A DNA stretch of 64,000 nucleotides from an uncultured delta proteobacterium (GCA_963785235.1 CAWAUM010000011.1:224001-288000); one strand, 5' to 3'; positions 1-64,000 are shown, numbered from the stretch's first letter. Numbers and translations are program-made. Notes: generated from the letters alone by a model not told the origin.

Positions 1-53
1 TACGTTAATGGTGTTTTCTGTGAGACGGTAGTTGTGCTATAGACTTAGACGCT

Positions 54-275
54 ATGATCTGGGTGATACTCTATATTCCAATTGCCATTTATATGAGCTA
101 TTCGTATGCCTCACGCCTTGAGCCCATTTCATGGGTAATTGTCTTTGGCGTTATCCTGGGGTTTTGTCTTGTAGAGTGTATGATGGTTAGAAAAGACCTT
201 TCCCGTTCGAAGACAGCCCTGATGATCATGTGTCTCACCCTGGTATCGCTTCTTGGGGGAATGATATTTCGTTAA
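54..275 (+). CDS. Small hypothetical membrane protein
   Basis: 73-aa ORF with three hydrophobic stretches; no recognised family. Confidence 0.45.
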   Translation: MIWVILYIPIAIYMSYSYASRLEPISWVIVFGVILGFCLVECMMVRKDLSRSKTALMIMCLTLVSLLGGMIFR

Positions 276-322
276 GGGAACTAACCTGGATTCGGCGTTT
301 TAGAAGCGAAAAAAAGGTTTAA

Positions 323-620
323 TCACATGTCTTCGGAGTAGGTATAGTCATAAACCTTGGACACTCTGATCCCCTGGATGGAGAAGAAGAACTCGTCACC
401 TTTTTCTACGCCGCTTACTTCCGCAACTCCCGACTCCTGGGCCTGGAAGATTTTGGTGTTTCCGAAATCGAAAATGGGTAAGGCCTTGCTTGTATAGGTC
501 CAGATAGTGCCATCATCAGAGATGGTTGAAATGATATACTCACCCTGCTTCAACCATTTCTTTATACCCTGGAATTCGAATCTTGTATTGTCCCTATACA
601 TGGTGGCCTTCTCTCTTCAT
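323..620 (-). CDS. Hypothetical protein (~98 aa, probable 1-nt indel near the start)
   Basis: ORF 323..601. An ATG at 620 follows AAAGGAA and joins the ORF (MKREATMYRD...) if one base is removed near 606. Confidence 0.5.
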
Positions 621-676
621 AGCTGATTCCTTTCTAATAGTACTTATCGGAAGCGAAGAGAGAAGGCTTAAGGCTT

Positions 677-2269
677 TTACTTGAGGCGCCTCACCTTTTT
701 TGAATCTTTGTAGAGTTTGTAGTCCATACTGTCTACCAGGGCCATCCATGAGGCCTCAAGTATGTTGCTTGATACCCCTACGGTATACCAATGGTCCTTC
801 TTATCGCCTGACTCGATGAGAACCCTGACCACTGACTCGGTGCCGGTCCTGGATGAGATCACCCGGACTTTATAGTCCAGAAGCTCGACTTCTTCGATGC
901 CAGGGTAAAACTTCTGCAGGGCCTTCCTGAGTGCTTTGTCCAGCGCATTGACCGGTCCGTTACCCAGTGCGGCAGTATGCTCGATATTACCATCCACCTC
1001 GATCATGATGGTGGCCTCGGACATGGGATCGGTGTCATCGCTTCTGCGTTCCGTATTCACCCGGAATCCCTTGAGCTTGAAGGAGCGCATGTGTTCACCC
1101 AGGGACTTCTTCATAAGGAGCTCTAAAGAGGCGTCAGCGCCTTCAAACTGAAAACCGCAATCCTCAAGGTCTTTTATGATCTTCACGATATCGTTGGCAG
1201 CCGTATCATCCTTGGATAAGTCAATGTTCAGCTCACGTGCCTTATAGAGGATATTGCTCTTTCCGGACTGTTCGGAAACAAGGACCTTGCGATGATTCCC
1301 CACAAGCTCTGGTGAAATGTGCTCATAGGTTGTGGGATCATCGATTACGGCACTCACATGGATACCGCCTTTATGGGCAAAGGCGGATTCGCCCACATAG
1401 GGCTGGTGTTTGTTGTGGGATAGGTTGGCAATGTCGTCAAAGAACCGCGAAAGGTCACTGAGCAGCATCATTTTGGAGGTAGGTATGGTTTCATAGCCGA
1501 GCTTGATGCTCAAGTTGGGGATGATGGAGCACAGGTTTGCATTCCCGCACCTCTCCCCAATACCGTTTATCGTACCATGGACGTGGTCAATGCCTGCCTG
1601 TACGGCGCAGATGGTATTTGCAACGGCAAGATCGCTGTCATTGTGGCAATGGATGCCCATCGGGGTGCCCAGCTCGCCCTTCAGGAAGCCGATGATGCCA
1701 AGCACCTCAGAGGGTAGTGTGCCGCCGTTGGTGTCGCACAGGATGATCCTGTCAACCCCGCCTGCAATGGCAGCCTTCAAGGTTGATAAGGCATATTCCC
1801 TGTTTGCCTTAAATCCATCAAAGAAGTGCTCTGCATCGAAAAATACCGAACTGAAAGAACCCTTCAGATAAGCCACGGTATCGCGGATCATCCGTATGTT
1901 TTCATCCAGAGAGCACCCGATGCCGCCGGCTCCCTTGACATGGGTGTCCCATGATTTTCCGAAAATGGTCACCCCGTCAGGTTTCGCATTAATGAGGTGC
2001 CTTATCATTCTGTCGTTTTCCGGGAGTTTGCCGGGTTTGCAGGTACTGCCGAAGGCCATGATCTTCGAATGGGTGATTGCGAGCGACTTGATCTTGCCAA
2101 ACAGGCGATCATCTTTGGGATTGGCCCCTGGCCAGCCGGCCTCGATGTAGTCCAGTCCAAGCTGGTCAAGTTTTACGATGATGGCGCATTTGTCATCCAG
2201 CGAGAGGCTTATATCTTCTGACTGGGCTCCATCTCGCAGCGTGGTGTCATAGATCTCGATCTTGCTCAA
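677..2269 (-). CDS. cimA: Citramalate synthase (LeuA/CimA family)
   Basis: DTTLRDGAQ, DAEHFFDG, HCHND, GERCGNA and AFAHKGGIH motifs; C-terminal regulatory domain (GNGPVNALD); lies downstream of aspartate kinase. Confidence 0.9.
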   Translation of the reverse strand: MSKIEIYDTTLRDGAQSEDISLSLDDKCAIIVKLDQLGLDYIEAGWPGANPKDDRLFGKIKSLAITHSKIMAFGSTCKPGKLPENDRMIRHLINAKPDGVTIFGKSWDTHVKGAGGIGCSLDENIRMIRDTVAYLKGSFSSVFFDAEHFFDGFKANREYALSTLKAAIAGGVDRIILCDTNGGTLPSEVLGIIGFLKGELGTPMGIHCHNDSDLAVANTICAVQAGIDHVHGTINGIGERCGNANLCSIIPNLSIKLGYETIPTSKMMLLSDLSRFFDDIANLSHNKHQPYVGESAFAHKGGIHVSAVIDDPTTYEHISPELVGNHRKVLVSEQSGKSNILYKARELNIDLSKDDTAANDIVKIIKDLEDCGFQFEGADASLELLMKKSLGEHMRSFKLKGFRVNTERRSDDTDPMSEATIMIEVDGNIEHTAALGNGPVNALDKALRKALQKFYPGIEEVELLDYKVRVISSRTGTESVVRVLIESGDKKDHWYTVGVSSNILEASWMALVDSMDYKLYKDSKKVRRLK

Positions 2270-3498
2270 AGGGCGCTCCTGGGCTTGTCGAGCTCAAAGG
2301 CCTCGTGAAGAACGCGTACGCCGAGCTCGATGAATTTCTCATCAATAACGCAGGAGACCTTGATCTCGGATGTGGAGATCATCTGGATGTTGATCCCCAC
2401 ATCGGACAGCGCCTTGAACATCTTGGAAGCGACACCTGCATGGGATCTCATGCCTACGCCTACAATGGACAGCTTGGCGATGGAAGGGTCACCCGCAACA
2501 TCACGGACCCCGATCTCGTCGGCCAATTTTCTGACGATCCCAAGGGCCTTGTCAAAGTCGGTCTTGGTGACCGTGAAGCTCATATCTGCAAGCTTTCCGT
2601 CAGCCGAGACGTTCTGGATGATCATATCCACATTGATGTCCTTTTCCGACAGGGGGGAGAAGATCTTTGCCGCTACACCGGGTTTATCCTGAACGCCCAG
2701 GAGGGTAATCTTGGCCTCGTTCTTGTCATACGTAATGCCTGATACAACTTCTTTCTCCATCTCATCATCCTCCAGGGTGGTAAGGGTCCCTCCATCATCC
2801 GAGAAGGTGCTTTTCACCAGTATGGGAATATTGTATTTCTTGGCGAATTCCACTGAACGGGTCTGAAGGACCTTGGCGCCCAACGATGCCATCTCGAGCA
2901 TCTCGTCATAGGATATCTTATCGAGCCGCCTCGCCTTGTCGCATATGTTGGGGTCGCAGGTGTATACCCCATCCACATCGGTGTAGATCTCGCAAAGTTC
3001 TGCGCCCAGCACTGCGGCCAGTGCAACGGCCGACGTGTCTGAACCTCCTCTGCCGAGTGTTGTGATATCCCTGTTTTCCGTGATTCCCTGGAACCCGGCG
3101 ACAACCGCCACCTCTTTCGCCTCAAAGGCCTTTTTCAGGGCAGTTGCATCTATGTCGAGGATACGCGCCTTCATGAATGCATCATCGGTCTTGATTCCGA
3201 TCTGAAAACCTAAGAGCGAGCGAGCAGGAATTCCCAAGTCCTTGAGTGCCATGGCTAAGAGGCCGGTGGTCACCTGTTCACCTGTGGAAACGATGACATC
3301 CATTTCCCTGGGGTCAGGTGAAGGGGAAAGCTCCTTAGCGAGCTTGATGAGCTTGTCCGTCTCTCCTGACATGGCGGAAACAACCACTACTACATCGTTG
3401 CCTTCACGATACCTCTTGGCAACCTTGCCTGCAACGAATTTAATCTTTTCCAGAGAGCCGACGGAGGTTCCGCCATACTTCTGAACAATTATACCCAT
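2266..3498 (-). CDS. lysC: Aspartate kinase
   Basis: VQKYGGTSV, TTLGRGGSDTSA and YTDVDGVY motifs; two C-terminal ACT domains. Confidence 0.97.
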   Translation of the reverse strand: MGIIVQKYGGTSVGSLEKIKFVAGKVAKRYREGNDVVVVVSAMSGETDKLIKLAKELSPSPDPREMDVIVSTGEQVTTGLLAMALKDLGIPARSLLGFQIGIKTDDAFMKARILDIDATALKKAFEAKEVAVVAGFQGITENRDITTLGRGGSDTSAVALAAVLGAELCEIYTDVDGVYTCDPNICDKARRLDKISYDEMLEMASLGAKVLQTRSVEFAKKYNIPILVKSTFSDDGGTLTTLEDDEMEKEVVSGITYDKNEAKITLLGVQDKPGVAAKIFSPLSEKDINVDMIIQNVSADGKLADMSFTVTKTDFDKALGIVRKLADEIGVRDVAGDPSIAKLSIVGVGMRSHAGVASKMFKALSDVGINIQMISTSEIKVSCVIDEKFIELGVRVLHEAFELDKPRSAL

Positions 3499-3499
3499 A

Positions 3500-3997
3500 T
3501 CAATTCACCCATCGTTGTGTACATCCAGTGTCCTGTTGGATGACTCGGTAAAGGTCACTTATGATCCACGGGAGATCATGTGTTGAGATAGTGATCTCCC
3601 TTTTATTCTCACCCGCATGATCGATGGTGATATCAACGGTTGTGCCCTGAAAAAAGCCGCAAGCACGCTCAGCCCACTCGACAATAATGACATGATCCGT
3701 GTCCATGAAGTCTTCAAGCCCGAGATTTCCTATCTCTTCAGAGTCTAGCCTATAAAGATCTACATGGATTATGTCAAGCCTTGCATTGTACAGGTTCACC
3801 AGGGTGAAGCTCGGACTGACCACTGTCGTGGTCGTTTCGGGATCCATGCCTTTGACAATGCCCTTGGTGAGCAGCGTCTTGCCTGCGCCTAACTCGCCAT
3901 TGAGAAGGAGGATCTCTCCGCCTGTGAGCCTTGAGCCTATAAGTGCCCCGAGTGAAAAAGTTTCTTCAGGAGAGTTGGAGATGAAGTCGTGTCTCAT
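3500..3997 (-). CDS. tsaE: tRNA threonylcarbamoyladenosine biosynthesis ATPase
   Basis: GELGAGKT, SPSFTL, HVDLYRL and VEWAE motifs. Confidence 0.95.
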   Translation of the reverse strand: MRHDFISNSPEETFSLGALIGSRLTGGEILLLNGELGAGKTLLTKGIVKGMDPETTTTVVSPSFTLVNLYNARLDIIHVDLYRLDSEEIGNLGLEDFMDTDHVIIVEWAERACGFFQGTTVDITIDHAGENKREITISTHDLPWIISDLYRVIQQDTGCTQRWVN

Positions 3998-4371
3998 ATG
4001 CCCTCTAGAATCACAACTGCTACGGCGCAGCCCTTGTCATGAGATATGCTCACATGGAGTTTCACCACGCCTAAGCTCTGTGAGAGTTCATGGGCCTTAC
4101 CGGTCAATGTCAGATGAGGTGCTCCATCGTGCATGTCTACTGTGATGTCCTTAAAGGGGACGCCGGAGGATCTTCCGGCAGAAAGCGCCTTATAGGCAGC
4201 CTCTTTTACGGCAAACCTCCCGGCAAGGCATGTGGCGGAATCATATCTCTTCATGCAGTAGGTTATTTCGTCTGAGGAAAAGATCCGCTCAAGGAAACGC
4301 CTGCCATACTTTTGTAATAGGGTGTTGATGCGAGTGATATCGACGATGTCAGTACCAAGGCCAATGACCAT
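3994..4371 (-). CDS. acpS: Holo-[acyl-carrier-protein] synthase
   Basis: GLGTDIV, AGRFAVKEA and HVSISHD motifs. Confidence 0.95.
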   Translation of the reverse strand: MVIGLGTDIVDITRINTLLQKYGRRFLERIFSSDEITYCMKRYDSATCLAGRFAVKEAAYKALSAGRSSGVPFKDITVDMHDGAPHLTLTGKAHELSQSLGVVKLHVSISHDKGCAVAVVILEGI

Positions 4372-5590
4372 TTACGCCCCCATGATGGCCCGGATAACCG
4401 AACGCACCCTGTGTGCATGCATACAGTTATGGACGCGCACCAGATCCACGCCATCTAGGGCAGCCCAGGCGGTTATTGCGTCTGTACCTTCTTCGCGTTG
4501 ATCAATAGCGCAATCAAGGATTGTGCCGATAAAGGATTTTTTCGAGTGACCTGCCATAATGGGCACGTGAAGCGACTTGAACTCGGATATATGGCGCATG
4601 ATGGAGAGGTTTCCCTGAAGGTCTTTGCCGAAACCAAGCCCCGGGTCTGCGATGATGGACTCAGGAGAGATCCCTGCAGCAAGGCATGCCTCGATGCGCT
4701 CGTCCAGGAAGGTGTATATATCGCCGATAATGTCTTTATAGATCGTATCGTCCTGCATGGTCTTGGGCGTACCCCGCATGTGCATCAGGATAACCCCGCA
4801 TCCGCTTTCCCGGGCGAGGTTCATCATGTCAGGGTCACTTCTGAGCGCACTGATATCATTGATAATGGTGGCGCCTTCATGAAGGGCTGCTCCGGGCCAC
4901 TGCGGCCTTGGTTGTATCGATGCTGATGGGGATGGTAAGAGCCCTGGCCAGTTCTTTGATAATGGGGGCTATTCTTGAGGTTTCCTCAATTGCATCAACG
5001 CTCAGAGATCCCGGCCTTGATGATTCACCTCCAACATCGATAATTTCGGCGCCCTGCCTTACCATCTCCAGGGCATGTTGGAGTGCTGTGTCAGGGTCAA
5101 GGTATTTCCCTCCATCGGAAAAGGAATCAGGTGTCACATTCAGGATTCCCATGATGACCGGTAATTCCATCCACTTCAGGTTTTTCCCGCAGAGGTTGAG
5201 CTCTAGGGGTCCATTTTCAGAGAATACCTGTTCACGGATGCTCTGAGCCAGAGGTTCCAGGCCCGTCTGAAGCATGAGCTTGTCTGTCAGGAGTCTGAAG
5301 TGCCGGAGGTCACCCATTATCACGCAGTCCGAGGTTTCAACCTTTCCTGAAACCACATGCCTATGGACTGCCACATCGCCGCCGATGGACAGCATGCTCT
5401 GCTTGATGATATTGGCTGCGTAGAGCTTTACCCCCTTTACCAGGAGGTTTACATGATTGAGCTTAGGAACCAGATAGGCCAGTGAGGCCGGATCGACGCC
5501 GCAGGAGAGTAGAACGCCCTCGTCTGCATCAAAGATCCGCCTAGCTTGCGGCAGCCCCTTCCTGGACGATCCTGTCGATCTCTGCGCCAT
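4372..5590 (-). CDS. folP: Dihydropteroate synthase with N-terminal extension (split by a frameshift near 4890)
   Basis: MGILNVTPDSFSDGG and DVGGESSRPG in 4877..5590; LMHMRG, DPGLGFGK and VRVH in 4372..4827. Removing one base joins the two frames. Confidence 0.9.
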
Positions 5591-7359
5591 CGATGACCTC
5601 TTTTTCCAGCAGGGTCTGGGCTATCTTGTGGAGGATGTCGAGGTTGTCCTCAACAATACCCCTCGTCTTGTTATAGCAGTCCATAACGATCGTCTTCACC
5701 TCGTCGTCGATCTTCTGGGCAGTCAGTTCACTGTAGTCAACCCGCTTGGAGATCTCTCTACCTAAAAAGATCTCCTGTTCTACCTTGCCGAAGCTCAAGG
5801 GCCCCAGCGAGCTCATGCCCCATTCCGTGACCATATGCCTGGCCATGTCGGTGGCCCGCTCGATATCATTTCCTGCGCCGGTAGTAAGAATGCCTAAGAC
5901 CAGCTCTTCGGAAGCCCTTCCGCCCATGAGAACGGAGATGGTGGCAAGCAGAAACTCCTTGCTGTAGGTGTGCCTGTCATCGATGGGGAGCTGCTGGGTA
6001 ATGCCCATGGCGCGTCCCCTGGGGATGATGCTTACCTTGTAGACAGGGTCTGCATTCGGCAAGCTTCTTGGCCACCAGGGCATGGCCGGCCTCATGGTAT
6101 GCGGTGGTCTTCTTCTCCTCATCCGAGATCACCATGCTCTTGCGCTCCACACCCATAAGGACCTTGTCCTTGGCCTGCTCCATGTCTTCCATCATTACCT
6201 TTGTCCGTGTTTTACGGGCGGCAAGAAGCGCAGACTCATTTACGAGATTGGACAGGTCAGCCCCTGAAAAACCGGGTGTGGCCTTGGCAAGTATTGCCAG
6301 ATTGACATCATCGGCCATAGGGATATTGCGGGTATGTACCTTGAGGATGCCCTCTCTGCCTTTTACATCAGGGAATGCCACTATTACCTGGCGGTCGAAC
6401 CTGCCCGGACGGAGAAGGGCCGGGTCCAGGACGTCCGGTCGATTTGTCGCTGCCATGAGGATGACGCCCTCGTTGGATTCGAAGCCATCCATCTCAACCA
6501 GGAGCTGGTTCAGGGTCTGTTCGCGCTCGTCATGGCCGCCGCCGAGGCCGGCCCCCCTGTGCCTGCCCACGGCATCGATCTCATCAATAAAGATAATGCA
6601 TGGGGCATGCTGTTTGCCCTGGGCAAAGAGGTCCCGCACACGTGATGCGCCCACACCTACGAACATCTCCACGAAGTCGGAGCCGGACATGCTGAAGAAG
6701 GGAACGCCAGCCTCACCCGCAACTGCCTTTGCAAGGAGGGTCTTTCCTGTCCCCGGGGGGCCCAGGAGCAGCACCCCTTTTGGTATCCGGCCGCCCAGCG
6801 TGGTGAATCGCTTGGGTTCCTTGAGGAATTCTATGATCTCCTCCAACTCCTCCTTAGCCTCATCCACGCCTGCCACATCAGCAAAGGTGACCTTCATTTT
6901 ATCCTGGGTCATGAGCCTGGCCTTGCTCCTGCCAAAGCTCATGGCCTTGGTTCCGCCGGTTTGCATCTGCCTCATGAACAGGACCCAGACACCGATGAGC
7001 AGCAGCATTGGAATCCATGAGATGAGCGCAGAGAGGTACCAGGGAGATTCATCCTTTGGTTTGGCTATGATTGAGACATTCTTTGCCGTAAGACGCTCCA
7101 CAAGTTTTGGATCATCCGGGGTATAGCTGTCAAAGAGCTTTCCGTTTACCAGCGTCCCCTTGATCTCATTGCCCTGGATGGTGACTTCTTTTAATTCGCC
7201 TTTATCCAGGACCTTGAGAAATTCGCTGAAGGATAGGGTGGCGGTCTGTTTTGTGGGCTGATTGAAAAGGTGGAAGAGCATCACCCCGATAAGGGCGATG
7301 ACCACCCACAACGCCACGGTCTTAATCATGCTCGTATTTGAGTTCATGAGAGGACTCAC
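5541..7359 (-). CDS. ftsH: ATP-dependent zinc metalloprotease FtsH (split by a frameshift near 6060)
   Basis: Two TM segments, [23 protein letters not shown] and HEAGH; peptidase M41 tail ([17 protein letters not shown]) lies in the second frame. Confidence 0.95.
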
Positions 7360-8009
7360 TGTTTTGCGTTCGGCGTAGTTGATGGTGAGGAACCAAGAGA
7401 GGCCAGCAAGGTTTTGGCCATCTCGGAATAGTTTTCAGAAACAGCGCTCAAACATTGTCTCGCCTCACTACCTTTTCCCATGGCAATCAATGCATTGGCC
7501 TTAAGGAACAGGGCCTGATCTTTAAGGTCTTTGGATGCGTTCTCAATGCAGGTATCCAGGATCGGTATGGCCTTGGCAGGCTCATTTTGCTGCAAGTATG
7601 CACCGGCTGTTATGAGGATAGCCTGCCAGTGGAATGTATCCTTGTCGGCCCATTTGTTAATGAACTCATCCGCATATGCCAGGGCCATTTTCTGGTTGCC
7701 TTGATCGAAAGACATTCTGGCCAGCCTCAATTTGGCGAGCTTGCCTGCCTTTGTATCGGAATACTCCTGGGCAACCTGGAGAGACATCTGGGGATTATTG
7801 GAAGCCTTCATGTATGCATTCATGCCGTTGAGTTCCCTACTGGTCTTCCAGTAGTAAACCCCATATCCTCCAGCCAGGATACAAACAAGGACAACCGCAC
7901 CGATGATGAATTGCTGCGGATGCTCTTTTATCCATACAAGTACGCTGTTTGTCGTGGTTATGAATTCATCTGGTGTATTGAGTATGTCTTTGCGTGTAAT
8001 TCGTGCCAT
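7356..8009 (-). CDS. Membrane-anchored TPR protein (YfgM-like)
   Basis: N-terminal TM helix followed by helical TPR-like repeats; overlaps the ftsH start. Confidence 0.7.
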
Positions 8010-8035
8010 GTCTATTCAACCTCCGAGTAGATAGG

Positions 8036-8068
8036 AAGTATATAGTAACTCTAACAGGTGTATGTCAA
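8036..8068 (-). promoter_or_regulatory. Candidate sigma70 promoter of the TPR-ftsH-folP operon
   Basis: TTGACA (8063-8068, minus strand) followed by TACTATATACT; spacing to the best -10 is not ideal. Confidence 0.35.
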
Positions 8069-8092
8069 TTGTGTATTATCCGCAATAAAGAT

Positions 8093-8315
8093 AAACCCGG
8101 ATTTTTGCGTTTAAGATGCGTAAAACTTGATCCGCTCAAATCAGTGATCTTGCAGCCTCTGATGAGTTCGCATTTTCCCAGTCCTTCAGGGCTGCAAGAT
8201 CACTGATTTGAGCAAACCTATAAGAAACAATTTATCACCATGAGTCTTATGTGTAAGGCACTCATGGAGTGTTTCGTGTGTTTATGGGTACATTCAAATG
8301 CAAGATCTGTGTTCA
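8093..8315 (+). mobile_element. Hairpin-containing MITE-like repeat, copy A (longest)
   Basis: Ends AACCCGGATTTTTGC ... GCAAGATCTGTGTT. Perfect 24-bp inverted repeat at 8134-8157/8190-8213. CACCATGAGTCTTATG is identical to the reverse complement of 28177-28192. Confidence 0.7.
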
Positions 8316-8333
8316 ACGGTAAAATTAGGGGAT

Positions 8334-8366
8334 AAAAAAGCCCCTGCACTTATCGTGCAGGGGCTT
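8334..8366 (-). terminator. Rho-independent terminator of the pilMNOPQ operon
   Basis: AAGCCCCTGCAC-ttatc-GTGCAGGGGCTT stem, followed on the minus strand by a T run, about 40 nt after the pilQ stop. Confidence 0.85.
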
Positions 8367-8407
8367 GGATCGTTGTTATAATCCGGTGGTATTCTTAGTC
8401 CCAGTGA

Positions 8408-10243
8408 CTAATGCATGGCCACAGGCTCTAGGATCTGGGGTGTTATGAATATCAGGAGTTCCTTCTTGCTCTTTGAATTTGTTGTCCCCTTAAAGAGATA
8501 TCCGAGCACCGGTAGATCACCCAGAAATGGGACTTTTTGAATATTCTCTCGATCTTCTTCCTCGATGATGCCGCCGATGACGCTTGTTTCGCCGTTTTTC
8601 ACCAATACCTCTGTTACAGCTTCACGGGCTGCTATGGAAGGGTCACCCAGCGAATTGTTGATGGAGCCTAAAGAGTTTCTCTTTACATTAACCTCCATAT
8701 TCACGCTCCCGTCAAAGGCTATCCTCGGGGTTACCTCAAGGACGAGATCAATGTCCTTCAATTCGGTTGAAAGCTGGCCTTCTTGGTTTCTGACGATATA
8801 CGGATATTTTTCACCCTGACGGATTACCGCTTTCTTGTTGTCCATGGTGACGATCTTGGGCCTTGATAACACATTCACGTTTCCCGTGGTCTCGCCGATA
8901 TCGAGTCGCAGATCAAGAGCGACTGCAGTGCTGCCAAGACGTCCTACGGAAACGCCGAATCCCGCAGCCTGGTTGGTGGGGAAGTTCACCGCCATGGAAG
9001 GGTTGGGGACTGAAGTGGTGCTCCAGGTGTTACCGGAGCCGGGGAGTACGGTGGTGTTAAAGGGATTTACGGTTGGTCCGGTATTGACACCCGATAGGCC
9101 GAAAAGATATTTGCCTGACTGGTTTCTCGTTGAGCCCCCCCACTGAACGCCGAGACCCCTGGTGAAGTCGCTGTCTGCCTGGATTATCCTGGCTGAGATG
9201 AGCACCTGTGGTGTGGGCTTGTCAAGCCTTCTTACCATGGCGCTGATCTCATCGACACTCCTCTGGATATCTTTTACAATCAGGACGTTGGTTCTGTTTT
9301 CCGCAGTGATATTGCCCCGCTCGGACATGAGTCCTACCTCTTTGCCCTTGATCACGCTGGTGATTTCAGAAGCCTTTGCGAAGTTTACCGGGATGACCGA
9401 GGTGACAAGGGGCTCAAGCTGCTCCTTGGTTTTCTTTGAGGCCAGCTGTCGATCCTGAGCCTGTTTTATCTTGTCTGCAGGGGCAATGCGCACCACATTG
9501 CCCATAACCATCTTATCAAGGTCCTTGCTTTCCAGGACAACATCCAAGGCCTGGTCCCAGGGGACATCCTTGAGCCTTATGGTGATAGTCCCTTTGACCT
9601 CATCAGAGGTTACGATATTGAGTCCGCTCACGTCGGCGATGATCCTTATGATATTGTGGATATCCGCATTCTGGAAATCCAGGGTGATCTTTTCACCTAT
9701 ATACTTAGGGCCGGCATCCGTATTTATGATGTTGCTCTGGAACGGGGGTTCTTGGGACAGACCTTTGATATATGGTGTTTTGGATTCAGAGCTTTCCTGG
9801 TTCTGTATGGTAGCAGTCGTTGTGCCCAGCGCCACGGTCTTTAACGGCTGAACCTTATTCTTGATATCCTCTGGGATATCGAAGTCCATGATAAGGAGCT
9901 TGTTGTCCTGGGACACAAAGTAGGGGGTCATCTGCTTCATGGCAATATCAAAGACCACATCCTCTTTGTCCTGTCTGGGAAGGATCTCCTGAATGGCTGT
10001 TGCAAACTCGGAGGTGATATACGGCCGTGCAAGGCTGTTTGGTATTTTCGCCTTGTTCACCCTCAGCACGATGCTGTTGCCTTCACGGTTCACGTCGTAG
10101 GCAGCCTGTCCGTCAAGGCCGATCTGGAGCCTTGATTTGTTCTCCACATTCATGAAGTCCACACTCTTGATGGTCAATCCGAATGCGGTCAGCGGCATGG
10201 CCAGCAAGCCGATTATGAGTACTAGGATGGTATGTCTCTTCAT
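8408..10243 (-). CDS. pilQ: Type IV pilus secretin PilQ
   Basis: Signal peptide, AMIN-like domain, ITLDFQNADI/VPWDQALD, secretin domain (VPFLGDLPVLGYLF, ELLIFITPQI). Confidence 0.95.
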   Translation of the reverse strand: MKRHTILVLIIGLLAMPLTAFGLTIKSVDFMNVENKSRLQIGLDGQAAYDVNREGNSIVLRVNKAKIPNSLARPYITSEFATAIQEILPRQDKEDVVFDIAMKQMTPYFVSQDNKLLIMDFDIPEDIKNKVQPLKTVALGTTTATIQNQESSESKTPYIKGLSQEPPFQSNIINTDAGPKYIGEKITLDFQNADIHNIIRIIADVSGLNIVTSDEVKGTITIRLKDVPWDQALDVVLESKDLDKMVMGNVVRIAPADKIKQAQDRQLASKKTKEQLEPLVTSVIPVNFAKASEITSVIKGKEVGLMSERGNITAENRTNVLIVKDIQRSVDEISAMVRRLDKPTPQVLISARIIQADSDFTRGLGVQWGGSTRNQSGKYLFGLSGVNTGPTVNPFNTTVLPGSGNTWSTTSVPNPSMAVNFPTNQAAGFGVSVGRLGSTAVALDLRLDIGETTGNVNVLSRPKIVTMDNKKAVIRQGEKYPYIVRNQEGQLSTELKDIDLVLEVTPRIAFDGSVNMEVNVKRNSLGSINNSLGDPSIAAREAVTEVLVKNGETSVIGGIIEEEDRENIQKVPFLGDLPVLGYLFKGTTNSKSKKELLIFITPQILEPVAMH

Positions 10244-10244
10244 G

Positions 10245-10769
10245 CTACTTTACCCCCTCTTCCTTCTTGAGAGCCAATACAACTTCTCGGGTGGTTATGC
10301 GACCCATGTAGTCTTTGAAGTGTTGTTTGATGGTAACGCCGTCTTTTGCAACCCTGGTGACAATTCCATTATTATCACCGATAAGTGTGCCTTCGGTGAT
10401 AATGTATCCCATTCCTGATGAATCCTGGATAAGGGCACGGTTCTGTTTGGAGAGGATAACTCCAACGACATAGACCTGTGAAATGGAGAGCCTCTGGAGC
10501 GCATCCGGACCCTTATCGCTACCCTGGCCTATCTCACCTGGGTTGATACCCGCGAAGGGCTGGAAAGGGTCGCGAATGCCTATTATTTGGTATTCCGGTT
10601 TTTTCTCTTCCTCCTGGACAAGCACCGGTGTAACCACTTCAGCCTTTTTCTGGGTTGCGGGATGCGGGGGCTGACCTGTTGTACCTGTTGACGGCTGCTT
10701 GCAACCTGGCAAGGCGAAGAGCACTCCGGTCAAAAGCACGATCAGGAAGGAGTAGATAATTCTTTTCAT
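10245..10769 (-). CDS. pilP: Type IV pilus lipoprotein PilP
   Basis: Lipobox-like LPGC, RDPFQPF motif; lies between pilO and pilQ. Confidence 0.88.
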   Translation of the reverse strand: MKRIIYSFLIVLLTGVLFALPGCKQPSTGTTGQPPHPATQKKAEVVTPVLVQEEEKKPEYQIIGIRDPFQPFAGINPGEIGQGSDKGPDALQRLSISQVYVVGVILSKQNRALIQDSSGMGYIITEGTLIGDNNGIVTRVAKDGVTIKQHFKDYMGRITTREVVLALKKEEGVK

Positions 10770-11383
10770 TTCTTCCCTCCTTTAGCTGCATCCGCAACTG
10801 GTGGTTCGGGCTTTGCCGTTTCAATGAACTTATAGGTAACGGCCTTGCAGGACGTGGCCACCATCGTACCGCCCGCGGGGTCTTTTTTAGGGGTGCCTGT
10901 AGAGATGTCCACGATGTTGACTATCCTGGGCATCCTGGAAACATTGTTAAAGAAGGTTACTATGTCGCGGTATTTCCCCTCAACCTGGATATCTACCGGG
11001 ATCTCAGCAAAAAAGTTCTTGGCAACCTCGGGCAAGGGTTTGAAAAGTTTAAACTGCAACCCCGCTGCTGTCCCCAGCGAGGAGACATTTTCCAGCAGTG
11101 TCGGTATTTCACTTTTATCAGGGAGTTGTTTCAGGGCAATGTAGAGCTTGGCCCTTGTTTGTTCAAGTTCGGCAAGGTACCTGGCTTTTTCCTTTACGAT
11201 CACCTTTTTGGCTGCAAGCTCGGACTTGAGTTGATTCAACTCCGGCTCTATGGTCCTGATATCGGTGAGTACCGGTTTGTAGAATACCTGCCAGTAGACA
11301 CCGAGGATTGCAGCCAGGATGACCACGAGGACAAGCACCTTAATAAGCGCTTTCTGTCGTAAGAGTATATCGATTATATTCAT
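10766..11383 (-). CDS. pilO: Type IV pilus assembly protein PilO
   Basis: TM helix plus LPDKSEIPTLL and MPRIVNI motifs. Confidence 0.92.
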   Translation of the reverse strand: MNIIDILLRQKALIKVLVLVVILAAILGVYWQVFYKPVLTDIRTIEPELNQLKSELAAKKVIVKEKARYLAELEQTRAKLYIALKQLPDKSEIPTLLENVSSLGTAAGLQFKLFKPLPEVAKNFFAEIPVDIQVEGKYRDIVTFFNNVSRMPRIVNIVDISTGTPKKDPAGGTMVATSCKAVTYKFIETAKPEPPVADAAKGGKK

Positions 11384-11391
11384 AATCTACC

Positions 11392-11925
11392 TCAGGCTGA
11401 CAACTTAATCGTGCACGTGATGGAAAACTTCTGTTTGCCCCCTTCTTGTTGAGAGAGCACAAGGGTCACATTATCGAAATGCTTGGATGCCTGAAGCTGT
11501 TTCATGAATGTGGCAATGGTGGTATTGTCCACTGCCTGACCTTCTATCACCATGCTGTCGCCCTTGTTGCTCAGAGAGGTGAGCCATGCCTTATCGGGGA
11601 TTATTGTGCTCAATTCATCCAGTACTTCCACCGGGCCGGTTTTCTTGGCATTGAGGTCTTGGATTACATCGAGCTTTTTTTCCAGCTCCTGTTTTTGTTG
11701 TTTGAACTTTTCGATCTCGCCGGCTTCAACGGTGAGCTTCTTGATCTCTATCTTTGTGGCTGCAACTTCCCTTATGAGGGATTCCCTCTGTGATACAATA
11801 GAGGCTTGGACGAACCATTCAAAGATGAGCGTGAGAACAACACAGAGGCCTATAAGGACTATATGCTCCACCAGGGCCTTTTTCCTCAGTTCCAGCCGGA
11901 TGGGTAATAGATTTATCTTTACCAT
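11392..11925 (-). CDS. pilN: Type IV pilus assembly protein PilN
   Basis: INLLP motif, TM helix and coiled coil. Confidence 0.92.
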   Translation of the reverse strand: MVKINLLPIRLELRKKALVEHIVLIGLCVVLTLIFEWFVQASIVSQRESLIREVAATKIEIKKLTVEAGEIEKFKQQKQELEKKLDVIQDLNAKKTGPVEVLDELSTIIPDKAWLTSLSNKGDSMVIEGQAVDNTTIATFMKQLQASKHFDNVTLVLSQQEGGKQKFSITCTIKLSA

Positions 11926-12977
11926 TTATAGTCGGCCCTCCTTAATGCAAGGCCCACGGCCACAGCCATCTGTGGTGCGATATAGGCCATATATTCCGGG
12001 TCAAACACCCTATCGTCCCATTTGATATTATTAAAGGGATTGACCACCTCAACCGGGATCTCCATCTGTTTCTCCAGCAGCTTGACAAGACCTGGTATCT
12101 TGCTGGATCCGCCACTCATGTAGATCTTCTCGATATTCTCATTGACCATGGTGGACAGGAAAAAGTCCAGTGTCCGCCTGATTTCCTGGACATAGGTTTC
12201 TGATGCCATCTTAAAGATGTAGTTGATCTTCTCAAGGTCGATGCCCTCGATGTTCGCCCCGGTCTTAATGTTCTCAGCCCGTTCGTAACTCACGCTGAAT
12301 TCGCGCTGGATCCTCTCTGTAAGCTGTCTGCCACCCATGGAGATGTCACGTGCAAAGATCGACATGCCGTCTTTAATGACATTGATGTTGATCATGGAGG
12401 CTCCGGCGTTCACGAGCGCCACAATAGACTCCGTAGCATCCGGGTAGTTGACTTCATACATGCTCTCCAGGGAGAAGACGTCGATGTCCATGAGCATGGG
12501 CTTTAAGCCGGCATTCTTTACGGCTGAAGAGTAATCATCAACCAATTCCCTCTTGGCGGCTACGATGAGCACATCCATCATGTCTGTTCGCTCCAGGCTC
12601 TCGCCTAAGATGAAGGAGTCAAAATAGACATCGTTAATATCAAAGGGTATATACTGCTCCGCCTCAACAGGGAGTGTCTGTCTGAGTTCAGCTTCGCTCT
12701 GGAGGGGGAGTTCGGCCTTTTTCACAATAACGGAATGGCCGGATATTGCAGTGGCCGCGCCGCGGGACCTCACCTTCAGGTTTTCCCTGAGGTTCTTGAT
12801 GGTATCCACCACGGTCTCAGAATCCATAATATCCTTGTCTACGATACACTCGGCAGGGATCAGGCCAAGCCCTAAGGCCTTAAGCTGGTAGCCGCTTCGT
12901 GTCTTGGCTATATCCACCATCTTGATGGATTGTGAGCCGATATCCAAACCAAGCAGATTTTTTTCAAAAAACATCAC
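11919..12977 (-). CDS. pilM: Type IV pilus assembly protein PilM
   Basis: GLDIGSQSIK, EAEQYIPF, SGGSS and VAVGLALR (FtsA/PilM fold). Confidence 0.95.
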   Translation of the reverse strand: MMFFEKNLLGLDIGSQSIKMVDIAKTRSGYQLKALGLGLIPAECIVDKDIMDSETVVDTIKNLRENLKVRSRGAATAISGHSVIVKKAELPLQSEAELRQTLPVEAEQYIPFDINDVYFDSFILGESLERTDMMDVLIVAAKRELVDDYSSAVKNAGLKPMLMDIDVFSLESMYEVNYPDATESIVALVNAGASMININVIKDGMSIFARDISMGGRQLTERIQREFSVSYERAENIKTGANIEGIDLEKINYIFKMASETYVQEIRRTLDFFLSTMVNENIEKIYMSGGSSKIPGLVKLLEKQMEIPVEVVNPFNNIKWDDRVFDPEYMAYIAPQMAVAVGLALRRADYKW

Positions 12978-12989
12978 ACCACCCCGCGA

Positions 12990-13313
12990 TCAAGACTTTT
13001 TCTTTTTGAACACTACGATGGTATCTCCGGATCTCACCAAGTTCAACTCCTTTACGATCACATGCTCGATGTATGCCATGTTGTCTTTGAGCATAGTGGC
13101 TTCCTGCATCAGCGAAGCATTTTCCTTTTCGAGCGCTGCAGTTCGATTTTTCAGAGTAGCAAGCTCGCGGTGGAGTTGATAACCTCGAATGATCCCCTTC
13201 TCGCCTGGAAGAGTGAACACGAGCAGTAACGCAATAACCAAGATCAAACCAAAGGTTAAGGAATGCGTAACTGTCATTGTGTTTACTATACTCCATTTGT
13301 ATTGGGATCGCAT
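12990..13313 (-). CDS. Septum formation initiator (FtsB/DivIC family)
   Basis: TM helix, GEKG, coiled coil and YIE..(KELNLVRSGD) C-terminal pattern. Confidence 0.75.
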   Translation of the reverse strand: MRSQYKWSIVNTMTVTHSLTFGLILVIALLLVFTLPGEKGIIRGYQLHRELATLKNRTAALEKENASLMQEATMLKDNMAYIEHVIVKELNLVRSGDTIVVFKKKKS

Positions 13314-13466
13314 TAAAAATCAGTTCTTCCCTATGCATAGCCTATCTATCGGGAAGGGGAAAGTGAATCTTTAGGAAAATATCAAATTGGTAACAGAGGT
13401 TGTCGAGGGAATAGGAATTTGGCTTGCCGGGTTACGATGTCGTAATGATAGTTCCCATTGTGATGG

Positions 13467-14120
13467 TCATCTTGAGAACCGGTAATGGATCCCTGTGCCC
13501 AAACCCAGAAGAAAGCCGCCAATATGGGAAAACCACGCCACCGAACTTGCAGAGTGCATACTGAGGTACCCATGTACACCCTGGATGAAGAACCAGATGA
13601 GGATGAAGATAATGGAAGGGACCTCAATAATCTCAATCAGCAGAATCAATGGGATCAATGTAAGAATACGACCCTTGGGGTTCAGGATAAGATAGGCCCC
13701 CATGACGGCTGCAATGGCACCTGAGGCGCCCACCACAGGGACGGATGACTGGGGATTTATTATGGTGTGTGCATAGAAGGCTGCAAAGATTGCAACGATA
13801 TAGAAGAGCATAAAGCGAATTACTCCCAGATTCTTTTCCAAGGGCGGGCCGAAGACTGACAAGAAGATGAGATTACCGATGAGATGGATGTAGCCTGAAT
13901 GGATGAACCCCGAGGCAAGAATGGCCGTATGTACCTTTAAAAAATTTGTATTGCCTACGATGAGGTACCCGGCAATATCAGCAGGGCTTACGCGAAACAT
14001 ATGAAATAGCTGTTCGCCGAGCCTGATCTCCTGAATGAACATAGCTAGGTTCAAGATTATAAGACAGGCGGTTGCTGGGGCAAAACCTCTGGGGGCGCTT
14101 GTGTCCCGGACGGGGATCAT
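13467..14120 (-). CDS. Rhomboid family intramembrane serine protease
   Basis: MIPVRD start, FIHSGYIHLIGN, catalytic GASGAI and HIGGF. Confidence 0.92.
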   Translation of the reverse strand: MIPVRDTSAPRGFAPATACLIILNLAMFIQEIRLGEQLFHMFRVSPADIAGYLIVGNTNFLKVHTAILASGFIHSGYIHLIGNLIFLSVFGPPLEKNLGVIRFMLFYIVAIFAAFYAHTIINPQSSVPVVGASGAIAAVMGAYLILNPKGRILTLIPLILLIEIIEVPSIIFILIWFFIQGVHGYLSMHSASSVAWFSHIGGFLLGLGTGIHYRFSR

Positions 14121-14188
14121 GGGTGAAGCAATACCATGAAAAGATCTATGGGGCAAGGTGATCGCATTATGGTATATATGTACTTGCC

Positions 14189-14407
14189 ATGAGACAACTC
14201 GGGACCCCGCTTATCTTTGCCGGTATCATAGTGATACTTCTGGGCATCTTTTTTAGTATGGGAGGCAGCTTATCCTGGCTGGGAAGGTTGCCCGGCGATA
14301 TGAGGATTACAAGGCCGGGCTTCAATTTCTATTTCCCCATAACAACGTCCATATTTTTAAGCATCATAGTCAGCCTGGTGCTGTACCTTATCAGGCATTT
14401 CAGATGA
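14189..14407 (+). CDS. DUF2905 family small membrane protein
   Basis: LGRLPGD and FYFPITTSI motifs. Confidence 0.85.
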   Translation: MRQLGTPLIFAGIIVILLGIFFSMGGSLSWLGRLPGDMRITRPGFNFYFPITTSIFLSIIVSLVLYLIRHFR

Positions 14408-15675
14408 GAGATGTGTCTTTAGACAACTTCATTGCATGGTTTGTTCGCATGAACTCAAAGGCCAGCTTTACCTTTGATGAAGGGGGGAGAGCATTTCATC
14501 CGGTTGCACCTTCTCATCCGGTTAATCTTTACATCCACATTCCATTTTGCGTGCAGCTCTGCCCGTACTGCTCTTTCCACCGTTATCAATTTGAAGAGGG
14601 TGTGGCCAGGGAATATTTCCTGGCATTGAGACAGGAGTTGCAGCTCTATGCGCAGAAGGGTTTTTGTTTCTCATCGGTCTATATAGGGGGCGGAACCCCA
14701 ACGGTCCTGATGGATGAGCTTTTTTGTACCATCGGGCTCATCAATACCCTGTTCTCTCCGGCAGAGATTTCTGTAGAGACAAACCCGGACCGTCTTGATA
14801 AAGGGCTCCTGGCTTCTCTTGCCAATGCGGGGGTGGGAAGGGTATCGGTGGGCATCCAGAGCTTTTCTGACGAGATCTTGAAGGCTATCGGGCGATATGA
14901 AAAGTACGGCAGCGGAGATGAACTGGCCCACAAGGTCTCAGAGGCAATGGGTATTGTGGAAACCTTGAATGTGGACATGATATACAACTTCCCCATTCAG
15001 GACTCCTCTATGCTCGAACATGACCTCAGGACACTTCTGAAGATTCTCCCGGACCAGGTCACCTTCTATCCTCTTATGATATCCCAGGCCACCCGTGCTC
15101 AGATGGAAGGTATCATGGGGAAAGGCAGCCCTGAGACAGGGAGGTTTTTTTATGCCATGATTACATCAGAGCTTGAATCTGTGTATACGCCAAATTCAGC
15201 GTGGTGCTTTTCCCGGGGCGGTGCACCCATGATCGATGAATACGTGGTTGGCGGCCAGGAGTACGCAGGAGCCGGTAGCGGTGCCTTTGGTCTGGTGAAT
15301 GGGGTAATGTATGCGAATACCTTTTCACTACCAGAGTATGTGAAATCGATAAAATCCTCTAAGCTGCCCATCAAACATGCCAAGACCTTCTCGCGCCATG
15401 AAATGGCCCGCTACTGCCTTCTCATGAACCTTTTCGGACTCAAGCTTGATCTCGGATTATTCAGACAACGTTTCGGGCATTCCGTGTGGAGGCTGCTCGG
15501 GCCGGAGATACTCTTTTTTATTCTGGCCGGGGCTTTTCGCATAACACCCGGACAGATAAGCCTGACCAAGCGTGGGCGATACTACTGGGTCATCATGATG
15601 AGAGAATTCTTTACCGGTGTGGACAATTTTCGTGATGCAAGCAGGGAGGCTGTTCTCCTTAAAGCAGGCGATTGA
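14404..15675 (+). CDS. HemN-like class C radical SAM enzyme, probable menaquinone methyltransferase (MenK/MqnK type)
   Basis: LYIHIPFC-x3-CPYC and GGGTPT motifs, plus QVTFYPLM, IDEYVV, GSGAF and NTFSL, which are typical of the MenK/MqnK subgroup. Confidence 0.8.
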   Translation: MRDVSLDNFIAWFVRMNSKASFTFDEGGRAFHPVAPSHPVNLYIHIPFCVQLCPYCSFHRYQFEEGVAREYFLALRQELQLYAQKGFCFSSVYIGGGTPTVLMDELFCTIGLINTLFSPAEISVETNPDRLDKGLLASLANAGVGRVSVGIQSFSDEILKAIGRYEKYGSGDELAHKVSEAMGIVETLNVDMIYNFPIQDSSMLEHDLRTLLKILPDQVTFYPLMISQATRAQMEGIMGKGSPETGRFFYAMITSELESVYTPNSAWCFSRGGAPMIDEYVVGGQEYAGAGSGAFGLVNGVMYANTFSLPEYVKSIKSSKLPIKHAKTFSRHEMARYCLLMNLFGLKLDLGLFRQRFGHSVWRLLGPEILFFILAGAFRITPGQISLTKRGRYYWVIMMREFFTGVDNFRDASREAVLLKAGD

Positions 15676-15715
15676 AGTGACCCCTGCATAGCCTTCCAGA
15701 CATTTTGTTGCGAGA

Positions 15716-15805
15716 GGAAAAAACCTTACCCGTTCAAAACATGCATCTTGGTGAAACCAAGATGCATGTTTTGAACGGGCCAATTTTTGGTTTGCATCTC
15801 AAGGA
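15716..15805 (+). repeat. Hairpin repeat, copy B
   Basis: Perfect 23-bp inverted repeat at 15729-15751/15757-15779 with loop TGAAA; flanks match copy C in the opposite orientation. Confidence 0.85.
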
Positions 15806-15845
15806 TTCTTTTGTTGTGAAATGTTCTGATGAGGGTAAAAAGCCC

Positions 15846-17192
15846 TCAAGCCGACTCACTGTCAAGCTTCTCAATGAGGAAATCAATCTCCCGCTTCACC
15901 TTGAGGTTCTGTGTGTACTGGGCCTCGATTGTCTCTAGGGAGTGGATGACAGAGGAGTGCTTCCGGGAGAAGGCCTCGCCAATGATCTGCAGCGGCTCCT
16001 CAGTATAACGTCTGCACAGGAAGATAGCCACCTGGCGTGGATATACGATGTCCTTCTTCCGTGAAGGTGAGACAATCTTGTCTTTGGGTATGGAAAAATT
16101 TTTCGAGATGAAATCAAGAATATACGGGATGTTTATCCGCTGCTGTTTTTCCAGGGTCCCTTCAAGGAGTTCCCGGGCAAGCTCCAGGGTGATCGTACGC
16201 TTCATGAGAGAGCTCATGGCGGAAATGGTCATCACCGCACTTTCCAAGTCCCTGATGCTGGTATGGATGGTATTGCTCATGAACTCCACCACCTCATCGG
16301 GCATGCTTACCCCGTTCTTTTTTGCCTTGTGGCGGACAATCTTGGCCCTCGTTGTCTTATCAGGGCGCTTGATATCGATAACGAGCCCAGAAGATAAGCG
16401 TGACCTGAGTCCCTTGTCGATCTGGGGTATGGAAGTGGGCGGACGGAAGCCCGAGAGGATCACCTGCTTGCCCGCACTGATGAGGTCGTCAAGCACATGG
16501 CATAATTCAACCTGGGTCTTTTCCTTATTTTTGAAGAGATGGACATCATCAATAAAAAAGATATCCATGTTTTGGCTTCGGTATGAGCTTTTGAAGGAAC
16601 TGAGAAAATTGTTTCTCACCGAGTGGACATAATCCTGCGTAAAGTCCCTGGCTGTAGTGTACCGCACACTGGTCCCATTGCGTAATGAAACGAGCTTGTT
16701 CCCTATGGCATGGGAGATGTGGCTCTTTCCAAGACCCACATCGGAATAAAAGTACAGAGGGTTATACCGGCGCAGATCCCCTTCGGAGACCGCAAGTGCC
16801 GCCTCATAGGCAAAGGCATTGCATTTGCCCACTACAAACTCGTCAAAGGTGAATTGGGCATTGAGTCCGGATGAGGCCGGCGTTGGAAGATGTGAGGGCA
16901 GGCTCATCTGAATGGGAAGGCTATCAGCCTGCGCCGGCCTTTGTGCCTGATGCTCGCTGAGAGGATTTACGCAGAACTCAACATCTGCCGGTCTGCCGAG
17001 ATGAGACCTGACAGATGAGATGATAAGATCTTTATAAACCCGGGATATATGCCTCTGGGCAAAGACATTGGGACAGCGGACAAAGACAGTGCCATCCTCC
17101 TCACAGATATCGATCTGGTCTATGAGCGCCCTGTCCGATGCGGCATGCGACATTGAGAGAATAGATTCTTTAATAATTGCAAAGTGATTCAC
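15846..17192 (-). CDS. dnaA: DnaA-family replication initiator, divergent paralog
   Basis: FTFDEFVVG, YNPLYFY-GLGKSH, FIDDVH, LRSRL, IRDLE; domain IV PRQVAIFLCR...RKHSSVIHS; GTG start; no adjacent dnaN. Confidence 0.85.
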   Translation of the reverse strand: MNHFAIIKESILSMSHAASDRALIDQIDICEEDGTVFVRCPNVFAQRHISRVYKDLIISSVRSHLGRPADVEFCVNPLSEHQAQRPAQADSLPIQMSLPSHLPTPASSGLNAQFTFDEFVVGKCNAFAYEAALAVSEGDLRRYNPLYFYSDVGLGKSHISHAIGNKLVSLRNGTSVRYTTARDFTQDYVHSVRNNFLSSFKSSYRSQNMDIFFIDDVHLFKNKEKTQVELCHVLDDLISAGKQVILSGFRPPTSIPQIDKGLRSRLSSGLVIDIKRPDKTTRAKIVRHKAKKNGVSMPDEVVEFMSNTIHTSIRDLESAVMTISAMSSLMKRTITLELARELLEGTLEKQQRINIPYILDFISKNFSIPKDKIVSPSRKKDIVYPRQVAIFLCRRYTEEPLQIIGEAFSRKHSSVIHSLETIEAQYTQNLKVKREIDFLIEKLDSESA

Positions 17193-17415
17193 AAAAAACC
17201 CCCACAGAGAGTAAATTCATAGTTAACGGGTGACATAATGGGTCTAGTGAAAAAAAAGGTCAAAGGTGAAACACCCCGGTTATAGGTAGACCGTGTTAAT
17301 TTTGTGTAAAGGGAAATAACTATAGTAATATTAATAACATGAATAGCGGATCGCGACATTCAGGGCATCTGGTGGCACCCGTTCAGGACTCTGGTCGTAC
17401 CTGGTTCCGGAAGTC

Positions 17416-17436
17416 TTATCTACATTTTGTAGAAAA
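17416..17436. promoter_or_regulatory. Inverted pair of DnaA-box-like 9-mers
   Basis: TTATCTACA (17416-17424) and TGTAGAAAA (17428-17436; reverse complement TTTTCTACA), compared with consensus TTATCCACA; upstream of the dnaA paralog. Confidence 0.4.
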
Positions 17437-17450
17437 CTGATGAGCTCTTA

Positions 17451-18885
17451 TTATCTTGATCTTTCTTTGAAAACTTTGAGATTACGATAGATGAGTGAAT
17501 ACTGCCCGGCAGGTTTTGCCCAGCTCACATCGAGTTCCATTGCATTGCTTATCATAGCATTAAGCAGGTCTCTCTCATCTTTAAAGATTCTGCATGCCTG
17601 TGAGACCGCATGCAGCAGTGCTTCCGTGTCTGGGGTAGGTCACCCGCAGGCCTGTGGGGTTATCGCCTTCGCCAAGGGCAGTGACCGTATCCCGTAAGCC
17701 CCCTACACCGGTAACGATGGGGATGGTACCATAGCGCATGCTGATCAGCTGGTTTAGCCCGCACGGCTCGAACCGGGAAGGCATGAGAAAAAAATCAGAT
17801 CCTGCCTCGATGGCATGGGCCTTTGTCTCATCGAACCCTATGAAGATACCGACCTGTCCGCCGAATTCCTGATGGAGTTCGGCGAGTTTGCGCTCAAAGG
17901 CAGGGTTCCCGTTTCCGAGAATGACTAATTTGGCACCCATGGCCGCTATCTTCGGGATGGCATCCAGTACGCAATCGATGCCCTTCTGCTCAACGAGGCG
18001 GCTGATGAGCCCGAATACCGGGGCGTCGTCAAGGGCCAATGAGAACATCTCCAGTAGAGCCCTTTTGCACAAGGCCTTGCCCTTTAAATCCCTTGCAGAA
18101 TACTGAGAAGCTATGAGGATGTCTTCAGCCGGATTCCATGTATCGATATCTATGCCGTTGGCAATACCGGTGAGCTTATATGAAATGGCTTTGAGGAGCC
18201 CATCGAGGCCGCTTCCGAACTCACTTGTCTGGATCTCCTGGGCATAAGTGGGGCTCACGGTATTCACTGCATCGGCAAATATAAGCCCGGCCTTCATGAT
18301 GTTTATCCTGCCATAATATTCCATGGCATCAGGGTGGAATAACTCGTGCGGCAGGAAGAGCATGGACCAGAGTATGGCATCGAAGAGGCCCTGGTAGGCT
18401 AGGTTATGGATGGTGAACAGGCTGCCGACCTTCTCGATGCCTGCGTCTTTCATGTAGGCAAGCACCAGGGCTGTCTGCCAGTCATTGCAGTGGACGATAT
18501 CCACATCACCCATGAGCCTGATCATCTCCACACATGCCCGCGAGAAGAAGGCGAAGCGCTCGAGGTTATCCGGATAATCGTAGCCCGCAAAGGAATACAG
18601 ACCTGTCCGGTCAGAGAACAGCGGATGCGAAATGAAGTAGGTCGTGCCATGCGAGAAGATCTTCGCTTCCGAAATCCCCGTTCCGGTGAGGACCGATATA
18701 TCGCCATGGGGCTTCAGTGCAAGTCCCATGTTCATGACTTCACGGTACAGCGGCATCACCACGGAACAATCAATACCCTGCCGGTTAAGCTCGGCAGGCA
18801 GGGCCGCGCTTACATCCGCCAGTCCCCCGGTCTTTGCATACGGAGTGACCTCGGATGAACATACCAATACCTTCATAACAGCCAT
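17451..18885 (-). CDS. glgA: Glycogen synthase (frameshift in a C4 run near 17633)
   Basis: KTGGLADV, HCNDWQT, TIHNLAYQG and PSRFEPCGL. The conserved tail AMELDVSWAKPAGQYSLIY continues in another frame to TAA at 17451. Confidence 0.93.
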
Positions 18886-18935
18886 AGTTTATACCATACA
18901 CTAAGAATGGTCGGGCAGTAAAGACAAGGGAGTAC

Positions 18936-19233
18936 AAACCCGGATTTTACAGGTGGACATGTCCATGAATAGGTTCTGTACTTCAGAAGCACCTTAAACA
19001 GTAAACCAAAAGTGTCCATGGATTGCTTTTAAAATAGGCCGTTCATCCTTCACTTGCAGCTCAGGACAGAAATTAGCATTCCCAAACTGCATGAATGCAC
19101 AAAATCCATGGGATACAAGGGGTTCTTCCTATGGAAGTATCCTTTTATATCAGAGAAAAGATCCCTGCATAAAAATAAAAGATCACACATGACATCAGAA
19201 CGTGAGGTTTACTTTTAGTGCGCTATCGGGTTA
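18936..19233. repeat. Degenerate member of the hairpin/MITE-like family, copy G
   Basis: Begins AAACCCGGATTTT and ends ATCGGGTTA. Internal TAGGCCGTTCA..CTTGCAGC..GACAGAAATTAGCAT..CTGCATGAATGCA resembles copy D. Confidence 0.45.
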
Positions 19234-19243
19234 AGCTGAGTTC

Positions 19244-19840
19244 ATGACCAGGGAGGAGTTTGAAATATCGCTTAAGGAATTCGAGTCGCAGATCAAGAAG
19301 AAGCTCCCCTCCATGATCAACAGCTACCTCATGAATCGAGGGAACCGTGAGTTTGAAACGGCCTTCACCCATCTTGTGGAGATCCTGGGCAGACAGAGGA
19401 AGAATCTCCTGAAGGACCTGACCAGGGTGGCAAGGCTCGAACAGAAGACCCGGTACTTCAATGCCACCAATAATATGGATTCCCAGCTCAGGAGCATGGG
19501 AAACAGAGATGCCTTGAAACAACAGACGAAATTGCGGCAGCATCGTGTCCATGCACCGCTTGTCTATGACCTCGGGGCAGGGCCTGAAGCGGGTGACCTC
19601 CTGAACGCCGATGATTTAGGCGTCTTGCTGGAGACTACGGAAAAGGTATCCATCGACCATGAGGTGAGGATAAGCCTCTCAGGGAAAAAGGCGCGCGGCA
19701 AGGCCATGTGGTCAATCCCTGATGAGACAGGCCGCATGGAGACGGGGGTCAAACTGCTCAATCCATCTGAGGATTTCCTGGAAGAACTCAAGAAGATTAT
19801 CAAGAAGCCTGCAAAAAAGCAGAAAAATCCTCATGATTGA
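19244..19840 (+). CDS. Hypothetical protein with PilZ-like C-terminal domain
   Basis: Helical N-terminus, RQHRV and a beta-rich tail (GKAMWS...TGVKL). Confidence 0.55.
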   Translation: MTREEFEISLKEFESQIKKKLPSMINSYLMNRGNREFETAFTHLVEILGRQRKNLLKDLTRVARLEQKTRYFNATNNMDSQLRSMGNRDALKQQTKLRQHRVHAPLVYDLGAGPEAGDLLNADDLGVLLETTEKVSIDHEVRISLSGKKARGKAMWSIPDETGRMETGVKLLNPSEDFLEELKKIIKKPAKKQKNPHD

Positions 19841-19874
19841 CACCCCTACGGGTGCATAGTATTCCTTTATAAGT

Positions 19875-21080
19875 ATGAGATTCGCTATTCTCACCTTAGG
19901 ATGCAAGGTCAACCAATATGAAAGCCAGCGGATCAGGCAGGGGCTTGTCACAGCAGGCCACACGGAGCAGTCCTTTGCTGAACCCGGCGCCGAGTGTTAC
20001 ATCATCAATACCTGTACCATCACCCATAAGGCCGATGCTGAAACGCGCAGGGTAATCCGCAAGGCACTGAGCCTAGGCGGTAGGGTAATAGTAACAGGCT
20101 GCCAGGCTGTTGTAGATGCCAAAGGCATCAGGGAGGTCTCCGAGGCAATTGAGATAGCCACGCCGGATCATCTCTCCGAGATACTCCAGGTAGACCTGCC
20201 ATCCATTATTACAGGCTTCGGCGATCACCATCGGGCCTTTGTGAAGGTCCAGCAAGGATGTGACAAGTATTGCACGTACTGTATCGTCCCTTTTGCCAGA
20301 GGAAGGCCTGTGAGCAGGCCTTGGCAGGAGGTTGTCACTGAGGTGAGAACCCTTTATGATAAGGGTTTTCATGAGGTGGTGCTTACCGGGATCAATATCG
20401 GTCTGTATGAGGGAGGGCTTTCAAGGCTTGTGGAAAGGGTGCTTTCCCACACATCCATCCCAAGGATCAGGGTAAGCTCCATGGAACCCTGGACCGTTGA
20501 AGACGGGCTCATATCCATAATCAAGGACAACTCCAGGCTCTGCAAACACCTTCACCTGCCGTTGCAGCACGGAAGCGATTCCATTCTTCGAGTCATGGGA
20601 AGGCCGTATACGGCCTCATATTTCAGGTCACTCATAGACCGAATCAGGAATGCGCTACCTGAGGCTGCAATCGGCCTGGACGTTATCGTGGGATTCCCAG
20701 GTGAGGATGACAAATCTTTTGAGGAATCCTATAGCCTTATCGAAGACCTCTATGTAACCTATTTCCATGTCTTCCCCTTCTCGCCAAGGCAAGGCACTGC
20801 CGCCGCTCTACTGCCCGGACGCCCGGATGAGGCGGCTGTGAAGAAGAGGTCTTCCCACCTCAGGGCTTTATCCAGAGAAAAGAGGCATGCCTTTGCCTGT
20901 TCACGACAGGGCATGGTTGAGGAAGTGCTTGTCACCGGGATTTGTGAGGGGCATTTTCATGGAGTGACCTCGAATTATCTTACCGTTCAGGCCCAGGGTA
21001 GTGTAACGCCAGGAAACATTGTGAGCGTTCTTCTCAAAAGTATGGAAGGGCAAACCCTTACAGGAGAGCTCGTTGGATAA
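19875..21080 (+). CDS. mtaB: tRNA methylthiotransferase MtaB
   Basis: TLGCKVNQYES, INTCTIT, VQQGCDKYCTYC, IVGFPGE and HVFPFSPR. Confidence 0.9.
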   Translation: MRFAILTLGCKVNQYESQRIRQGLVTAGHTEQSFAEPGAECYIINTCTITHKADAETRRVIRKALSLGGRVIVTGCQAVVDAKGIREVSEAIEIATPDHLSEILQVDLPSIITGFGDHHRAFVKVQQGCDKYCTYCIVPFARGRPVSRPWQEVVTEVRTLYDKGFHEVVLTGINIGLYEGGLSRLVERVLSHTSIPRIRVSSMEPWTVEDGLISIIKDNSRLCKHLHLPLQHGSDSILRVMGRPYTASYFRSLIDRIRNALPEAAIGLDVIVGFPGEDDKSFEESYSLIEDLYVTYFHVFPFSPRQGTAAALLPGRPDEAAVKKRSSHLRALSREKRHAFACSRQGMVEEVLVTGICEGHFHGVTSNYLTVQAQGSVTPGNIVSVLLKSMEGQTLTGELVG

Positions 21081-22789
21081 CAGCACCCTGGTAGATTCCT
21101 TGCTTGAGATGGCATTCGCGTTAGAGTTCCTGGAAGAGAATCCTTTCAAGGCAAAGGCATATGAGAAGGCTGCCAGATCTCTGTCCGGAATTGCCACACC
21201 CATGGAAGAACTCATCGATACAGGCGCAATAAGCCATATAGAGGGAGTCGGAAAGACCATCGCCGCAACGCTTACGGCCTGGGTGAAGGATCATGATTTT
21301 TCTGCATTGAAAGATCTGCAAGCCAGGCTGCCAGGTGGATTCGATGAATTGATAAAGGTGCCGGGGCTCGGGATGAAGAGGCTGAAGCTCCTGTCTAAGG
21401 AGCTTAACATCTCTACACTTGATGAGCTTCTTGAGGCAATAAATACGAGCAGGCTTTCATCCGTTAAGGGTTTCTCCGATAAAAGCATTGCCAAGCTCAG
21501 AGGCTCTGTGCAGGCTATCCTCGATTACCGGGGATGGTTTCTGCTTGATGCCGGGTGGGACTGGGCAGCAACTTATATATCACTCCTTAAGGATAGCGGA
21601 CTTAATGTGCAGGTCAGTGGTGTCTGCCGCAGGTCCATGGAGATTATCTCTGCCATCGACCTCCTCGTAGAAGATGGCCCCGGTATGCATGACGCACTTG
21701 TTCAGTGCATTACCGGCATCCCTGATATGCAGCTTGTCCACGATGGGGCCGTACTTGTGGCGACATATCCCGGCAAGCCCCCTGCAAGGATCCACACCGT
21801 ATCTCAGGCCTTGGTTGTACCTGCCCTGTTTATCACAACCGGCTCGGATGCCCATGTGGAAATGGTGAACAGGCACGGGGCGCTGCGATCCGTCCGGGTC
21901 AGCTATGAAGGGGTCTTTAAAGACGAGGTGCTTGTGCCTATTCAAGCCGAATGGGAGATTTATGATCTGTTCGGCATGCACTACCTCCCACCCGAGGTAA
22001 GGGAGGGCAGGCCCATGGAGATGGACCTTGCCTTGAACTGCAGTGTGCCTGAGCTTATTGTGCAAGAAGACCTGAAAGGTATCATCCATGTCCATTCCAC
22101 CTATAGCGACGGCAAGGCTACGTCTGGCCGACATGGTGCAGGGCGCTCATGAGAGAGGTTATTCCTGGATAGGCATCTCTGATCACAGCAAGAGCGCCTA
22201 TTATGCAGGTGGATTGAGCGTGAAGGACCTGAAGCGGCAGTTCGAGGAAATCCATGAGCTCTCCCACATATTCCCTGATATGACGATCTTCAAGGGGATC
22301 GAATCCGATATCCTGCCCGACGGCTCACTGGATTATCCTCAGGCCGTGCTCAAACAATTCGATTTTGTCATTGCCAGCATCCATTCCCACATGGATATGG
22401 ACAGATCGACCATGACAGAGCGTATCATAAAGGCCATCCGCAATCCCTTTACCACCATACTTGGCCACCCCACAGGCAGGGTACTGCTTGCCCGCAGGCC
22501 CTATGAGGTGGATATGGCCGCAGTTCTGGCAGAGGCGGCAGGCCTTGGTGTCATAGTGGAGCTCAATGCCAACCCCTTAAGGCTCGACCTGGACTGGCGA
22601 CTTATGCCGGACTTCACTGCAAAGGGAGGGCGTGTTGTCATAGCACCTGATGCCCATAGCGTTTCCGGGCTTGATGATATGCGTTATGGCCTGGCCATTG
22701 CCAGGAAAGGCCTGCTCTTAAGGGACTCCTGCATGAATGCACTCAGTGCCCGGGAAGCGAGGGAGGCGTTTAAAATCAGGTGGTCATAG
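21073..22789 (+). CDS. polX: DNA polymerase X / PHP domain protein (frameshift near 22120)
   Basis: ENPFKAKAYEKAA, HhH motifs and TGSDAH; PHP domain with HVHSTYSDG, SDHS, GIESDI, HPTGR and DAH. Confidence 0.88.
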
Positions 22790-23686
22790 AGTGCGCCGGT
22801 GTTTCTTACTGCTATGAGGTCGCGCTGGCGATGAATGGGCGCTTGTTGATATGGACCTGAAGATCGGCCAGGGTGAAAAGGTCGTCATCGCAGGGCCGGC
22901 AGGATCAGGAAAGACCACCCTGCTGCAACTGCTGGATGCACTGATCCTGCCCACCAAAGGAGACATCCTCTATGACGGTATCAGTGTGCGTACACTCGCC
23001 AGGAAGAAGGGCCTTACAATGGTGCGCAGGCGTATGGGGGTCCTATTCCAGTTCCCTGAAGACCAGTTTTTCCAGGAGACTGCTTATGACGAGCTTGTCT
23101 TTGCCATGAGGAATTTTTATCGACCTCACAAGGGGAGTTGGAAGAAAGGGCATACCATGTCACTGCGGGTTTCGGCCTTGAGCTTGAGCGGCTCAAAAAC
23201 ACGTCGCCATTTCGTTTGAGCTCAGGAGAGAAGCGAAAACTCGCCTTAGCATCCGCCCTCATGATAGGCCCTGAGATATTGATGCTGGATGAACCCACAG
23301 CAGGCCTCGATGCCTCAGGCAGGCGCGAACTTACGGGTATGATATCTTCACTTGCGGATACAACCGTCATCATTGTCACCCACAACCAGGAGGATTTCCT
23401 CTCTCTGAATGATCGTTTTATCGGTATCACTTCAGGCAGAAAGGTCATTGATGTGAGGAAGGAGGAACTTCTTGATAAGATCGAGGCCATGGATGCCTCC
23501 GGTATCGATGCCCCGCTTGTACTCCTGGTCCAGCACTGGCTAAAACGCTCAGGCCTTGCATTGGATCATACCTTTTATGAAATGGATGAACTCATTGGCT
23601 TTCTCAGGGAAAAAAGTGCTCATGAAAAGTGCTTTAAGGAAGCCAATCATCCTCTACTTGTCGTTACCCTTTTGTGTATTGACTAA
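22780..23686 (+). CDS. Energy-coupling factor transporter ATPase (frameshifts near 22820 and 23130)
   Basis: GPAGSGKTT, FQFPEDQFF, SPFRLSSGEKRK and LDEPTAGLD; likely GTG start at 22780 (VVIECAGVSYCY). Confidence 0.8.
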
Positions 23687-23707
23687 TACCACCTTCAGTC
23701 TTAATCT
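23679..23707 (+). promoter_or_regulatory. Candidate sigma70 promoter
   Basis: TTGACT-17 nt-TAATCT just upstream of GGAGG and the ATG at 23731. Confidence 0.5.
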
Positions 23708-23730
23708 ATTGTTTCATGGAGGATACACCC

Positions 23731-24247
23731 ATGTCGAGCTTTGTTGAAATGAAGGTGGCAGGCATTGCGCTTGACCCCACCAACAATGCCCCCATCGTGG
23801 TCCTGCGTGACCTTGATGGCAAGTTCATCCTCCCCATCTGGATCGGCATTATGGAGGCAAGCGCCATAGCTTCAGCACTTGAAGGGGTTCAGTATTCAAG
23901 GCCCATGACCCATGATCTTTTCAGGTCTTTCATCGAAACGTTAGGCGCCACCATTGAAAAGATAGAGGTAGTTGATATCAGGGACAATGTATTCTATGCA
24001 CTTATCACCATCATCCATGGCGGAAACCGTCTTACCATTGATGCGAGGCCATCGGATGCCATAGCCATAGCGCTTCGCACCAAGTCCGCCATCTTTGTGG
24101 CAAGTCATGTGATAAAAGACGCCATCCACCTGGACTCCAAGAGCAAGTGCCGGCAAGGTCATGGTGGGGTTCGAGCAGGATACCGAGAAGCTCAAGGAGA
24201 TCCTTGAGAAGATGAATCCGGAGGACTTCGGTAAGTTCAAGGCTTAG
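23731..24247 (+). CDS. Bifunctional nuclease family protein (DUF151); frameshift near 24150
   Basis: LPIWIG, RPMTHDL and DARPSDAIA; the typical tail LEKMNPEDFGKFKA is in a shifted frame ending at TAG 24247. Confidence 0.88.
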
Positions 24248-24305
24248 CCTCTTTCGGCATTTTGTATTGATAGACTTGGCTGCATCGTGTATTTCCCATT
24301 GATAT

Positions 24306-26621
24306 ATGCATGCCCATGACTCTGCTCATCAAAAGGCGAAAAAGATCAGCAAGGCCATCTTCGAGACCATTGTCGAGATGGCATATGAGGGCATCTTTGT
24401 ATATCAGGGTCGCCGGTTTTTCTATGTAAACACCGCATTTGAGCGCATGCTTGGATATTCTGCCGAGGAACTCGATGAAATGGGTTTCAAGGATGTATTG
24501 GATGCAAGCTCTTCCGCCCTTATGGAACAGCGTTATCTTGCCCTGATCAGGGGTGAGGATATCCGCCCAAGGCGCGTGGACGTGATCTTCCGGACCAGGA
24601 CCGGACATGAACGCATCATCTCGCTGTCCACATCGGCCATCACCCTGGTCGGCGGTATCAGGGCCACCCTGAATATCGCCCGCGACATCACCAGGCGCAA
24701 AGGTATGGAAAACAGCCTGGAGTCAACGAACAAATTTCTGGCCGGTCTCATTGCAAGTTCATCCGATGCCATCGTTGCCTCTGACCTGAAGGGAAGGGCA
24801 CTAATCTTTAACAAGGCAGCCGAGGAGATCACGGGGTATAGCGCCGAGGACATGCTCAACCACAAAACCAACATAGCCGATTTCATGGTGCCGGGCGAGC
24901 GTGACCGGATCCTGGCCATCCTGGATGAGGGCACCGAGGAGGTCCCCAGGTGGGTCGTGGGCGAAGAGACCTCAATCTACCACAAGGACGGTACACTCGT
25001 CCCCATATCGATTTCCGTGTCCTATCTGTATTCCGAAGAGAAACCCGTCGCAGCCATCAGCGTCTTCCGCGACCTCAGGCCCTTGAAGAAGGTGGAGAAT
25101 AAGCTCCGGGAGTCGGTGCAGAAATACCAGATGCTTGTGGAAAAGACCGCCGACGGTATCTTTGTCTACCAGGATCATTGCTTCAAATACACCAATCCTG
25201 CGTTCAGGGAGTTGCTTGGTTATAATGAAGAGGAACTCCTGCACAAGGGTCTCAAAGATATCGTGAGGCCGGAGCTGGCCGGGATGATCGAGGCGCGTTA
25301 TACCAAACGAATCCAGGGTGAAAAGGTGCCGGACCAGTACGAGATTGCCCTGTGCAGCAAAGACGGCAACTGGCGCGCCTTTGAGATCACTCCTTCGGTC
25401 ATCGAGTATGAAGGCGGACTTGCGACCCAGAATGTAATAAGGGACATAACCCAAAAGAGAGAGGCCCAGAAGGCGCTTCGTGCCAGTGAGTCCAAGTACC
25501 GAGCCACCGTGGAGCATACCGGCACGGCCATGATGATCCTGAATGAAGACTACACGATAACCTTTGCGAATAACCAGCTGGAAAAGCTCAGCGGTTACAC
25601 CAAGGAGGAGATCGAAGGTAAGATGCACTGGACCGATGTGGTGCATCCCGATGACGTGGAACGCATGAAGGGCTACCACATGGCCAGGAGGCAAGGGGAT
25701 AAGGATGCTCCATCCCAGTATGAGTTCCGGTTCATAGACAAGGCAGGCAATGTCAGGGACTCCTTCCTCACCATAGGCATGATACCCGGCACCAGGCAGA
25801 GCATTGTCTCCATCATGGACATTACCCAGATCAAGCAGATGCAGCGCGAGCTGGAGCAGACAAGGAAGATGGCCATCTTAGGCGAGATGTCCGCCCATGT
25901 GGCCCATGAGGTAAGAAACCCGCTGCAGAAGATTAAGACCGGTGTCGAGCTGCTGTCCAACTCATTATCGGTGGATGAGCGGCAGCGCAGACAACTCGAC
26001 GGAGTGAAGCACGGGGTGGACAACCTGGAAAAGTTCGTCACCCAGATCCTCGAATGGACGCGCTCGGGTGAACTCAGGCCCAGGCCTCACCGCATCAGCA
26101 ATATCATTGATGGCCTGCTGTTCAACATTGAGGACGCCTTCAGTCTAAAAGAGGTTAAGGTCCAGACCTTCTATGACCCGGATGCCGACATTGTTGTCGT
26201 GGACGGCATCCAGCTCCGGCAGGTCTTTGGAAACATCATAGATAACGCCCTGGATGCCATGCCCCATGGAGGGTCGTTGAAAATCTCCTCAACCTTCGTT
26301 CCCAGGCACCCCTTTGCGGCAGGGAAAGAGGTTGTTGTCCTTGATGCCTCTGAGATACGCATTGAAGATACCGGCAGCGGCATTGCCAAGGAAGACCTGG
26401 AACGTATATTCCAGCCTTTCTTTACAAAGAAGGCCAAGGGAACCGGGCTTGGTCTTGCCCTGGTGAAGAAGGTCATTGACATGCACCACGGCGAGGTTGA
26501 GGCCTTAAGCGCCAAAGGCAAGGGCTCTGAGTTTATTATCAGGATCCCCTGTGAAAAGGGTGGTTCCTTGCGGGCTTCAGACAGCCGGACAGTCGGGGCC
26601 CATAAAAAACACAAAGGCTAA
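24306..26621 (+). CDS. Cytoplasmic multi-PAS sensor histidine kinase
   Basis: About four PAS repeats, H-box AHEVRNPL, N-box NIIDNA, DTGSG, FFTKK and GTGLGL; no TM segment seen. Confidence 0.93.
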   Translation: MHAHDSAHQKAKKISKAIFETIVEMAYEGIFVYQGRRFFYVNTAFERMLGYSAEELDEMGFKDVLDASSSALMEQRYLALIRGEDIRPRRVDVIFRTRTGHERIISLSTSAITLVGGIRATLNIARDITRRKGMENSLESTNKFLAGLIASSSDAIVASDLKGRALIFNKAAEEITGYSAEDMLNHKTNIADFMVPGERDRILAILDEGTEEVPRWVVGEETSIYHKDGTLVPISISVSYLYSEEKPVAAISVFRDLRPLKKVENKLRESVQKYQMLVEKTADGIFVYQDHCFKYTNPAFRELLGYNEEELLHKGLKDIVRPELAGMIEARYTKRIQGEKVPDQYEIALCSKDGNWRAFEITPSVIEYEGGLATQNVIRDITQKREAQKALRASESKYRATVEHTGTAMMILNEDYTITFANNQLEKLSGYTKEEIEGKMHWTDVVHPDDVERMKGYHMARRQGDKDAPSQYEFRFIDKAGNVRDSFLTIGMIPGTRQSIVSIMDITQIKQMQRELEQTRKMAILGEMSAHVAHEVRNPLQKIKTGVELLSNSLSVDERQRRQLDGVKHGVDNLEKFVTQILEWTRSGELRPRPHRISNIIDGLLFNIEDAFSLKEVKVQTFYDPDADIVVVDGIQLRQVFGNIIDNALDAMPHGGSLKISSTFVPRHPFAAGKEVVVLDASEIRIEDTGSGIAKEDLERIFQPFFTKKAKGTGLGLALVKKVIDMHHGEVEALSAKGKGSEFIIRIPCEKGGSLRASDSRTVGAHKKHKG

Positions 26622-26629
26622 GGAGACGC

Positions 26630-28073
26630 GTGGAAGATAAAAAAAAGGTCCTGCTCGTGGATGATGAAGAGGTATTTCTTGAACAACTCAAGGACGCCCT
26701 TGAAAACTCGAGCCTTGACCTCCAGATAGATACCGCATCCGACGGTGTGGAGGCCCTGGAGAAGATAGAGGCGAATCACCATGACATCGTCATCACGGAC
26801 GTCAAGATGCCCAGGATGGACGGGTATAGCCTCCTGAAAGAGATCCAGAACCGCTTCCCGTCCACCTATGTTGTGGTGATCACCGCATTCGGGAGCATAT
26901 CCGGGGCGGTTGAGGCCATTAAGTACGGGGCGTATGACTTCCTGGAAAAACCTTTCAACATGGACTCGCTTGAGATATCGCTGACCAAGATCCTCAGGCA
27001 GCACGAGATCCTCAAAGAAAATATCGTCCTCAAGGGTCAGATCCAGCAGCACACCGAGGGGCTGGACCAGCTTGTGGGGTCCCATCCCAAGATGCAGAGG
27101 CTCTATGAGCAGATACTGACCGCCTCAGAGACGGACCTCACCGTGCTCATTTTAGGTGAGACCGGCACCGGAAAGGAGCTCATCGCCCGTTCCATCCACT
27201 CCAGGAGTGACAGACGCTCCAAGCCCTTTGTGGTGATCAACTGCGCCGCCATACCCGAGAACCTTCTGGAATCGGAATTCTTCGGCCACGAGAAGGGGGC
27301 CTTCAGCGGCGCCATTTCCCAGAGGATAGGCAAGTTCGAAAAGGCCCATACCGGCACGCTCTTCCTCGATGAGATAGGCGACATCCCGCTGGACCTCCAG
27401 GCCAAGATCCTGCGCGTGATAGAAGACCACAAGATCACGCGCATCGGCAGCAACCGCGAGGTGGAGCTGGACTTCCGGGTGATCTGCGCCACGAACCGGC
27501 CCATCCAGGACATGATCAAGAAGGAGCTTTTCAGGGAAGACCTCTACTACCGCATCAGCGTTTTCCCCATCATCGTTCCGCCTCTGCGGGATCGGAAGGA
27601 AGATATCTCGCTGCTCTCCGGCCATTTTATCGCCAAGAATCTCAAGAGGCTCAACTCCAGTGTAAAGGGGATCTCGCCAAAGGCCATGGATCAGCTTACC
27701 GCATATCCGTGGCCGGGCAATGTCCGGGAGCTGGAGAACAGTATCCAGCACGCCATGGTCTCTACCCGCGCCGAGCTCATCACCGGATTCTCCGAACTGC
27801 GCAATGTCGCGGTGGGCACACAGGCCAGCGCCGCCCATATCCATGACAGAGGAGCCCACCATATGGGTGGAGGCAGGCGAAGGGAACGACTATCATACCA
27901 TCAAGCAGACCCTGCTTGAGCAGTTCGAACGGAAGTATCTTGCCCACCTGCTGGATAAGCACGGCGGCGTCATTGCCGAGGCGGCCAGGGAGTCGGGCCT
28001 GAATTACAAGACATTCTACCTGAAGGTGGAGAAGTATCAGCTCACCAGGAAGAGAGAAAGAATACCGCAGTGA
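26630..28073 (+). CDS. Sigma54-dependent response regulator (NtrC family); frameshift near 27830
   Basis: Receiver domain (LVDDE, TDVKMP), GETGTGKE, GAFSGA, LFLDEIGD and WPGNVREL; Fis-type HTH in the shifted frame. Confidence 0.92.
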
Positions 28074-28113
28074 TGCCAGAAAAATAGTATACACAAGATC
28101 GAGAAGTACCTTT

Positions 28114-28253
28114 TAATCTGGAGGTTGCAGTTGAAAGTGCCCATGAGCACTCCATGCCCTTCGTGAGCGGCTTAAGCATAAGACTCATGGTGGTGATCTA
28201 TAATATTTTAACGGATTAAGTTTTAACACATCCTGAATGCAAAATCCGGGTTA
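28114..28253 (-). mobile_element. MITE-like repeat, copy F (hairpin mostly lost)
   Basis: Imperfect terminal inverted repeats TAATCTGGAGGTTGCA / TGCAAAATCCGGGTTA (12/16 match); collinear with copy A on the minus strand. Confidence 0.65.
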
Positions 28254-28289
28254 TTGTTGTCTCCCGGAGACAACATACCCACAAAGCTC

Positions 28290-28318
28290 TTGACAGACAT
28301 ACCCTGCCCATATATTAA
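28290..28318 (+). promoter_or_regulatory. Candidate sigma70 promoter of rpsT
   Basis: TTGACA at 28290-28295 and TATATTAA at 28311-28318; AGGAGG RBS downstream. Confidence 0.55.
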
Positions 28319-28360
28319 GATTCACTTCGTAGCAGTGATACTAAGGAGGATACAGAGTTA

Positions 28361-28627
28361 ATGGCTAACCATGCTTCAGCCCTGAAGAGACAGCGCCAGA
28401 GTGAAAAACGGCGTTCAAGGAATAGAGGTCACAAGTCCGCTATTAATACGACCGTCAAGAAGGTTCTCACTTCTATAAGCGCCAAAGAATCTGATAAGGC
28501 ACGTGAATTATCCCGTGAGGCAGTGGCCCTAATGGACAGCGCCGTTACCAAGGGTGTGCTGCACAGGAAGACCGCTTCCCGGAAGATCTCACGCCTCACC
28601 AAGATGGTGAACGCCCAGGTTTCTTAA
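28361..28627 (+). CDS. rpsT: 30S ribosomal protein S20
   Basis: MANHASALKRQRQSEKRRSRN...KGVLHRKTASRKISRL. Confidence 0.97.
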   Translation: MANHASALKRQRQSEKRRSRNRGHKSAINTTVKKVLTSISAKESDKARELSREAVALMDSAVTKGVLHRKTASRKISRLTKMVNAQVS

Positions 28628-28630
28628 GGC

Positions 28631-29628
28631 TTAAGGCCTGCCGGATATCCTTCCCTCATTCCTGGGGGAAAGCACAAGCCGCCCGATCAATTCGGTCAGG
28701 GCCGCATATACGTGTATCAGTGAGCTCGATTTTATCTGTTGTTCTATCCCGCGGACATCTTTAAGCAGAGTGGTAAGTTGCGCAATGCTCCATGAGGACT
28801 TGCGCCTCATGGCCTTGTCTGCCACGAAGTCGTGGATCTTCATCTTCTTCCAGTCGTGTGCCGGAAAGCACTACATAGTGGGTGATGATCTGGTTTTCTA
28901 TCCTGCTGATTATCTCCAGCTCGGCGACACCTGAGAGCTCAAGTTCATAGAGGCGTGACAGGGCATCCTTTTTCCGGTCGAACAGCGCATCAAGGAATGC
29001 AAATATTACGGGTTCATGCGTGCGCATGACTGCCTCATGAACATCCTTGCCGGTTATGGAGGGGCTCTGGTGGGCGTACAGGCACAGTTTCTGAATCTCG
29101 CTGTCCAGATACCACATGCTGCTTCCCCCGGTCATGTCGGCAAGCAGCACGGCAGCATCCCTGTCAATCTTCTTCCCATGCAGCGGCGTCCTTTCCATGA
29201 TCCAGTTGATTCGCTCGCCCCTGTTCTTGATGGACTCGAAACGGACTATCTCAGCCTTGCCATCGAATTTCTTGATAAGCTTGTTCAGTTCCTTATCCGT
29301 CTTCTCAATCTCCATGAATCAGGATGAAGGTTGTGATTTCGCATGGATTATCAAGGTAGAGTATCACCTGGTCCAGCTGCTTGGCAGAAAGCTTCTGGCC
29401 GTTTTTGATGATGACGACCCTTTGCTCAGACAGGAAGGGCATGGTGTTGCACAGGCTTATGATCTCATTCATACTCAGGTCTTCTTCAGCGTTGAAGGTA
29501 GCCCAGTTCATGGATATGTTCTCGCCCAGCTGTTGTTTTAATCTTACGAGCTCCTCCTCAACAAGGAACGTCTCCTGGGCTATGAAAACGGAATTGGAAA
29601 GCGGGCTTTGAGGTTTCTTTGTGCTCAT
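28631..29628 (-). CDS. holA: DNA polymerase III subunit delta (three fragments, two frameshifts)
   Basis: TMPFLSEQRVVII, YLDNP and EIQKLCLY; conserved leuS-lptE-holA-rpsT context. Confidence 0.85.
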
Positions 29629-30101
29629 AGCTGCAGTACTGCAACGGCCCGGGCGATCTGCAGGGAGACCTGTCTGCAGGCCTCATCCAGGGCATCTTCG
29701 TCCTGGCCTCCTTCTGAGAAGGTCCCGGTATCGGAAAAGGTTGCCTGCCAGAGGGACTTACCCGAGGTATCGCTTAAGTTTGCAAGCACACTGATGGTAA
29801 GCCGGTAACGGTTCCCGCTCTTGAGTGAGTTGGAGGTGATGGTCTCGCGGGATGAAGATACCATGGAGCATGTGAGTCTGTATTTTGCGTCTTTGTTTGA
29901 TATCATGCCCATGGAGGCGAATGACTGCTCCAGGAATGAGTCCAGCACAATGGCGGCCTCACGAAGATGGGTCTTGTTCGTGCTCGGGTCCAGGGCGATC
30001 TTTCTGCCGCCCTCGGCCCCTTCCGGCAAAAATCCGTATCTGCAGGAGATAAGGCTACTTGCCAGCAGCAACAATAATATTAATGATCTTGTTCGGGACA
30101 T
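29625..30101 (-). CDS. lptE: LptE-family lipoprotein
   Basis: Lipobox-like LISC-RYGF; lies between leuS and holA. Confidence 0.75.
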
Positions 30102-32538
30102 AGATGACCTTGCGTATGGATACCCCTTCGATAAAGCGCTTCACGTTCGTGTCGGAATACGCAGCGGTTTCCACCTCAGCCTGAGGCGTATCCTTGGGCA
30201 TTTCGATGGTGGCGCGCAGCTTGCCGTTCACCTGTACCGCGATTGTCACATTCGAGTCCTGGGCCCATGTGGGATCGAATTCGGGCCAGGGGTGCTCGAA
30301 GAGCCTGCCTGACAACCCTATGGTTTCCCACAGCTCATCGGCGATATGCGGGACAAAGGGCGAGAGCATGATGATCAGGTGCTCGATGGAATACTTCAGC
30401 ACAGCCGCTTCTTCGGCGTCCTTTACCACTTCTTTTGTCTTATAGAGATCGTTTATGAGCTCCATCATGGCGGCTATGGCCGTATTGAACCGGAAGCGCT
30501 TGTCTATGTCCTCAGTGACCTTGCGGATGGTCTGGTGTGTCTTCCTCATGATGGGCTCTACGGATGCCGGTACCCGGGTAACCTTAGATGTCCCCTCCAT
30601 TGCCTTGATGTCCATGGCAAGACGCCAGAGCCGGGTCAGAAACCGGTAGGTCCCCTCAATACCCTGGTCGCTCCAGTCCATGTCCTTCTCGGGCGGGGCG
30701 GCAAAGAGGGTGAAGAGCCTGGTGGCGTCAGCGCCGTAGCGTGCTATCATGTCTTCGGGATCAATCACGTTACCCTTGGACTTACTCATCTTGGCGCCGT
30801 CTTTGATGACCATGCCCTGGGTCAGCAGCCTCTCAAACGGTTCATCAAATGCCACATAACCCAGGTCGCGCAGCACCATGGTAAAGAACCGTGAGTACAT
30901 GAGGTGCAATATGGCATGCTCGATGCCGCCGATGTACTGGTCCACCGGCATCCAGTACGCAACCTCCTTGGCGTCAAAGGCCTTGTCCTTGTGGTTGGGG
31001 CTGGTATAGCGGATGAAGTACCAGGAGGACTCCACAAAGGTGTCCATGGTGTCGGTCTCACGCTTGGCCTTGCCGCCGCATGAAGGGCACTTCGTGTTCA
31101 CGAATGACTCCACCTGGGCTATGGGTGATTCGCCGGCGCCGGTGAGCTTTACGTCCTCGGGCAGGATAATGGGCAGGTCTTCTTTTTTTACCGGGACGGT
31201 TCCGCACTTTTCGCAGTGCACCACCGGGATGGGTGCGCCCCAGTAACGCTGTCTCGATATGCCCCAGTCACGCAGTTTGAAGTTGATTGTGGGCTCACCC
31301 CTGCCAAGGGACTGGAGATGTTCGGTGATGCCCTTCATGGCGTCGGTATTCTTCATGCCGTTGAACTGCTGTGAATTCACCAGCACACCTTCACCCTCGT
31401 AGGCAGCTTCCATAGTCTCCGCCTTGAGTTCTTCGCCCTCAGGCTGGATGACCACTATGATGGTAAGGCCGTATTTCTTGGCAAACTCGAAGTCGCGCTG
31501 ATCGTGCGAGGGCACGGCCATGACTGCGCCGGTGCCGTAGTCATACAGCACGAAGTTGGCCACATAGATGGGCATCAGAAAGCCGGTGAGCGGATTTGTG
31601 CAGTATTTGCCCGTGAACACGCCCTCTTTCTCATAGGAATCCGAGGTACGGGTGATCTTGTCCTCCTTGAGGGTCTTGTCTATAAAGGCCTTCACTGCTC
31701 CTTCCTGGCCGGTCCCTTTGGGCAGGGTCTTGGCCAGGGGGTGCTCCGGCGCAATGCTCATGAAGGTGGCGCCATAGAGGGTATCGGGTCTGGTGGTGAA
31801 GACCTCGATGTCATCATTGGTGCCATCGATGGCAAACTTCAGGAGCGAGCCTGTGCTCCTGCCGATCCAGTTTCTCTGCATGGTCAGCACGCGCTCGGGC
31901 CAGCCTTCTTTGAGGCGCTCGGTATTGTCTAGAAGCTCCTGGGCGTATTTGGTGATCTTGAAGAACCACTGGTCGTATTCCCTGAGGTACACCTGTGTGC
32001 CGCAGCGCCAGCATGCCCCTGCTTCCACCTGCTCGTTGGCCAGCACGGTCTTGCAGCTGTCGCACCAGTTCAGAAAGGTGCGGTCCTTGTAGACGAGGCC
32101 CTTCTCGAACATCTCTATGAAGAAGAGCTGCTCCCACTGGTAGTAGTTCGCATCACAGGTGGCGATCTCCCGGTCCCAGTCATAGCTGAATCCCATGCGT
32201 TTGAGCTGGACCTTCATGTATGCCATGTTCTCATAAGTCCATTTTTTGGGGTGCACACCGCTTGCAATGGCGGCGTTCTCAGCGGGCATGCCGAAGGCGT
32301 CCCATCCCATGGGATGCAGCACGTTAAAGCCTTTCATCTTCTTGTAGCGGGCCACCACGTCGCCGATGGTATAGTTGCGGACGTGGCCCATGTGGATACG
32401 GCCCGAGGGGTAGGGGAACATCTCCAGGAGATAGTATTTCTGTTTGGAATCATCGACCTCCACCTTGAAGAGCTTGCTGTCTTCCCAGCGCTTCTGCCAT
32501 TTGGCCTCGATCTCCTGAGGTCTGTAGTCCGTCGTCAT
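30055..32538 (-). CDS. leuS: Leucine--tRNA ligase
   Basis: [20 protein letters not shown] and KMSKS; ATG at 32538 preceded by GGAGG. Confidence 0.98.
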
Positions 32539-32654
32539 ACGTTCCTCCACATGAATGGTGAGAGCACAATTAACACAACACCTCCCCTTCGTCCAGTCCC
32601 CGTTCCCGCGTATCGAACCGTACATTCCAAGATGATATACATCTTAAATATTTC

Positions 32655-32740
32655 TTCAGATACAAACCAAAAATTGGCCCGTTAAAATCATGAATCTCGG
32701 TGAAGCCGAGATTCATGATTTTAACGGGTAAGGTTTTTTT
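32655..32740 (-). repeat. Hairpin repeat, copy C
   Basis: Perfect 23-bp inverted repeat at 32678-32700/32706-32728; flanks are the reverse complement of the copy B flanks. Confidence 0.85.
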
Positions 32741-32864
32741 ATCCGAGACCCTTTCCGGAATTGTGCAAAGCTCTTAACTTTTGTAACTGCATTGGTGTCC
32801 CTGAGGTCTCTTCAGGCTCTTTGCGCTTGCATTTCATGGCCATATTGATATGTAAGGGGACACT

Positions 32865-35270
32865 ATGAGGTGGCTCAAATTCATACTTCTTATCATGGTG
32901 ATCATCATTGTCCTGTGTGGAGCAGCAATCTATGTATTCGTACTCAGGGGGCTTCCTTCCCTTGAAGAGCTCAAAGGCGATGAGGTGACCAAGCTCAGCA
33001 AGGTTACCGCTGCCGACGGTACACCCATCGGCTACTTCCCGCCCGAAGGAAGGGTTGTCATGAACGGGCACAACATCCCCATTACCCTCAAGCAGGCCAT
33101 CATCGCTGCAGAGGATTCCACCTTTTATGATCATGTGGGACTTGAACCGCGCAGGATCATAAGTGCATTGCTCGCTGATATCAGGGCAAACTCCTATGTC
33201 CAGGGCGCATCTACCATAACCCAGCAGGTTGTCAGGTCGTATCTGCTCACCAATGAAAAGACCCTTGCCAGGAAGGTCAGGGAGATCGTTCTGGCGCTGC
33301 GCATCGAACAGGCCCTGACCAAAGAGCAGATTTTAAACCTGTACCTTGACCGCATCTACCTGGGAAGCGGGGCCTATGGAGTACAGGCGGCCTCCTTTCG
33401 TTATTTCGGCAAGGAGTGCAGAGAGCTCGAGCTCTCGGAGATGGCACTGCTTGCAGGGCTTGCCCCTGCGCCTACGAGATATTCTCCGCTGAATGATTTC
33501 ACTGCTGCAAAAAGAAGGCAGTGGTATGTCCTTTCCCGCATGGTGTCCGAAGGTTACATTACCGGAGACGAGGCCCGTGAGGCATACAAGGACCCTTTGA
33601 GGATCATAGCCAAGGATGTGGCCCAATTTTCCGAATACCCCTATATCACCGACTATGTGAAGACGCTCGTGACCAAGCAGTTCGGCGAAGATATCTTCAA
33701 CAAAGGGATCATTATCCGCACTTCGATAATACCTGAGCTCCAGCGCTCGGCAATGCTCGCTGTCCGCAAGGGGGTTATCGAGCTGGAGATGAGACAGGGC
33801 AAGTATCGTGGCCCCATAAAGGATGTACCCCAAAGCGATGGTACGCTCAAGCCATTGGCCCTGCCGACAAGGATCGCATCTTTGCATTGCAGTCAAACCA
33901 GCTTGCATGGAAAGGATACGAACCCTATGAGCTCTATTGGGCAGAGGTGACAAGACTGGATCCATTAACGGTAAAACTCGGCACCAGAAGCCTGGAACTC
34001 GGCCCGGGCAGCTACGCCTGGATCAACCCCAAGGGGAATTGGAATCCCGGCAGCGTGCTCAAGCCCGGCGATCTCATAGCAGCTCTGCTCTACGCCCGGC
34101 GGTTTTGTGATCTCGCAACACCCTCAGGTTCAGGGGGTGCTTGTAGCCTTTGATTTGGAAAAGGCCGGCATCCTTGCCATGGTTGGAGGGGTCGACTATG
34201 CCCAGAGCCAGTTCAACAGGGCCATATACGCAAGGAGGCAGAGCGGTTCGGCAATAAAACCCTTCATCTATGCGGCAGCTATCGACAAGGGGCTGACCCC
34301 GGCCTCCATCATCTTCGACTCGCCGGTGACCTATAATGCCGGGGCGGATGAGGAAATGTGGCAACCTAAAAACTACGAAAACCGCTTCTATGGTGCAACC
34401 ACATTGAGGACCGGCCTTGTCCTGTCAAGAAACGTGGTTACCATAAAGATTTTAAACCAGATCGGCCTTGATTTTGCCATCTCATATATCAGACGGTTCG
34501 ACATGCAATCGGATCTGCCTCGGAACCTTTCCCTGGCCCTGGGTTCAGGTTCGGTAACCCCTATTAACCTCTTTAAGGGGTATGCCGAGCTGGCCATCTA
34601 TGGTCAGAAGTTTGATCCCCATATGATCGAGAGCATTGTCCAAAGCGGAAAGGGGACTATCTTTCGTGCCCCTGCAGGCCCGGCAGCACTTACTTCTCCT
34701 GTTGTACCTGCGGTAACCGCCGGAACCGAAGGCATTACGGCAGATACGGCCTCTTTGACCAATGTCTTGCAAGATGGTATTGATGCCATCACGTCTATAC
34801 CGGACCGGGGAGTTATCTCATCTCAGACGGCCTTCATTATCACGAACATCCTCAAGGACGTGGTGCAGGCGGGAACAGGTTGGCGTGCAAAGGCGCTTAT
34901 GAGGCCTATTGCGGGAAAGACAGGTACCAGCGATGACAGCAAGGATACCTGGTTTATCGGATACTCCCCTGATGTCTTATGCGGTGTATGGGTCGGCTAT
35001 GACAGCATGACTTCGCTTGGCGCGAATGAGACAGGCGGTAAAACCGCATGCCCAATATTTGTCGACTTCATGACAACAGCGTTGCGTGACAGGCCTGTGC
35101 GCGACTTCAGGGTCCCTGCGGGTGTGGTATTCGCCAGGGTCAACTCCAATACGGGCAAAGGGGCTGGTGAGGATTCTCTGGAATCACGTTTTGAGGTCTT
35201 TAAGCAAGGCAGCGTACCTGCAGCCGAGAAGGCCGTTAATGATGATCAATTGTTAAAGGAGGTCTTCTGA
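32865..35270 (+). CDS. mrcA: Penicillin-binding protein 1A (frameshifts near 33860-33890 and 34080)
   Basis: Transglycosylase motifs (AEDSTFYDH, QGASTITQQ, RKVREI) and transpeptidase motifs (GSAIKP, SRN, KTGT). Confidence 0.9.
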
Positions 35271-37057
35271 TGCATGTCCGTGCGGTCTTGCTTCTGGTTG
35301 CCCTGATCGCATATTCGCTGAGTGTTTTTGCTGCGGACATCACCCTTGTGAAACATGCAAGGAGGGCCAAGCCTCTTGGGGCGAGTCAGTATGTAGTGAA
35401 GGAAGGCGATACCTTGCGAAGGATTCTGATGGAGGGATACAACGCAAAGGAGGAAGACCTTCCTACTCTCTATAAGAGATTCAGGCAGGAAAATCCCGGC
35501 ATAGCAGATCTTGATTACATACCTTCAGGCACCAAGATCGTGGTCCCCATAAAAGGAGAGCCCGGCCTTGTTGCCGACCAGAAGAAACCCCCTGGCGAGC
35601 TTGAGGTGAGAGAGGCTTCTCCCAATGAATACGTCATAAAGCAGGGTGAGTATCTCGCCAGGATCATGAGGAAGGTGTACGGTGTCTCGGATGACCTCAT
35701 CTTTCATGAGTACATGGCCCTGGTAAAGAAATTAAACCCCGGGATCAGCGATCCGAACCTTATCAAGGCGGGTCAAAAGCTTATTCTGCCGGACATCAAA
35801 CGGGTAATGGCCAAGGCAAAGAATTCCCAGGGGCCTGCTGCCGGAGTGTTATCGGTTTCAACCGCGGGCGTACCCCCACAAGATGTAAGCAATAATACCC
35901 CTCCTGCCCTGATAAGTGATGCATCAGTCCCTCAGGCAAAGCAGGATACGGATGCATCCGAGCAGCTTCCCAAAACGGCCCCTGCAGCGCCCCCTGTGTT
36001 GCCCGGAGTGAAACAGGCAAGTAATGGCAAATCGCCGGAACCCGGGAAAGCCAGGGATCTGAAGATGGTCAAAGGTGCAGTCCTGCCGGCCCTGAAGAAC
36101 ATGGGGGGTACGAAGAGGGACAAAGGGATATATTATATGCCGACCTCGGGAGGCACCGGGTTGTCCATCAACACCTCCGAGATCCCTGTCATGGAACTCG
36201 ATACGGGGAAGAAGATAATTTTTGACATGAACGGGACCATCAGCACCGAGGTTAAAGGGTATATCGAGAAGGCCTTCCCATCTTTCACCGTTGTATCCGG
36301 TTCGCAAGGGGACCTAGAGGGCCTGATGGACAAGGTCTTAAGCGTTTCCGGCTATTTCTCCATCAATAAAGACTCAAGTCCTCTTCTCGTGGGAGCAGAA
36401 GAAAAACTAAGATTTTTCGGCAAGTGGATCGTATACAAGGACTTCTCCCGAAACAATGTGTTTGTCGTTAATCTCCTGGGCAATGAAGATCAGAAGACGC
36501 CCGGCGGCATTAGAAACTATGCTAAGCATTTTGGTATCGACCTCATTGAGATCGGCGGTAAAGACACAGGGAGTGCACTGAAAAAATCCGCACAAGTTGC
36601 TGACCTGAATCACTCGTATCCGGCCCTTTTGGGCCGTCTTAAGATCCCTCATGATACGAATAAGGAGATAGACCTGGTAAAAAGCGGCGTGGTGAAGATA
36701 ACCTACAAGGCCCCGGTGCTTACGGGTAAGGTCGTACTCACCGATGTCATGCCTGAAACGGATATGGCCTCACTGCTTCATGAGAAGTCATATGTGTTGC
36801 TGAATACCGGCACAGCTGGGCCTGTTGATGTGCTGGGCGCTCTCGGGCTGGAATTTGAAGGCCCCCCCCTGAAGATGACAATAGCCAAGGGAAGGACAGA
36901 ACTGGAGATCCCTGGAATACGTCTTGGGAACAATATCATCCTCTTAAAGAAGATCGATAAAGATATAGCGGCCTATCTTGCAGATTTCGGGGATGAAGGT
37001 GATGGTGTGGTAAGGCCCCCGATAGGGGGACAGGGTCACAATGAAAAGACTAGATAA
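35270..37057 (+). CDS. Secreted LysM-domain protein
   Basis: Signal peptide, two LysM-like repeats (YVVKEGDTL..NP..I; YVIKQGEYL..LNP..PNLIKAGQKLILP) and a Pro/Ala-rich linker; coupled to the PBP gene. Confidence 0.8.
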   Translation: MHVRAVLLLVALIAYSLSVFAADITLVKHARRAKPLGASQYVVKEGDTLRRILMEGYNAKEEDLPTLYKRFRQENPGIADLDYIPSGTKIVVPIKGEPGLVADQKKPPGELEVREASPNEYVIKQGEYLARIMRKVYGVSDDLIFHEYMALVKKLNPGISDPNLIKAGQKLILPDIKRVMAKAKNSQGPAAGVLSVSTAGVPPQDVSNNTPPALISDASVPQAKQDTDASEQLPKTAPAAPPVLPGVKQASNGKSPEPGKARDLKMVKGAVLPALKNMGGTKRDKGIYYMPTSGGTGLSINTSEIPVMELDTGKKIIFDMNGTISTEVKGYIEKAFPSFTVVSGSQGDLEGLMDKVLSVSGYFSINKDSSPLLVGAEEKLRFFGKWIVYKDFSRNNVFVVNLLGNEDQKTPGGIRNYAKHFGIDLIEIGGKDTGSALKKSAQVADLNHSYPALLGRLKIPHDTNKEIDLVKSGVVKITYKAPVLTGKVVLTDVMPETDMASLLHEKSYVLLNTGTAGPVDVLGALGLEFEGPPLKMTIAKGRTELEIPGIRLGNNIILLKKIDKDIAAYLADFGDEGDGVVRPPIGGQGHNEKTR

Positions 37058-37075
37058 CTTTATGCCCTGGGTTAA

Positions 37076-38392
37076 TTATATTTTTGCCGTGGAGATGAAA
37101 CATGTTCCCCCTGACCCACTGCCTTCATTAATTGGTTTATCCTCTGTTGTGAATGATACTGAATAATCTGATTTCATTGAATTTCCAGTAAGGTCTTTAA
37201 CACCATTACTTCCACCCCTTAAGGTTATCGTATAGGGTGTGGAAAATGCATCTGCACCACTTACAGAGACGGCCATGCCATTAGGAGAGAGACTCAGCTT
37301 TGCGGGAACTGTTGTCGAACCAGACGTCATAATTATTGTTGAACTGGTAATGGTTGCCGCATTGAGCTTCTCTGTAAATGAAAACTCTATGGGATTTGAT
37401 ACATAGGCCTTTCCGCCAGTACCCTCGATTCTGTCGTAATAGATCACGGGTGGTATTGAATCTGTTCTGCTGTAAGTAACCATCACGCCATTTTTGCATG
37501 CGAAGTAAACCTTTCCCGAGGTGCTTCCCCATATTGCATAAATGTCAACAAGAGAGGTATTTCCCAGCTTGGTCCATGAAATCCCGTCGTAATGATATAC
37601 GGCACCGTAATCGCCTGCAGCAAAGACGTCAGTTGGACCACTTCCCCAGAGACTGTTGAATTTAATGCCGCTGGATGTAGCCGCGAGTTTCCATGTCCCA
37701 TCATAGTGAAGTATGTCCCCATATGAGCCCGCGGCATAGATATCTAAGGTAGATGATCCCCAGAGGGCACGGATATCCTGGCTGGTTCCTGAGCTTGCAG
37801 AACTCCATTCACTGCCGTTAAAATGGAACAGCTTACCAAGTTCGCCACCAGTGTATACATCATTTGCAGAACTGCCCCAGATGCAATAAAGGTTGATCCC
37901 GGTTGTAATAGTAATGGGAGATGCCAGTTTAGAGGATGTCAGGTTGGTCCATGAGCTTCCGTTAAAGAACAGAATTGTGCCTAACGAACCAACGGCATAG
38001 GCGTTTGTGACCGATGCTCCCCAGATGGCATTAAGGCTAAGGCCATTCAATGATGGGTATTTAACCCACCTGAGGCTATCATTGAGAAAAATATTTCCAA
38101 AATTATCTGTAGTGATAATGACAATGGGTGATATTCCCCACACTGCCATCAGATCATAGGGGGTATTGCTTTGTATCCATGCAGACTCTTGCCATGAGGT
38201 TCCATCATAACTCAAGAATGTACCATTTGCTCCGGCAACATAGATATCCTCGTCCGTTGCGCCCCAAATGGCATTGAGATTCTGATCGACAAGGGTAGTT
38301 GCTTGCCAATCATCCGCGCAATAACCAAAACAAGGCGAAAGAAGAATAAGGAATAATGCTGTGAGCACACCGTATAATACGTTTGTTCTCAT
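37076..38392 (-). CDS. Secreted beta-propeller repeat protein with Ig-like domain and C-terminal GG-CFI motif
   Basis: About seven repeats of L-x-x-I/L-W-G-x3-D-I/V-Y-x-x-G-x2-G...Y/F-D/N-G-x-x-W; SbsA/Big_5-like domain ending SVSFTT; tail GSGSGGTCFISTAKI. Confidence 0.75.
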   Translation of the reverse strand: MRTNVLYGVLTALFLILLSPCFGYCADDWQATTLVDQNLNAIWGATDEDIYVAGANGTFLSYDGTSWQESAWIQSNTPYDLMAVWGISPIVIITTDNFGNIFLNDSLRWVKYPSLNGLSLNAIWGASVTNAYAVGSLGTILFFNGSSWTNLTSSKLASPITITTGINLYCIWGSSANDVYTGGELGKLFHFNGSEWSSASSGTSQDIRALWGSSTLDIYAAGSYGDILHYDGTWKLAATSSGIKFNSLWGSGPTDVFAAGDYGAVYHYDGISWTKLGNTSLVDIYAIWGSTSGKVYFACKNGVMVTYSRTDSIPPVIYYDRIEGTGGKAYVSNPIEFSFTEKLNAATITSSTIIMTSGSTTVPAKLSLSPNGMAVSVSGADAFSTPYTITLRGGSNGVKDLTGNSMKSDYSVSFTTEDKPINEGSGSGGTCFISTAKI

Positions 38393-38585
38393 AATGTATC
38401 CTTTCCAGAAATACCCAAGGATGGTTTATTTCAATATATATGTATAATTATAATAACGACGACCTTTGGTCTTTTCAATTCTTTTCTCGACAAAATCCTT
38501 TCTATGATCACATCCATAAAGATATGAGAGCAGGTAAAAGTACAGTATGGTATACATTGTCTGACAAACCACTAAGATTTTTGTA

Positions 38586-40025
38586 TTATTGATGATAAAT
38601 GGTCAGTTTGTCGCCGGGTTTGATCTGTGCAGTGGAGGTCAGCTGGTTCCACCGAAGGATGTCCACGGTGGAGACATAGAACTGTTTTGAGATCCCCCAG
38701 AGGGTATCGCCTTTCTTTACCTTATACTTGGTAGACTTCACGTGTGCCTGTTTGCTTTGTGCCGAGGGGATGATAAGTGCTATTCCTAATTTCAGGCCCT
38801 GTTTTTTGGAGATCCGGTTCGCCTTGGTAATGGCATCTACACTTGAGGAATATTTCCTGGCAAGGGAATATAAGGTGTCGCCCTTACGCACGGTATGATT
38901 AACGTTTGTGGCGGATTCTTCGTTGGTATCCGGTTGGGCTGCAATACCTTTCTTTGATGATTTCGGCGTGTTTCTGCGGACCTTATCCCCGCCATTCTTT
39001 ATTGACAAAGACTGGGCGTCAGTAAAGGATTCAGGGTTATTATCCGCCAAGGACACAGTAAGGCCGCTGTTTGATTTTGCGATTCTATCCAGATACTCCT
39101 GGCTATCCACTGTCTCGGGTGTCCCGGGGGCAGTGCCCGGCAAGGGATTCGGCAGCCCGTAGGCGTTACGGTTTTTAGCCAGGATGACAGTGGCGATATA
39201 TTTCGGCACATAATCGATAGTCTCAGGCTTTATGTTCATGGAATTGTTTATGTCCCAGAATGTGTAAACCCCATGGTTTTTCATGAGACGGATGAGCGTC
39301 CCTTCTCCTGCGTTGTATGCAGCAATAGCCAAATACCAATCGCCGAAGATGGAATAGAGGTGTCTCAGGTACTGTGCTGCTGCTTGTGTGGATTTCTCCA
39401 GGTGTTTACGCTCATCCACATATTTGTTCACTTGCAGGCCATATCTCTTTGCGGTATCCGGGATGAACTGCCAGTAACCAGTTGCTCCGGAGCTTGAGAC
39501 TGCATGCGGGTTGGCATTACTCTCAACCAGGCATAAGTAGACGAGGTCCTTGGGGATGCCGTTTTGTTTGAATATCCGCTCCAATGTAGGGCGTATCTTA
39601 TCAAGCCTGGACAGAGAGCCCTTGAATGCATCACGGTCTTTAACCGAGAGGCGTTCGATCCAGAGCTGCACTATGGCATTGACCTCATAGGTGCCGTCTG
39701 CAGTCTTTTTTTTCTGCGGTTTCCCCTTTTTCTGAACAAGCTCATCCTCCTTCATTTTTCCCGGGATTATTTCTTTGGATTCTTCCTGGATCTGGGGTAA
39801 ATCGATTTCTTTGGGAGGCTGCTCTTTTAGTGTCATAGGTTCCTGGATTGAGCTAAGGTCCAGAACCTGACTAGGCGGATGTGTCGGCGGATAGTTGGAA
39901 TGGAGGTCGTGCGCGCATCCAAGCAGTGCGAACACAAAGGTATACATGAGTGTTGCCCTGAACGAGTTCATTCTCATCAACCTCCGAATTGTTGTTTTTT
40001 TATCTGGATTGGATGAAACCTTCAA
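38586..40025 (-). CDS. Lytic murein transglycosylase with LysM domains (MltD-like)
   Basis: LVES, GATGYWQFIP, AAYNAGEG and ETIDYVPK; two LysM domains; lipobox LLGC. Confidence 0.9.
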   Translation of the reverse strand: MKVSSNPDKKTTIRRLMRMNSFRATLMYTFVFALLGCAHDLHSNYPPTHPPSQVLDLSSIQEPMTLKEQPPKEIDLPQIQEESKEIIPGKMKEDELVQKKGKPQKKKTADGTYEVNAIVQLWIERLSVKDRDAFKGSLSRLDKIRPTLERIFKQNGIPKDLVYLCLVESNANPHAVSSSGATGYWQFIPDTAKRYGLQVNKYVDERKHLEKSTQAAAQYLRHLYSIFGDWYLAIAAYNAGEGTLIRLMKNHGVYTFWDINNSMNIKPETIDYVPKYIATVILAKNRNAYGLPNPLPGTAPGTPETVDSQEYLDRIAKSNSGLTVSLADNNPESFTDAQSLSIKNGGDKVRRNTPKSSKKGIAAQPDTNEESATNVNHTVRKGDTLYSLARKYSSSVDAITKANRISKKQGLKLGIALIIPSAQSKQAHVKSTKYKVKKGDTLWGISKQFYVSTVDILRWNQLTSTAQIKPGDKLTIYHQ

Positions 40026-40114
40026 CCCTTTTTTTCATCTAAAAATACGGATTGTTGGTACCGATAGATTTAATTAACTTTTAGGTCATATTTTATAAAG
40101 GAGATAAATGATAA

Positions 40115-40972
40115 ATGCAACTCCCAATTGTACACAATAATGCTGTTGCGGCGCTCATCAGTAAATTTGATCGATTACCCGCACTGACCAAAGAGGAAGA
40201 ATCCAACCTGGCCTTGCGTTTAAAGGAAAAGGGCGATATCGATGCCGCCCAGAGGCTTATCACTGCCAACTTGCGCAACGTTGTCCGTATCGCCATGGAT
40301 TATAGCGGTTATGGGCTCCCCATGGAGGACATTATCCAGGAAGGCACTATCGGCTTGATGATAGCCGTGAAAAAGTTTGATCCCCATAAGGGATACAGGC
40401 TTATGACTTATGCCGTCTGGTGGGTCAAGGCCATGATTCACGATTATATACTCAGGTTCTACTCACAGGTGAAACTTGGCACTACCAAGCTGCAGAAGAG
40501 GCTCTTTTACGGTCTTAACCGTATGTCGGCCGAGGAGGATGTAGTTGACGAACACATAACCGAGAAGTCCCATGCCCTTTCGGCCAGGCTCGATGCTGAT
40601 CCCCAAGCCATCGAGGAGATCATATCACGTCTGACCAACAGAGATCAGTCCCTCGACAGCCCCATGACGGACGGAAGTGACTCCAGTTTTATGGATTTCC
40701 TGGTGGATACAAGGGCAACTCCCGAGGACAGGGTCATGGAGTCCCAGCGGGCGTCTTTTGTTAAGGGCCAGATTGACGCCGCCCTTGAAAAGCTATCGCC
40801 GCGCGAGCAGGAAATCGCCCGGCAGCGCCTCATGGCAGAGAACCCATTGACATTGGAGGATTTAGGAAGGCAATATGCCATTTCCAAAGAGAGGGTCAGG
40901 CAGATCGAGAATAACGTGAAGGTCAAACTCAAGAAGGCCCTTGCAGGTCATCTAGATCTCATGCTGCCATAA
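40115..40972 (+). CDS. rpoH: RNA polymerase sigma factor, RpoH (sigma32) family
   Basis: DIIQEGTIGLMIAVKKFDP, YAVWWVKA, RpoH-box-like QKRLFYGL and ISKERVRQIE. Confidence 0.85.
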   Translation: MQLPIVHNNAVAALISKFDRLPALTKEEESNLALRLKEKGDIDAAQRLITANLRNVVRIAMDYSGYGLPMEDIIQEGTIGLMIAVKKFDPHKGYRLMTYAVWWVKAMIHDYILRFYSQVKLGTTKLQKRLFYGLNRMSAEEDVVDEHITEKSHALSARLDADPQAIEEIISRLTNRDQSLDSPMTDGSDSSFMDFLVDTRATPEDRVMESQRASFVKGQIDAALEKLSPREQEIARQRLMAENPLTLEDLGRQYAISKERVRQIENNVKVKLKKALAGHLDLMLP

Positions 40973-40990
40973 AAATTAAGGGGTATTTCC

Positions 40991-41437
40991 ATGATAACCC
41001 GCAAGAAGGCATTTGCAGAAGATCTCCTGCTCCTTCAGGACAGGATGAACAGGGTTTTTGAGGAGAGTCTGAGGGAAACCGGTATTTCCCGGAATCCAGG
41101 ACAGTGGATTCCCTACGTGGATATGTTTGAGGATGATGTATCGCTTATACTCAAGGTCGAGCTTCCTGGTGTGAGGCGCGAGGATATTGGACTCGATATT
41201 ACTGAGGGTATTCTCACCATCAGCGGCAAGAAGCCCTTTGAGCACGAGGAAACCTCTGAGAGTTTTCATGTCATGGAGCGGCAATACGGGCTTTTCAAGA
41301 GATCTTTCACCTTGCCCGGGTCGGTGGATGTTGAGAGCATTGAAGCCGGATATCATGCAGGTGTCCTGGAGGTGGTCCTTCCAAAACCCGCGGACACGAA
41401 GTCGAGAAGGATACCCATTATCAGGCAAGGCGATTAA
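40991..41437 (+). CDS. Hsp20/alpha-crystallin family protein
   Basis: ELPGV, ERQYGLFKRSFTLP, GVLEVVLPK and IPI tail. Confidence 0.93.
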   Translation: MITRKKAFAEDLLLLQDRMNRVFEESLRETGISRNPGQWIPYVDMFEDDVSLILKVELPGVRREDIGLDITEGILTISGKKPFEHEETSESFHVMERQYGLFKRSFTLPGSVDVESIEAGYHAGVLEVVLPKPADTKSRRIPIIRQGD

Positions 41438-41963
41438 AGATCGCAAGGTTCAGGGTATTCATCGCACTCTTTTTCGATATGATATCAACTAACTTAAAGG
41501 GATGGGGGAGTTCAGGCGTACTGAGGGTGAAAAGGTAATAAAGCCTCCCTCCCGGCATGAGGAGCTTCAAACAGACATCTTCCAAGGTGCTCAGTGGTGA
41601 AAATGACCTTGCGAGTACGGCATCGAATTGCCCGACTTCATCATGGAAAGGGTCATGTGGGAGGATTTCCACATCAGATAGGTTAAGCAATTCGATTGTA
41701 TGCTGCAAGAAGGTGCATTTTTTGACGCTCCGCTCAATCAGGCAGATATGCGAGTCAGGATGGAGGATTTTGTAAGGGATTGCAGGCAATCCTGATCCTG
41801 AGCCAAGATCGGCAAGAACAGGCTCTTCTATTTGCATTAGCAGGGGCAGCATTACTTCAAGCTCATCTTCAATACCTGTAAGCATAGAAGGCCCCATCAG
41901 GTGGAGCTTGCCGTTATAACGCCTCAGCTCCCGGATCCATGTTTTTAGCCTCTCGTCCATCAT
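41421..41963 (-). CDS. rsmG: 16S rRNA m7G methyltransferase RsmG
   Basis: DLGSGSGLPAIP, KKCTFL and FDAVLARSF. Confidence 0.85.
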   Translation of the reverse strand: MMDERLKTWIRELRRYNGKLHLMGPSMLTGIEDELEVMLPLLMQIEEPVLADLGSGSGLPAIPYKILHPDSHICLIERSVKKCTFLQHTIELLNLSDVEILPHDPFHDEVGQFDAVLARSFSPLSTLEDVCLKLLMPGGRLYYLFTLSTPELPHPFKLVDIISKKSAMNTLNLAIFNRLA

Positions 41964-43273
41964 TTTCCGACGCAGAAACGGGAGAATATCCGCTCAAGGA
42001 TGTCCTCATCAGCGGTCTCGCCGGTCATTTGTCTGAGATGATCCATTGCATGCTTCAGATCAATAGTGAGTACGTCTGCGGTGAATCCTTCTAGGGTGGC
42101 CTTCAGGCAGGAGTTAAGGCTGTCAAGGGTCTTGCCAAGGAGGTATGTGTGCCTGTCCAGGAACACCAGCGGCTGGTCGTGTGGAAATGCCCGCCTCATG
42201 GCGGTTAATAACTCGTCAATGCCAAGAGCATATTTGGCCGAGATGCCAACCGTATCATACCCCGGGGCATCATTGACCTCTCCTTCAACCAGGTCCTTCT
42301 TATTCATTACCACAATAGTCTTTTCCGCCAGGTCCAGCCACTGTCTCTCATGGGATTTGATCCCCTCCCGGGCATCCACTACATAAAGGACAAGGTTGGA
42401 TGCCTTCAAGGTCTCAATGGTCTTTTCCACCCCGATCCGCTCAGGTCCTGATGCAGTTTCCCTGATTCCGGCGGTGTCGTGGAATACAAAGTCCATACCG
42501 CCCAGGTACAAATGCTCCCTCAGGACATCCCGGGTCGTTCCTTCCTCATGGTGTACAATGGCCCTGTTATACCCTAAGATAGCGTTGAAGAGCGATGACT
42601 TGCCCACATTGGGCAGTCCTGCAATGGTTGTAACAATACCTTCATATATCCCTTTGGCCTCTGTAGCGTCTTTGAGAAGCCCGGAGATTTGTGAAGTGAT
42701 GTGGGTAAGCGTTTCGAGGAGTGTTTCTTGCCCGATGGGTTCATCCTCAATGATAAAGGATGCTTCAATATCGGCTAGTATCACCATGATAACTTCGATC
42801 ATAGACTTGACCCTGCCTGAAAGCTCACCTTTCAGGAGTGCATGTGCCATCTCGCAGCCTATTGGACTTGAAGAGCCGATGAGTGCGCCAACGGCCTCGG
42901 CCTGGACCAGGTCCATCTTGTGGTTTAAAAAGGCCCTCCTGGTGAATTCTCCCTTGTGTGCCAGGCGTGCTAGGCCGGTGGATGAGATTGCTCCCATAAT
43001 ACGCTCCACCACCAGCGGGTTGCCGTGGCAGCTTATTTCGGCCAGGTCTTCTCCGGTATATGAGTCAGGGCCGGGGTGGAACACGAGCATAGTCTGGTCT
43101 ATGATAGCGCCCTTGCTATCTTTAATGAGTTCGAGGAACTGAGTGTGGGGTGAGAGTTTATGGTTTGAGCTGATCCTTGAAATAATATCAAGCGTATGCA
43201 CTCCGCTCATGCGGATAATGCTGATAGCGCCGTGACCTCTCGGGGTCGACTCGGCATAGATGGTGTCTTTTAC
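41960..43273 (-). CDS. mnmE: tRNA modification GTPase MnmE
   Basis: DTIYAESTPRGHGAISIIRMSG lies in frame upstream of the listed ORF; SYTGED, GEFTRRAF, GLPNVGKSS, DTAGIR and FCVGK. Confidence 0.95.
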   Translation of the reverse strand, partial: VKDTIYAESTPRGHGAISIIRMSGVHTLDIISRISSNHKLSPHTQFLELIKDSKGAIIDQTMLVFHPGPDSYTGEDLAEISCHGNPLVVERIMGAISSTGLARLAHKGEFTRRAFLNHKMDLVQAEAVGALIGSSSPIGCEMAHALLKGELSGRVKSMIEVIMVILADIEASFIIEDEPIGQETLLETLTHITSQISGLLKDATEAKGIYEGIVTTIAGLPNVGKSSLFNAILGYNRAIVHHEEGTTRDVLREHLYLGGMDFVFHDTAGIRETASGPERIGVEKTIETLKASNLVLYVVDAREGIKSHERQWLDLAEKTIVVMNKKDLVEGEVNDAPGYDTVGISAKYALGIDELLTAMRRAFPHDQPLVFLDRHTYLLGKTLDSLNSCLKATLEGFTADVLTIDLKHAMDHLRQMTGETADEDILERIFSRFCVGK

Positions 43274-44007
43274 CGTCTCGATGCCTTCCTCGGCACAATG
43301 ATCACTTTTTTATAAATACCTTCGCCAATACTCTTGGTATTAAGCCCGTTCTCATTCTTGAGGGCAAGATGAATGATCCTGCGGTCATAAGGATTCATCT
43401 TTTCCAGAGAGATGGCCTGGCCGGTGCGCTTGGCCTTTTGCCCCATCTTCAACGCCATGGACTTGAGATAGCTCACATGCCTTTGTCGGTACCCTTCCGT
43501 GTCCAGGGTTATAAACACCGGTTCGGACCTCGATTTGTTGATGATCCGGTTGAGGATAAACTGTAAAGAATCCAGTGTCTGTCCTCGTTTGCCGATTATC
43601 AGACCGGAACCGTCACCCATGATCTCAAGGAGACCTTCTTCACGGACCTTTACCTCTCCGGGCATGTTCAGCAGCCTTAAGAGGTCGCTGACAACCCCTT
43701 GTGCCTCTAGAAGCATTTCCGGCGTTGGTGCCTGGGATTCGCTGGGAGGCTCCGGTTTAGGTTCTGCAGAAGGGGCCGGGGTTGTCTTAATTACTTCTGC
43801 TTTGATTCTATCGGGTTTTAAGACGGCCTTTTCATGCCTGACCAGTATCTTTGCAGTTTTGTTACCAATGATTCCGAACAGACCCTTGGAGCCCTCGGAA
43901 ACGACCTTGACCTCGAGGTCGTCAAAATCAGCATGCAAGGTCTTCATGGCAAGGATGACTGCCTCGTCTACGGTCTTGGCTTCAAATTCTCGGAAATCCT
44001 CTTCCAT
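43270..44007 (-). CDS. jag: Jag/EloR (KhpB) RNA-binding protein
   Basis: Jag_N domain (KTVDEA, KGLFG), KH domain (IIGKRGQTLDSLQ) and R3H domain (RRIIH). Confidence 0.93.
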   Translation of the reverse strand: MEEDFREFEAKTVDEAVILAMKTLHADFDDLEVKVVSEGSKGLFGIIGNKTAKILVRHEKAVLKPDRIKAEVIKTTPAPSAEPKPEPPSESQAPTPEMLLEAQGVVSDLLRLLNMPGEVKVREEGLLEIMGDGSGLIIGKRGQTLDSLQFILNRIINKSRSEPVFITLDTEGYRQRHVSYLKSMALKMGQKAKRTGQAISLEKMNPYDRRIIHLALKNENGLNTKSIGEGIYKKVIIVPRKASRR

Positions 44008-44016
44008 TCTTCTCTC

Positions 44017-45610
44017 CTATGCGGTTTTCCTGTTTATGTAAGCCTGCTGGGCAATTGAGAGGATATTGCTCACGAGCCAGTATATGACCAGACCGGAGGG
44101 GAAGCTCAGGAACATGAAGGTAAAGACAACCGGCATGAAAAGCATGATCTTCTGCTGCATGGGATCACCCGTGGTAGGCGTCATTTTCTGCATGATAAAC
44201 TGGCTCGCCCCCATGAGGATGGGAGTGATGTAGTAGGGATCGCTGGCTGAAAGATCCGGGAGCCAGGTGCCGAACATATGGAACGGGGTGTGTCTGAGCT
44301 CAATGGCCTGGTAGAACACCTTGTAGAGGGCAAAGAGAATGGGGATCTGCAGGAGCATGGGCAGGCAACCACCCATGGGGTTGATCTTGTGCTCCTTGTA
44401 GAGCCGCATGAGCTCCTGGTTCATCTTCTGTTTGTCGTCCTTGTACTGCTGCTGGACCTCCTTCATGAGCGGCTGGATCTTCTGGAGCTCCTTCATGGAG
44501 GTGAAGCTCTTGAGGGTCAGAGGATAGAGAAGGAACTTGATGATGATGGTCAGGATGATGATAGTCCACCCGTAGCTGCCCACGTATTTGTAAATCCAGT
44601 TCATGGACATGAGCAGCGGTTTGGCGATGATGTCGAAGAATCCGAAATCCAGGGCCTTGTTCAGCTTGTATCCCACAGCCTCCAGGGGTTTCAGCTCTTT
44701 GGGGCCTAAGAAGATGATATTGTCCTTGATCAGTGATGAACCGGCTGCAATAGTGGCTGGGGCAAAGGTGTAGTTGAGCTCCACAGTCTTGTCGCTGGTA
44801 CGTTTTATGATGAGAGTGGTACTCGAAGGTGTCTTGGGAATGATGGTCTGGAGAAAGTACTTATCCTCAAACCCGAACCACTGGATCTCTCCGGTGAAAT
44901 CCCTATAACTCCCGATATTCTTAACCTTGTCGATCTTGAATTCTTCAAGGTGCTTGCCGTTCAGCAGAACAGGGCCTTCAAAGGCGTACCCGCTGCTCTT
45001 TTCATCAATCTTATAGGTATGGTTAAACACGATCCCGCCGGATACGGACATGGGTGAGGCGGTATGATTTTCAATAATAGCCTGGTATCCTATCTGATAG
45101 GTTTTGGGGTCTATGGTGAATACTTTTTTCAGGGTGATGGCGGGCGATGCCTGGCTTCGGAATTCAATGACCTGTGGTATGTCGGCAAGTGTCACGGGAC
45201 CCTGCTGGGATGATTCATAAACAAGGCCGACATCTGTGAACCCACCGGAAAGAACAAGGTTAGGCATTGGGGCTTTGATGATCTCAACCGGCTTTGCGTC
45301 CTTGTCCATGGAGGTAAGGTATTTCTTCAATTTTAAAGAGGTGATCTGGGCACCTTTCGTGCTGAAGGTGGCAGTATACAAGGGGGTATCTATGATGACA
45401 TCGTTACCAGCAATACTGAGAGTTTGCGGGGCTGTGGTCGGGGCGACATCGATGGGTTGTACCTCCTGAGTCGGCTGGCTTGGCGCTGCAACAATGGGCT
45501 GCCGGCTTCGGCTCAGGTGCGGTTTTTATCTTTGTCTGGTCAAAAAGCAAGCCCCAGCCGAACAGAATGGCCATTGATAAAATGATGGCAAGCAGAGTCC
45601 TTTTTTCCAT
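44017..45610 (-). CDS. yidC: Membrane protein insertase YidC (frameshifted in the N-terminal linker, about 45400-45500)
   Basis: MEKRTLLAIILS start, GPK, DFGFF, NPMGGCLPMLLQIP and GLVIYW. Confidence 0.93.
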
Positions 45611-45634
45611 CTCGTCTTCATCTCCAGATAAGTA

Positions 45635-45844
45635 TTACACAGGGTCGAAGCCGCCTTTGTGAAGCGGGTTGCAGCGAAGCACCCTCCATGCCGCCTTCAG
45701 GAGACCTCGCACAGGACCGTACTTGGCAATGGCCTGGGCTGCATACTCAGAGCAGCTTGGATAAAATCTGCACGAAGGCCTGAGCAGCGGAGAGATAACC
45801 TTCTGGTAGAGACGTATCAGTGCGATGAGTAAGGCTTTTCCCAT
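45635..45844 (-). CDS. yidD: Membrane protein insertion efficiency factor YidD
   Basis: [11 protein letters not shown] and [13 protein letters not shown]. Confidence 0.95.
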
Positions 45845-46185
45845 GTGTGTGATCCAATGGCCTTTGCTATCTCCTGGGTGAGTTCTTGGTAACCGGTATC
45901 CGCCATGCCGTGTTTTGCGATCAGGATATAATCATGGCCCTGAGGAAACAGATGTTTGTTTCTTCTGTATATCTCTCGCAAGAGCCTTTTTGCCCTGTTT
46001 CTAACGACAGCACCCCCGACTTTTTTGCTCGCAGTTAATCCAATACGAACGTGGGGCAGATCATTTGGAGCAGCGAGGATGACCAGGTGTTTGGTGACCA
46101 GTCTCGCAACCTTGTTTTTCTCAGCCCTTTTGAATTCAATGCGTTTCCTCAGCCGTTCAGCCTGGGGGAATTTCTCGTCCGGCAT
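45817..46185 (-). CDS. rnpA: Ribonuclease P protein component
   Basis: [19 protein letters not shown] and AVVRNRAKR. Confidence 0.95.
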
Positions 46186-46319
46186 CAGACCGACAGACGT
46201 TTCCGTCCCTTGGCCCTCCTCCGGTTGATGACGAGCCTTCCACCCTTGGTGCGCATACGAATCAGGAATCCGTGCGTACGTTTCCGCCTGGTATTGTGCG
46301 GTTGAAATGTGCGCTTCAT
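46185..46319 (-). CDS. rpmH: 50S ribosomal protein L34 (absent from the supplied ORF track)
   Basis: Translated by hand: [44 protein letters not shown]. Confidence 0.97.
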
Positions 46320-46447
46320 GAATTACCTCAATTTCTTATAGTTTTGAGCGGTAAGTATTTACATGCAGGGTAGGCCATTGTCAAGCAACAAAAGGCACTA
46401 TGGCTTCTCCTTGTCAGACACTGGCCTTGTACGCTATAGCTCACATC

Positions 46448-47116
46448 ATGCAAAGGGTATTCTGCAAACGCGAGGTGACCCATGGTCTGGACAGGGGTCC
46501 TGATGCCGTATCCGCAAGGCTCGCTGAGCTCCTGCCGGGCAGCCGTATTGTCTGCCTGGCGCAGATTCATTCGGACAGGATCGTAAGGGCCGAGGATATC
46601 CCCCCCGGGGTGTTCCCGGAGGCGGACGGGGTCATTTCTCTGGACCCGTCCCTGGTGCTGTGCATCCGCACTGCCGACTGCGTACCGCTGCTCATGTGGG
46701 CGGAAAATACGCCAATAATCGCAGCGGTTCATGCCGGATGGAAAGGACTCGCGAAGAAGATTGTCTCCAAAACAATCGATCTCATGCGCGCACTAGGCGC
46801 GCATGAGATCCATGTAAGCATGGGGCCATCCATCGGGCCATGCTGCTATGCCGTGGGGACAGAGGTCATTGAGGCACTTCAGACCGGGCCTGACCGACAC
46901 TTTGGTGGAAGGCTTTATGTGGATCTGCACCGCATCTCGGCGCTGCAGGCCAAAAACGCCGGCGTATCGCCTGATATGATCCATCAGGTGCAGGCCTGCA
47001 CCTACTGCAACAGTGACTCGTTTTTTTCCTACCGGAGAGAAGGGGAGCATACCGGCAGGAACATATCGCTCATCGGAGGACTCTCATGCTCGTTGCCGGG
47101 CTTACAGGCTCTATAG
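46448..47116 (+). CDS. pgeF: YfiH/PgeF family protein
   Basis: QIHS, ADG, TADCVP, HAGWKG, GPSIGPCCY and FFSYRR. Confidence 0.9.
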   Translation: MQRVFCKREVTHGLDRGPDAVSARLAELLPGSRIVCLAQIHSDRIVRAEDIPPGVFPEADGVISLDPSLVLCIRTADCVPLLMWAENTPIIAAVHAGWKGLAKKIVSKTIDLMRALGAHEIHVSMGPSIGPCCYAVGTEVIEALQTGPDRHFGGRLYVDLHRISALQAKNAGVSPDMIHQVQACTYCNSDSFFSYRREGEHTGRNISLIGGLSCSLPGLQAL

Positions 47117-47703
47117 CCACCGGGAAATCCACGGTTTCGGGTATCCTGAAGGAACTTGGTGCATTCATCGTGGATGCAGACCGTGCAGCCCATGAGGTAG
47201 TTCTTCCGGGTACGAAGGCATGGAACGAGATAGTTCGGATCTTCGGTAAGAAAATATTGCAGAAATCCGGCGAGATAGATCGGGAACACTTGGGTCGTAT
47301 CATATTCAACGATTCAGCCATGCGAAGCATCCTCGAGGAGGTCGTCCACCCCGAGGTTATGCACTCCATGGACGAGCAGATCAGATCCATCACGTCGGGT
47401 TTCCCCGATGCAGTAGTGATCCTTGACGTGCCGCTGCTCATTGAGACGGGCATGCATAAAGGGGTAAGCGAGGTCATCGTGGTATATTGCCCTGAAGACA
47501 TGCAGATAACGCGGCTCATGATCAGGGACAATATCAGCAGGGAAGAGGCTCTCACAAAAGTCCGCGCCCAGATATCCATTGAGGAGAAGAGGAACTATGC
47601 CTCCTTGCTCATCGACAACAGCGCTTCAAGGGACAATACCAGGAAGCAGGTGAAGAACACCTATAATCGTATCAAAGAAAAGGCAGGAGATGCTCAAGGG
47701 TAA
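47086..47703 (+). CDS. coaE: Dephospho-CoA kinase
   Basis: GLTGSIATGKST, VDAD, HP and DVPLLIE. Confidence 0.95.
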   Translation: MLVAGLTGSIATGKSTVSGILKELGAFIVDADRAAHEVVLPGTKAWNEIVRIFGKKILQKSGEIDREHLGRIIFNDSAMRSILEEVVHPEVMHSMDEQIRSITSGFPDAVVILDVPLLIETGMHKGVSEVIVVYCPEDMQITRLMIRDNISREEALTKVRAQISIEEKRNYASLLIDNSASRDNTRKQVKNTYNRIKEKAGDAQG

Positions 47704-47726
47704 AGGAAGCAATCGGGGCATGCCCT

Positions 47727-48629
47727 TTATCGCTTGATGGGCTGTTTGGCAGGGGGGGCTACGGTCTTTTTTATTACGATCGGAGGTTTTTCCGACAATC
47801 CGGCATCCAGGAGTTCTTTGTCAAGATCCGACAATTCATCTCCTTCCATGGCTTCGGCCACTGGCTCATCAGTATCCTCTGGGGTTATCCCCAGTGCTGC
47901 CATCTCTTTGCCGATGAGCGCTTGAAAACTCTTGGCGTCCCTGAAATGAGGGTTTATCTCAAGGGCTTTTTTCAGCCATACCAGGGCATTATTCCATTCC
48001 TTTATGTCATAATAGATCCGCGCGATATTGAAATAGAGGTGCTCGTCCTGGGGTGAGATGGTAATTGCCTTCTGATAGTTTGCCAGGGCCTCTTCCAGCA
48101 TATTGGCCTTTCTCAGTTCTATTCCGAATTCATTGAAGATATGTTTGTTATCTTCTTCAAAGATGGCCTCGACCTCGGAGAGCTTTCTGAACACGTCCTT
48201 TGCTTTTGCGGTATCACCCATCTCCATGTACAGGGTCCCTATACCGAAGTTGGCCCTGATGCTTTCGGGGTCTATCTTCAATGCATTGGTATACTCGAAC
48301 TCAGCCGAAAAGAGCTCGCCCCGTGCCCTTTGTTTTTCAGCCACGGCCACATGCCGGTCGTGCTCAGCCTCATTTTTTGTCTTTACCCGGTAGTTGGGGT
48401 CAAAGGTATATCGTTTCAGGAACTCGTCATAGGCGATTTCTATGACAATGCCGGTGGGTTTTCCTTCGTTGCCCAGGAAGCTTAGTTTGACCTTTTCACT
48501 ATCAATCTGTTCGGCCTGGCAATAGTTCTTCATCTTCTGGTTCTTCTGAGTATGACCGGTCCCCAGGGTAATGGTGGATTCTTCGAAAAAAACTCCTTGA
48601 ATTTTCTTGACGTATTTTGTTTGGTCCAT
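47727..48629 (-). CDS. TPR protein
   Basis: TPR helices (ANFGIG, FNEFGIELRK, LYFNIAR, ALEINP) and an acidic tail. Confidence 0.8.
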   Translation of the reverse strand: MDQTKYVKKIQGVFFEESTITLGTGHTQKNQKMKNYCQAEQIDSEKVKLSFLGNEGKPTGIVIEIAYDEFLKRYTFDPNYRVKTKNEAEHDRHVAVAEKQRARGELFSAEFEYTNALKIDPESIRANFGIGTLYMEMGDTAKAKDVFRKLSEVEAIFEEDNKHIFNEFGIELRKANMLEEALANYQKAITISPQDEHLYFNIARIYYDIKEWNNALVWLKKALEINPHFRDAKSFQALIGKEMAALGITPEDTDEPVAEAMEGDELSDLDKELLDAGLSEKPPIVIKKTVAPPAKQPIKR

Positions 48630-48752
48630 ATTTTTTTATTATCGGTTCTTCATGCACAGAAGTTTACATAATATCATGACCAGAACCGGAGGTTGACGCA
48701 TGAGCATGTAATATGGCAACCCTATGAAGTATCACGTACATGGTAAGGGGGT

Positions 48753-49562
48753 GTGATGAAACCGATCGGCTTTATCGGCGCAGGGAATATGGCAGAGGCG
48801 ATTATCTCAGGATTGATAAAGAAAGGCCTGATAAACCCCCAAGAAATCAAAGTATTCGACATCAAGCCGGAACGTATGGATCATTTGTGCAGCGTTTTGA
48901 GCATAGAATGTGCCGCATCCATGCAGGAGCTTGTCCGCTCGCGGGATATTGTAATACTCGCAACCAAGCCCGACCAGATATCGACCCTGCTGCAAGGCAT
49001 TAAGGGATCTCTCGCCGGGAAGCTCATCATAAGCATAGCAGCCGGCGTAACATTGAAAAGCATGCTTGATGTACTAGGGCCACAGGCCAGGATAGTGAGG
49101 GTGATGCCCAACACGCCGGCCCTGGTGCTCGAAGGTGCCACAGTACTTGCGGCTTCATCATCATGCACAGAACAGGATAAAGAGATTGCAAAGGAGATCT
49201 TCTTTGCTGTGGGCATATGCCTTGAGATGGATGAGAAATTCATCAATGCGGTCACGGCCCTTTCAGGTTCGGGCCCGGCCTTCTGCTTCCTGTTCCTGGA
49301 GGCGATGTGCGATGGGGCGGTAAAGGCCGGTCTGCCGAGGGATGTAGCCCTACGGCTTGCAGCCGCAACCATGAAGGGGGCTGGTGCAATGGTCCTCGAA
49401 CTCGGGAAGCACCCGGGCCAGCTCAAGGACATGGTAACCTCTCCTTCCGGCACAACCATTGAGGGGATATCCGTTCTTGAGTCAAAGGGTTTTCGCTCAG
49501 CCGTTATAGAGGCAATAACCGCAGCCTATAAGAGGGCAGAGATCATGTCGGGGAAGGGTTGA
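48753..49562 (+). CDS. proC: Pyrroline-5-carboxylate reductase
   Basis: GFIGAGNMA, RVMPNTP, SGSGPAF and VTSPSGTT. Confidence 0.96.
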   Translation: MMKPIGFIGAGNMAEAIISGLIKKGLINPQEIKVFDIKPERMDHLCSVLSIECAASMQELVRSRDIVILATKPDQISTLLQGIKGSLAGKLIISIAAGVTLKSMLDVLGPQARIVRVMPNTPALVLEGATVLAASSSCTEQDKEIAKEIFFAVGICLEMDEKFINAVTALSGSGPAFCFLFLEAMCDGAVKAGLPRDVALRLAAATMKGAGAMVLELGKHPGQLKDMVTSPSGTTIEGISVLESKGFRSAVIEAITAAYKRAEIMSGKG

Positions 49563-49586
49563 TACCTTAAGACTCCTACCATGCTC

Positions 49587-49614
49587 TAAATCTCGGCTTG
49601 TAAATCTCGGCTTG
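49587..49614 (+). repeat. 14-bp tandem duplication next to hairpin copy E
   Basis: TAAATCTCGGCTTG repeated twice. Confidence 0.8.
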
Positions 49615-49673
49615 AAAAACCTGTCCTCTACAGAATGATCATCTCGCCATGCGAGATGATCATTCTGTAGAGG
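49615..49673 (+). repeat. Hairpin repeat, copy E (divergent)
   Basis: Perfect 23-bp inverted repeat at 49625-49647/49651-49673 with loop CAT; 14/23 identical to the copy B arm; preceded by AAAAACCT as in copies B, C and D. Confidence 0.75.
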
Positions 49674-49721
49674 CTAAATAAAGCTTACTTGCAGCAGACA
49701 ACAGGGTATCTAAGGTTATTA

Positions 49722-50375
49722 TTAATACACCTTTGAATTCTTGATGATCTCCACGGCGTCTCTCGGCGAGTCCACCAGTGTATAGATGGACCTGTCTTCA
49801 GGCAGTATCATGCCGTCTTCCAGCATGGTGTCCTCGATCCATTCAAGCAGGCCGGCCCAGTACTGTGAACCTATCATGATCACCGGGAAGGGCTTGAGCT
49901 TGTCGGTCTGGATCAGGGTGAGGGCCTCGAAGAGTTCGTCCATGGTTCCGAATCCGCCGGGGAAAATGACATAGCTCATGGCATACTTGACAAACATGAC
50001 CTTGCGCACGAAGAAGTAACGGAAATTGATGTGTATGGTGGTATAGGGGTTGGACTTCTGTTCAAAGGGCAGAACGATATTCAGCCCCACTGACTGTCCT
50101 CCTGCCTCATGGGCCCCTTTGTTTGCCGCCTCCATGATGCCCGGGCCGCCACCTGTTATTACCGAGAATCCTTCATTGGCCAGCATCCGTCCCAACTCTT
50201 CGGCCATGTTATAATACTTGTCTCCTGGTTTTGACCTGGCAGAGCCGAAGATTGTTACTGCCGGCTCCAGGGGGGACAATTGCTCGATGCCGTCAACGAA
50301 CTCGGCCATGACCCTGAAGACCCTCCACGATTCCTGTGGTTTGATCTGGTCGATGATATATTTCTCGCTCTTCAT
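49722..50375 (-). CDS. LOG family protein (TIGR00730-like)
   Basis: FGSAR, TGGGPGIMEA, YFFVRK and PGGFGTMDE. Confidence 0.92.
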   Translation of the reverse strand: MKSEKYIIDQIKPQESWRVFRVMAEFVDGIEQLSPLEPAVTIFGSARSKPGDKYYNMAEELGRMLANEGFSVITGGGPGIMEAANKGAHEAGGQSVGLNIVLPFEQKSNPYTTIHINFRYFFVRKVMFVKYAMSYVIFPGGFGTMDELFEALTLIQTDKLKPFPVIMIGSQYWAGLLEWIEDTMLEDGMILPEDRSIYTLVDSPRDAVEIIKNSKVY

Positions 50376-50445
50376 GGAAGCTCTCCTTAAAGAAACTCAC
50401 AATCAATTGCCTTATCGGCATTGAGAGTGGTAGGATTTATCAGTC

Positions 50446-51306
50446 GTGTACGACCTCCACATCCATACATCACATTCTTCAGACGGGCAATACGGGCCTG
50501 GCGAAATCCTGCGTATGGCTAAGGCCTGCAATCTGAAAGGCCTGGCCTTTACCGATCATATGGACACCTCTGCCGTGGCTGAAGGTATACGCCTGGCCCC
50601 TGCATACGGACTGAACTTTATTTCCGGTGTGGAGCTCTCAACCGTACTCCATGACCGGGAATATCACCTCCTGCTCTATGGGTTCCACCCGGATAATAGG
50701 ATAATAAAAGCCTTTCTTGATCAGCACTGCCGGGCCATCTGGGATAAGGCCCTTGAGGTACTCAATGTATTCAATCAGATGGGTTTTGATATCAGGAAGG
50801 ACGATATCCCGTCATGGGGCCTCTCGGTGCCCACCGGGGTTACCTTTCTCAATGCGCTGATCAAGAGGAACCAAGGGGACAAGAGGCTTCAGGAATACCT
50901 CTGTGGGCACAAGGCGTCCTCTCCATATCTGAACTTCTATAAGGATTATGCCCTGACTGATATCGGAACCATGGTACGCTCCGCCTTGCCGGATCTCATA
51001 GAGACCATGCGGCTGCTTAAGGACTCCGGCGTGTTCATCCTCGCCCATCCCGGCAATACAAGCAATACTATTTTGAAGGAATTGAAGGGTGAAGGTCTTT
51101 GCGGGATCGAGGTCTACAGCACTCATCACACAGCCCGGATAATGGAGCATCTAGTGGAAGAGGCCAGGTCGCTGAATCTTATGGTAAGTTCGGGATCCGA
51201 TTTCCACGGAGAGTTTATCAAACCGGGCATCGGTCTTGGTGATTCATCCGGGGAGCCTGATGATCAGCTCATCACTATGATTTTAGGCATGACCGCAAGA
51301 GGATAA
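50446..51306 (+). CDS. PHP domain phosphoesterase
   Basis: DLHIHTSHSSDG, FTDH, GVELS, LAHP and GSDFHG. Confidence 0.9.
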   Translation: MYDLHIHTSHSSDGQYGPGEILRMAKACNLKGLAFTDHMDTSAVAEGIRLAPAYGLNFISGVELSTVLHDREYHLLLYGFHPDNRIIKAFLDQHCRAIWDKALEVLNVFNQMGFDIRKDDIPSWGLSVPTGVTFLNALIKRNQGDKRLQEYLCGHKASSPYLNFYKDYALTDIGTMVRSALPDLIETMRLLKDSGVFILAHPGNTSNTILKELKGEGLCGIEVYSTHHTARIMEHLVEEARSLNLMVSSGSDFHGEFIKPGIGLGDSSGEPDDQLITMILGMTARG

Positions 51307-51339
51307 TGAATAGGACCGCTTATGCAATTCTGATGGTCT

Positions 51340-51507
51340 TAAGCAGAGTACTCATAGTGAACATGGAATTGTCTTTTCATAGGTCCGTTCAAAACCTGCA
51401 TCTTGCAGCTTTGAAGGTCCGACAGAATAAGCATAGAGAAAAGGCTGCAAGATGCAGGTTTTGAACGGATAAGGTTTTTACACCTCGTAACCGCAAAATC
51501 TGTCTTA
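51340..51507 (-). mobile_element. Hairpin-containing MITE-like repeat, copy D
   Basis: Perfect 26-bp inverted repeat at 51384-51409/51444-51469 with a 34-nt spacer; flanks collinear with copies A and F. Confidence 0.75.
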
Positions 51508-51545
51508 AAGGCCTTGGAATGGTCGCAGCCATTCCCTACCATTCC

Positions 51546-53160
51546 CTACTGGGCCAGGATAATCGGTTCAAGCAGGATAACCAGCTCTGCGGTCTCAACG
51601 CTTTTTATCTGCTGGCTGAAGAGGTATCCAATACCGGGGATACTGCCCAGTATGGGTATACTCGTATTTTCCTGTTTCAGATTCTTGCTGATAAGCCCAC
51701 CTAAGGCAATAATGTTTCCGCTTTTAACACGGATCTGGGTGGTGGCCTCTTCAAGCTGCACTGTGGGCAGCGTATAGACATTACCGCTGATGTCGCGTTC
51801 TTCAAGCTTCACTATCCGGCTCTTGATGGGGGTGATGCTCAGGTTTATCGAACCGGTATCCAGGTCGATATTGGGCACGACACCCAGCATGATGCCATCG
51901 AAGATAGAACCCACGGTCACCTCTGGTGTAGTGATTGTCGGGCCACCTTCTGTGGAAGTGGTTGTGAGCTTGATCTCCTGGATATATGAGGTGTTCGTGC
52001 CCACACTGATCAGCGCCGGCTGTCCGTTGGTCACCCTTATCCGGGGATTCGAGAGGACCTTTATGTCTCCGAATTCCTGCAGGGCGTTCATGGCTGCATT
52101 AAAGCCGTGAACGTCCGATTGTGCCTGGATCACCAGGGCAGGGGTGAGGTTAGTCGTTGAGAGCGCAAGGTTCTGCTGGATCGGATTGAAGACGATATCA
52201 TTGATACTGAGGTGGGTGCTGGTCCAATCGATGCCGTACTGGCTTTTATCCTTCAGCGCGACCTCAATGATCTTTGCCGTGATGAGGATCTGTGAATTAT
52301 AATAGGCCTTGATGGTCTTGATGTAGGCATCGATACGATCTATGGCGTCTCTCCTGTCATTTACCTCAAGGAAACCCAAGGCCCTGTTGAGGGAATACGA
52401 CCCATCGCGGGTCAGGGTTGACTTCACATGATCCTCGATCTGTGTGCAGATGTCGCTGGTTGCTACAGGGATGGTGTCCTTGATGGAAAATTCACCGCTC
52501 AGGCCGTTATCACTTGATCCGCCACTTGATCCGCCACCTGAGCCGCCACTTGAGGAGCCCGAAGAAGAACTGCTTGTAGAGCTGCTGATAACATCTCCTC
52601 CCACAGACATGGTGGTCTGTTTCTGGGAAGACAGGAAATTAAGGTGATAGGTTCTTGAGTCAGTACCCTTTACAGACAGTGCGCGTCCGTCCACCTTATA
52701 GAAAATGTGCAGTGCAGATGCTACGTTCTCCAGGGCCTCTTCCAGTGGCGTCCTGTTAAATGCAATGGATACGGGCGGTAGAATAATGGGACCTTTGGCT
52801 GTTTGTTTATCTTTGGCCGCATCAGCTGTTTCTTCGGATAGATCGGTGCCGGTGCCCGCCTTAAGGCGTGAGTCAACCACCAGGTCCAGTCCCGCCCTTT
52901 CCGCAACGGCTGCAAATACATCGGTGAAAGCGGCATTGCTTGCGTTAAGGGTTATGGTCTTGCCTTTCAATGGATTCAGCTTGGCCACCTTTGCTTTGGG
53001 CAAAAGACTCTAAAGGTTTTGCCGCCTCAAGAGGTGTTGCAGCTTCCTTTTCTTTTTCAATGGAGAAATCCTCTTTCTTCATCAATTTGTCTGTGGTGCA
53101 TCCGGAAAGGAAGACGCAACAGATAACCGTGAGTAGTGAATACCTAATAAACTTTAACAT
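51546..53160 (-). CDS. MshL/GspD-type secretin lipoprotein (frameshift near 53005)
   Basis: Lipobox FLSGC in 52945..53160; RTYHLNFL, Ser/Gly-rich loop, GIDW, VLSNPRI, IPILGSIPGIGYLF and ELVILLEP. Confidence 0.88.
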
Positions 53161-53593
53161 GAAGGGTCTCCCTGGTACCGTTTTTGTTAGTAGTGATCAC
53201 CTGGTCCGGTCCAATGGATGATATTTGAAAGCTTTGTGTCTTGTCGCCAAGGCGCATTTTCTTTCCATTGATGATACAATAGCTTTGAGAACCTGCCTCA
53301 ACAATCATACTTACCCTGACCGGTTCTGCTTCGGCCTTAACAGGAGGGTTTCCATATAAGGCATCCAAAGGCATGGTCCACTCGTGGCGAAAGACATCCC
53401 GGATGTCTTTGGCTGCAAGATCGGAATCGTCTTTAAGGGTGAAGATGCTCAGTTTATCAACATAGGTGAGGAACTCAGGTTGCTCGAGAGTAATGTTTTT
53501 GTTTTCGCGAAAAACATATGGAACTGCGATGCACAATATAAGCGCAATGAGGGGCAGCATAAAGATCAGGATGAGGTTTTTGTCCAACTTCAT
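53144..53593 (-). CDS. Hypothetical protein, MshK/GspC-like
   Basis: TM helix, RDVF and CIINGK..RLGD beta-rich tail; immediately upstream of the secretin. Confidence 0.6.
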   Translation of the reverse strand: MKLDKNLILIFMLPLIALILCIAVPYVFRENKNITLEQPEFLTYVDKLSIFTLKDDSDLAAKDIRDVFRHEWTMPLDALYGNPPVKAEAEPVRVSMIVEAGSQSYCIINGKKMRLGDKTQSFQISSIGPDQVITTNKNGTRETLHVKVY

Positions 53594-54004
53594 TCAGTTC
53601 CCGCCCCCAAGCTTGAAGCCTTTCATGCTGACCGTGATACCTGATGAAGTGCTTGTAACAATTGCCTTTTCAAGAAAGAACATGTCTTGTGCATAGGTCG
53701 AGGCAACCTCGGAAAACAGTTTTTTTACATCGTGGTCCGTCAGGGTGATTTCATAGTCCACGTTGATACCCCGTTCATGGGAAAGGGTGATCAGTTTGGC
53801 GCTGTATGCCTTGATGGACTCGATCTTTTTTACATATTGTTTACGCTGCTCACTGGTCGCCAGGATCGCTCCCAGCTTGGCCTGGTTGAAGGTTATCTCC
53901 CTTGCTGCATGTACGTAATAGGCAAAGCCGGATATAACCAGCACGGCGCTGATGATGCCCATTATCAGGGCGAGGCGATAATACCTCATGGTTTTATCTC
54001 GCAA
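53594..54004 (-). CDS. Hypothetical protein, PilO/MshJ-like position
   Basis: Single TM helix plus a short periplasmic domain within the pilus operon. Confidence 0.55.
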   Translation of the reverse strand: MRDKTMRYYRLALIMGIISAVLVISGFAYYVHAAREITFNQAKLGAILATSEQRKQYVKKIESIKAYSAKLITLSHERGINVDYEITLTDHDVKKLFSEVASTYAQDMFFLEKAIVTSTSSGITVSMKGFKLGGGN

Positions 54005-55422
54005 TTCAGGCTGAATTCAGCAAGCTGTTCCTTGTGGTTGTAAGCGGCCTTTGAGACGGGAAAGACCTCCTGCATGGTCATGATGAAAGATGAGAAGATC
54101 TCTTTGGATTTCGGGTAGGGAGAGTTGATGATGCCTTCTATTGCTATCCCGAATGAATTTGCATGAGATGTGCGATGAGCTTCTGCAGCGACAGGCATGG
54201 CCCTGCCCTTGGGAATGTCTTCCTGCAGGGAGGACCTGTTGACCTCGATCCTTGTAATGAAGACATTGGCCGGTACTCCCTGGGTTATGGTTTGTACAAT
54301 TGATTGCAACTTGGGCTCAGCCTGGAAATCTTTATAGGTATCGACGATGGTGTTGATATTCGTCAGGTCAAGATTTTTGCTCAGGGATGTATAATCGTCT
54401 TCAAGCTCTTTGAGCTGCTTGGAGCTCTTATAAATTGCCGAATTGGTCCTCTTCTCCAAGGCCTCGGCCTTTGTGGTGTTGCTCCACCCCAATGCAAAAA
54501 ACACAAAGGCCATCAGGATCATTACCAATGATATGGCGCAAGAGATTTTTGCATATCCCACAATCCTTCTGGTCCGGTGCAGTTTTTCAGGGGTGAAGTC
54601 ATAGCAGGGTTTCATGGCGGTTCCGAAGAGCACGATTGCAGCGGCGTCCGGATCTCCGGTTTCACTCAGGCTGAAAGGGACTGTATGGATGTTATGCTTT
54701 TCGAGATCGGATATATTGATCTCTCCTTGTCCTATATAGTAGATCTTCTGGACCTTTTCCTGGTTGGAGCTCTGCAGCATGGAGGTCATTTCCCGAATGC
54801 CGGAAACCGTATCGGCCTGGGCATCGAAGGACTCGGCATAGTTAACGGTTATGAGGTAATAGATGATCCCGGATTTTGCGCCGATGATCCGGATGAAACG
54901 GGTGTCTTCATAGACGATGATCACCATGTTTTTGTCAATGGAACCCACTGCCGAGGCGATGGATGACTCGATGGGGCAGAACATGTCCACAAGGGCCTCA
55001 TCCTCGTCAATGAGATCGGTCCTGGTCAGTTCATTTGAAGGGATGGCCAGGTAGGAATACCTGCCCTTGAGGTTGTCTATATCCTGAATCTTGGCAAAGG
55101 CGACATGGTAAGTGTCCTTGAAGAGACCGAGTTTATCAATGGTAGATCGGATATGGGCTGTTGTGGCCTCCTTGCTGATACGGGAAAACTCACCCACATC
55201 CGAGTAGATGCCTCTGGATGAGAAGCATATGGACATGCCGGGCGCCTTGCGCGAGATGTCTGTCAATGAAGTGGAATCGACCTTCTTCATGTCTTTAAGG
55301 ACGATCTTCTGTCCGGCGCCGGAATAGGATGCAATGCAATGCTCCTCTTCGCCCAGGATAACGGCAATGCCCTTTTTCGGCCCCATTTTCATCGAGATAA
55401 ATTTAGTCAATATGTCATTCAT
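53986..55422 (-). CDS. Hypothetical protein, probable PilM-PilN (GspL-like) fusion
   Basis: About 290-aa soluble domain, one TM helix, coiled coil and VPANVFITRI pattern. Confidence 0.6.
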   Translation of the reverse strand: MNDILTKFISMKMGPKKGIAVILGEEEHCIASYSGAGQKIVLKDMKKVDSTSLTDISRKAPGMSICFSSRGIYSDVGEFSRISKEATTAHIRSTIDKLGLFKDTYHVAFAKIQDIDNLKGRYSYLAIPSNELTRTDLIDEDEALVDMFCPIESSIASAVGSIDKNMVIIVYEDTRFIRIIGAKSGIIYYLITVNYAESFDAQADTVSGIREMTSMLQSSNQEKVQKIYYIGQGEINISDLEKHNIHTVPFSLSETGDPDAAAIVLFGTAMKPCYDFTPEKLHRTRRIVGYAKISCAISLVMILMAFVFFALGWSNTTKAEALEKRTNSAIYKSSKQLKELEDDYTSLSKNLDLTNINTIVDTYKDFQAEPKLQSIVQTITQGVPANVFITRIEVNRSSLQEDIPKGRAMPVAAEAHRTSHANSFGIAIEGIINSPYPKSKEIFSSFIMTMQEVFPVSKAAYNHKEQLAEFSLNCEIKP

Positions 55423-55496
55423 ATTTGTGAGTGTAGAGGATAAACCTCTCCACTTACTATGTTCTCGGAATTACGATTTGGTTTCTTTAGGATATT

Positions 55497-56165
55497 TTAA
55501 GGGAGTAATCCATGGAGATACGTGAGGCTCACAGTCTCGAGGATATCATCATAATTTGAGTTTATTAATGCAGAAGGAGAGGCGAATTGGTTATTATCAC
55601 TGTTCGTGATACGCCCATCTCCGGTGTCGTCATTGGGAGTGTCTGCCCGCAGGTTTTCTCCCCCGGAAAGAACGACAAAGGCCACCTTCATGTTTCCATT
55701 GTCACAGAAGAGATCCGGAGCTGTTGTTCCATTGATAAGCTGACCGATTGTTGTTTTAAGCGTGGCGGGCGTAGTTGAGGTCAGATGTGATTCAACGGAA
55801 TAAAAGAGGGTGGTCTGATAAGGGTCCTTGCCATTGATGCCGAGCGTTACCCAGGGCAGATAGCCATTTAGTCTGTTAGTAGTTTCAGCCCCATTGATGT
55901 TAGCGCTGGCAAACGGCAACCTTCCTGTGGCCAGGGCATACCCGATGATGGCGGTCCTGACTTCTTTGACAAACATCCGGTCATCCTTCAACTTGTTCTG
56001 CTTGATCAGCATGGGGAGGAGTTGTGCGCCAAGTCCCACAAGGATGCCGACTATCACGAGCACAAAGGCCATCTCGATGAGGGTAAACCCCTTTCGTGAA
56101 AAAGGCTTGCTCAGGCAGCAGCCTCTCCTTGTCATAAGGTCATTGTTCACCCTAGCCACCCCCAA
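55497..56165 (-). CDS. Prepilin-type minor pilin/pseudopilin
   Basis: RKG|FTLIEMAFVLVIVGILVG; GRLP, GYLPW and KDPY; exact start uncertain. Confidence 0.88.
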   Translation of the reverse strand: MGVARVNNDLMTRRGCCLSKPFSRKGFTLIEMAFVLVIVGILVGLGAQLLPMLIKQNKLKDDRMFVKEVRTAIIGYALATGRLPFASANINGAETTNRLNGYLPWVTLGINGKDPYQTTLFYSVESHLTSTTPATLKTTIGQLINGTTAPDLFCDNGNMKVAFVVLSGGENLRADTPNDDTGDGRITNSDNNQFASPSALINSNYDDILETVSLTYLHGLLP

Positions 56166-57366
56166 GCTTGGACATGAGGTCGTAAACCGGACCGATAAGG
56201 GAAATGACGATGAAGACGAAGATGCCGCCCGTTATGACTATGGCAATGGGCTCAATCATCTTGCCCAAGATGTCTACAAAACGCGATGTCTTCAATTCGT
56301 AGGTATCTGCAAGATATTTCAGCCTCTGATCCAGGGTACCGGTCTTCTCGCCCACGCTGACCATCTTCAACGTGATGGCATCAAAGAATTTCGTTACAGT
56401 GAAGGCCGTCAGCAACGAATTGCCCATGTTGGTTTCATTACGTATACGTATGATGACCGAGCGGATGAGGTCGTTGTGAAAGACCTTTTCAAGGATATCA
56501 AGCGCTTTTGTAAGTGTCACGCCGGACTGAAGCATGAGGGACATATTCGAGAATACCAGGGTAAGGGTTGAGCATTTCAGCAGATCGCCCACCACGGGAA
56601 GACTGAAGGCAACACGGCTCAGCATCAATCGTGTTCTAGGAATTTTTCCCAGAATGACAAACCCTATGGTAATCAATCCGAGTGCAATGGGGTATAGCAA
56701 CCAGTTATCTTTGGAGAATTGGACGAAATTGACAAGGCTCAACGTGATATTGGGGAGCTGGACATTGATCTCCTTGAAGGTTGAAACAAGGCGGGGCAGC
56801 ACGAAAAAGAGCCAGAAGATGATGACGCACAGCATGGCAGCCACCACGAAGCCCGGATAGATCAGCGCCCTCTTCACCTGGGAAACAATACTGTCCACCT
56901 TTTTTAAATAATTCGCGGTATTGTCCAGGGCTGTTTGAATGGTACCGGTCTCTTCTCCGATATGGCAGAAAAATATGAGCATCTCGGGAAACACCTCGGG
57001 CCGGCGTGAAAATGCCCCTGATAAAGACTCTCCCTGGGCAATGCCCCCGATGACCTCATCGATTGCATCTCGCAGGCGTTTTACCCTGATGGTTTCCTTG
57101 ATGCTTTCCATGGATTCCAGTAGGGGCAGGCCGCTGCCGAGCATGGAGGCAAGGGATTCACAGAATTCCGCTATCTCGATCTTCTTAACTGCCGGCTGGG
57201 TAAGGGTCTTGATGGTTTCAATTATCTGATACCTCTGTTCGCTGTAACGGATAAGCGTCATTTCCTGAGAGGAAAGGTTCTCCATCAGATCCCGGATGCC
57301 CTCGAAATCGCCCTTGGAGGCAAAGATTGTTCCGTCTTTCTTCAGGGCATTGTACGAAAGGATCAT
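56152..57366 (-). CDS. Type II secretion/type IV pilus platform protein (GspF/PilC family)
   Basis: LASMLGSGLPL, GEETG, ALIYP, GEKTG and MIEP. Confidence 0.93.
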   Translation of the reverse strand: MILSYNALKKDGTIFASKGDFEGIRDLMENLSSQEMTLIRYSEQRYQIIETIKTLTQPAVKKIEIAEFCESLASMLGSGLPLLESMESIKETIRVKRLRDAIDEVIGGIAQGESLSGAFSRRPEVFPEMLIFFCHIGEETGTIQTALDNTANYLKKVDSIVSQVKRALIYPGFVVAAMLCVIIFWLFFVLPRLVSTFKEINVQLPNITLSLVNFVQFSKDNWLLYPIALGLITIGFVILGKIPRTRLMLSRVAFSLPVVGDLLKCSTLTLVFSNMSLMLQSGVTLTKALDILEKVFHNDLIRSVIIRIRNETNMGNSLLTAFTVTKFFDAITLKMVSVGEKTGTLDQRLKYLADTYELKTSRFVDILGKMIEPIAIVITGGIFVFIVISLIGPVYDLMSKLGGG

Positions 57367-59000
57367 TACCGCAAAACCCTCCAGATCTCTGCGAAGCTTG
57401 TCGTACCGTTAAGTATCTTGCGGATGCCGTCACCCCGGAGCGTTACCATGCCTTCTTCCACAGCCTTGTCTTTGATCTCGAAGGGGTGTGACCCCACAGA
57501 GATGAGGCGCTCGATCTCTTTGGATATAACCAGGATTTCCGCCACCATGATCCGGCCCAGGTAGCCGGTCTTTATGCACCTGGGGCATCCTACCGGGGCA
57601 TACAGGGTTGTCCCTTTCTGGATGCCGAATACACGGTGCTCTTCGTCGCCTGAATCATATGGCTGCTTGCAGCTCGGACAGAGTGCCCGGACGAGCCGCT
57701 GCGCTATGACGCAGATGAGTGATGATGATATCATATAGTCCCTCATGCCAAGGTCTTTGAGCCTGGGTACGGCTCCGGAGGCATCGTTGGCATGCACCGT
57801 GGAAAGGACAAGGTGCCCTGTCTGCGCAGCGCGGAGCGCCATGGTCGCCGTATCGCCGTCCCGTATCTCACCGATAAGGATGACATCAGGGTCCTGCCGT
57901 AAAAAGGCCCTGACCGCGCTTGAGAAGATATACCCGGACTTCTCGTTAACCTGGGTCTGGCGGATCAGCGGGAACTGGTACTCAATGGGGTCTTCAACGG
58001 TCACGATATTTTTTTCAATGGAGCTGATCTCCCGCAAGGCCGCATATAAGGTTGTAGTTTTTCCTGACCCTGTGGGGCCGGAGACTAAGACCATGCCGTA
58101 GGGCTTGTGCAGAAGATCCCTGAGCTGGGTAATATCATCAGGATCCAGGCCAAGGCTCCGGATGTTATACAACTCCTCCGAGGAAGCCAGGATGCGCATG
58201 ACCATGTTTTCCCCATTGGTAACCTTTAAGGTAGAGACACGGATGTCATAGTGCTCATTTAAAAAATCAAAGGAGAGCCTTCCATCCTGGGGTTTGCGCT
58301 GTTCCGAGATGTCCATCTCGGCCTTTACCTTGATGCTGGAGATAACCCTGGAGTGCACCTCGATGGGAAAGGAGTAAAACGGGTAGAGTATGCCGTCGAT
58401 GCGGTAGTGGATCTGTGTTGTCTTGTTCGTGGGGGTTACGTGGATGTCCGTTGCACGGGAGTTGATGGCGGACATGATCAGCAGCCTCACCAGTTTTTCT
58501 GTATCCACGTCGTGCGGATTATACTTGGAATGTTCGAGCTGCTGCTCGATCTCTTCTTCTATGGGGTGTTCCAGGAGGTAATAGTCTTTTTCAATGTGCT
58601 TCTGTATCTGCGATGGCGATGCAGCCACAAACCGGATGCGTTTTTTCGAGATGCGTGAGGCAAGGTCTGACAGTTTCGTATTATCCGGTTCGCTCGTGGC
58701 TATGGTCAAGGTAGTGTCCTCGACACTTATGGGAAGCAGGGAGTTCTCGCGTGCAAATTGCACGGGTAAAGCAGAGAGCGCTTCTTTCTGTGGTGAGAAA
58801 TGACGCAGCTCTACAAACTCGATGCTGAACTGTTTTGCAATGGACTGGGCAAGTTCCGTCTGGGTGACAAGGCCAAGACGGATCAGGATATCGCCGACCC
58901 GTTCCTTGGTGGCACGCTGTTCTATAAGGGCAAGGCCGATTTCCTTATCGCTGATGATCCCTTCATCTTTGAGAAGATCACCAATGCGTTTTTTCTCCAT
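57366..59000 (-). CDS. GspE/PilB-family assembly ATPase with MshEN domain
   Basis: GPTGSGKTTT, TVEDPIE, RQDPD..GEIRD, CPSC/CPRC zinc motif and tandem RIG/RVG MshEN motifs. Confidence 0.95.
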   Translation of the reverse strand: MEKKRIGDLLKDEGIISDKEIGLALIEQRATKERVGDILIRLGLVTQTELAQSIAKQFSIEFVELRHFSPQKEALSALPVQFARENSLLPISVEDTTLTIATSEPDNTKLSDLASRISKKRIRFVAASPSQIQKHIEKDYYLLEHPIEEEIEQQLEHSKYNPHDVDTEKLVRLLIMSAINSRATDIHVTPTNKTTQIHYRIDGILYPFYSFPIEVHSRVISSIKVKAEMDISEQRKPQDGRLSFDFLNEHYDIRVSTLKVTNGENMVMRILASSEELYNIRSLGLDPDDITQLRDLLHKPYGMVLVSGPTGSGKTTTLYAALREISSIEKNIVTVEDPIEYQFPLIRQTQVNEKSGYIFSSAVRAFLRQDPDVILIGEIRDGDTATMALRAAQTGHLVLSTVHANDASGAVPRLKDLGMRDYMISSSLICVIAQRLVRALCPSCKQPYDSGDEEHRVFGIQKGTTLYAPVGCPRCIKTGYLGRIMVAEILVISKEIERLISVGSHPFEIKDKAVEEGMVTLRGDGIRKILNGTTSFAEIWRVLR

Positions 59001-59065
59001 AAGACCCGTTCCCGCTCCTTAAGCAGTGCAAATTGAGAAATCACTCAAAGATATGTCCCTGCAAG

Positions 59066-59188
59066 AATCTCCTGTTGGAGAGTAGCCTTTCGGGTTTGTC
59101 TTCCACCTTCCTATCACGAGTGGGTGCATGATGTGTCATGCCCCAAACAACGCACGTGTGGGCCGGAAGACACCATCCTCGTGATACG
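59066..59188 (-). other. Structured intercistronic segment between the pilin and ATPase genes
   Basis: Complementary pairs at 59112-59120/59178-59186, 59097-59104/59165-59172 and 59068-59072/59077-59081. Confidence 0.45.
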
Positions 59189-59189
59189 G

Positions 59190-59783
59190 CTACATTCTCC
59201 AGTAGACAGTCTTAACCGTTGTTGCCGTATAAACAGTGTTGGCCCTCATGGTCCCTGTGTTGTAAACCGCGTCATCATATTTTCTGTCCATTTCCTGGGC
59301 AACCTCATAGGGGATCTGGGTGTACACGATACAGTTCGCGTTCAGCGGTGTTGCAGACCCTGGGGGAGTAGCCAAATACTGGATGTAGGCCTGGCCTCCA
59401 AAGGGGTTTGTAGGGTAATCGTTAGCCGCTCCGGTATAGCCCCCGTTGATGATCTGTGCCAAGACGAGGTCCTGGAAGAGAACAGAGCGCTCGGTATTCG
59501 CATTGATCTGGCCGTTTCCTGCAGTCGCAGCAGGATCTGTATGGCCCTGTGTCGGGATATTAGCTACAGGTGCATCACCCGGATAATAGTTATACCTGTC
59601 ATAATAGGTATAGAAGGCCGCGGTGAGTGAATCCTTCTGGTTGACTAACTTCTTGACCTTTGCATTCTGAATGAGGGCCTCGCCCTTGAGTACGCCTGTA
59701 ATGAGCAAGCCGATGATCACCAACACCAGTGCAAGTTCAACAAGGGTAAAGCCGCCTTTTTGTCGATTTCTAAACCGTTCCAT
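59190..59783 (-). CDS. Type IV prepilin, probable major pilin
   Basis: KGG|FTLVELALVLVIIGLLITGVLKG; strong AGGAGG RBS. Confidence 0.9.
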   Translation of the reverse strand: MERFRNRQKGGFTLVELALVLVIIGLLITGVLKGEALIQNAKVKKLVNQKDSLTAAFYTYYDRYNYYPGDAPVANIPTQGHTDPAATAGNGQINANTERSVLFQDLVLAQIINGGYTGAANDYPTNPFGGQAYIQYLATPPGSATPLNANCIVYTQIPYEVAQEMDRKYDDAVYNTGTMRANTVYTATTVKTVYWRM

Positions 59784-59903
59784 GCATACACCTCCTGATA
59801 GAGTAGCGCCTAGCTGTAAGCTCTAGTAAGCACCCAATCGGTATAATCCACATTCTTCTTTAGTAATTGCTCGATATGGCTTGAATTATGGAAAGGGAAG
59901 AGC

Positions 59904-62054
59904 TTATTCTTTATGCGTAATGATTCGTCTCCCAAGTGTCAGGGGGGATATGCCCGGTATAGTGGAGATGTCCTTGTTATATACAGCTCCTGTTGAAGAT
60001 ATGAATTTCATGACACCATTGTCCAGATCAATGGAAGGACCAAAAGCGCTGCCCATAAACATGGCCTCTGACTTTGTTTGCCTTCCAGTGAGGGAATCAT
60101 ACTCTTGAAACATGGATATGCCGGTGTCAATACCTCCGCAGGGAGAATCTTCTTTCCAGGTGCTTAAGAATAACCTGTTATCCATGATTGTCATGCCTGA
60201 GGGTGAGCCTCCTTCAAGGGAGACAGACCAAACGATATTCTCTTTGGTATAGCATTCAAGGCGTTTATTACTTGCCACGATGAGGTGAAGCTCCTTTCGC
60301 CAATGGAACGGACGTATCTCCATAATGGGATTATTGGCGGTGGTGTTTATGATGCCCAAGAGTTCGAGCCTGTTGTTAAAAAGATAGACAAGTCCGTCGG
60401 ATGTCCCTGCAAAAACCCCAGCTGTGCACGGATCATAGCGCACGACATTAATGGTATGATTAACTTCGAATTGAGCCGTCCCTATGCCGTTTCCAAGATT
60501 GTACGCATATATCGTGGAGCCGTTACTGATATAGGCCATGGATTCGGATGCGTCGATAAAAGACCCTTTATGCTGCCAGATTATCTGAGGTCCCTGGCCT
60601 ATACACGAAATGATGCCCAGTCTGTTCGGGCCTGTTATGACCCGTTCGCCTCTCAGTCGCACCTCGCCCCCTATACCTGTCATGAGCCACGTCAGGCTGC
60701 CTTCGGGCATGGTGACATTGAGGAGCTGATCGCGGGATGTAGTGCAGTACAGGTCTGTCTGTGTGGCTGCAAGGTCATGGGCAAGGCCATTCAGGGAATA
60801 ACCCGGGCAGGATACCAGGCTTAAAGGACTGACGACACTCGGTCTGTAAAACCGGCATTTGTCGGTTTTGAGCCATGGCGGATCGAGCCGTGCACGGAGG
60901 TTTTTCAGTATCATGTCCTGGTCGTTACGAACCACTATAGGCTGGGTAACCAGCATCTGTTCAGGAACGAGTATCTCCCGTGCCGGCATATACTGACCCC
61001 CGCCCTTTATAGCAACACTTCTCAGATACGCCGTATCAGGGCCGATAATGTGGACATTGATGCCCAGAGACTTCGCATAGGATGAGACATCATCAAGGCA
61101 GTGAGAGCCTTCCCCTTCAAAGGCAGCATCTTTGGCGTTTCCATCATGATCAAAGTCCTTCAGCCAGGAGGGGAGATGGCCGTCGTTTATGGGAACACCT
61201 GCAGTAACCAGAATGATATGTTTGCCGGATACACACTGCGAAGGGAACAGGGTTGTTGCATTATAAAGTGCCTCCGATAAAGGGGCTGAGCCCGATGCCG
61301 GATGAACGCCGTCAAGGCCCTGAAGGATCTGCTGCCATTCAATGGTAAAAGTTTGGATCAGGCCTTGTGACGTGCTCATAAGGGACACTTCACACAGATC
61401 CAGTGATTCAAAGAGCGACTTTGCGTAGGAGAAGGACTTTGTCCACACTGACATTGCACCTGTCAGGCTGCCGAGTGCCGGGGCCCTTTGATATGAGTTG
61501 CCCCAGCTTCCCTTGAAATAGGTGCCCTCAGCGTTCGTGTAGGTGTCTTCAAACTCACAGATATCACTGATGTGGGTTATGCCGCCTGTGGCCCATTTTG
61601 AGTAGAGCGCATCGTCTAAGAAATCTTGGCCGGATGATGTAATCGTGCTTAATGAATCATCGATGATAATTATGATATGTGGTCTCTGGGCAATCCGGGT
61701 GGTGCCTTGTGGGATATCCGCACTCTGTTCCCTTAGTGCCACACACCAGGAATATGACTGCATGGCGCTGGTTGCATGTTCGGTGAGCCTGGTGGAAAAA
61801 CATATATGGTCCCACCCTTCAGGCGCCACAAGCAGTTTATGGGTTGCGGATGGCATAGTCCCGTTTTGGGGAGCAAAGAGCTGATCTTTAATAATACGAT
61901 AGAAGGCGTTGCTCGATTTCATATGGTACAAGGTTATGGAAGCGGACGCCATGGTAAGCCCCAGGATCACGGTAAGGAGTAGGAGTACAAAGGCAAGGAT
62001 AAAACCTTGCTCATTGGATGGGGGATGATAAAGAGAGTTCCTTCTCTGTTCCAT
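59904..62054 (-). CDS. PilX/PilY1-like large pilus-associated protein
   Basis: EQG|FILAFVLLLL pilin-like N-terminus without E5, vWA-like segment (IIIIDDSLS, APLSEALY, IILVTAG) and a beta-propeller-like C-terminus. Confidence 0.6.
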   Translation of the reverse strand: MEQRRNSLYHPPSNEQGFILAFVLLLLTVILGLTMASASITLYHMKSSNAFYRIIKDQLFAPQNGTMPSATHKLLVAPEGWDHICFSTRLTEHATSAMQSYSWCVALREQSADIPQGTTRIAQRPHIIIIIDDSLSTITSSGQDFLDDALYSKWATGGITHISDICEFEDTYTNAEGTYFKGSWGNSYQRAPALGSLTGAMSVWTKSFSYAKSLFESLDLCEVSLMSTSQGLIQTFTIEWQQILQGLDGVHPASGSAPLSEALYNATTLFPSQCVSGKHIILVTAGVPINDGHLPSWLKDFDHDGNAKDAAFEGEGSHCLDDVSSYAKSLGINVHIIGPDTAYLRSVAIKGGGQYMPAREILVPEQMLVTQPIVVRNDQDMILKNLRARLDPPWLKTDKCRFYRPSVVSPLSLVSCPGYSLNGLAHDLAATQTDLYCTTSRDQLLNVTMPEGSLTWLMTGIGGEVRLRGERVITGPNRLGIISCIGQGPQIIWQHKGSFIDASESMAYISNGSTIYAYNLGNGIGTAQFEVNHTINVVRYDPCTAGVFAGTSDGLVYLFNNRLELLGIINTTANNPIMEIRPFHWRKELHLIVASNKRLECYTKENIVWSVSLEGGSPSGMTIMDNRLFLSTWKEDSPCGGIDTGISMFQEYDSLTGRQTKSEAMFMGSAFGPSIDLDNGVMKFISSTGAVYNKDISTIPGISPLTLGRRIITHKE

Positions 62055-62703
62055 GGTATCTTGACCTCATGCGAATTGTCAGATCATTGCCTGAAATCGT
62101 TGGATGAAAGAGGACTACTGCCTCTGCAAGCAGTTGGTTGTTCCGGTAGAGGCCGTCTCCCTTCAGTTCATAGTGGATAGCCGGGACCGCCCTGTTGCCT
62201 TGTACAGGCATTATGGCGCATGTCAGAGGGAGGGTTTTTTTATCCAGGCCCCGTGAATAGTTGTGGCCTACAACACAGGGGCCGTTCTCGGTTATTATTC
62301 CAAGGTCGGCCCAGAAGTCTGCGCGGCCGTCATTGTCGATATCTACGGTATCGAGTATTGCAACCCTTTCAGCTGAGGAATTGATGAGTGCATAGTAAGG
62401 TGCCGGATTGGTCAAGGATATGCTGATACCGGGATTTTCAGATGTGACAGGCACCCCTGCAATAAAAAGCTGGCTGCCTTCAATCGCAATCTTAAGGTCC
62501 TGCGGGAGCAATAATGCACACTGAACGAGATCTGCATTCAGCTGGATAGAGGCCTGGCGGAGCGACTGCATGCAATACCATGCCTCTCTCATTTCTTTAT
62601 GCGTAACAGCCGAAACCTGGTAGAATTGATAGAGAGCGAGAAAAAGTATTGATGAGCATGCAAGCGCTATAAGCAACTCCACCATGCCCACACCTCTTTC
62701 CAT
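62011..62703 (-). CDS. PilW-like minor pilin
   Basis: ERG|VGMVELLIALA with E5; QLLAEAV C-terminal pattern. Confidence 0.7.
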   Translation of the reverse strand: MERGVGMVELLIALACSSILFLALYQFYQVSAVTHKEMREAWYCMQSLRQASIQLNADLVQCALLLPQDLKIAIEGSQLFIAGVPVTSENPGISISLTNPAPYYALINSSAERVAILDTVDIDNDGRADFWADLGIITENGPCVVGHNYSRGLDKKTLPLTCAIMPVQGNRAVPAIHYELKGDGLYRNNQLLAEAVVLFHPTISGNDLTIRMRSRYHGTEKELSLSSPIQ

Positions 62704-62923
62704 TGTATGCCCCTTCCACTATAAAATATACTTATATGAAAGGAGGGATAATTCTTGGGAATAGAGATTAAACAAGAGAGAGCAGCAAGCTCAACAACAA
62801 TACAATAAATACAGTTTAATATAATACTATGAACCCGGTGCTTGTCAAGGGATGAAAGTACGCCTTAGGAAAATGACAATGGACAACCTTAAGAGATATT
62901 GATAATAATCGCACCAAAACAAG

Positions 62924-64000
62924 ATGGAGCGCATGCAGAGCAGGGGAAATATACTTATCGCGGTTATTGTGGTGATCGCCATTGCCATGACCCTGTTCCT
63001 GATTGTACCCCTTGGCGGTAAGGTGGGGCAGCTCAGGGAAGCCACCATCTCGTTCATCTTCCGGAAGCCCCCGCAGTTCACCTCCATGGAGGTCGATGTG
63101 GAGGGGGCCCGCAAGGTGGTAAGAGCGGGTGAGTCACTCAAGATCAAGGGTGGTGAGACCATCATCATCACCAAGGTCCATGCAAATACGTTCTTCGATT
63201 CATACCTGTCTGCTGATGTTGTAGGCTTCAGTAAACCAAACGACATGAATGAACCCATCGATACGGTGGAGATCCGCAATCAGCTCATAGCCGCCGGCAT
63301 CAAATCGGTCCCCATTGATATTTTCTACCTCGACCGGAAGATCGCCAAGGTCCCCCTTGAGTTGGATCTGAATGAGCAGGACTTTATCAATCAGATAAGA
63401 TCAGCCAAGAGTGATGAGGAAAAGATCTCCCTTTTGCGCTCCGCACATGCAACATTTCCGAAGAATATGTCCTTTCTGGATGAGCTTGATAAGCTCTTGA
63501 GTGCTAAAGAAGATTACCAGGCACTGGTGGGGATCTATAAGGGGGTTGTGGAAGCCGATCCTGCGAATTTGGCGGCATACTTGAATCTCTCAGCATATTA
63601 CATAAAGCTGAAGAACTACGATGAGGCCCTTGCCATGTGCCGGAAAATTATCGATGCGGGCAAGGCGGATGCGGTCATTTACCGCCGCATGGCCTATATC
63701 GCAGGCGAAAAGGGTGATCTTGAAAACCGTGTTGTATACCTGAAAAAGGCCCTTGAACTTGATAAACAAAACGAAGCCGTGGTTGTCGACCTGGCCAAGA
63801 CCTATGAACAGGCAGGCATGAAACAGCAGGCCCTTGATGTGTACCAGTCTGCTTCGGATATTGCCAAGGACAGGGATATCCTTATCCCTCTGATTCAAAA
63901 TGCGATGAAAAAAGAAGATTATAAAAAGGCGCTCGATCTTCTGAAGCGCTACATTCAGCGCTACCCCAATGATAAGAATGCCACTTGCTCAGCTTGCCAT
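62924..64000 (+). CDS. Membrane-anchored TPR protein (partial, runs off the window)
   Basis: Translated by hand from ATG 62924: MERMQSRGNILIAVIVVIAIAMTLFLIV...; TPR helices (AYLNLSAYY..YDEAL, YLKKALELD); no stop seen before the end. Confidence 0.75.
   Translation, partial: MERMQSRGNILIAVIVVIAIAMTLFLIVPLGGKVGQLREATISFIFRKPPQFTSMEVDVEGARKVVRAGESLKIKGGETIIITKVHANTFFDSYLSADVVGFSKPNDMNEPIDTVEIRNQLIAAGIKSVPIDIFYLDRKIAKVPLELDLNEQDFINQIRSAKSDEEKISLLRSAHATFPKNMSFLDELDKLLSAKEDYQALVGIYKGVVEADPANLAAYLNLSAYYIKLKNYDEALAMCRKIIDAGKADAVIYRRMAYIAGEKGDLENRVVYLKKALELDKQNEAVVVDLAKTYEQAGMKQQALDVYQSASDIAKDRDILIPLIQNAMKKEDYKKALDLLKRYIQRYPNDKNATCSACH

Follow-up and report, generated by a model that had tools for sequence, protein, structure and literature searches.

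The five long perfect hairpins in the window, by which we mean the whole 64-kb stretch of DNA analysed, are central palindromic modules of MITEs, and their arms are probably kept complementary by copying at the DNA level rather than by a need for RNA folding. The evidence comes from the copies in the genome that hosts the window (G000), and from comparison with a sister species of ~95% identical DNA (G011) and with the next relative (G002).

Hairpins of the window and their carrier elements

The coordinates, arms and gene context of the five inverted repeats all agree with the preliminary description: the arms are 100% complementary, and the ORF map together with Pfam annotation of the neighbours places every hairpin in intergenic DNA. 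A repeat search over the whole window returned 13 inverted pairs, among which these five are the longest. The window has six axes with a perfect inverted repeat of at least 14 bp, compared to a mean of 0.02 and a maximum of 1 in 100 dinucleotide-preserving shuffles. Folded as single-stranded DNA, the hairpins reach -26.7 to -31.8 kcal/mol (z -9.5 to -11.1), a stability equalled by 0 of 200 shuffles.

Table 1. Elements of the window, with their hairpins and ends
Element	Description	Coordinates	Strand	Hairpin	Ends
A	long ~220-bp MITE	8095..8311	+	central, 8134-8213; arms 8134-8157 / 8190-8213, 24 bp, 32-nt loop	left CCCGGATTTTTGCG (8096-8109), right ATGCAAGATCTGTG (~8298-8311)
B	short ~150-bp MITE	15678..15828	+	15729-15779; 24 bp, 3-nt loop	putative, GACCCCTGCATAGCC (15679-15693), TTGTTGTGAAATGTTCT (15811-15827)
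Hairpin-less copy	long MITE; left-flank nhmmer match C11:252218(-), sequence read	28113..28251	-		
C	inverted short-MITE copy; family-conserved part ~32627-32776	32610..32817	-	32678-32728; 23 bp, 5-nt loop	
E	single-copy ~150-nt insertion	49573..49718	+	central, 49625-49673; 23 bp, 3-nt loop	inverted, CCTTAAGACTCC ... GGGTATCTAAGG
D	inverted long-MITE copy, truncated on long side	51318..51506	-	51384-51469; 26 bp perfect (29 at 97%)	CGCAAAATCTGTC (51492-51504)

The five hairpins had been taken for one family, but they are split over three different elements. Hairpins A and D form the core of a MITE whose ends are IS1380-like, B and C form that of a shorter MITE whose outer parts are unrelated to those of the long family, and E belongs to an insertion of its own. 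The homologous flanks that had been reported exist within A/D and within B/C, but not between the pairs or for E, where only ~12 nt beside the stem are alike. The figure of 4 differences in 23 positions given before holds for arms B and C, whereas counting from both sequences yields 10 differences in 23 between B and E, not 9. A sixth member of the window had been overlooked, the copy at 28113-28251, which keeps both ends and both outer parts and has a left arm reduced to 11 nt (TCCGTTAAAAT).

G002 lacks B, C and E at the orthologous sites. Element B occupies the gap between a convergent pair, a radical-SAM gene and dnaA, whose stops are at 15675 and 15846, and this site measures 158 nt in G000 compared to 11 nt in G002. 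Element C sits between the divergent leuS and transglycosylase genes, within a 208-nt segment that is missing from G002, and element E lies between the convergent proC and a LOG-family gene.

Further copies are present both in G000, with about 90 such elements, and in G011. A search of G000 by flank only (nhmmer) gave 88 left flanks of the long family, 67 with an intact hairpin and 21 truncated or hairpin-less; these copies are non-coding and span ~150-250 bp, below the ~500 bp that MITEs usually do not exceed. The short family numbers 17-22 copies of ~150 bp. The long MITE has the ends CCCGGATTTTGCG...CGCAAAATCCGGG and an A+T-rich target duplication of 5-6 bp; its inverted ends CCGGATTTTGCG / CGCAAAATCCGG with AT-rich duplications are recognisable on both sides in 20 of the 67 copies, and 5-bp AT-rich direct repeats border several copies in G000. 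At one locus (L029), a full element flanked by ATTAAA in G011 corresponds to a single ATTAAA in G000. The end consensus of the short family (AGACCATTGCACAACC / GGTTGTGCAATGGTCT) is visible in the alignment and degenerate; a 15-mer search at ≤3 mismatches matched these ends about as often as chance would, and the target duplications of B and C are not clean. Some sub-families share both box and loop, such as a CAGTCAT box with the loop TAAGGACCGGGAAAATTAGCATTCTCCT.

The core pattern has 52 matches in G000 and 31 in G011, and is absent from the 39 other relatives among the 41 genomes searched. G000 and G011 share 14 of 20 loci, so these insertions are older than the split between the two; the MITEs would have invaded the common ancestor of G000 and one sister species.

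The ends of the A/D MITE appear to resemble those of IS1380-family insertion sequences, which start with CC and are accompanied by duplications of 4-5 bp. In genomes of the same class, a 1694-bp element around a match to the IS1380-family transposase model NF033539 has the ends CCTGGATCTTGCAAGTG / CCTGAATTTTGCAAGTG (L097), and CCCGGATTATTC is found ~158 nt upstream of IS1380-family genes (L094, L096). The putative assignment of this partner is based on end similarity only, and a 13-mer with ≤3 mismatches is expected by chance about once per 4 kb. NF033539 has no match in either host genome, of which G000 is 93% and G011 88% complete; it scores above cut-off in 6 of 41 genomes, none of them within the genus. 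Like IS1380-derived MITEs, the present elements are short, non-coding and multi-copy, with TIRs starting with CC and a 5-6-bp duplication; unlike them, they reside in host genomes in which no matching transposase was found, and the ends of B/C and E are different and poorly defined. The listed IS1380 and MITE literature contains, in its titles and abstract openings, no description of these families for this clade. We regard the MITE families as undescribed and the phenomenon that they display as already known.

The preliminary description had also likened the hairpins to REP elements, and REPINs are indeed long hairpins with common compensatory changes, dispersed between genes and of similar size (Bertels & Rainey 2011, PMC3116915). 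Two PF01797 genes in the genome, one a 175-aa ORF (L001), could in principle supply the RAYT (Y1 HUH transposase) that would mobilise REP doublets in trans. No member of the hairpin families lies in the 3.3-kb loci around either gene, however, and the inverted repeats beside the L001 gene are another repeat, of the TTGTCATTCTGTCATT.../GGGAATGACA type. REPINs consist of two REP palindromes, lack TIRs and target duplications, and flank a RAYT gene; none of this was found for the present hairpins, which have TIRs and duplications and whose single arms contain, by eye, no palindrome of their own. A REP/REPIN origin is accordingly very improbable. What stands of the earlier proposal of non-autonomous REP- or MITE-like repeats is the MITE part, with TIRs, duplications and empty sites in G002; no link to a RAYT was found.

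Mirrored changes in the arms

Perfect self-complementarity is the rule genome-wide but not a law. When long-family copies were picked out by their flanks, without regard to the hairpin, 38 of the 62 proved to be perfect over 26 bp; 16 carried a single mismatch and eight carried two or more. Watson-Crick pairs fill 1484 of 1508 pair cells in 58 flank-ascertained copies of the long family and 342 of 345 in the short family, with 26 stem haplotypes in the 38 perfect copies of the long family and 11 in the 12 of the short family. The common pair switches of the long family, C:G<->A:T, A:T<->T:A and T:A<->G:C, are mostly of transversion type; its mismatches comprise 6 G-T and 18 others. Dimorphic stem sites occur in all combinations. 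With the flanks as reference, both loop states are common, at 41:19 among long-family copies and 8:7 among short-family ones; with respect to GC skew, the ratio is 36:24 (p=0.16).

Comparison with G011 revealed changes of several kinds at orthologous loci. Of 15 orthologous long-family pairs, four have an inverted loop, five have kept it, and in six it is unresolved or replaced; once inverted, the loops of L018 and L022 align at 91-94% identity and that of A at 74/81. Mirrored pair differences, 26 in total, occur at 8 of 14 orthologous loci. In G011, element A is the same MITE, the core of its hairpin being inverted and its arms differing by two mirrored changes (GCT/AGC in G000, CGT/ACG in G011), for which no donor exists among the G000 copies. 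Element E has two adjacent mirrored pairs, CCTCTACAG/CTGTAGAGG in G000 versus CCTGCACAG/CTGTGCAGG in G011, in arms that are otherwise unchanged; it has no paralogue in G000 or G011, the arm core occurring at one locus per genome. The orthologue of C shows a single difference, a T>C in the left arm that is not compensated, and for B the G011 contig starts inside the hairpin.

Elsewhere, whole cores, that is, the variable box plus loop, have been replaced by the cores of other copies, while the outer parts remain orthologous. Deletion between short direct repeats has removed other hairpins altogether: in G011, D is the same MITE with ~85 nt including the hairpin gone between two TTTT runs, and L014 has lost its hairpin between GAAGGA repeats. 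Since many of the mirrored differences use variants common elsewhere in the family, they may stem from replacement by another copy and not from arm-to-arm copying. Only ~7 mirrored differences (two in A, one in L022, two in L030 and two in E) lie in loci whose loop shows direct descent.

These comparisons contradict a recent burst, in which copies newly made from perfect masters would have had too little time to gather mismatches. The sub-families with a common box and loop and the narrow distribution (2 of 41 genomes) are what such a burst would leave. Orthologues, however, have loop identities of 0.59-1.0 and outer-part identities of 0.44-0.95, and loops and outer parts also diverge strongly between copies, yet 25-26 of 26 arm positions are still paired in most; the insertions predate the G000/G011 split and have acquired mirrored arm changes since, and the free combination of dimorphic stem sites also argues against it. 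We give this explanation almost no credence.

Selection on RNA structure would act differently, by purging imperfect copies and restoring pairing through compensatory substitutions in hairpins that, once transcribed, terminate transcription in both directions, stabilise mRNA 3' ends or are cut by RNase III. In favour of this, stem stability is very high, an A-run precedes and a T-run follows them in all families, and 28 of 71 long-family copies lie between convergent genes, compared to 19% of intergenic spaces, so that some RNA-level or terminator benefit may exist. Against this, 11 of 71 long copies (16%) and 6 of 20 short copies (30%), in addition to element C, lie between divergent genes, and in tandem contexts the loop state shows no dependence on transcription direction (13:13). 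Element A adjoins a canonical terminator at 8338-8366(-), and is thus not needed as one. The transversion-type switches have no wobble intermediate, which argues against an RNA route, and G-T is not favoured among the mismatches. The two adjacent mirrored pairs of single-copy E arose within ~5% divergence, and hairpins were lost without visible consequence (D in G011, and the copy at 28113-28251). As a whole, we consider RNA-structure selection an unlikely cause of the perfect arms.

The hairpins do not fit an intrinsic rho-independent terminator, in which a G+C-rich stem leads straight into a T-run at the 3' end of a gene: neither A nor B was called when positions 7000-17500 were scanned against the terminator consensus, the T-run starts 4-6 nt past the stem, and part of the copies lie between divergent genes. 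The family had been called unfamiliar in the preliminary description, and in the whole window Rfam gave no match at gathering score; the best sub-threshold hits, to generic miRNA-precursor models, reached 26-37 bits where the thresholds are 90-120.

The shared hairpin module

All three elements contain a common module, consisting of an A-run, CCTKA, a 23-29-bp stem starting with YCCGTTMAAA, the loop, the mirrored stem, CCWA and a T-run. The two MITE families, which have nothing in common in their outer parts, agree at 28 of 35 positions over a 12-nt flank plus 23-nt arm; between the D and B arms, the agreement is 21 of 23. The stem base and top, conserved across families, appear to be held by some sequence constraint, whereas the middle box of 6-7 bp would drift freely. 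Passive copying does not explain the conservation of stem base and top between families.

One could ask whether the module is a separate mobile or homing cassette, which a hairpin-recognising enzyme inserts, excises and exchanges site-specifically between CCTKA and CCWA, a doubtful reading that would account for the unrelated carrier MITEs, the two orientations and the swapped cores. The module identity despite unrelated outer parts and the replacement of cores between otherwise orthologous elements are consistent with it, as are the conserved stem base, which looks like a possible recognition site, and a hairpin-less MITE copy at C1:784844 with a near-precise junction of AAACCTGG and TCCTATTTT. 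No candidate enzyme could be linked to the module, however, the two Y1-transposase (RAYT-like) genes not being flanked by these hairpins. The losses in D and L014 are ragged and at short direct repeats, as expected from slippage and not from precise excision. Moreover, the outer MITE parts of orthologues diverge fast as well, given that unique flanks retain an identity of 0.82-0.98, so exchange is not limited to the module; and single-copy E altered both arms without any donor.

It is similarly improbable that the module is a selfish palindromic cassette with YCCGTTMAAA as its recognition base, copied between unrelated MITEs and loci, and both maintained in perfect form and inverted by an enzyme dedicated to processing hairpins or cruciforms. 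If it were, the enzyme would belong to the host or to an unseen element, the MITEs would merely carry the module, and the rapid mirrored change in the middle box would be a by-product of active copy-and-repair instead of passive replication slips.

Copying between arms at the DNA level

The orthologue comparison shows that mismatches which mutation introduces into one arm are subsequently removed, that the new base in part of the cases reaches both arms, and that loops are inverted in place. We propose template switching during replication as the probable mechanism. A switch within one strand would copy one arm from the other, and a cross-strand or ectopic switch through both arms would invert or replace the loop. 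Recombination between the arms would yield the same products, as would cruciform or SbcCD-type processing followed by repair, and it is such products, not the event itself, that the sequences record.

DNA-level maintenance, by template switching or arm-to-arm conversion and not by RNA selection, had been put forward in the preliminary description. It is supported by the in-place loop inversions and mirrored changes between ~95% identical genomes, by the two-pair change in paralogue-free E, by the transversion-type switches that lack a G-U route, and by a loop orientation unrelated to transcription. The earlier argument from zero wobble was weak on five copies, and the few mismatches genome-wide include G-T. 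Hairpin-primed copying, also suggested there, is required by no evidence.

Template-switch mutations are described by Monttinen & Loytynoja 2022 (PMC8794818) as fixing the pairing of existing stems, giving multiple simultaneous compensatory changes and inverting loops; Loytynoja & Goldman 2017 (PMC5453318) belongs to the same literature. The criteria of PMC8794818 are a loop inverted without change of length, source and target in opposite stem halves, equidistant from the loop, and several compensatory changes at once. Between G000 and G011 we found length-preserving loop inversion (L018, L022 and A) and mirrored adjacent pairs (E), and thus all three published likenesses: one event that pairs both arms, several compensatory changes, and a loop inverted at constant length. 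The cases in print are mostly rRNA, miRNA, human mutation clusters and engineered E. coli reporters. The present ones, by contrast, are ~90 MITE palindromes with 23-29-bp stems, in which cores are also replaced between copies and events are frequent enough to show at ~5% divergence.

There are also earlier parallels. Ripley and Lovett reportedly studied template-switch mutations at quasi-palindromes and hairpins in E. coli, and Kelchner and Wendel are said to have described, in 1996, minute hairpin-loop inversions in non-coding chloroplast DNA. There, too, loops enclosed by short inverted repeats are reported to flip repeatedly and regardless of phylogeny, but in organelle DNA, at single-copy sites, with much shorter stems and no mobile element. 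A known type of replication error is seen unusually clearly in these MITEs, where DNA copying would repeatedly rewrite one arm from the other.

Hairpins of the window and their element families

The positions and full arm complementarity of the five perfect inverted repeats A to E were confirmed, and all five hairpins indeed lie between genes. They are the five longest among 13 inverted pairs recovered by a repeat search of the window, where perfect inverted repeats of at least 14 bp define six axes, compared to a mean of 0.02 and never more than 1 in 100 dinucleotide-preserving shuffles. Folding of A to E as single-stranded DNA yielded energies between -26.7 and -31.8 kcal/mol and z-scores between -9.5 and -11.1. 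The arms of B and C differ at 4 of 23 positions, as previously counted, and recounting of B against E gave 10 of 23 differences instead of the nine claimed in the preliminary description. The cumulative GC skew reaches its minimum near the start of the window, so that the replication origin probably lies near dnaA.

Hairpins, elements and neighboring features (coordinates without a contig or locus prefix are positions in the window, C11:224001-288000)
Feature	Coordinates	Description
Hairpin A	8134-8213	Long family; between TPR protein gene and secretin gene
Hairpin B	15729-15779	Short family; between radical-SAM gene and dnaA
Hairpin C	32678-32728	Short family; between leuS and transglycosylase gene (divergent genes)
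Hairpin E	49625-49673	Single-copy insertion; between proC and LOG-family gene
Hairpin D	51384-51469	Long family; between PHP-domain gene and secretin gene
Long-family copy without hairpin	28113-28251	Hairpin lost
Canonical intrinsic terminator	8338-8366 (-)	12-bp G+C-rich stem, then TTTTAT; downstream of secretin gene, directly beside MITE A
dnaA ORF	15846-17192 (-)	Bac_DnaA and Bac_DnaA_C domains; MITE B ends 18 nt from the stop codon
13-nt tandem duplication	49587-49613	AAATCTCGGCTTG twice, directly upstream of hairpin E; single in the sister species G011
Further hairpin family	G000:C10:220802-220848; C10:18778-18828; C3:429611-429661	Outside the window
Near-palindromic long-family loop	G000:C1:594686-594773	Outside the window; 44-bp stem, 5 mismatches, no loop
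RAYT-like Y1 transposase gene	L001:1471-1998 (locus L001 is G000:C11:74615-77950)	175 aa
Inverted repeats preceding that gene	L001:1185-1282	Of another family
Dispersed repeats of the same family (examples)	C1:76351-76421; C10:22027-22097
Intergenic space in G011	L015, G011:C19:10500-13700	Long MITE
Same intergenic space in G000	G000:C3:296732-297132	Short MITE

Throughout the 3.91-Mb assembly of 13 contigs, 176 hairpins (loops up to 110 nt, score at least 15) were found, 115 of which are perfect, and most fall into a few families. The long-family hairpin combines the stem TCCGTTMAAA-(variable box)-ATCTTGCAGCCTT with a loop of ~28 nt and is flanked by 39 nt and ~100 nt within a MITE of ~220 bp. 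This MITE ends in the inverted sequences CCGGATTTTGCG and CGCAAAATCCGG with 5-bp A+T-rich direct repeats outside. The hairpin of the short family has the stem CCYGTTMAAAWCATGMATCTYGG and a loop of 3-5 nt, within a MITE of ~150 bp whose outer parts are ...CCAAACATTTTGTTGCGAGAGG and GGTTTGCATCTCAAAAAT...AGGTTGTGCAATGGTC. The outer parts of the two elements have nothing in common by blastn beyond one 7-mer; their inner flank and arm are identical at 28 of 35 nt. One module design, in which stem base and top are conserved, is common to the two unrelated MITEs and several low-copy hairpins. E is a third element apart from both families, and its arm core occurs at only one locus in the host genome (G000) and one in G011. 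A further hairpin family, ACCGTWMAAA...GAGTTCC(TC), has a 1-4-nt loop and conserved flanks of only ~10 nt (TTGA / CTAAG), and often adjoins long-MITE ends.

To guard against a bias toward the expected hairpins, ascertainment of the long family was repeated with flank-only profiles. An intact hairpin follows 67 of the 88 left flanks, and the other 21 are truncated or hairpin-less. With 26-bp arms anchored on the stem top in 62 copies, the arms are free of mismatches in 38, carry a single one in 16 and more than one in 8, so that perfection is usual but not universal.

Distribution and mobility of the elements

There are 52 occurrences of the long-core pattern in G000 and 31 in its congener G011, the orthologous DNA of which is ~95% identical; the pattern was found in none of 12 other congeners and 27 more distant relatives searched. 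A global scan of one genome per species returned 50 stretches, including 31 from the record of G011 itself; inspection of the other 19 revealed 16 unrelated palindromes and three true members, each a single hit, in a 'Proteobacteria' MAG, on a 1.6-kb contig binned with a Methanothrix MAG and at a contig edge in an 'Actinomycetes' MAG, the latter two probably mis-binned. Empty sites are present at orthologous loci of the next relative G002 (91-94% identical), which lacks 150 nt at the site of E and 208 nt at that of C, and has 11 nt at that of B where G000 has 158 nt. In addition, G011 and G000 form a clean filled/empty pair at the long-family locus L029, with ATTAAA as the duplication. The narrow distribution, the empty sites and the L029 pair show that these elements are mobile insertions acquired in the lineage shared by G000 and G011. 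They are ordinary in kind, being MITE families limited to two sister species, and appear to be undescribed, as a narrow literature check found no account of either. One intergenic space is occupied by a long MITE in G011 but by a short MITE in G000, and this spacer is otherwise unalignable. Either the two insertions were independent, or replacement took place at a hot spot.

The IS1380-family transposase profile NF033539 has no match in G000 or G011. IS1380-family elements in genomes of the same class have ends closely resembling those of the long MITE (CCCGGATTTTGCG), namely CCTGGATCTTGCAAGTG / CCTGAATTTTGCAAGTG in a 1694-bp element (L097) and CCCGGATTATTC ~158 nt upstream of the IS1380-family gene at two other loci (L094 and L096). 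This resemblance is only suggestive of an IS1380-type partner for the long family; by chance, a 13-mer with up to three mismatches is expected every ~4 kb. In G000, no obvious IS lies between any long-family ends spaced 300-6000 bp apart, and no short-family end pairs 400-4000 bp apart were found.

A link to RAYT transposases was rejected, as G000 has two genes with the Y1-transposase domain PF01797, neither of which is flanked by hairpins of the long or short family. The inverted repeats that precede the RAYT-like gene at L001 belong to a dispersed family, TGTCATTC.../GGGAATGACA with CCCGCGAAAGCGGG cores, and this gene with its own repeats is probably the true REP/RAYT system of the genome. 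Among bacterial hairpin repeats with compensatory changes, REPINs (PMC3116915) come closest as a precedent; the present MITEs fall outside the REPIN definition. An integron attC identity was also rejected, since these dispersed elements lack extrahelical bases and lie outside cassette arrays.

Arms and loops within and between genomes

In 58 flank-ascertained long-family copies of G000, 1484 of 1508 pair cells are Watson-Crick, with 6 G-T and 18 other mismatches; in the short family the count is 342 of 345. The 38 perfect long-family copies comprise 26 stem haplotypes, and the 12 perfect short-family copies comprise 11. At the dimorphic stem sites of both families all combinations are present, every time on both arms. 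Most switches at the variable pairs of the long family are transversions (C:G/A:T at positions 6, 12 and 15, A:T/T:A at 10 and T:A/G:C at 13), and none of the switches at these positions has a wobble intermediate. Relative to the asymmetric flanks, both loop orientations occur, in 41 and 19 copies of the long family, where 2 are unclear, and in 8 and 7 copies of the short family. The loop state shows no association with GC skew (36:24, p=0.16) or, in tandem contexts, with transcription direction (13:13), and no strand rule was found for MITE orientation either (35:25, p=0.25). At the near-palindromic locus on C1, a template switch may have carried the stem on into the loop; the G011 orthologue has a normal loop.

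The decisive evidence on the behavior of the arms comes from the orthologues. Among 20 distinct long-family loci of G011, 14 have an intact core in both genomes, giving 15 pairs with A added, and the remaining six are truncated, empty or different in G000. The loop is inverted in place in 4 of the 15 pairs, namely A (74 of 81 identical after inversion) and L013, L018 and L022 (75-94%), and has the same orientation in five; in the other six it is too divergent to call, and box and loop resemble another sub-family. Moreover, 26 stem pairs changed on both arms, at 8 of 14 loci. A carries two mirrored changes, one in G000 (GTT/AAC to GCT/AGC) and one in G011 (CTT/AAG to CGT/ACG), for neither of which a donor copy exists in G000. 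Mirrored changes with the loop in direct descent number two at A, one at L022 and two at L030, and the single-copy E differs by two adjacent mirrored pairs in otherwise identical arms. Independent complementary substitutions would yield ~0.3 mirrored pairs by our own estimate (6% divergence per site, ~250 pairs), compared to seven observed.

Fresh, uncorrected mismatches are present as well, such as a T>C in the G011 copy of C. Hairpins are also lost by deletion between short direct repeats, as for D in G011 (TTTT runs) and L014 in G000 (GAAGGA repeats). Identity between orthologues is lower in the outer MITE parts than in the unique flanks (0.44-0.95 versus 0.82-0.98), and this faster divergence points to exchange of sequence between copies along the whole element. 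Public runs gave 20 rows covering part of the window, as contigs only; the four compared at 88% likeness are short contigs of relatives that provide no read-level view of loop heterogeneity. In two contigs (X3, X4), 51310 is followed by 33-34 other letters and then by 51539/51540, and one X4 contig switches strand at 49599/49668, in the palindrome of E; at 88% likeness, each of these joints may stem from another organism or from assembly at a palindrome, and neither is used as evidence.

Origin and meaning of the mirrored changes

DNA-level copying keeps the two arms alike, and the proposal to this effect in the preliminary description is supported by the in-place loop inversions and the mirrored changes between orthologues, including those of the single-copy E. 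A template switch would rewrite one arm, bring in several compensatory changes per event and invert loops. The template-switch mutations described in PMC8794818 restore pairing in existing stems, yield several compensatory changes per event and invert loops, and these products match the present hairpins. The traces expected from recombination between the arms are the same, and the two processes are not separable here. Replacement of whole cores (variable box plus loop) by other copies accounts for some of the mirrored differences; arm-to-arm copying, too, takes place, as is evident from the single-copy E and the private variants of A. The phenomenon is already known, and the families appear to be new.

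Readings at the RNA level fare less well. Long-family copies are over-represented between convergent genes, at 28 of 71 compared to 19% of intergenic spaces. A role as terminators is unlikely, because a consensus scan calls neither A nor B, a canonical terminator stands directly beside A, C lies between divergent genes, and no Rfam family matches at the gathering score. Rfam searches by E-value returned only generic miRNA-precursor look-alikes, far below threshold.

The hairpins form a countable record of palindrome evolution. With ~90 long stems in one genome and an orthologous set ~5% away, it is an unusually clean natural record for bacteria, in which loop inversion, arm-to-arm correction, core replacement and hairpin loss can be counted against each other. 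Mirrored, or "compensatory", changes are usually taken as proof of a functional RNA helix. Here they arise without any sign of RNA function, a practical warning that RNA discovery from covariation can go astray in repeat-rich genomes.
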